Assembly: GCA_012862495.1 (NCBI GenBank)
Contig: BLSG01000208.1
Span: forward strand, 1 to 33,446
Length of the DNA: 33,446 nt
Reading direction: 5' to 3'
Source: Thraustochytrium aureum
Taxonomy: Eukaryota
The position numbers and the translations under genes were made by a program. This document shows positions 1-33,446 of this stretch, piece by piece (within the stretch, counting starts at the first letter, position 1; every line of letters begins with the position of its first letter). The notes below the pieces were generated by a model. The model made no database searches and was not told the DNA's origin. It worked only from the letters and a program-made list of their open reading frames with translations.

Positions 1-244
1 GAGCCTGGCCTAGCGCGTGTGGTCTCCACGCTGGAAAAGATGGCCCGAATGCGGGTCAGCACCAAAACTCCTCACCAAGACTGGGATTGGGTCCACCGTT
101 GCGGCGCTGCGCAAGAGCGCCCACCCGCATGTCTCGACGCTCGCCAAGGCTGTGCGCAAAATTTGGGTCGCCCAGCTCAAAGAAAAGGCTGCCAAGTCCG
201 AGGCAGGGACTGCGCCGAATGCAGAGCAACCCCCGCAAGGGTGA
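1..244 (+). CDS. 3' end of a protein with a C-terminal TFIIS N-terminal-like (TND/Med26/LW) domain; one extra A at 64-67 shifts the frame
   Basis: Frame 1 reads EPGLARVVSTLEKMARMRVSTK. After removing one A from ACC AAAA CTC, frame 2 continues LLTKTGIGSTVAALRKSAHPHVSTLAKAVRKIWVAQLKEK...PPQG* (TGA 242-244). This fits the TND pattern L..L......LL..T.IG..V..LRK......A..L...W. The gene is open at the window edge. Confidence 0.75.
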
Positions 245-250
245 GGCGGT

Positions 251-358
251 GCAGCTCTGGTGGAAAACGGGTTACGTTTCGCGCCGCAGCTCTGGTGAAA
301 AACGGGTTACGTTTCGCGCCGCAGCTCTGGTGAAAAACGGGTTACGTTTTGCGCCGCA
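251..358. repeat. Tandem repeat, 3 x 35 bp (GCAGCTCTGGTGRAAAACGGGTTACGTTTYGCGCC)
   Basis: Units at 251-285, 286-320 and 321-355 differ by only 1-2 bases and have no spacers. Each unit contains the inverted repeat AAACG-GGTTA-CGTTT. Confidence 0.95.
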
Positions 359-833
359 TCGGTCCCAAGCAGGTGTCAGGGAAAGCGTGAGGCATGGGCC
401 GGGCCCGGCCGCTCCAAGCGTTTTTGCGTTCTGCGTTCTCGGGGTGCGCCCCATCCGGACGCAGGCCAGGAGCAGCCCTAGCTTGAGACGCTCGCGAGGA
501 CCGTATTCGGCTGGTTCCCGTCGCCCGCCCCGTCGGCGGGGAACGCAAGCCAAGCAGATGTGCTGGATGCTCGGCAAACGCCGCGGTACTGAACCATCAC
601 CCGCTGGACGCACGAGCCCCAACAAACCTGTGCGCTGCTGCGCGCAGAACCTGGCGTGGTAGGTTTTTGAATGAATGGCCGCAGGGTGCTGAGCACGCCG
701 CGCCGGTCGTCAATCCAATTGTATCTAGCCCTACAGTTTTTCGCTGTGCGGGGCTCAGGAAGAGCCATTCCCGGCGTGCCTCGGTCTTTGAACTCGCCAA
801 CAAGGCAGAGGAAACACAAAAACAGCAAATGCA

Positions 834-877
834 TTTTCTTCTTCTTTTCTTCTTCTTTCTTCTTCTTTTCTCCCCCC
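834..877. repeat. Imperfect (CTT)n / pyrimidine tract (GAA-rich on the minus strand) in the presumed 3' UTR of the giant gene
   Basis: ttttcttcttcttttcttcttctttcttcttcttttctcccccc begins about 15 nt downstream of the TAA at 893-895 on the minus strand. Confidence 0.85.
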
Positions 878-892
878 GGCCCCCACGCGAGC

Positions 893-1145
893 TTACACGC
901 GCTCGCTTGGATCGCTGGTGAGCCGCCCGAACGTCATCTGAATCTGCGGCCCAGCACTCTTGATGGCGCTGGCGACCTCTGCAAAGCTGCTCGCGAGGAC
1001 AGAGTCACCATTCACCGCAAGCAGGACGTCTTGGAGGCGAAGCAGCCCGCAAGACTCTGCCGGCCCGATCTCCCCGTCCTGCAACGCCTTAAACCCCGTC
1101 ACAATCACAAACCCGCTTTTGGTCATGCCGAGCTTGAGACCGAGC
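893..1145 (-). CDS. C-terminal PDZ domain (PDZ2) of the giant protein
   Basis: Reading from the gap: LGLKLGMTKSGFVIVTGFK...GPAESCGLLRLQDVLLAVNGDSVLASSFAEVASAIKSAGPQIQMTFGR...ERV*. It has a GLGF-like loop, G.A...G.L...D.LLAVNG and the helix B pattern, and resembles PDZ1. Confidence 0.9.
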
Positions 1146-4100
1146 NNNNNNNNNNNNNNNNNNNNNNNNNNNNNNNNNNNNNNNNNNNNNNNNNNNNNNN
1201 NNNNNNNNNNNNNNNNNNNNNNNNNNNNNNNNNNNNNNNNNNNNNNNNNNNNNNNNNNNNNNNNNNNNNNNNNNNNNNNNNNNNNNNNNNNNNNNNNNNN
1301 NNNNNNNNNNNNNNNNNNNNNNNNNNNNNNNNNNNNNNNNNNNNNNNNNNNNNNNNNNNNNNNNNNNNNNNNNNNNNNNNNNNNNNNNNNNNNNNNNNNN
1401 NNNNNNNNNNNNNNNNNNNNNNNNNNNNNNNNNNNNNNNNNNNCGCGCTTTGGAGCAGAAAGCTGATCATGGAAGTGTCGTCGCGGGCCGAAACGAGCTC
1501 GAGCTCCTCTGGCGACTTGCCGGCGCGGTCCATGAGGATCCAGTTTCGCGGAACGCGCTCCTCAGCCCCGTCGCTAAAGCCCACGATGTAGTCGCCGTCG
1601 CCGCAGATGCCGCACACCCAACCTTGGAACGCGGCACCGACGCCGCCATACTGAACCAGGACGCGGGTCCCGATCGGCAGAAACGGACGCACGCGCGACG
1701 GCAGCACGCCGTGCTCGGTGCTACCGTCGTCAAACACAACGTCAAATGTGCCAGAAGACTCGTCGCTGCTCTGCAGCCGGCCCAGGACCCACCGGTCCGA
1801 CGACTCGTCCAATACTTCAACGATCTCCCCGACGTTGACTCGCGTCTTGGGCCGCGAGGTCGCAAAGCGCAAGGCAGCCTCGTCCCCGCTGCGCTCGAGC
1901 TCCACAAACACGTCCTCCAATGAACCAAACCTCCGCCCGTTTACGCGGATGAGCTCATCGTGAATCTGCACCTCACCGCAGCGCTCAGCCTCGCCGATGC
2001 GGGCCTCCCCGTCGTGCTCGCTGTAGACCGGGGTGAACCCAGTCACGACAACGCGGCCCGAGTCCGTCCATCCGAGCTCGAGACCAAGACCGAGCCGCTT
2101 GTTCAGCTTGACCTCATACTCCCACAAGTTCTCGGAGGTGGCCTCGGTGGCAAAATCAAAGTGGTGGGAACGCTTCTCTTCGCCAGAGTGCGCATCGGCA
2201 GGCGGTCCGCCAGCCATGGAACCCTTCGCGCCGTCAGCCGCAGACCCTGCCTCGTCCTCCTCCACCAGAGTGCTCTGCGCCGGGTATAATCGAATGCACG
2301 AACGCTCAACGGCGTCGTCCTCGTCCCCGTCATCGAAGAGGACCTCGTACGAATCGTCGTGCACATTGCGCCGCAAGATGCGCCCCGAATAGTACGAGTC
2401 GTCGTAGTCGTAGTAAACCACCACTCGGACCGAGGGGTACAGGCACTCCTCCAAGGGCTCTGGGCCGACGAATAGGGCTGCGAACGAGAGTTGAAGAATC
2501 TCCACTTCGTCACTGTTCTCCCGCCCGCCACGTCCGCCGCCGCCAGAGACGAGCGGCCCCGCGTCGCCGCTGCTCGCCAAGTCGCCCTTGTCCCCCGAGA
2601 GGCCCTCGGCCGCGCCAGAGCCAGACGCATGGCCAGAAGCTCCTGGCGCAGCCACGGCCAGAACGTTTGCAGCAAAGCCGAGCGCTGCTGCACTTGAGAC
2701 GCCGCCCGAGTTCACCGCGGCGTTTCGCTGGTTGTCCGGCACATCGCTCGGTAGGTCAGTGGAAACAGACCCGGACATGGTCTGCGTGTTGTTGCGCCCT
2801 GGCCGCGTCAAACCGGGCGAGGGCGGCGCCCCGGGCGTCGCGGAGGGCGTGCGCTTCTTGCCTTTGGCCCTGCGCCGCTTCTTGCAAAGCCACGGGTCGC
2901 CCTTCCCCTTGGCGCTCGCGCCGGACGCGGAGCCCTGGTCGTCGCCGTGGTCGGGCCGCAGTTTCACAAAGACTGCGAGTGCGGCAACCACCACGACCAT
3001 TGCGAGCGAACTCAGAACAGCCACAAAAACCCAGCCTCCGCTCGCGTGGCTCGAGCAAGCCGCCGCTGGGGCCTCGCCTGCGCGGCAGTAGCTCATTGAC
3101 ACGTTGTTCACTCCCAAAACGCACGGCGACCCGCTGCTTGACGCCGCGTTGTCGAGGCCCGTTATGCAGCAGTGGTGCTGCGGCTCGGCCCCGCCTTGAC
3201 CGCACACGGCGCAGATGGACTGCATCGCCGTCGCGGCGCCCGCTTCGCCACTCCGCGTGCAGTAAACTGCAAACTGGCTTGCGACCAGCTTGCGAAACCG
3301 CGAGTCCCCCGCGCTCGTGGACAAGTAGCGCGAAACCTCGCCGCTGCGGAGCGCGCTCGTTGGGTCGCTTAGCGCGACCCGCAGTCGGTTCTCGATCTCC
3401 ACGAGCGACAGCGCAGCTCCGGGTACCCCAGTGCGGAAGAAGAGCACCGTCGCTGAGATATCAGCCATGTTTGCTGCCGGCGCGAGGCTGACGACTTCCA
3501 CTTGCTTGTCCGACAAGCCCAGCGCGCTGGAAAGGTCGTTCGCAAGCGCATTCGACGCATTGCTGCTCACCGCCCTGACTGCGCTCACAAAGTCCTCCGA
3601 TTTCCCCAGCACCAACGACTTGGTGCGGATCACAAGCACAGCCTCCAATATGTCCGAGTTCTCTTCCGATTGTGCGGCGCACGGGCCCAGGTTGCAGGCG
3701 CGCGTCAGACTCGTCTCAAATGGGCAGCTCCCCTCCGCCCCAGGATACTCAAACCACACCGCCCGAGACCGCCGCTCCACGCCGGGCCCGCACGCCCTAT
3801 CGCAGAGCGACCAAGGACCCCATTCGCCCACTCGGCACTCGTTGTCCAGGACGCGTGCCTCGATGGATCGCGACGAGCTGCCGCCGTACAGCCCATCCAT
3901 CGACCCAAAAGTGACGCGGACCTCAGCAATCTTGCTATCATCCCCGTCCAAGACATCATCATTGTCCGCCGCGGTCAGCTCGACTGTCTGCGCCACCGAC
4001 CAGGTCTCCGGCTCAAACACGAGCGTCCAGGCCGCGGGAGCCTGGCTAGGCCCAGGCCCAGTCCAGCTGATCACAACGCTCACTGGCGCCCACGGGCGCG

Positions 4101-7100
4101 ACAAAAGGCGAATCGCTACTCGCATCGGAGAGCCCTCGACGAGCCGCATCGAGCCGTCCACAGCGTCCTCGGCCTCGGCGCCGTGCCCAACGTACACAAG
4201 CACAGCAGAACTGGTCATCGTCGTCGGGTCCACGTACTCGAGCGAGACACCAGCGGCGTCGTCGTCGCCGACGAGAGCGCGGATCACCGCTTCAGGGAGC
4301 GCCGCGTAATCCTCGTCAGCGCTCGACACGCGGTGCCTCACCGTGGCGAAGCGCCACTTCGGGCTCTCAGGGTTTCCCCGCTCGTCAATAGCGTTGTCCG
4401 TCTTGACCAGCACCACCTTCTGCGCGACACTCCAGTTCTCCTGGGAAAAGACAAGTCGGCTCGGGCTAGCGCGCACCGCGGTCTCCTCCAGGCACCCATC
4501 GCAACCAAGCCCGTTCGCTTCCTCGTCGCACGACGTCCCAAACCTCGGCTCGCGGAAAGGGCCTTGGAGACACGTCCCGCGGGGCGCCAGGACCTCAACA
4601 ACAACGGGGCTCGACGGCGGCGCGTTCAGCGCCACAGCATACGCGTTCTCGCTCGTGTCACCTTCCGCCAAAGTCAGATTGGCCGCATCAAAAACGAGTC
4701 GCGGGGTTCGCTCCTGAGAAACTTGCACGCGAACGCGCACTGGCTCGAGCATGCTGTACGCCGCATCTGCCGAGGAAAGAGAGAGCACGAGCTCGTGCTG
4801 CGCGGCCGCGTCGTGGCCAGCGCCAAACGGAACGCCGACCATGGCCTCGACCCACCAGGCCTCATCCCAGTCGCCAGGCTCGACAACGATTCGGTTCTGT
4901 TCGACCACGAGCGGGTCTTGCGCTCGCACCATCACAACCACTGGCGCGAACGGGCGCGAGCGAAGCTTGAAGGCAAACACCGGCGACAGCGTATCCCTGA
5001 CAACCGCTTGGTTGCTCAAGATCGCCAGCCCGGCCTCGTCGTCATCCGCGATCGAGGCAGGAACTCTGACCACACCATCAGCGGGAGGCAGCTCAGCGTA
5101 CTCGCGGTCGCTCGCCAACCCGTCGACCCTGACCTCGACCCACGACATGTGCGTGGTTGGCTCCACGGCATAGTCGTCGATTGCGCCAACAGTGATCACC
5201 TTGGGCTGGTCCCAGTCGAGGCTAGTGAATACCATGCGGGGGGTGTCGATTCGAACGCCGAGGCCACGCTCACACGTCAAACCATGCTGCCCTCCGCAGT
5301 CTCCGTCACTCGAACAGGGCAACGAAAAGTCCATTTCCCCAACTTCGGGTGACACCAGAGTACAGTACCCTGACGCCGCGCGAATGTTGAGCACAACGGT
5401 TCCGAGAGGCCGCGAGCCTAGACGGACCTCGATCTGGCCCTCTGGGCCCACTGGAGCCCCCTCTTCGAGAACGATCCCTCCAGGAGATACAACGACGGCG
5501 GCTCGGTCATCGTCATACCTTGTCACCTTGAGAAGCGCGGCATCCACCGTGTTGTATCCAGGGTCCAACGAAGTGGTGGTGTGGCTGCCGATGAGATGCA
5601 CCGGGTTGCCTGACGCCACCTGGTCTGACACGGCACGAATGCTCACCGTCTGCCACTCATCCCAACTTGAGGCTGCGACGTCGAGAGACTCGGGCTCAAA
5701 AACGACAAGGTCAGACCCAAGCGCTTCTGAGATGGCACGGCCGCTCGACAGTTGGCGCATCGTCACAGTCACTGGCGCAAACGGCTGAGAACTGAGGCGG
5801 ACCCGATATGTGGCTACGGTACCCAAGGCTGCGTCGCTGCTTTCGAACACTTCCACAGAGTCTTGGTCGAGCTGCACCCCAGCAAAGTCGTCGTCTTCGA
5901 TGGCGACTTTGACGCCGGGCACGTACCCAAGCTCAAGGCCTCCTTGGAAAATCCGGTGCTTGATCCAGCCAAAATGGTCCCCCTCTGCCCGGGCATCGTC
6001 GTAGGCAAACACCTCAACGAGTTGTGCGTCTTGCCAGTTGCTTGCATCAAAAGCGAGAACGTTGGGGTGGGCCCAGAGCTTGGTTTCGAGCACACAGAAC
6101 TGCATCCTTCCGCACTCACTGTCTTCTGAGCAAAACGAATCCAAGACCGGCACGCCCACGCCAGATTCGCCCGAGACAGTTTGCGCACAGTACCCAGAGG
6201 TAGCCTGGGCCTCGATGGTGACTGGCCCACCATGGCCAACGGCGCTCGGGTCAAACGCGAGTCGCACCGCATATGTAGCCGCTGTCTCACTTCCCTCCTT
6301 CAGGGCGAGCTCGGCGATGGAGCCGCCGCCCACCGCCTCGAGCACCACAAGCGGGCTTTCGTCCTCCGCAACTTGCACGAACAAGTCGACAGAGCCCAGG
6401 TCACGGTACTTGATGTCCCTGGTGTCGATCAAATGGCGCAAGACGAGCGACCCTGGCGCCGACGAGTGCGCGCTCAAGCCCTTCGGCCAGTACATATCGT
6501 CGTCTACAGGGATGACCTGGACGATGCGTTCTTGGTCCCAGTCAGCGGCGGTAAACTCTAGCCATCGCGGCCGCAGCTCCACAGCGCCCTCAGCGACGCC
6601 GTCCGGCATTGTGATAGACACATTGACGGTGGCAAGGGGCCTTGATGAGAGCCTGAGCGTGTAGGTTCCGATCGAACCCTCAAGGATGTCAAGCCTGCCA
6701 ACGTACTCCTCGCCCTCAGCCGCAGACCGAAGCGCGACCTCGGGGCCGCCAACGACAAGACCAGGCCTGTCGCTATCCACGACGCTGTACAACAAGGCGC
6801 GGCTGAGCCCGTCAAAGGGCTCTGACGAGCTCGTCGAACGATGTTCGATTGTCCGGTTCCACGAGCTCCCGTCCGCGACATCGTCAAATAAGGCACGAAC
6901 AGTAACAGTTTGCCACTTGCTCCATGTCTTCTTCTTGAAAACCAGCGCTCGCGGCTCCACCACGACGTTGCTCATTCGCAAGCAATACCGCGTCAGGGAC
7001 CCAGGAGCCCCGTCGTACACGTCGTCATCTGACGCAAGGCCATCAGCCTCGTCAAAGCCCTCGTAGTAATCGCTCCCCTCAGCGTCACGCGAACGATCAC

Positions 7101-10100
7101 AGTCCACATCGTTGTCGCAGAATCGCCCTTCCAGCACCTTGTAGTTTCCGACCACACATCGCCCGTTCGGGACGCGGATCGCAACGCGAACGTCCGAGCG
7201 CGGCGCCGAGGATAGCCGAACGCGATACGAAACCGACTCGCCTTCGATCATCTCGAGTTGCGCAGCGTCAACCTGCAAAGCGGGAACATCGTCATCCACG
7301 ACCTGGATAAGAACAGGACTCGCCAAGGTGGCATTGCCCTCCAAACCGTCGTACGCCACGTCGGACATCGACGTCACGTGGTGCTCGACGCGCGCCGTGG
7401 CCAGCTTGCGATTTGGCGTGTAGACGTTGTCCACGTTGCGCGCTTCCACATGAACGAGCTGAATTTGGTCCCAGTTCGACGAGGTGAAGACGAAGCGCCC
7501 AGAGCCGACGACTTCAAGTATGGATGCGACCTGGGCGTCGCCCCCAAACGTCACGTGGACCTCAACGCGGCCGCGCGGCTGGCTCCGCAAGCGCAACCCA
7601 TAGATTGCCGGCTTGCCCCCCTCGGTTGCCAGCAGATTCACCACACCAGCGCTTCTCCCGGAGCTCGCGAGCGTTTGGATGCCAGCCGTCGGCTCGCCAG
7701 AGTCCACTATGCCAACGCTCACCTCGCGCGGGGTAAAGCGGTCGGGCTCGACCCCGTTGAGATCGCCGACGCTCATCGCGGTGACGCGGACTGCGCTCGA
7801 CTGCATCCCCTCGACGACCTGATCAAGATACGCTCCCACAAACACAACTTGTTGTGCGTCAGAGTCGCTGGCCGAAAACTGGACAAACTCGACCCCTCCG
7901 GCCGCAACGAGAGCGCTCCCAGTTGTACCTGGCACTGCTGCCGCGCTCTCCAGGGCAACCACACTGCCCGTGCCGAGCATGCACGTCGGAAACTCCGCAG
8001 GGCAGTCAGCAGACGCTGCGCAGGGTCTTGGGTCCAGGCCACTCCCGAGAACGTTGTGCACGCAAAAGCCCCCCAGCCCTTCGAACTGAACAATTACGAC
8101 ACCCCGGGACGGAGGCGCACTCAGCGAGACGCTAACAGGCTGCAGCTTGCCGCCTTCCACCACAGTGACCTTGGAATGCGAGAGCTCCACGCGCGAGGCC
8201 TCGTTGTCCTTAATCGAGACGGCGACAGAAGCCAAGCCAAACGCCTGCGTCCTGGCTGCAGCGCGATAGAACGGGTCGCCGTCCGGGACCGCGTCGAGGC
8301 GCGCAGCGACAAGCGTTTGATGGCGCGCAGCGCGAACAACCGTGTCGTCCAAAGCGCGCACATTCACGACAAACCCAAACGCCCACGTCGTTTCATCAAC
8401 CTGGAAGTGGGAAGGTGTCACCTCCACCAGCGTCGAGTCAAAGTCCATCTTGACGCCCACTACCCCGCGTGGCTTGCTGCTCAGCTTGACCACTAGTCGG
8501 TGCTGCGTTGGGTCGCCTTCCTCGAGCTCCAGCTCGCTTGGCTCGACTTGGATACCAGCCGCCAAGTCGCTGTGAACGTGCAGGTGGATAGGGCTTTCCT
8601 CTCGGGCGGACGCTGCCAGCAAGGCGTCAGCTCCAAGGAACTCGAACCGGACAAAGGCGTCATGAGGGGCCCCGCTCGGCCCAACGCTGTCCATGGCCTG
8701 CGACACAATCACGGAAACCGTCCGCGGCTTGTCCCAGTCGTTGCGGGAAAAGACCAGCTCGTCTGGCTCGAGCCGCACGAGCTCGCGCGCCGCGGGAACG
8801 CGGACGCAGAGCTCGTCGGGCCCACAGTCCCGCCAGCGCTCCTCGCAGAGTGGCCCAAGCTCGCCGGACCGCCAGGACGCGCACCTGGACACCTCGGCAC
8901 TGTCGGCATTGCTGTCGAGGCCAACTCCAAGCGGCGCTGAAGTGTCTGTAACGGAGAGCTTGAGCGTGACGCTCTCGGCCATTGGAGGAGAGCGCAGCCC
9001 CTCGACGCGAAATACGGCGCGGCTGCCAGAAAACACGTCCATCTCCCTAGACGCGGGTTCGCCTACAACCAGGCCGCGGGTGCGGCGTGGCCGGATAGAG
9101 ATGATGTAGTTTGCTGCTGCGTCGTCCAGCGTGCAAGCGCAGACCCCGGTTTCGCTCTCGACTGGCGCACAAAGTCCCAGCTCGTCCGCGGGCCGAGTTG
9201 CGAGACGCGCAATGCACTCGAGAGGGGCTGCTACCTGGCCAGCGCCGCCCAGTACTGCGACCGATTCGAGCACAAGCGATCGGACATTCTGCACAACCAA
9301 CATGGGGCCAACAGAAGCGCAGTCTGCGACGTCCTGCGCGAAGGCCAAAATCGACACCTGCCCCTCGCTTGCGCGCCCGAAATGCGCCCCTTTGATCCCG
9401 CCAGCGAACCAGAGCGAGCCGGGAGCCTCCGTCAAAAACGCAACGGTCGCCGCAAGGGCGCCGTTCCTGCCTGCTTCGCCTCGGAACGCGTCGCGTGCCA
9501 ACGGCACTGCAAACGAGAGGACAGCATCAAGGAGGCCGTGAGACCCACACGCAGAGCGTCGCGCCAAGCCGTCGCCACCTTGCATCGAGGAGTGCGGCGA
9601 CCGGGTGTGGATCCACCCAAGTACAATGTCCAACACGCGCCTAACCGCGCTCCGCGCAATCGGCGAGCGCGGTGCGCCTGAGCGCGCCATCCCAACATGC
9701 GCAAGGCGGAGAGCCTCTTGAGCCGCAGAGTCGGAAAGAGCATGTCGGTGGGCGTCCAAGACGGCAGCGAGAGCGCCAACAATCGCCTCCCCGCTGACCT
9801 CTGGCCTGGCCGCTGCGCGACCAACTTCCCCTAGGAGACCTTCAAGGAAGGAGACGTCAGCGGGTCCGATGGCAACGTCGCACCGTGCACCTGCAAAGCC
9901 GGCTGCGCAGCTGCAAAATGAGGCAGCCCTTGAGCCGTCGCCTAGCACCGCCTCGTGGGCGCAAACGCCATCGCCAAGGCAGTCGGCGTCGGAGGCGCAG
10001 CTGCCTGCGCTGAGCCCACGCGCAGCAGTGAGCTCTGCTGCAACGCTAAACAGCTGGACCGCGCGCGACACCTTGCCGCTTCCTAGCGCGCCTTGAATCG

Positions 10101-13100
10101 CCGGACCAAGCTCCTCGGTCACAAAGGCAAGCGAGTCGCGCCCGCCAAGCTCTACTGCGGCTGTCGTCACCGGCACGGTTCCGCACGCCACGGCGCCGTG
10201 CTCGTCCATTGCAAATCCTACGATCAGGAACGCTCCAGGTGGCAGCACGGCAACCAGCGAGGCAGTCTCGCCAGCCACGATGCCGTTGCCAAGCGGGCGC
10301 AAACTAGAACCAGTACAATCGCTTCTGAGGCTCTCGGCGTCGGACGGGCTCGCGAGCCCGAATGTGTACTGGAGCCGACTAGCCTCGACGCCGCGAGCGG
10401 GGCCCCAATACGCCATGGCGAGCTCGAACCGCGAAGTTAGACCTTTGCCGCTCACCCCACCTCCACTCCCAACGATGCATGAGCTCGTCGCCTCGTCCAA
10501 CCTGCAGGCAGAAACGAGTCCAGCAGCAACAGGGACGGGGAGACCCGCAGGGAAGGCGATATTGTCGTCCGCTGCACTCCAATGGCCTGTTACGGCAACC
10601 GCGCCCTCCGCTGCTTTTTCCGACCGTTCAAACTCGCGCACAGCGCCATCCGCGACATGGATGAACATGTTTGCTCGCAGCGAGGCGTCGCGGCCCAAAG
10701 CCACCACTAGACGACTTTCGTCTAGCCACCAGCAGGCTGCGTCCGGTCCAAGCGCGGCCTCCACGCCAGTCATGTCCGTCGCGCCGGCTTCGGCACTCGA
10801 CGCGGGGTGCACCCCGGCCGTTCTGGAACTTGGATCTGCCGCACAGGGCGCGTACGCCATGGTCGCCCCGGCAAACCACATGCTGCAAGAAGCGTTGAAG
10901 TGAGGCTGGCGCCCCCCAGCCGACCCGTTGCCTTCGATCGCTGACCTACCGGGAAAGGTGGGTCTGTCGAAGGTTACCACGAGGTGGCGCCCTGTGCTAG
11001 TCAAGTTAGCGGACACGAGCGCAGGCGGAGGGGCCCGCGCTTGATGCTTGACGAGGACCTCGAGCGTGGGCACCGTGACGCCAGGGCAACAGGCCGTGGT
11101 GCTATGTGCCAAACAGGCGAGCTTTGCGCCGAGAGGGACACTTTCGCGACCGGCCTGCATGACCGCAACAGCCTCAGGATGGTGCGATGACCAGAGAGAC
11201 TGCTCGCAGGTAAACTTGCGAAGAATCGGGCCGTCGTAGTTGGCGTCCTGTGCGCTTGATACTGTGAAGGACACTGCGGTGGCGTCGCTCTCGCGCCACA
11301 CGTCGAGCTGAGTGGCCGAGACGCGAAACTCCACGGCCCGGTCCCAGTCAGCCGCAGCTACCTCAACCCGCTCGGGGCTCACACTGACTAGTGGGCCGGT
11401 TAACTTGTGCGCGACGAGTGCGCCGCTGCACCGCTCGAAGCGCGCCTCTTCAAGGTCCACAACAGGGACCAAAGGCTCGATCACAACAGGTCCGGCTGGA
11501 CGCGAAGTGAGGCGGACCATCACCACGGCGTCCGCCAGACCAACCTCAACTGAGGGACGGTCAAGCGCTACTCCCGCCCACTCGCGATTCATCACGAAAA
11601 GCTCGACCTGAGTGCTCGTGCCGAGCTGGTCCCTCGATGTGCTCCAGCGCGACGAAACGCTGTCGTACAGCGGGTCGCGCGACTCCATTGAAACGAGGAG
11701 CTGCTCCGAACGCGGCTTCGCCAGATCTTGGCCGGAGCTGAACGGCAAAAGCGTCACTGGTTTGGCAATGTCCCAATCCGCAGCGGAAAACTCCACCCCA
11801 CTGTCCGTGGTCCCACTTGGATACACTGTGCTCACTTTGTCCCCCGCCGACAAGTGGATGCGCACCGGGAAGAGCGGCGCCGATTGCAGCGAGACGTGGA
11901 GGTGCGTTGGCGCGCCCCCCTCCGTGAGGAAGACAGCGCTCTGGTCAAAGTGGACCCCAGCAAAGTCGTCGTCAAGGACGCTCACGACGACTTCTTCGAC
12001 AAAGCCGTGGTAAGCCGGGTCAAGACTCTCCACGATGTGCTTGACAAACGCCCCTGCGTGCGCCCCGAGAACCGCACTTTCATCGATCCTGTCGTCAATT
12101 GCTCGCACTGTCACGTTCTGCGCGCGAGACCAGTCGTTTGCGCTAAAGTGCAACACGGACGGTTCCACAACGATCCCGCTGCTCAAATCGCATTCGCATT
12201 CGAGGCTCAAGCCCGGGCTGCACAGCTCTCCTGTCCGAGAGCAAATCCCTGAGGAAGCGAACAGGCGTACTGTCACCAGCGCCGCTGCCGTCAAGTCTGA
12301 AGCGTACGGCTTGGGCGCGCTCGTGAGCGCAACTGAGTACGTCATGCCCGCCTGGTCTTCCTCCGAGACGACAAAGGGGCCGCCCTCGATAACAATGCGC
12401 TTGTCTACGTCACTCCTTTGCACCGAGACAACGGACACCGCACCAACGTAGCCCGGGTCCGGCCCAAGGCCATCCGGCCCCGTCTGGGCGTCCGCGCGAA
12501 GCTCCAAACTCGCGGTGCGACCCACAAGCCCCTCCGCACACTTCAGAAAGATCTCGACAGCTTGTGGAACTGCCCAAGACTCTGGCTCGAAGCGCAGCGC
12601 GGTGGTGTTCATTTCCAAAACCGGGTCAGGTCGAAGCTCGCGCGGAACAGGGCAGGTCTCGATGCCAAAATCAGCAAACATCAGCGCGTCGAGGGCTGAT
12701 CGAAAAAATGCGATCCTTCCGCCCGCAGCATTCTTGGGGGCAGCCAAGGGCTCGCCCCCAGCGGCACATTCGACATCGCCTGGCATACACTCAGCGAGTT
12801 CAAACAGCGCGTTCGTGTGGAAGGTGGTAATCCTGACGCGACGTGGCCTTGATTCGGTCCCCCCAGCAGCGCTCAATACCACCGCATATCGAGGGCGATT
12901 TGCTGCGGTTCCATGAATGCTACGATCAACACCGAAGACCCTCGCCGAGGCAAAGGTTAGCGAGCGGACCGCGACTGCGCACCGGAATTTGTGCCGATCG
13001 TCCGTGCGAAGTTCGAGGCTTTCATCGAGACCTCCGCGAGGGCCTTGGGCCAGGTGCACAATGACGGGACCGAGGGGCTTGGACGTCAGCGCAACGCGCG

Positions 13101-16100
13101 TGGCCATCGCTGCGCCCTTTCCACAGCCCGGCATGCGCAGGACGGCCAGGCCCCCATCGAGCGAAACGCCAGACTCGCGCACCGCGTTTGCTGTTGCGTC
13201 GAAGCGAACCGTCAGAGGCGGCGCGACCATTCCGTCGGGCGACTCACCGCCGCCAACCTGGAAGCGATGTGCTATTTGTATCGAGCCAGCCCCGCCCCAA
13301 ACCGCACCACCGTATGCCGATCCGCGGACCTTGACCGTGAATGTGACCGGCTCCGAGCGGTTGTCCGCTGATACAATCGCAAACGGGGGTTCGATCGAGA
13401 TCGGGTTGTCGCTGAGCTGCACGCACTTGCAACCTGGCGAAGAGATCTCGCATTGGCCACCCGGGAGGCCCGCGCACACTCCAGTCGCCCAACTGGGCAC
13501 AACACGGATCGGAAAAGTAGATGGCGCGAGCCCGCTTCGCGCCAAGAGCAGACTGTAGTTTGCAGCCTGAGCGCTTGCCGAGAGCTGCACAATGTGCGGT
13601 GCGACGAGTACATCGCCGCCATCGTTGTCCATCACGGCGACGGCGAGGTCGCGTCGAGCTACAGTTCGGTGCGCGCCATCCTCTGCATCGCGGAAGCGAA
13701 CATGGTGCCGCACGACGAGCTCTTGCAGGCCCGTCTTGGCAAGGTCGTCGTGCGCGAAGACCGTAATTGGCACTCGGTCAGCCGCATTGGCAGCGGTAAA
13801 CTCAAAGCTGCTCGGGTGCACGCTGAGCCTTGTCGCATCGAAGGACAGCGAGACCGCCACGGAGGCACCCGCCCCAAGGGGTGTACCGAGGAGGAGGCTT
13901 GCGTGGTAGGTTTCTCCGACTTGCGCGCCTTCTTGCAGCACAATCGTGGGCTGGCTGAACTCGACCTGTACGCCGCCATTGCTTGTCGCGCTAACGGCGT
14001 TGAGCAGCTGGCTGGCAGCCGGGAGGTGTCTCCCATAAGCTTGGTCCACTGACCTCGTTGCGGCTCTCAACGCAAACTGCTGGGGGCTCAGAGCGGCTAC
14101 AACGACGCTCTGGTCTGTGCTCCAACCATGTGGCTCAAATCGCAGCGTAGAGGGCACGATGGTTGCTACGGCAGAGTCGCTCACCGAAAGATCGACATCG
14201 ACCGTCGCCCAGGGGCGAGAGGTCAGCTGGACTCGAACCTTAAAAGGCGACCCAGCCACCACTTGGCCTGGAACTGCGAACCGCACGCCCGCTCGATCGT
14301 TGTCGAGGATGCGGAGGGCCACTTGCTCCGTGACTGAATCGTAGCCCCCGCCCCGAGCAGTCAGCACGACGCTTGCGGACTCGTCCTCCGCTGGCTCAAC
14401 CACGTCATCGTCAAAGGCCGCCACTGACACGAGTTGGGGGGTGTGCCAATTGTCACCAGTGAATACGAGCTGTGAGGTTCCCGGGCGAGCCTTCGTGTGC
14501 AAGTGACATTCAGAGCCCGAGGCGCAGTCGCTCGTTGCCGAGCACGCGTTCTCAAACGCCGGTGTCTGCGGGCCGGGGCCCATCGCGGCGCAGTGCCCGC
14601 TGGGAATGTGGATTGAGACAGTAACTACTCCGTCACCCGGCGCGGATTTGGCGCTCCAGCCCGACGCGGGCTGCGCAGGCAAGTCCGGCTTTGATCCGAG
14701 CCGAACCGTGAACGCAGCACCGAAGCCGCCCTCCTCGACAACTACTCGCGAGGCGGACACGACCAGCGCCGCACGCTCACGGTCGCTGACGACGACCTCG
14801 ACGCCGAGGCCGTCTGGCGACAGCGCGGCGTACTGGAGGTCGCTTGCAACAACTTGATGCATAATCCACTCTCGCGACTCGCCACGAACGACATCGCTGA
14901 CTGCAAAAACGGTCACCGGCTGCGGTTTGTCCCAGTCGCGTGGATCGAACCCAAGCGCGAGCGACTCGCCGGGGCCGCGGCGCCGCCCCTCCACCAACAG
15001 GTTGACCCTTGCCGTTGGTTGGACTACAACACGCACGCGGCCAGTTGGGCGCGACCGCAGCACCACGGCGTAGGTCGCCGTCGCGCCCTCTACGAGGGAA
15101 ATCGGGGTCGTCATTTCGAGCGACTCCTGGGAGTCCCTGGGGAGCGGAAACCTCACCGCGTCGACGCCGGCCGTGTCCGCGTCTCGGATTGTGCACCGCA
15201 GCACTGCGCGTCCGTGGCGTGTCGCCGACCATGCAGGATCGCTGCTGCGGACGGTGTGTAGGATAGTCCCAGTGTGATGCGCGGGCTCTTGCAGATGGTC
15301 CTGGAAAGCCGAAGCCCGGATCACGGTCGGTTTGCTCCAGTTCGTGGACCCAAATTCGAGGCGCAGCTCTTGGGTGGGGACAGGGTTGCGCTCGTTGCTC
15401 CACAAGTGCAGCTTTGAGGCGCGCTCGCAGCGGCTGCCTGGCCCGCAGTCCGCGTCGCCCGAGCACGCCGCTTCGAAATTAGGGACGGAGCTGGCACCAA
15501 CGAGACAGTGGCCGGGGGCCGCGGTCAAGTCGATCGAAAACTCGCCCACGCCGCTGACACATCGCGCCACAGGGGACGCAGTCGCCTCGAGCTCCACTTG
15601 GGGCCGCGGTCGTTCAAGAGGCCGCAAGCAGTCCGAATCGCTCGTGCAAGGCAGCCCCGAAGCGCTGCAAAAGGCCGAGCGTGGGCGAGCCAAAAGCTGC
15701 ACAGTGTACTCGTGCATGACCGGCCTGCCCTCACCGCCGCCTCGTCCATGGCTAGCTCGGCGACGGAGAGCGCGACGCCGCCAGCGTCGTTGTCGATAAT
15801 GTCCACGGTCAACTTCTTGGCCGCTGAGCGAAACACTGGGTCCTCACCGAGGACGAGGTGGACCACCTTGCCTGCTCTCGCGTTCCCGTTCGCAGGGTCG
15901 CCGTCAGCGTAGTCGTCGTCCGGGACAGAAAGCTCCACGGTTATGGTAGAGTTCCAGCTCGCGGGCTCGACCAGAATGGTGCACCCAAGCGGGTCGCATG
16001 CAGCGGCACTTGCCGGGATCGAGACATCCAGCCCTGGCGAGGCGCTGATCTGCAGACGGATCGCCGTGACTGGTCTCGCAGTGAGTCCAACCTCGTATGA

Positions 16101-19100
16101 CACCTTTGCCCCCCCCTCCTCAAGAACGACGTGAGCGGGCGACACCAGCACTGAGGCAAAGTCCTCGTCAATGATGTCAACAAACGTTGCGAGCTGCACA
16201 CCGTCAAAGTCCTCGTCTACGCTGCGGGCGACATGAACAATCTTTGTCCGGTGCCTAGCGGGCTCTGCCCTGCTGTCCTTGAGCGCGACGAGGACCACGG
16301 GCTGGGGCACCTGCCAGTCGGACGGCGCAAACGTAAGCGTCGGCTTGCTCGTCGCAGACACCTTGGTGCCTCCTTCACAACGAGCGCTGCGCAAACAGGA
16401 TTCGTCCGCGCAGTAAGCCCGGCAGTCGCTGGAAGTTGAGCAGTACAGCTCATGCTCGTCGCGATTCCCGATGATGCAATGGCCTGTGAATGGACGCACG
16501 TCGATGTCAACACGAGCACGCGGCTCGCGCGTGAGAGAGATGAAGTAAGTCCCGTTGTCCGCCACAGACTCTTTCAAAACGAGGTCGCGCTCGGACAGCG
16601 GCGAGGTGCCCTCAACGTCATGCAAAGCTGTGATGAGGCCGACCGCACTATCAGGGTCCTGGTCGTTGTCGAATACGTTGACGAGGAGAGCTCGTCCCTG
16701 AAGACCATCATACGCGGGGTCTTGCGAGACAGCCTGGTGCGAGATGCGCGTCCTGTGCGGGTCTGGGAGTTCGATGAGGAGGTCGTCCACGGCAGAGACT
16801 ACCACCACGTGCTCCTTGTTCCAGTCTTCGGCTTGAACGACGACTCGAGCAACTGATGTGGCTACCTCTGTACTGCCACCAACAAGCACCGTCACAGGCG
16901 CCCAAGGTCGAGATGCGAGGCGAACGGTGTACACTTCCCCATCGCCCCCCTCCCTTACGGTCAAGCTTGTTCGCGACAGCACTATGCCCGCGGCGCGCCC
17001 ACCGAAGATCTTGACAGGGATGCGGACAGCCTCGAGCGCGGCATATTCCGGATCGGGGCTGTGAATTCCGTGAGAAATCGTGGTGGAGTGCAGCGGCGGC
17101 TCCGCGGCATCACTGTCCAAGACTCTCACAGTGACGTTCTGCACCTGGTCCCACGAATCTGCTTGAAACTCAATGTAGCTCGGGAATACGTCGACGCTCG
17201 TCATTCGCGCACAAAAACCGCTCACTGGATTGCATTGCGCGTCTGTTGCACACGGCGCACTAAAGTCCGGCCCGAGACCTGAGCCGGCCGGGTCTTTGCT
17301 CCGACAGAAACCGTCCATGGCGACTACACGAATAGTAGTTGCAGCTTGGGCGTGCCTGCTAGAGCTAGCCCAAGGCTTGCTCTTGAGGCGGACGCCGTAC
17401 GTCCAGACTGAGCCGCGCTTTAAGGGTTTCCCGTCGCGCACCTCGCGATCGAAGTGCACTATCTCGACTCCCGCGCTGTCGCGGTCCAATATCCTGACAG
17501 CCACGTTGCGCTTTAACGCTCCGTAAGCGAGGTCGTTGGAATCGCCTCTGAGGTCGACGCTGCTGAACCGCGCTCGGTCGGCCCACGCATACGCGTCTTT
17601 GGGGGCCCAGATGCGAATGCGAGAGTCGCGGTTCCAGGCCGCCGAGCTAACCTCGATGCGGGCTTGGCCTTCGTCAAAACGGAGAAACCCGAGACCACGC
17701 TCCTCGATGGCGATGCTGACAGGCGCCAGAGGCTTGCTGGCCAGCCTTACCCGGAAGTCTCTCCACATGCCTTCGACGACATCAACGCTGCCGAGGACAG
17801 GAAGCCCAGCTCCGCTGTGACCATCGTCCTCCTCCACCACGACAATACCAGCGAGATCGTCGTCGACAATGTTCACCCAGAACACGCCCTGGGCCAAGAG
17901 GGCATCGTTTAGGCGGCATTGGACACTCGCTTGATCGTACGCGCCGTCGGCCGCGCTGCGGACGCGCACGTGCACTTTAGCCTCCACGACGTCAGCCTCA
18001 GCGACGTCGTCGTCATAGGCGCCGACCGCGACGAACTGAGGCTGGTCCCAGTTCAGGCTTGAAAACACCAGCTTGGGAGGATGGACCCACGCCCGAGTGT
18101 CGAATTCGCACCTCTGCGAACCGCTGCAAGCCACGGAGGCAGAGCAAGCGTTGAGAGACAGGCGGGAATCCAGGTCAACGCACGTCCCCCCAAGCGTCTC
18201 GAAGCTCACAGTAACGTCCCCGCGTGGCCGCGACAGTAGCTGGACTGCGACTTGCGCAGTTGCCTCTGTGCTGGACCCCTCCTCGAGCATGATGCGGCCT
18301 GCTGGGTGGCTTGCATCTTCTGTGCGCAGCAGCAGCCCCGGCGCGTCGTCGTCATGGACCCTAACAGGAACCTGCTTCGCCGCGAGCTCGTAGTAAGACA
18401 AGTCCACATCTGACGAGGTGCGCAAGGTCAAGGCGACCTCACTGTACCCGCCGGGTTGGGCCACGAGGTCATCCAACGCGGTGACGGTGACAGGCTGGGG
18501 AAGAGACCAAGTCCGCGCATCGAACACGAGCCGAGCCGGCTCGGCGGTGAATATGTCTCGGTCGGATGCCGAAACAGCCACCGAGACTGTCCCACGCGGT
18601 TCGCTTAGCAAAGAAACAAAAACCTGGTCGGTGTGCGCAACTCCGTCCTCTTCGAGCTCCACAACCTCTGCCCCATTCGACTTTGCCGCGCGAAGGCCAA
18701 CGAGGTCGTTGTCCTCCAAGTGCAGGGTTACGGGCTCAATCACCATTGCAGCAAACTCCGGGTCGACCTGCCCTGCGCGAGGAACGAGCTCGAGTCGCAC
18801 TTGCTGGGGCCCGTCGTACACATCGTCGTCCAATATCGACACGCTGAGCTCCCGCACGGCCCCAAAGTTGTCGGCTGTGAAGACAATGTGGGTCGCGGAG
18901 ATTTGCACGCGGTTCGCGCCCTCCCCTTTGACGACAAGGTCAACCACAACGCGGCCGGCGGGCTTCTGGTGCAACAACACGTACACCGTGCTAGGTACCG
19001 AACCCTCGACCAGAGAGAGAGTCTGCGGCCAAACGCTTGCGCTCGCATGCTCGCCCATGACCTGCACAATGAGAGAATCGCCTTCCACACCGTCTGCATA

Positions 19101-22100
19101 TGCCCCGCCAATCGCGCCACCTTGCGCCACATGTGCAACACTGCCCTCGGCTGGGTCGCACTGGATCACCTTGTGGGTACTGTCGACGCCTCCAACGGTC
19201 CGGCACCGCGTTTCGCCGTCGCCGGAGGCACGGATCCAGACCCTTTGTGGGACGTTCCAGTTCACCTCCGTGAAGACGATCGAGCCGGAGCGCGGAGTAA
19301 CCACCTCGACAGGCGCAACGGCGCGAAGCTCAACGCGGACCGTTCCGCCTGGATTTGACGACAGGCTCACGTTGTAGGGCTCCGTTGCGCTGTTCTCGTT
19401 CACGACCATCAGCTGTGGAGACACAATGACCCCTGCGAAATCGTCGTCCTGGACAATAATCCTCAACTCTGCCACAACCCCGTCGAATGCCTCATCGAAC
19501 TGCGAGTCCGCGCGCGCAACGAGGGACGACTCTTTCCCAGCGCCAAACGTCGGCCCTGCAACGTCGTTGTCCACCGCCCTGACCTTCACCACTGCCGACT
19601 CGCTCCAGTTGGTTGCAGAGAACAAGAGGCGCGCTGGCTGGATATCAAGCTCCTCTGAACTCGCAAGAGAGACTTGCACAACTCCTGCAGGTTGCGATGC
19701 AAGCTTGATCCAGACCGACGCGTCAGGCCCGCCTTCTCGGACCACCAGGCGCTGCGGGCCAATCACGATCCCAGCCGTGTCGTCATCCATGATGGAGACC
19801 GAGACGTTTCGATGGACAGCAGGGCTTGCGTCAAGTCGCTCGCAGTGCCCCGTCACATCACGCGCGGCACAGAATGGGGTGCTGTCATCGAAGCGGGGGT
19901 CCGCACTTCTTGAGGCGAAGCCCAGCACGGTTCGGGAAAGTCCGTTGCGCGAAGCCAGAGTATCGTCGACCGCGCTCACAACAACCTCTTGTGGGAGCGC
20001 CCAGTTCGAGGCTGAAAACACGAGGCGCACTGGCGACACTTCAATGGCGCCTCCTCGAGCGCAAAGTGCGCCATCTTTGCAGTCCTTGTCGGAAATGCAA
20101 AGCCCGACGCCTGCCTCATCTAAAACCTCGCGGTCCTCCCTGTCGATGCAGACACCGTCGAGAACGAACGGGGTCAAAACAACGGCGCCGGCCGCTTGGT
20201 CAAGCGAGACACTCGGCCGAGTTGAAAGCCGGACGGAAAAGGAGACAGCTTGCCCGCCCTCAGCGACACGCACCTCATGTGTAGAGAGAACCACCCGTGT
20301 GGCCGGATCTTCCGTCACAGAGATCGCGAGCTCCCCGACGATTCCGTCGTAGGAGCGGTCCAGGGAAGCGCAGCGATGCTCACCAGAAACAAAGTACTGG
20401 TCTGCCCCAGCGCGCAACGCGCCATCCGAGGCGGCCTCGAGCTGAACGAGCACAGGCTGCGGCGCAGCCCAGTTGTCCGGGCTGAAGGCGAGTTGCTGTG
20501 GCTGAAACGTGATCCGTGGCTCGTGCGCCACCAAGCTCACGGTCACTGGCGCCCACGGCCGCGAACCAAGCGAGACCGAGTACCCGGCCTCACGGCCCTC
20601 TTCGCTCAGGTTGACCAGCGCGGCCGAGAAGAGGACCGCGGGTACGTCGGCGTCACGGATCCAGCCGACCACTGCATTCTCGCTGACAGCAAGGCGGCCG
20701 TCGACTGGGTCAAGGACGAACGTGGGCGAGCCTCGAAAGGCAGGATCGTCCCTGCTCGAAATGACGTGTGTGATCCGCACAGCGTGCTTGGCTGCTTCTT
20801 GCCGGTTGTCGGTGAAGGGACGGAGCGATACTCGCCGTGGCACGTCCCAGTCCTCCTCCGTGAAGCGCAGCGGGCGCCCATTTTGCGGCTCGGTGATGAA
20901 AGCACTCGTGTCGCGGACGCACGAAAAAGACCTCGGATTGGCATCCATGTCGCGCTGCGTGCAGTCGGCGTCGTCCCTACAAGGGCCGAGTTGGAACAGA
21001 GGCCCGAGTCGATCGTGCAGGCAAAACCCGTCCGCTACCTCAAGAGAAACAGTGACCACGCCAGCCGGCCGCGCCGCGAGGGACGCAAAGTAGGACACAG
21101 ACCGACCGGGGTCGGCCTCGTCCATCTCTTCAGAGAGGAGCGCAGCGCTGACCAACAGGCCTCGCTCGTCAGCGTCCACAACGCGGAACGGAAGAGGCCC
21201 AACGTCCAGCCCGTGGTAGGCAAAGTCGGCTGACTCGATCGAAAGCAAGACCTGCTCGAAAGACTCGGCGCCGTCTTGTGCGAGACCGTCGCTTTCCACA
21301 AACATGGAGACTTGAACCGGGTCTGCCCAGTCCAGAACGCCAAGCACTATCTCGTGTGGCGAAAAGACGACCGCGCGACGGGTTGCATTGAGACGTACCG
21401 TGACTGGATGAGAGGGCGGCGCAGATGAGTTGCTTAGACGGACCGTGAAAACCGCCGAGGTCCCCTCCACAGCATCGAGCGTCGCCGGGAACAACTCAAA
21501 TTCTGGCGCAACTCCTTGGACTGCACTGTCGTTGACGAAAACTGTCACGCTTGGCGCGATCGCGCCGCCATAGGCCGGGTCCGTCGACTCGACGCTGTGC
21601 AAGATTTGCAGGGCTTGGAGAAAGTCCTCCGGGACCCGATCGTCCACGGCGCGGATGCGAACGGAGCGCGGCTTCTTGAAGTCTTTGGGCGTGAAGACCA
21701 GCTCCTGCGGCTCGGCGACGAGGTCGTCGCCGGGCGGGAGGACGACGCGAACGATTACACGTCGTTTTGGTGTCTCCACCAGCTTGACTGTGTACGTGCC
21801 GGCAGCTCCACCTTCTTGGAGTCTCAGTTTGGTCGGGCGGATCACGACGGGTCCGCGCATCCCCACGGCGCCCTCCGCATCTTCGATGGCAACTCCTACC
21901 ACAAAAGCGTCCGCTGGGTGGTTGAACCTCGTGTCCATCGAGCGGACCCCGTGACCAATCACCTCGTGGTGCGGGCTGTCCTCGAGCACCCCGTCGTCCA
22001 CGCCGTAGACCTGGACGACCTGCGTTGTGTTCCAGTTCACAGGCGAGAAGACGAGCTCCACGGGGTCGATCTCTACTTGCTGGCGCCCCGGCGGCAGCAG

Positions 22101-25100
22101 CGACACCACGACGCTGGATTGTGGCCGCTTGTTGAGTCGCACGCCGTACTCGTCCGGCGTTTCGGAGCCTTCGACAACGCTGACATGGTCAACATTGAAA
22201 ACGAGACGCCCACTCGCGTCACTGTCCTGGCCTGCGGGTCCAGAGGTTCGAACGCCCCGAATGGCGCTCTTCTCGAGCAAGGCTCGCGCGTTTGCGGCCC
22301 AGGAGCTAGAGGGCGTGGGCGCGCGTTCCGCGTCTAGAACGGCGAAGTAAAGGTCGTAGGCCGCATTGGCATCGAGGCCCTCTAAGCGGACAACCTGCTC
22401 CACGAAGGCGGCGGGAACGGTGGCTTGCACAACTATGGCGTCCTCCTCGTCCACAGCCCCGCCTTGCTCCTTAAATCCGACAATTTCCTCGAGCGAAGGC
22501 GCGGGACTGCCAGATGCCAAAGCGTACACCTTGACAGCCCCAGGTTTGCTGAGAGCGAGCTTGACAACGAGGGTTGACTCGAGCGCAGCTTCGAGGCGAG
22601 GCCAGGTGTCAAACTTGACCAGACGCTCGGCATTTACGGTATCCTCCTCGGGGGCCGATTCGCTACGTTGTTTCCCATGCATGCGCGAGCGACCGCCTCG
22701 GACGTTGCCATCAGCCACCTTTCCGCTCTCCCCGCAAATGCAGCCGCCGCGTTCGCCTCTCTGGTTGACGCACCACCCACCGTCGCCACCCCCNNNNNNN
22801 NNNNNNNNNNNNNNNNNNNNNNNNNNNNNNNNNNNNNNNNNNNNNNNNNNNNNNNNNNNNNNNNNNNNNNNNNNNNNNNNNNNNNNNNNNNNNNNNNNNN
22901 NNNNNNNNNNNNNNNNNNNNNNNNNNNNNNNNNNNNNNNNNNNNNNNNNNNNNNNNNNNNNNNNNNNNNNNNNNNNNNNNNNNNNNNNNNNNNNNGGGCG
23001 CTGCACTGTAAGGGCCGCAGGAGCAACCCGACCACTTGCCATTCCCCATGAAGCATGAGCAATCGTCGGGCGTCAAGCATTGGCAGCTGTGAACGCAAGG
23101 CACCCCAGGCACCAAGAAGGTCCCGGACAGACCGTCGGTAACACATGGCAAGGCATCCTGGCCCTGCTGCTCGTTGCCTCCCGCGACAGCCTTGCGCGCG
23201 AGGTCTGAGCAAAGCGTGGCTGACGTGCTGTCGAGCTGAAGCGCCATCTCGCGCGCACCCGCAGCAAATGCGCGCTCTGACAGCTCCGAGCGCAGTGCCT
23301 GGTATGTGCCATGGAAGGTATCACAGAATGCTTCGCATTCGGCTTGCGACAAACACGTGAGGCTGATCTGAAACCACAATCCACCACTGAAGGACGCGTC
23401 GTCCTGGTGCAGGGTTGGGCCCGATTTCGCGGCGTGGCCTTGCGAAGACCTTCGTGTTGTCACCGCAGTGGCATTGTCGCGCAATACTTTGGGCGGCGCT
23501 GCCAACTTTGACACTGTACTTGACGGAAGCATCCCTAGGTGCGACTCAACCGTCTTCAGCACCCGGCGGTCTCGAACCGGCTCGGGGTAGCGCAGTCCGC
23601 CGAGCCAAAGGTCGACGACAAACCTCGGGGCTTCTGCAGCGCCGCCTTGGCCTTCGTCTCGCTCACGAGGGTCCACGCCAAGCTCATCATCGCCGTCCTG
23701 GCCATCGCCGCCCACCGCGCCGGAGGCGCCCGCAAGGCGGCCAAGCGGCGGCCGAAAGTTGCCGCTTTGGCTCGGGCCAGAGCTTTCCGCCTCTATCAGC
23801 AAACGCCTACCGCCGCTCGCAAAGGTCGCGGAGACGTCGATGCGGAGCACGGTGCGGCGCTCGCCATTTACGACTACATTTGCTGGGAAGGCATCCACGG
23901 CGTAGGTGAACTCGGGCGGTCCAGTTGCTCTGAACGTGACGTCGTCCAGCCGCATGCGGCTGCGTTCGCTTAGGATGGGTGACACGCGAAGCGTTTCGCT
24001 ATAGAAACGATCGAGCGACACTACGACGCTGCCCGACAACGACACCTCCCCTTGGACGTCCAAGACCCCATACAGCGGCATCGCGCCACCTGCGGGATCC
24101 TCAAGAAGGTCCACCTGGATCGCGGAACGCGAGACCAAGTTGCCAGTCACCACTAGGACGCCAGAAGGATCGTTGGCGGACCCCGCGCGAAGGCTCCCGT
24201 CGTTCACCAGCGAGCCGTCCACGGTGACCGACCCAGAGAGCCGGCCATCAGCTTGCACCGTGAATCCTCCCACGTCGTCGTTGGAGACAGGGGCCATGTC
24301 CGCCAGGAGAAAGGCTGGCACGAGGTCGAGGATGGCCGAGCGCGGCGCGGCAAGGGAGATGACACCGCCGGCAAACTGGGCCGTGCCGTGGATGTCGAAC
24401 TCGCCCGTGTTTAGGATGCCGACCTCACTTGAAAGCGTCGCATCCTGGTCCACGACAAAGCTGCCGAGACAGACCACTTGGTCCACGCTCGTGACCAGCC
24501 CTCCGTCACCCGGGCCAGCTCCAAGTTGCAGAGCATTGACGCTGTCCTCGCTCAGGAGCAGCTCTGCCCCTGGCATCACGAAGATCTCGCCCGTGCTACT
24601 GAGGCTACGCGTCACCACAACAAGCGCCCCCGCCCGCACGGCGAGTTGACCTGATTCGTGCAATGTGAGGTCTGCAATCACGGCTCCGCGTTCAGAGTTC
24701 CCGGCCGCGGCCGCGTCGTTTCCAACAATAACGACGCCGTAGCAGTCCATGAACCCCTCGAGCGAAGCCGTGCCAGAAATTGCAAGCTGCCCGCTGAGAA
24801 TCGTGATGAGGCCACTCGGCGCTGATGCTAAGGGCCCGTTGAGCTCGGCCGAGGACGTGTTGGCCACCAGTGCGCCAGCGACCTGCAGGATCGCACCGGG
24901 AGTCGTCATGAACGCGCCTGTGCTCCCGAGCACAAGCTCGCCGCCGGCCGCCACGCTGAGCTCGCCTTCGTCCACTACCCAGTCGCCACCGAGGAGGTCC
25001 GCCTCGCCGTGGATCGCGACTCGCCCCCTTGCCAAAATAGTAAGGTTTCCGAAGGTCTCGAGCGTGCCGCCGATCTCAGCATCCGCATCGAGAATGAGGC

Positions 25101-28100
25101 GCCCGTCATTCGTGATCGCGCCTTCGCTGGAGAACTGCGCTTTGCCGCCGCCCCGCCCTGGCGCTGTCGCGCTTGGCGAGGCGATATGAAGCAGCCCCGT
25201 TGCGCTGACTAACACGACTCCACTGTTCGCAAACGGGCCGTGAAAGACGGCGCTGTCGCCCCAAAAGACTACTTGGCCTCCTGCCGCGACCACGACAGCT
25301 CCCCGCAGAAAAACCTCGCCCTGGACATCGGCCTTGGCCCGCGCCGCGACGGTCATCGCCCCGGCGCCTTCGAGCGGCCCATCCAGGCCCGCGTTGCCGC
25401 CGATCAGCATCGATCCGTCCAGCATGATTGAACCAGGCGAGATCAAGTCGCCCAAAAACGCAACGTCGCCGTCCGTGCCAATCGCGAGAGTCCCCAGGTT
25501 GCGAGTCGGCACAGCGAGCTGACAGGCCCCGCCAAGCTCCAAAGACGCGCCAACAGAGACATTGAGGACTGCGTGGAAGTCTGACGCGGCAAGTGGTCCC
25601 AGCGTCAGGCGGCCGTCCATGGCCCATGCCCCTGCAGGAGCGACAGCGACTGCCCCTGCACCTTCAAAGGTGCTCTGGGCAGAAGACGTGCACCGCTGCG
25701 ACGCACATGTAAAGGTCGAGCCGAGCCCCGCCGTGATCGCCCCCTCGTGGTCGAGGACCCCAGCCACAAACAGCGTCGCCGACGCGGACAAGTCGACGAG
25801 ACCACCTTCTTGGACCGAGAGACTGCCTGTTTCCGAAAAAGCCGCCCGGTCGCCAAGCTCCAGGACGCCGCTGACGATGAGGGTTCCGGAGCAGTCAAAG
25901 TCGCCGCTGAGGCGCGAGGGCCCCGTCGGGCGCGACCCTATGGTGAAGGTGCCTTGGTTTGAAGTGTGTCCCGTGCTGCGCAGGCGGCCGTTCGCGGTGA
26001 ACACTGCTCCCCGCGCCACCGCGAGCACGCCGTCAGACAGCCACTTTGCATCCCGGTCCATCACGACTTGATCCTCAATCGTAACAACAGCATCAGGACC
26101 TACTGCGACAGAGCCGGTCAACGTGGTGGATCCGCCCATCGTGGCGACGCACGAGCGCTCCACACTAAGCACACCATCGAGCTGGGCGCCCCCTTGGAGG
26201 TCTAGCTTCGCGTCGGCGCCGCGGCACGTCAAGGTGCCCCCGTCTCTGACTTGAGCTTGTCCGGGGCCAGCGAGTTCGGTTCCTTCGAAAGTGAGCGCCC
26301 CGGATTTTGTGACTTGCAGCGTGCCGCTGTTGGAAACAGCTACTTCGTGCGCCGCACGGGCTCGGCCGCCCGGCTTGCCTGGCTGAGAGCGCGCTGCAAG
26401 GTCCTGCGCAAATATCGAGCTGCCCTGGAAGCGGACCTTTCCTTCCGGCTCGACGACGATTTGCGAGCCCTCGTCTGCGGAAAAGTCGCCCTCAAAGACC
26501 AGGGCCGCCCGGCGCTCGACCGAGATGAAGGCCGCCCGCGTCATGTAAAAGGTGCCCCCGAAAAAGGTATTGCTGTCCACCTCGAGCTGGGCGCCGTCCA
26601 TGACCGTCGAGCCGGAATCAGAGACCACCAAATCGCCGCGCCCTGTCGTGGAGCTGCCGTACCCAAACTCAAGGTCGCCTTCGATTTCAGTGACGCTGTC
26701 AGACTCGAAAAGAGCAGTGCCGAAGAGAGCCAGCCCTCCGCCCTCTTGGACGAAGATGTAGCCGTTGCTGTCGAGACCTGCTTCGAAGGTGGCGTTACCC
26801 GTCGATGTCACGTAGATCGACCCCGTCAGGTACACGTCGAGCGCAAAGACCGTCTCGTCGTTGATTGTCAGGTTTCCGTCGATCGTGATGTTGCCCGTGC
26901 TCTCGAAAGGCCCCGCAAACTCCACGTGCGAGTCAGGTCCAATGTAGACCCGTCCGTAATTTTCGAAAGGGTGCTCGAAGAGGACGTTGAACCCATAAAA
27001 GCCGACGTCACCCTCATCCGCAACGGAGATCCCGCCGCGGTCGCTGAGGTCTCCGTTAAAGTCCACGGTAGCCCTTGGCCCAACGTCGATACGGACGTTT
27101 TGGGACTCGGCGAAGGCCAGCGCGACGGCGGCTTCGTGTTGTTCCGCGACGGAGAAAGCGACACTTCCACCGTTCGCCAATCCGGCCGCCGCTAGTGTCT
27201 GGTACGGCGTTGCGTCAAGCACTTGGCCCCACCGCGTTCGTAGTGAGTCGCTGATTCCGCTGGTCGCGCGCTCAGTGCGCACCCCCGAAGCGGATTCTGT
27301 CCCAATTGCAGCCAGAAACAACACCTCACTGAGCGCGGATTTCAAGTCATGTACCGTGCTCGCGGCGCAGGCCCGAACAGGGAGGATCCAGGTCAGCTCT
27401 GGCGAGTGCGTCGGCGAAAACTCGACGTCCAGGTTGACCACGAGGCCCTGCGACTTATCCACTGCCGCGCCAGGGCAGCGCACGGCAACGCGCTCGGGAC
27501 CATACGCAAACAAGTTGCGCTCAAAGGCCGTCACGACCGCGCGCGAGTCGACGCCAACGTGGATCTTACCATCGTTGACAACGTGGCCGTTCAGCGAGAC
27601 CGTGCCGGCGACGTGCATCGAAGAGCCAAGGTCGAGCGCTACCGAGCCTTCCCCAACGTATTTTGCGGTGCAGAGCAGGTGTCCGTCAGGCCCGAGGCCG
27701 ATGTGCCCGCGGTTTTCGACTCGGTTCGTCAGGAGCGAGTATCCTTCAAGGCGCAGTGTCCCCTCCACGATGACTCTGGCGGTAGAAACCAAAGGCCCTC
27801 TAAATACGACCAATTGACCGGCGGGAACGATGAGATCGGAATCAGTGAAGACCGTGCCTTTAAAGACCGTCGTGCTCGTGGTCGCCTTGGCGCTGTCAGC
27901 GCCACCCGAGTACCTGGCAGACTGCTGCAGGAGACGCCGCTTCGTCTTCTGGTCGATTAGTTCGAGAACGTGAAGGCGGCCCCCGCTCGCCAAGCGGACT
28001 GGCCCTTCAAGCGCGAGAGTCGCGGCAGAGCTAACAAACGCGCGCAAGGCACTGCCCTCTGCAACGTGAATGCGACCGGAAAGCGCGCCCGCGGGCTGGC

Positions 28101-31100
28101 CTTGCTGGAGACAACGCTCGCCGCTTGTCGAAGGAACCACAAAAGCCTGCGACCCGTCACGAAGGTCGAGACTCGCTCCAACGAGCAGGCGCAACGAGCA
28201 AGGCCCAACAAAGCTCGCTGTCGATGCGTTTCGGAGCTCAATCCTCGAACCCGCCGCAGCGACGAGAGACCCGCGAACGACGACGGCTCCGCGAACCAAG
28301 GCTTCGCGGCTCGCCAACGCCGCAGCCGAATAGACGTCTTTGCGACTCGGGGTCTCGTCGCGTAACAGGACCGCCGCGACGGGGCTCTGCAAGGCCGACC
28401 CTTGAACGAACCCGCCGAGACTGATTACAGGCGAAGTGGCGCCGAGCTTCCACGTCGCCTCTGGGCCGACCAAGATCGCTCCTCGATTTAGCACCCCAGA
28501 GCTCGCCTCGAACACGCCGCGCGAAAGAGTGAGCACGCCGTCGTTGACAAGAGCAAAGTCCACGGTGGAGGAGCCCCGGACGTCAAGCGCACCAAGGTTT
28601 CGAAGGACGCATTTCCTTTGGAGACCAGAGCAGCGGAGAGCTGTGCCGTCCGCAAGCGCAAGGCGGCCGCCGCTGTGCACAGTCCACTGCGTTCTCTCCG
28701 AAAGCTGCAAACCGCCAAACGGCTCGAGCTCCCAGGCACCAAAACTGTCGACCTGCGCAAGATCCACGAGAGGCAGCATCGCTGACGAGGAATGCTCGTC
28801 AGTCTCGTGCGCTGCGGAAGCGCCGTCGGGCTCCGCCACGACGACGTCACCAAACACGAGAAGGAACGCGGTGCTCGACCCAGTCAGCGTGACGGAACCC
28901 CCAAGCCGAAGCAGGCCACCTGGCAGGACCACGATGCCTTGCTCTAAATGAATGTGCCCAGCATTGGAGAGGTCCAACTCGCCGCCGCGCGCAACAACGC
29001 TCAATCGGCCGACGCGCATGCTCCCAGAAATCCGAAGCCGCTTTTTGGCGCCGCCAAGGGCGCCTTTGGCAGTGTTGGGCCCCAAGAAAAACCCGTCCAG
29101 CAAAACCATGTTCAGGCTGTCCCTGCTTCCCTCAATTGCCAAATCCGGCTCTGCCATCGAGCTAAAATCGTAAAAGCTCAGTATCACGTGAGCCATGGCG
29201 TCCAATGCCGGACCGAGGTCTGTTGCAAGCCTGCAACCGTGCCGCTGCTGGCACAAAAAGTCGGCTCGGTGCAGACTTGCGTAGTCTAGGGCGTCGAGGA
29301 GGCCGTAGCGGAGCGAGCTCGTGACTCCCAGGACCCGAAGCGCCGCGTCGTCGTCCAAGCGGGCGGCGAACCGCGCACCGACCAAAGACCGCACGTCGCC
29401 CAAGCGCTCCATGGCCCTCGCAGGCCCAGCTAGCACGGCCAGACCGCCGTTGAAAAGGCCCCTGTAGGCGTCATGCCACTGAGCCAAAGCTGCGCGTTCC
29501 TCGGCACCTTCAAAGTGCGTTTGATTGAGGCGACCTCCATCAACGCCAGGAAGGGAAGCTGGGCCAGATGTCGCCCCGCAGGCGCCACAGGACCCGCGGT
29601 CGCAGTCGAAAGCGGGGCAGTTGAAGCGAAGGACGACACCCGAGTCTGACACAAAGGTTCCGTCGTCGCAAACGTCGTCGTCCAGGTGCTGCTCGCAAGA
29701 TGTATAGCCGAGCGCTTTCGAGGAGCAGTCGCGGTTGGACACTTTGACGCCGTCGCAGTCGCGTATCCACTCGTCCCCGCCGACAGGCGCTTTGCATTTT
29801 CCAAGCACATGGTCGCAGAACTGCGATCCGCAGTCCTCGTGAGCGGCGCAAGCGGCCCCATTCGCACATGCCCCGCAAAACGGCCCGCCGCAGTCCACGT
29901 CGGTCTCTTCTCCATTCAACACCCCGTCGCCACATGAGGACGCCACGCAGACGCCTTCAGAACTGCATCGACCCGTTCCGCAATCCGATCGACCAGACAA
30001 GTCGAAACGCCTACATCTGAGCACGGCAGCACTGCGCACCACCGCAGTCTACGTCAGTCTCACGGCCGTTCTGAATGCCGTCTCGGCAGGTCTCTGGGCG
30101 GCACACTCCATCAACCTGAGCACAGAAAAGTCCCGCGGCGCAGTCCGCACCTCGGGCGCAGGTCTGGCCAGCCCCGCACGCCACGCAATCCGCGCCAGCA
30201 CAGTCGACGTCTGACTCGTCCCAGTCTTGCAGACCATTTCCGCAGTGCGCGGCGAGACAAACCCCGTCCGACGGGGAGCAGAAGGCCGACGCGCAGTCAG
30301 CGCTGGACAGGCAAGCGCGCTTCGCGTCGCAAGGAGCGCAATCCGGGCCGCCGCAGTCCACGTCCGTCTCGCTCAGGTCCTGCACAGCGTTCGCGCAGGA
30401 CGAGAGCACGCAGACGGCAGCGCTGGAATCGCATTCGAGCCCCACCGCACAATCTTTCGGATCACCGCACGCTTGCCGCGGCCCACATTTCAGGTCGCAT
30501 GGACCTCCGCAGTCGACGTCGCCCTCGCCCTGGTTGAGGACACCGTCGNNNNNNNNNNNNNNNNNNNNNNNNNNNNNNNNNNNNNNNNNNNNNNNNNNNN
30601 NNNNNNNNNNNNNNNNNNNNNNNNNNNNNNNNNNNNNNNNNNNNNNNNNNNNNNNNNNNNNNNNNNNNNNNNNNNNNNNNNNNNNNNNNNNNNNNNNNNN
30701 NNNNNNNNNNNNNNNNNNNNNNNNNNNNNNNNNNNNNNNNNNNNNNNNNNNNNNNNNNNNNNNNNCAGAGTCGCAGCCCATCCCAGCGGCACAATCGGCG
30801 TTCCCGCGGCAAACCGACCCCGTCTGGTTGCAGGGCATGCACGCTGGACCACCACAATCCGCGTCCGTTTCATCGGCGTCCTGCAAACCATTGGTGCAGT
30901 GCTTGGGCTGCAGGGCGCGCCTCCGTAGGAGGGGCTCCCTGGGCAAGCACTGGCCCAGGAGCACGTCGCACGCGTGATCTGGCGCCCCGCAGTCAGCATC
31001 TCGCTCGCAGCCCGCCCCAGTCGCGTTGCACGCAGCGCACTGTCTACCGCCGCAGTCCACGTCGGTCTCGTTGCCGTTCATCACGCCGTCTGCACAGGAA

Positions 31101-33446
31101 GCTGGTACACAGCGCGAGGTAGAGAGGTCACAGACCCCACTGCCACAGTCCCGAGAAGCGGAGCACGCAAGCCCATCTTCGCATGGAACGCAAACCGGGC
31201 CGCCACAGTCGACGTCGGTCTCGGCCCCGCTCTTGCGGCCATCATTGCACTCGCGCGGGATGCAGCGCTGGAGGCGCGCGTCGCAAAAGGTGCTCGAGCA
31301 GTCCCGGTTCTCCTCGCACCGGTGAAGGCCTGTACACGCTGCACAGAGGCGCCCGCCGCAGTCAACGTCGGTCTCATCCCCGTTTTGGAGCCCGTCCGTG
31401 CACGAGAAGGGCATGCAAAGGCCTTTGTCCTCGTTGCAGAGCGAAAAGCAATCTCGGACGGTCAGGCACGCAGAGCCGTCCTCACAAGGTGCGCAGTGCG
31501 GCCCCCCACAGTCCACGTCGGTCTCGTTGGCGTTCAGCACCCCATCGGTGCAAGACTCTGGCACACATTTGGCCAAAGCCGGGTCGCAGTGGCCGCTGGC
31601 GCAGTCGCGACCAACCTGGCAAAAAAGACCGGTCGCGCACGGCGTGCAAGCAGAGCCGCCGCAGTCGACGTCGGTCTCGTTGCCGTTCAGCACGCCGTCT
31701 GTGCAGCTCGCAGGGACGCAGACGCCGGCATCAGGGTCGCACGCCCCGCTGCCGCAGTCGAGAGCCGAGTCGCACGCAGAGCCCAGCTCGCATGGAGCGC
31801 AGTTTTCGCCTCCACAATCCACGTCCGTCTCGTCGCCGTCCTGAGACCCATTCGCGCACGAAACTGGGTAGCAGAGGCCATGTGTGGCGTCGCAAAAGGC
31901 CACGCCCGACAAGCAGTCGCGGTCTACCAGACATTGGTCCCCGACTGAGCACGGCGGGCAAAGTGGCCCTCCGCAGTCCACGTCCGTTTCGTTCCCGCTT
32001 CGCTTTCCGTCCGAGCAGGTGCGGGGCATGCACATTTGGGCTTCGTCGTTGCAAGCCCCGCTCGCGCAGTCGGTGTTCTGGTCGCAGGCAAGGCCGTCGT
32101 CGCAGGGCGAGCAGACAGACCCGCCGCAATCGGTGTCGGTTTCGTTTTGGTCGAGCTTGCCGTTGCGGCACGACCGCGGAAGGCAAACATGAGCTACGTC
32201 GCAGCAGACCTCGGACTCGCAGTCTGCATCCGAGGCACAAACGCGACCGACATCGCACTGGCCGCACAATTCACCCCCACAATCGACATCGGTTTCGAAG
32301 CCATTCAAGACGCCGTCAGAGCACGAGGCGTCCAGGCACGTGCCGAGGTGTGGGTCGCACAAACCGCTGAGGCAATCGGCCGCGGTCTCACAATCTTGGC
32401 CCGCCTGGCATCGTGGGCATACGCGACCGCCGCAGTCGATGTCGGTCTCATTGCCGTTCTGCACGCCGTCAAGGCACGATTTGGGCATGCACAGTCCATT
32501 CTCTGCATTGCATTTGCCGCTGCGGCAGTCGGCGTCGCGGTTGCACTCCGCGGCGTCTTCGCATGGCGGGCAGAGCGGGCCGCCACAGTCAACTGCGGTC
32601 TCGTTGCCATCGAGGACGCCGTTCGCGCAGGCCGCTGCCAAGCAGCGGCCGCTTGCCGAGTCGCACAAGGCGCTATCGCAGTCGCGCCCGGTGTTGCAAA
32701 GCCGGCCGTCCTCGCATGGAAGGCAGTCTGGGCCGCCGCAGTCCACGTCCGTCTCGTTTTGGTCGCGCAGGTGGTTGCGGCATGCGACAGCGAGGCAGAT
32801 GCCGTGCTCCGCGTCACAGGTTGCACTCTGGCAGTCTTGGTCTTCCGCGCAAGTCGAGCGCAGCCCGCAAGGTGGGCAGTACTCGCCGCCGCAGTCGACG
32901 TCGGTTTCCCACTCGCCGCCAAAAGCATCCTTGACCCCGTTCGAGCAGGTCAAGGGCATGCACTTGCCAAAGTCGCCTGCCTCGGCGGAGGGCCCTGGCT
33001 CGCCGCACAGGCCGGAGGAGCAATCTCCGTCGAGTCGGCAAGCCGCGGAGATAGCACACGGCGTGCAGATTGGCCCCCCGCAGTCGACGTCGGTCTCGTT
33101 GCCGTCGAGGACCCCGTTTCGACATGTTGCTGCGAGGCAGCGCCCGCTTTGCGCGTCGCAGAGGCCCGAGAGACAGTCGCTGTCCGCGTCGCAGTTGCGG
33201 CCGTCCGAGCAAGGCGAGCACGTCCCGCCGCCGCAGTCGATGTCTGTCTCGTTGCCGTCGAGCAACCGGTTGCTGCAGGCGCGCGGGAGGCAAACGTTGC
33301 GCACTTCGCAGCAGTGCTCGCTCTCGCAGTCGGTCGCAGATGCGCAAGCGCGAAGGTCGCGGCACCTCGAGCAGACGAGGCCGCCGCAGTCAACGTCGGT
33401 CTCGAGCCCGTTGCGCCGCCCGTCAACACAAGAGGAGTCAAGCATG
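893..33446 (-). CDS. Giant multidomain single-pass membrane adhesion/receptor-like protein (composite model, about 10,800 aa or more, 5'-partial)
   Basis: Five co-oriented minus-strand ORFs (30011-33445, 22711-30042, 15525-23042, 1123-15717, 893-1126) tile the region with no intergenic space. The junctions at ~30028/~29987 and ~15740 are 1-bp deletions inside repeat units that are restored on correction. The other two junctions are N-gaps. Only one clear TM helix is seen, and no signal peptide at any internal ATG. Stop TAA at 893-895. Confidence 0.8.
1534..1839 (-). other. Tandem Tudor/SH3-like barrel domains 2 and 3 (cytoplasmic)
   Basis: VNVGEIVEV....RWVLGRL......TFDVVFDDGSTEHGVLPSRVRP and LPIGTRVLVQY.....FQGWV......YIVGFSDGAEERVPRNWI match the Tudor/Agenet pattern G..V......W/F.G.I.....Y.V.FDDG..E.V....I. 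Confidence 0.75.
1858..2121 (-). other. PDZ domain 1 (cytoplasmic)
   Basis: YEVKLNKRLGLGLELG...VVVTGF...GEAERCGEVQIHDELIRVNG...LEDVFVELERSGDEAALRF has a K-x-x-GLGL loop and the D.LIRVNG motif. Confidence 0.9.
2284..2442 (-). other. Tudor-like domain 1 (cytoplasmic), aromatic-rich
   Basis: LYPSVRVVVYYDYDDSYYSGRILRRNVHDDSYEVLFDDGDEDDAVERSCIRLY. Confidence 0.8.
2965..3033 (-). other. Single transmembrane helix
   Basis: WVFVAVLSSLAMVVVVAALAVFV is 23 uncharged residues followed by KLR (positive-inside rule). It separates the disulfide-rich ectodomain from the PDZ/Tudor tail. Confidence 0.9.
3320..3650 (-). other. SEA-like juxtamembrane module
   Basis: ILEAVLVI...ALANDLSSALGLSDKQVEVVSLAP...ATVLFF...EIENRLRVALSDPTSALRSGEVSRYL resembles the 'DLA.ALG.....V.V..L' and 'DP.S.LR.G' SEA-like modules of protist surface proteins. 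Judged by eye. Confidence 0.55.
3679..3840 (-). other. Thrombospondin type-1 repeat (TSP1)
   Basis: ECRVGEWGPWSLCDRACGPGVERRSRAV......GSCP....TRACNLGPC has canonical WxxWxxC...CG.G...RSR and 6 Cys. Confidence 0.95.
3845..9075 (-). repeat. Membrane-proximal block of 12 Calx-beta/cadherin-like beta-sandwich repeats
   Basis: Recurring G.V....L.V.EG....Y.V.L.S.P...V.V...P..L.F...NW...Q.V.V.A.DD......H...S.D..Y......V.D.D; 12 copies counted by the F..x(N/D)W motif. Confidence 0.85.
9100..11035 (-). other. Polycystin/REJ-associated block: pre-REJ beta domain, REJ C-terminal-like segment, EGF-like domain (9877-9999), helical GAIN-like region, degenerate GPS-like motif (9100-9220)
   Basis: In order: LVSANLTSTGRHLVVTFDRPT...LGPDAACWWLDESRLVVALG; G.GLTSRFEL...W....LQYTF...LPPG....AMDEHGA; EGF CASDADCLGDGVC...CSCAAGFAGARC; an Ala/Leu helical stretch; LEC...GLC.......CACTL....Y. 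Confidence 0.55.
11200..22210 (-). repeat. Distal block of 26 Calx-beta/cadherin-like repeats (spans the 15740 frameshift)
   Basis: Same consensus as the proximal block. 16 complete copies lie in ORF 15525-23042, one straddles the junction, and 9 more lie in ORF 1123-15717. Confidence 0.85.
22330..22620 (-). other. Fibronectin type III-like domain
   Basis: LVVKLALSKPGAVKVYALASGSPAPSLEEIV...VVRLEGLDANAAYDLYFAVLD has the FN3 'GL....Y.L' tyrosine-corner pattern. Confidence 0.6.
24010..29020 (-). repeat. Autotransporter-passenger-like beta-helix region (about 1,600 aa)
   Basis: Continuous Gly/Val/Ala/Ser-rich short repeats of the type N.G.L.V..GG.L...G. The region ends in SGSVTVDGSLVNDGSLRAGS...GVLVVTGNL....IQVDL...LDVQGEVSLSGSVVVSL, which resembles the C-terminal cap of bacterial passenger domains. 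Confidence 0.7.
27148..27450 (-). other. Ubiquitin-like (beta-grasp) domain inserted in the beta-helix
   Basis: VNLDVEF...LTWILPVRACAASTVHDLKSALSE...LRTRWGQVLDATPYQTLAAAGLANGGSVAFSV has the TV.DLK..L, G..L and TL...GL..G..V hallmarks of UBL domains. Confidence 0.6.
29578..29770 (-). other. LNR/Notch-like Cys-Asp module
   Basis: DCDG...CEQHLDDDVCDDG......FNCPAFDCDRGSC resembles the LNR consensus C....GDG.CD..CN...C..DGGDC. Confidence 0.55.
29785..33446 (-). repeat. Array of at least 22 Cys-rich ~51-aa repeats (C.DG..NG.ETDVDCGG..C..C..G..C....DC.SG.C......C)
   Basis: 22 E(T/S/G)xxDC(G/A)G motifs counted, usually 8 Cys per unit. The N-gap at 30549-30765 probably hides about one more unit, and the array runs off the window end. 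Confidence 0.95.

Follow-up and report, generated by a model that had tools for sequence, protein, structure and literature searches.

The window analyzed here, a 33,446-nt stretch of Thraustochytrium aureum DNA (contig BLSG01000208.1), contains five open frames on the minus strand that together tile it from position 33445 down to 893, as the preliminary description had reported (Table 1). The 10,560 N-free in-frame codons contained no stop codon, the GC3 of the frame was 0.70–0.77 all along its length, and codon usage was correlated among six long segments at 0.85–0.96. At the given composition, the chance of a 4,800-codon open frame is approximately 1e-59. Because sequencing reads carry the bases missing from the assembly and an orthologue from a metagenome (L001) is contiguous, the five fragments very likely constitute one eukaryotic gene for a protein of at least approximately 10,800 residues, and its division into fragments is due mainly to errors in the assembly. 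The methionine codon at 33445 opens straight into a Cys repeat and is not followed by a signal peptide; the true start, with any signal peptide, lies upstream of the window, in agreement with the earlier placement of the gene start outside it.

Table 1. Frames, breaks, gaps, and protein features along the window, in order from the 5' end of the gene after the five frames.
Feature	Position	Strand	Basis
Frame fragment 1	33445–30014	-	Long open frame
Frame fragment 2	30048–22714	-	Long open frame
Frame fragment 3	23072–15528	-	Long open frame
Frame fragment 4	15843–1126	-	Long open frame
Frame fragment 5	1561–896, then stop TAA 895–893	-	Open frame
Array of 51-aa Cys-rich repeats, ETDVDCGG-type core	29790–33446	-	Profile, 22 units
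Two single-base omissions, 38 bases apart, in one Cys repeat	29989–30027	-	Extra base in 4/4 runs at each
Small Cys-rich module (LNR in the preliminary description), identity unproven	29575–29769	-	No Pfam match at E 1
Gly/aliphatic-rich, Cys-poor region, ~1,750 aa, likely beta-solenoid	23854–29151	-	Motif test
N-gap between Cys-rich, EGF-like flanks	22794–22995	.	Bridged by one X1 contig
First Ig-fold array, 25 units of ~115 aa (+1 weak), many with a 4-Cys insert	11197–22220	-	Profile
One base omitted at 15731, breaking the frame; two mutually compensating indels at 15815/15821	15731–15821	-	Read comparison
Domain found ahead of REJ in polycystin-like proteins of protists	10588–11031	-	Profile of 8 relatives
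Truncated REJ end, helices with EGF-like insert, short beta region ending in CxC	9088–10455	-	Profile, model
Second Ig-fold array, 12 units, Cys insert present and absent in alternation	3838–9084	-	Profile
Thrombospondin type 1 (TSP1) domain	3679–3837	-	PF00090, 27.1 bits, cut-off 21.6
Membrane-proximal alpha/beta region (SEA in the preliminary description, unproven) and Cys-rich linker	3040–3666	-	17% identity to L001
Single transmembrane helix, basic residues after	2965–3027	-	Hydropathy 2.85
Inner tail with a Tudor-like domain, a PDZ, and a further two Tudor/SH3-like barrels	1528–2433	-	Pfam, L001 alignment
N-gap	1146–1443	.	L001 unbroken here, ~28 residues
Second PDZ domain and stop codon	893–1144	-	PDZ_6, 31.1 bits, cut-off 27

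The frame breaks were compared with reads of independent runs (X1–X4), which covered positions 13447–33446, diverge from the window by approximately 0.7%, and may represent another strain. The breaks sit inside repeat units, one in an Ig unit (15731) and the others in a Cys repeat (29989/30027). The base missing at 15731 was present in both runs covering that position (X1 and X4; X2 and X3 had no depth there), and the mutually compensating indel pair, seen in all four runs, is further to the breaks known previously. The earlier view that the frame is interrupted only by N-gaps or 1-bp indels within repeats was thus borne out. Among the 40 variants listed (of 252), 26 were silent, 29 fell at third positions, and none created a stop.

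The window contains three N-gaps, whose sizes in the scaffolded assembly are unreliable; that at 30549–30765, within fragment 1, was absent from the earlier list. The gap at 22794–22995 was spanned in phase by a contig of X1, whose joint from 22793 to 22996, with 42 letters on its short side, implies a length, computed by hand, of approximately 387 nt, which is divisible by three; a loose end from X4 gives 10 open codons there, but the gap letters are only partly seen. At 30549–30765, a loose end of 168 letters, read literally, would not keep the phase. No single contig of the runs covers the whole stretch, and the remaining joints listed lie among Cys repeats. No intron-type joint was found among those listed for 13447–33446, where the RNA status of X1, X3, and X4 is a guess. 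The description of the gene as intronless is supported for its sequenced parts, whereas this support does not extend to the gap interiors.

The C-terminal part was compared with L001, of which the C-terminal 3,771 aa, in one open frame, are colinear with fragments 4 and 5. The two proteins shared 27% identity over 3,591 aligned residues, as well as the stop region, and 14 of 16 Ig units matched their positional counterparts best. The last third of the protein is therefore conserved in another organism, with the order of its Ig units retained one-to-one. Consistently separate orthologues had been named as an argument against a single gene; in L001, one frame extends over the last two fragments and bridges the place corresponding to the gap at 1146–1443. 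The L001 contig continues for 33.6 kb upstream of its stop codon, enough for approximately 11,200 codons. No neighboring gene was common to window positions 1–900 and L001.

In terms of protein architecture, the N-terminal part is dominated by the Cys repeats, whose array runs past the window end and has, by hand reading of the run letters, at least one more unit inside the gap at 30549–30765. The repeat also occurs in Myxococcota and archaeal genomes: 588 of the 633 matches examined for the ETDVDCGG-type pattern were relatives, with 44–63% identity among the 80 matches listed. In the window, the repeat is carried by a eukaryotic receptor, in a tandem array of no fewer than 22 copies. Neither a Pfam family above the cut-off nor a solved structure was found for the repeat, conotoxin and Dickkopf identities were rejected on weak scores below the cut-off, and a PDB sequence search with the Ig and Cys profiles yielded no useful match. 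The small module that follows, a putative LNR since the preliminary description, gave no family match in the profile search. In the Gly/aliphatic-rich region, which shows periodicity, a motif recurred 13 times (mean of 0.2 and maximum of 3 in 1,000 shuffles). Judged from its sequence, this region is likely a beta-solenoid; the beta-helix proposed previously stands insofar as the motif is enriched, and the first Atlas match, an autotransporter passenger (0.77), adds a weak lead only.

The two Ig-fold arrays comprise 37 acidic units in total. One unit was folded, with a pLDDT of 94.7, and its Ig fold matched the calcium-binding domains of NCX1/CALX (Z 10.4–10.7, rmsd 3.0–3.2, 105–110 residues aligned) in a tie with PapD-like folds (Z 11.2); the highest identities, 16–21%, were to the NCX1/CALX domains. 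Pfam Calx-beta (PF03160) reached 17.7 bits on these units and 14.3 bits in L001, below the cut-off of 27. Of the earlier Calx-beta assignment, the Ig sandwich resembling NCX/CALX is retained. Giant proteins of bacteria are likewise filled with this Ig unit (89 matches), and many of them are annotated as Calx-beta. Acidic residues occupy five fixed columns in 30/34, 25/34, 32/34, 25/34, and 25/34 units; these columns may correspond to known calcium-ligand positions, and the units are predicted to bind calcium at their junctions. By analogy with a bacterial adhesin (~4.75 nm per unit), 37–38 extended units would span approximately 0.15–0.18 micrometre. The alternation of the Cys insert in the second array is repeated in L001.

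Between these arrays, in the middle of the ectodomain, lies a module related to the REJ region of polycystin-like proteins. The profile of the pre-REJ domain scored 43.4 bits in the window, against 4.7 for the best of 200 shuffles, and 36.9 bits in L001. The REJ end was aligned by hhalign at 91% for its first 220 aa (reversed control, 0.1%) and matched an Atlas REJ at 0.93 (186 features), and in L001, Pfam REJ positions 316–452 were found with an E-value of 4e-5 (22.8 bits, cut-off 25). The REJ core is missing, as only 131–165 aa separate the flanks, versus 507–702 in six relatives, so that the earlier REJ assignment is supported for the flanks but not for the core. The model of the module (pLDDT 44.6) has the order beta-helices-EGF-helices-beta, in which the beta region occupies a GAIN-like position; for this low-confidence model, the matches listed included generic helical structures and no GAIN structure. 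The HL|T/S triad after the aligned CxC, present in the relative P0002, is absent from the window and L001, and the GAIN fold claimed previously was not confirmed. The module ends at approximately residue 2240 of fragment 4, and the helix lies at residue 4273, placing the module approximately 2,000 aa from the membrane. Because the triad is absent in both organisms, the buried REJ remnant is most likely an uncleaved hinge or binding platform, not a self-cleaving switch.

The single membrane helix near the C-terminus and the TSP1, PDZ, and Tudor domains, all described previously, were confirmed by hydropathy and by Pfam scores above the cut-offs; L001 also has one helix at the matching place. 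SEA, on the other hand, gave no profile match at E 1 in the window or L001. The inner tail has the order Tudor-PDZ-Tudor-Tudor-PDZ and is the part best conserved in L001, at 35–60% identity (Tudor, 49–60%; second PDZ, 56% to the L001 C-terminus). Tudor_3 scored 32.1 bits (cut-off 25.8), and a 53BP1 Tudor match had an E-value of 0.002. The first PDZ and the second and third Tudor domains are weak in the window; L001 has two PDZ stretches, and the first is clearer there. NCBIfam yielded only weak PDZ-protease matches in the window.

This architecture resembles several known systems in part. ADGRV1/VLGR1, with 35 Calx-beta repeats and ~6,300 aa (PMC13729602), shares a very long Calx-beta-type Ig array, a GAIN-region module, and an adhesion and force context. 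ADGRV1 has seven helices, an adjoining GAIN/GPS, a PDZ-binding motif, and 90 exons, whereas the window protein has one helix, a distant module without the triad, PDZ domains in its own tail, and no introns seen in the sequenced parts. Its identity as an adhesion GPCR was rejected because the seven-helix domain, a GAIN directly before the membrane part, and the cleavage triad are all absent; likewise, polycystin-1 was rejected because of the single helix, the lack of a multi-pass region after the GPS position, and the distance of the module from the membrane. Polycystin-1/REJ-like protist proteins (Aphanomyces VFT98320 and ETW01090; P0002, P0052, and P0068; Ectocarpus Esi0130_0068) share the Ig units with Cys inserts, the pre-REJ domain, the REJ end, the EGF insert in helices, and the CxC at the module end. 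These proteins keep the full REJ, followed directly by several membrane helices, whereas the window protein lacks the core and continues into another Ig array, TSP1, and a Tudor/PDZ tail with one helix.

P0087, encoded in a public assembly and 4,490 aa long, shares the Ig units, the pre-REJ domain, an REJ-type region, the CxC, later Ig units, TSP1, a single partial copy of a like Cys repeat, and one helix. It differs in that its REJ region is full-length, TSP1 and EGF domains occur several times, the low-complexity tail is without PDZ or Tudor, and the long Cys array and the solenoid are absent; its REJ-end region did not align with that of the window (profile alignment, 0.1%). Since P0087 has the same outer order, the window protein belongs to a family. 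This membership and the mid-ectodomain REJ module are new relative to the preliminary description. Giant bacterial Ig-repeat surface proteins also carry acidic Ig units in tandem, with as many as 41 in one protein, but are almost without Cys inserts and have no REJ and no PDZ/Tudor tail. The Marinomonas ice adhesin, for which PMC4083281 reports a calcium-rigidified Ig rod, serves as a functional model only. The sponge aggregation factor MAFp4, with 29 extracellular Calx-beta domains and calcium-dependent adhesion (PMC11670116), differs from a single-pass receptor in being secreted, as a ring-and-arm complex that has a wreath domain.

On balance, these features probably reflect one protist gene encoding a single-pass membrane protein that serves as a long, calcium-stiffened surface tether tied to an inner scaffold. 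In this reading, contact with substrate, prey, or another cell would be made by the Cys repeats and the likely beta-solenoid, the 37 Ig-fold units would keep them at a distance as a spacer stiffened by calcium, and a cortical scaffold would hold the protein through its inner Tudor and PDZ domains. Such an adhesion tether may be force-sensing, with force transmitted by the helix to the scaffold. Its most likely origin is a polycystin-like receptor of protists, with Ig units, REJ, GAIN, and many helices, from which the REJ core and multi-helix part were lost and to which another Ig array and a PDZ tail with one helix were added. It is possible, if doubtful, that such giant single-pass receptors of protists form a family not yet described and use a polycystin-derived REJ/GAIN-type module, displaced from the membrane, as an uncleaved, load-bearing hinge in the middle of a calcium-stiffened Ig rod, with force read by the Tudor-PDZ scaffold and without a seven-helix or channel part.

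The chain is mostly repeat spacer, profile searches of the window and L001 found neither an enzyme nor a channel domain, and the protein lacks the cleavage triad, all of which would suit a filament with a passive, structural role in the cell coat or extracellular net and a tail that anchors and traffics without signaling. This is nevertheless unlikely, as the tail is the best-conserved part and the unit order and REJ remnant are kept at 27% identity, beyond the need of a plain spacer. A polycystin-1/REJ-type recognition receptor for gametes, kin, or prey, working with a separate channel subunit, would account for the homology of the REJ flanks to polycystin-like proteins from Aphanomyces and other eukaryotes, and a brown algal REJ+GPS protein has been linked to male gametes (PMC4700764); the single helix, the missing core, and the remoteness of the module from the membrane make it improbable. 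Two adjacent genes, for a secreted Cys-repeat/beta-solenoid protein and an Ig-array receptor, could be split within 22794–22995 or 30549–30765, given the partly seen gap letters and the apparently out-of-phase loose end at the latter gap; moreover, the long Cys array is absent from the relatives found (0 of 99 proteins reached the repeat-profile cut-off), and the L001 comparison stops short of its 5' part. Such a split is very improbable, however: the X1 joint, which is in phase, leaves too little room for a stop, a promoter, and a signal peptide, both flanks of that gap are Cys-rich, the same Cys repeat stands on either side of 30549–30765, and fragments 2–5 have no signal-like segment after their first methionine. 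A decaying pseudogene with real frameshifts, suggested by the three frame breaks and the divergence of the runs, is hardly credible, since all covering runs contain the missing bases, the variants are mostly silent, and the N-free codons hold no stop.

Searches for protein relatives were limited to lengths of 2,640–8,400, 1,421–4,055, and 3,759–5,000 aa, beyond which full-length relatives lie; that of 1,421–4,055 aa returned none, nor did the first metagenome scan, the first genome scan, or the viral scan. L001 would score an E-value of 2e-30 in a library of 1.84 billion proteins, yet it was not returned; giant genes are therefore missing from or fragmented in such collections. The outcome in the representative library, one 36-aa match to an unrelated repeat, is thus no sign that the protein is an orphan. 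A literature search, mostly without subscription papers and excluding supplements, yielded no description of such a domain order, and the available part of the main text of PMC12221091 does not mention Calx, PKD, or thrombospondin.

The locus shows a conserved animal-style adhesion-receptor design, with an Ig rod, a polycystin-type module, TSP1, and a PDZ scaffold, in a microbial eukaryote. Because GAIN has been described solely beside the membrane, in two families (PMC11697300), the displaced, uncleavable remnant offers a natural test of the roles of this module besides cleavage. If the hinge proposal is true, a GAIN-lineage module would for the first time be seen to work outside the adhesion GPCRs and polycystins, in a protein of approximately 11,000 residues encoded by one exon. 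The protein is nearly twice the length of ADGRV1, apparently without introns, although its size alone is no record, as PKZILLA-1 has 45,212 aa (10.1101/2024.01.29.577497).

Six-frame translation of the window gave five minus-strand frames that tile the candidate gene and scaffold to a span of approximately 10,850 codons. No stop codon occurred in the true frames among 10,560 N-free codons, and the six long segments compared had GC3 values of 0.70–0.77 and codon-usage correlations of 0.85–0.96. The fragments very probably form one gene, as the preliminary description had proposed. Because the first Met sits within a repeat, the gene start lies outside the window, again as described.

Four sequencing runs (X1–X4) from two studies were compared with window positions 13447–33446, the whole of which was spanned by no contig. 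Three runs had been guessed to be RNA and none was recorded as such; all differed from the window by approximately 0.7%, and for one of them a relationship to the source of the window is possible. Apart from the N-gaps, the frame breaks had been ascribed to 1-bp indels, and every run covering such a site carried the missing base. The gap at 22794–22995 was bridged by one X1 contig, which joined 22793 to 22996 across approximately 387 letters (a multiple of three by hand arithmetic), and an X4 loose end extended into the following frame for 10 open codons. At the outermost gap, an additional Cys repeat was connected to 30766 in all four runs, and the scaffolded gap length is therefore too short; taken as exact, a 168-letter loose end there would be out of phase. 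No intron-type ends were found in the runs at the other joints listed, all among Cys repeats. Among 40 variants listed (of 252), 26 were silent, 29 lay at third positions, and none made a stop codon.

Coordinates of the features in the window and two metagenome loci
Feature	Sequence	Position	Observation
Candidate gene	Window	33445–893	Minus strand; ATG at 33445 inside repeat
N-gap	Window	30549–30765	
N-gap	Window	22794–22995	
N-gap	Window	1146–1443	298 N
Extra base	Window	Behind 29989; behind 30027	4/4 runs
Extra base	Window	Behind 15731	X1 and X4; zero depth in X2 and X3
Compensated pair	Window	15815/15821	4/4 runs
Region ahead of first Ig unit	Window	22248–22625	~125 aa, fibronectin-type look by eye; no Pfam match
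RRLL/RRRL motifs	Window	~27930; ~23800	
RRLL/RRRL motif	L001	~9120	
AAG-type repeat	Window	834–871	Short, directly past stop codon; likely 3' untranslated region
Tandem repeat	Window	251–358	35-bp unit ×3, 97% alike, downstream of gene
WD40/BING4CT (Utp7-like) gene	L001	11428–13098	Convergent to orthologue; counterpart absent from window 1–900
Open frame	L002	2–736	Apparent glyoxalase-type domain fused with same Tudor-like barrel as window tail (by eye)

When metagenomes were scanned for the inner tail, six loci emerged from 308 pattern matches. One of these, L001 (GC 43.6% vs approximately 63% in the window), carries a true orthologue, intact as a single frame over the last 3,771 aa and not yet closed where the flanking sequence examined ends. 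The two proteins are colinear, matching at 27% over 3,591 residues, then at 38% in the tail and 56% in the last PDZ, and terminate at the same place. Because this alignment runs through the tail to the last PDZ, L001 joins fragments 4 and 5. The gap between them corresponds to approximately 28 residues in L001, and a small intron is possible there; the description of the gene as intronless is borne out for the sequenced parts, though not for the N-gaps. The positional counterpart was the best match for 14 of 16 L001 Ig units, and the Cys-insert pattern of these units was identical. The adjoining WD40/BING4CT gene indicates that the locus is eukaryotic. The representative library did not yield this orthologue despite an expected E of 2e-30, which marks a blind spot for giant genes.

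The outer part contains 22 Cys-rich units with a 51-aa period and 12 invariant columns, for which we found no Pfam family above the cut-off and no solved relative; among 633 pattern matches looked at, 588 were relatives, and the repeat is widespread in Myxococcota and in archaea. An approximately 1,750-aa Gly/aliphatic-rich stretch, in which a motif recurs 13 times (maximum of 3 in 1,000 shuffles), is likely a solenoid, judging from motif recurrence and periodicity. Of the 37 Ig units, 15 have four or more Cys, and acidic residues occupy five columns in 25–32 of 34 units. The unit model (pLDDT 94.7; 34-unit alignment) matched NCX1/CALX calcium-binding domains (Z 10.4–10.7), consistent with the Calx-beta array proposed earlier, but PapD-like folds tied with them in the wide structure search (Z 11.2) and PapD-like chaperones ranked first in Foldseek. 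The same unit fills giant bacterial proteins (89 matches, 21–41% identity); five from one gammaproteobacterium, AqS3 (P0021, P0025–P0027, and P0029), hold 29–41 copies each.

Ig unit 25 is followed by a pre-REJ domain, which scored 43.4 bits where shuffled sequences reached 4.7. Next come a REJ end and helices with an EGF-like insert (hhalign 91%; Atlas REJ 0.93). Pfam REJ scored E 4e-5, below the cut-off, in the L001 orthologue, and the module model was poor (pLDDT 44.6), its structure matches being generic helical repeats only. Of the REJ/GAIN assignment, only the REJ flanks are supported: the REJ core is missing (131–165 aa vs 507–702 aa in six relatives), and the structure matches gave no GAIN fold. 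Although the module-terminal CxC lines up with the GPS cysteines in P0002, no HL-T/S follows it in the window or L001 proteins. The module is succeeded by 12 more Ig units, TSP1 as described, an unassigned alpha/beta region, and, as anticipated, one helix. The tail, the part best conserved in L001, reads Tudor-like, PDZ, two Tudor-like, PDZ, which bears out the PDZ and Tudor modules described.

Those relatives of the modules that have names come from oomycetes, so that the lineage may be stramenopile, conceivably an intron-poor labyrinthulomycete. P0087 has the outer order of the window protein, which indicates a family: Ig units come first, then pre-REJ, a REJ-type region and CxC, a second set of Ig units, TSP1, part of one Cys repeat of this kind (22.5 bits, single-sequence threshold), and one helix. 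However, the REJ-end regions do not align by profile and Pfam REJ was not found in P0087, so that the likeness in this part is carried by domain order together with the pre-REJ motif. In P0002, P0052, and Aphanomyces proteins, Ig units and REJ are followed by several helices. P0002, P0004–P0006, and P0052 are polycystin-like, with Ig arrays and REJ, tetraspanin-type helices in four, and an undescribed look. In adhesion GPCRs and polycystins, GAIN domains are described as standing immediately ahead of the membrane portion and carrying an HL|T/S triad (PMC11697300; PMC12716839); ADGRV1, encoded by 90 exons, carries seven helices and 35 Calx-beta repeats (PMC13729602); sponges have extracellular Calx-beta arrays (PMC11670116); and brown algae have REJ+GPS proteins (PMC4700764). 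The window protein falls outside the adhesion GPCR and polycystin families, yet is built like both. A literature search limited to main articles listed no description of this architecture, in agreement with the earlier remark that no characterized protein was known to combine these modules.

The observation is real, with one frame, one helix, its repeat anatomy, and a conserved last third; the architecture is new and made of known parts, and its function is putative. We lean modestly toward a tether-with-signalling role. By analogy with a bacterial Ig adhesin shown to be a rod stiffened by calcium (PMC4083281), the protein may extend outward as a calcium-stiffened rod of 0.15–0.18 micrometre. 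The distal Cys repeats and solenoid would form a binding tip, the uncleaved REJ remnant a hinge, and the inner tail a scaffold. Basic RRLL/RRRL motifs, which may be processing sites, occur in the outer portions of the L001 and window proteins and in several relatives; cleavage at these motifs, if it occurs, could free the distal part.
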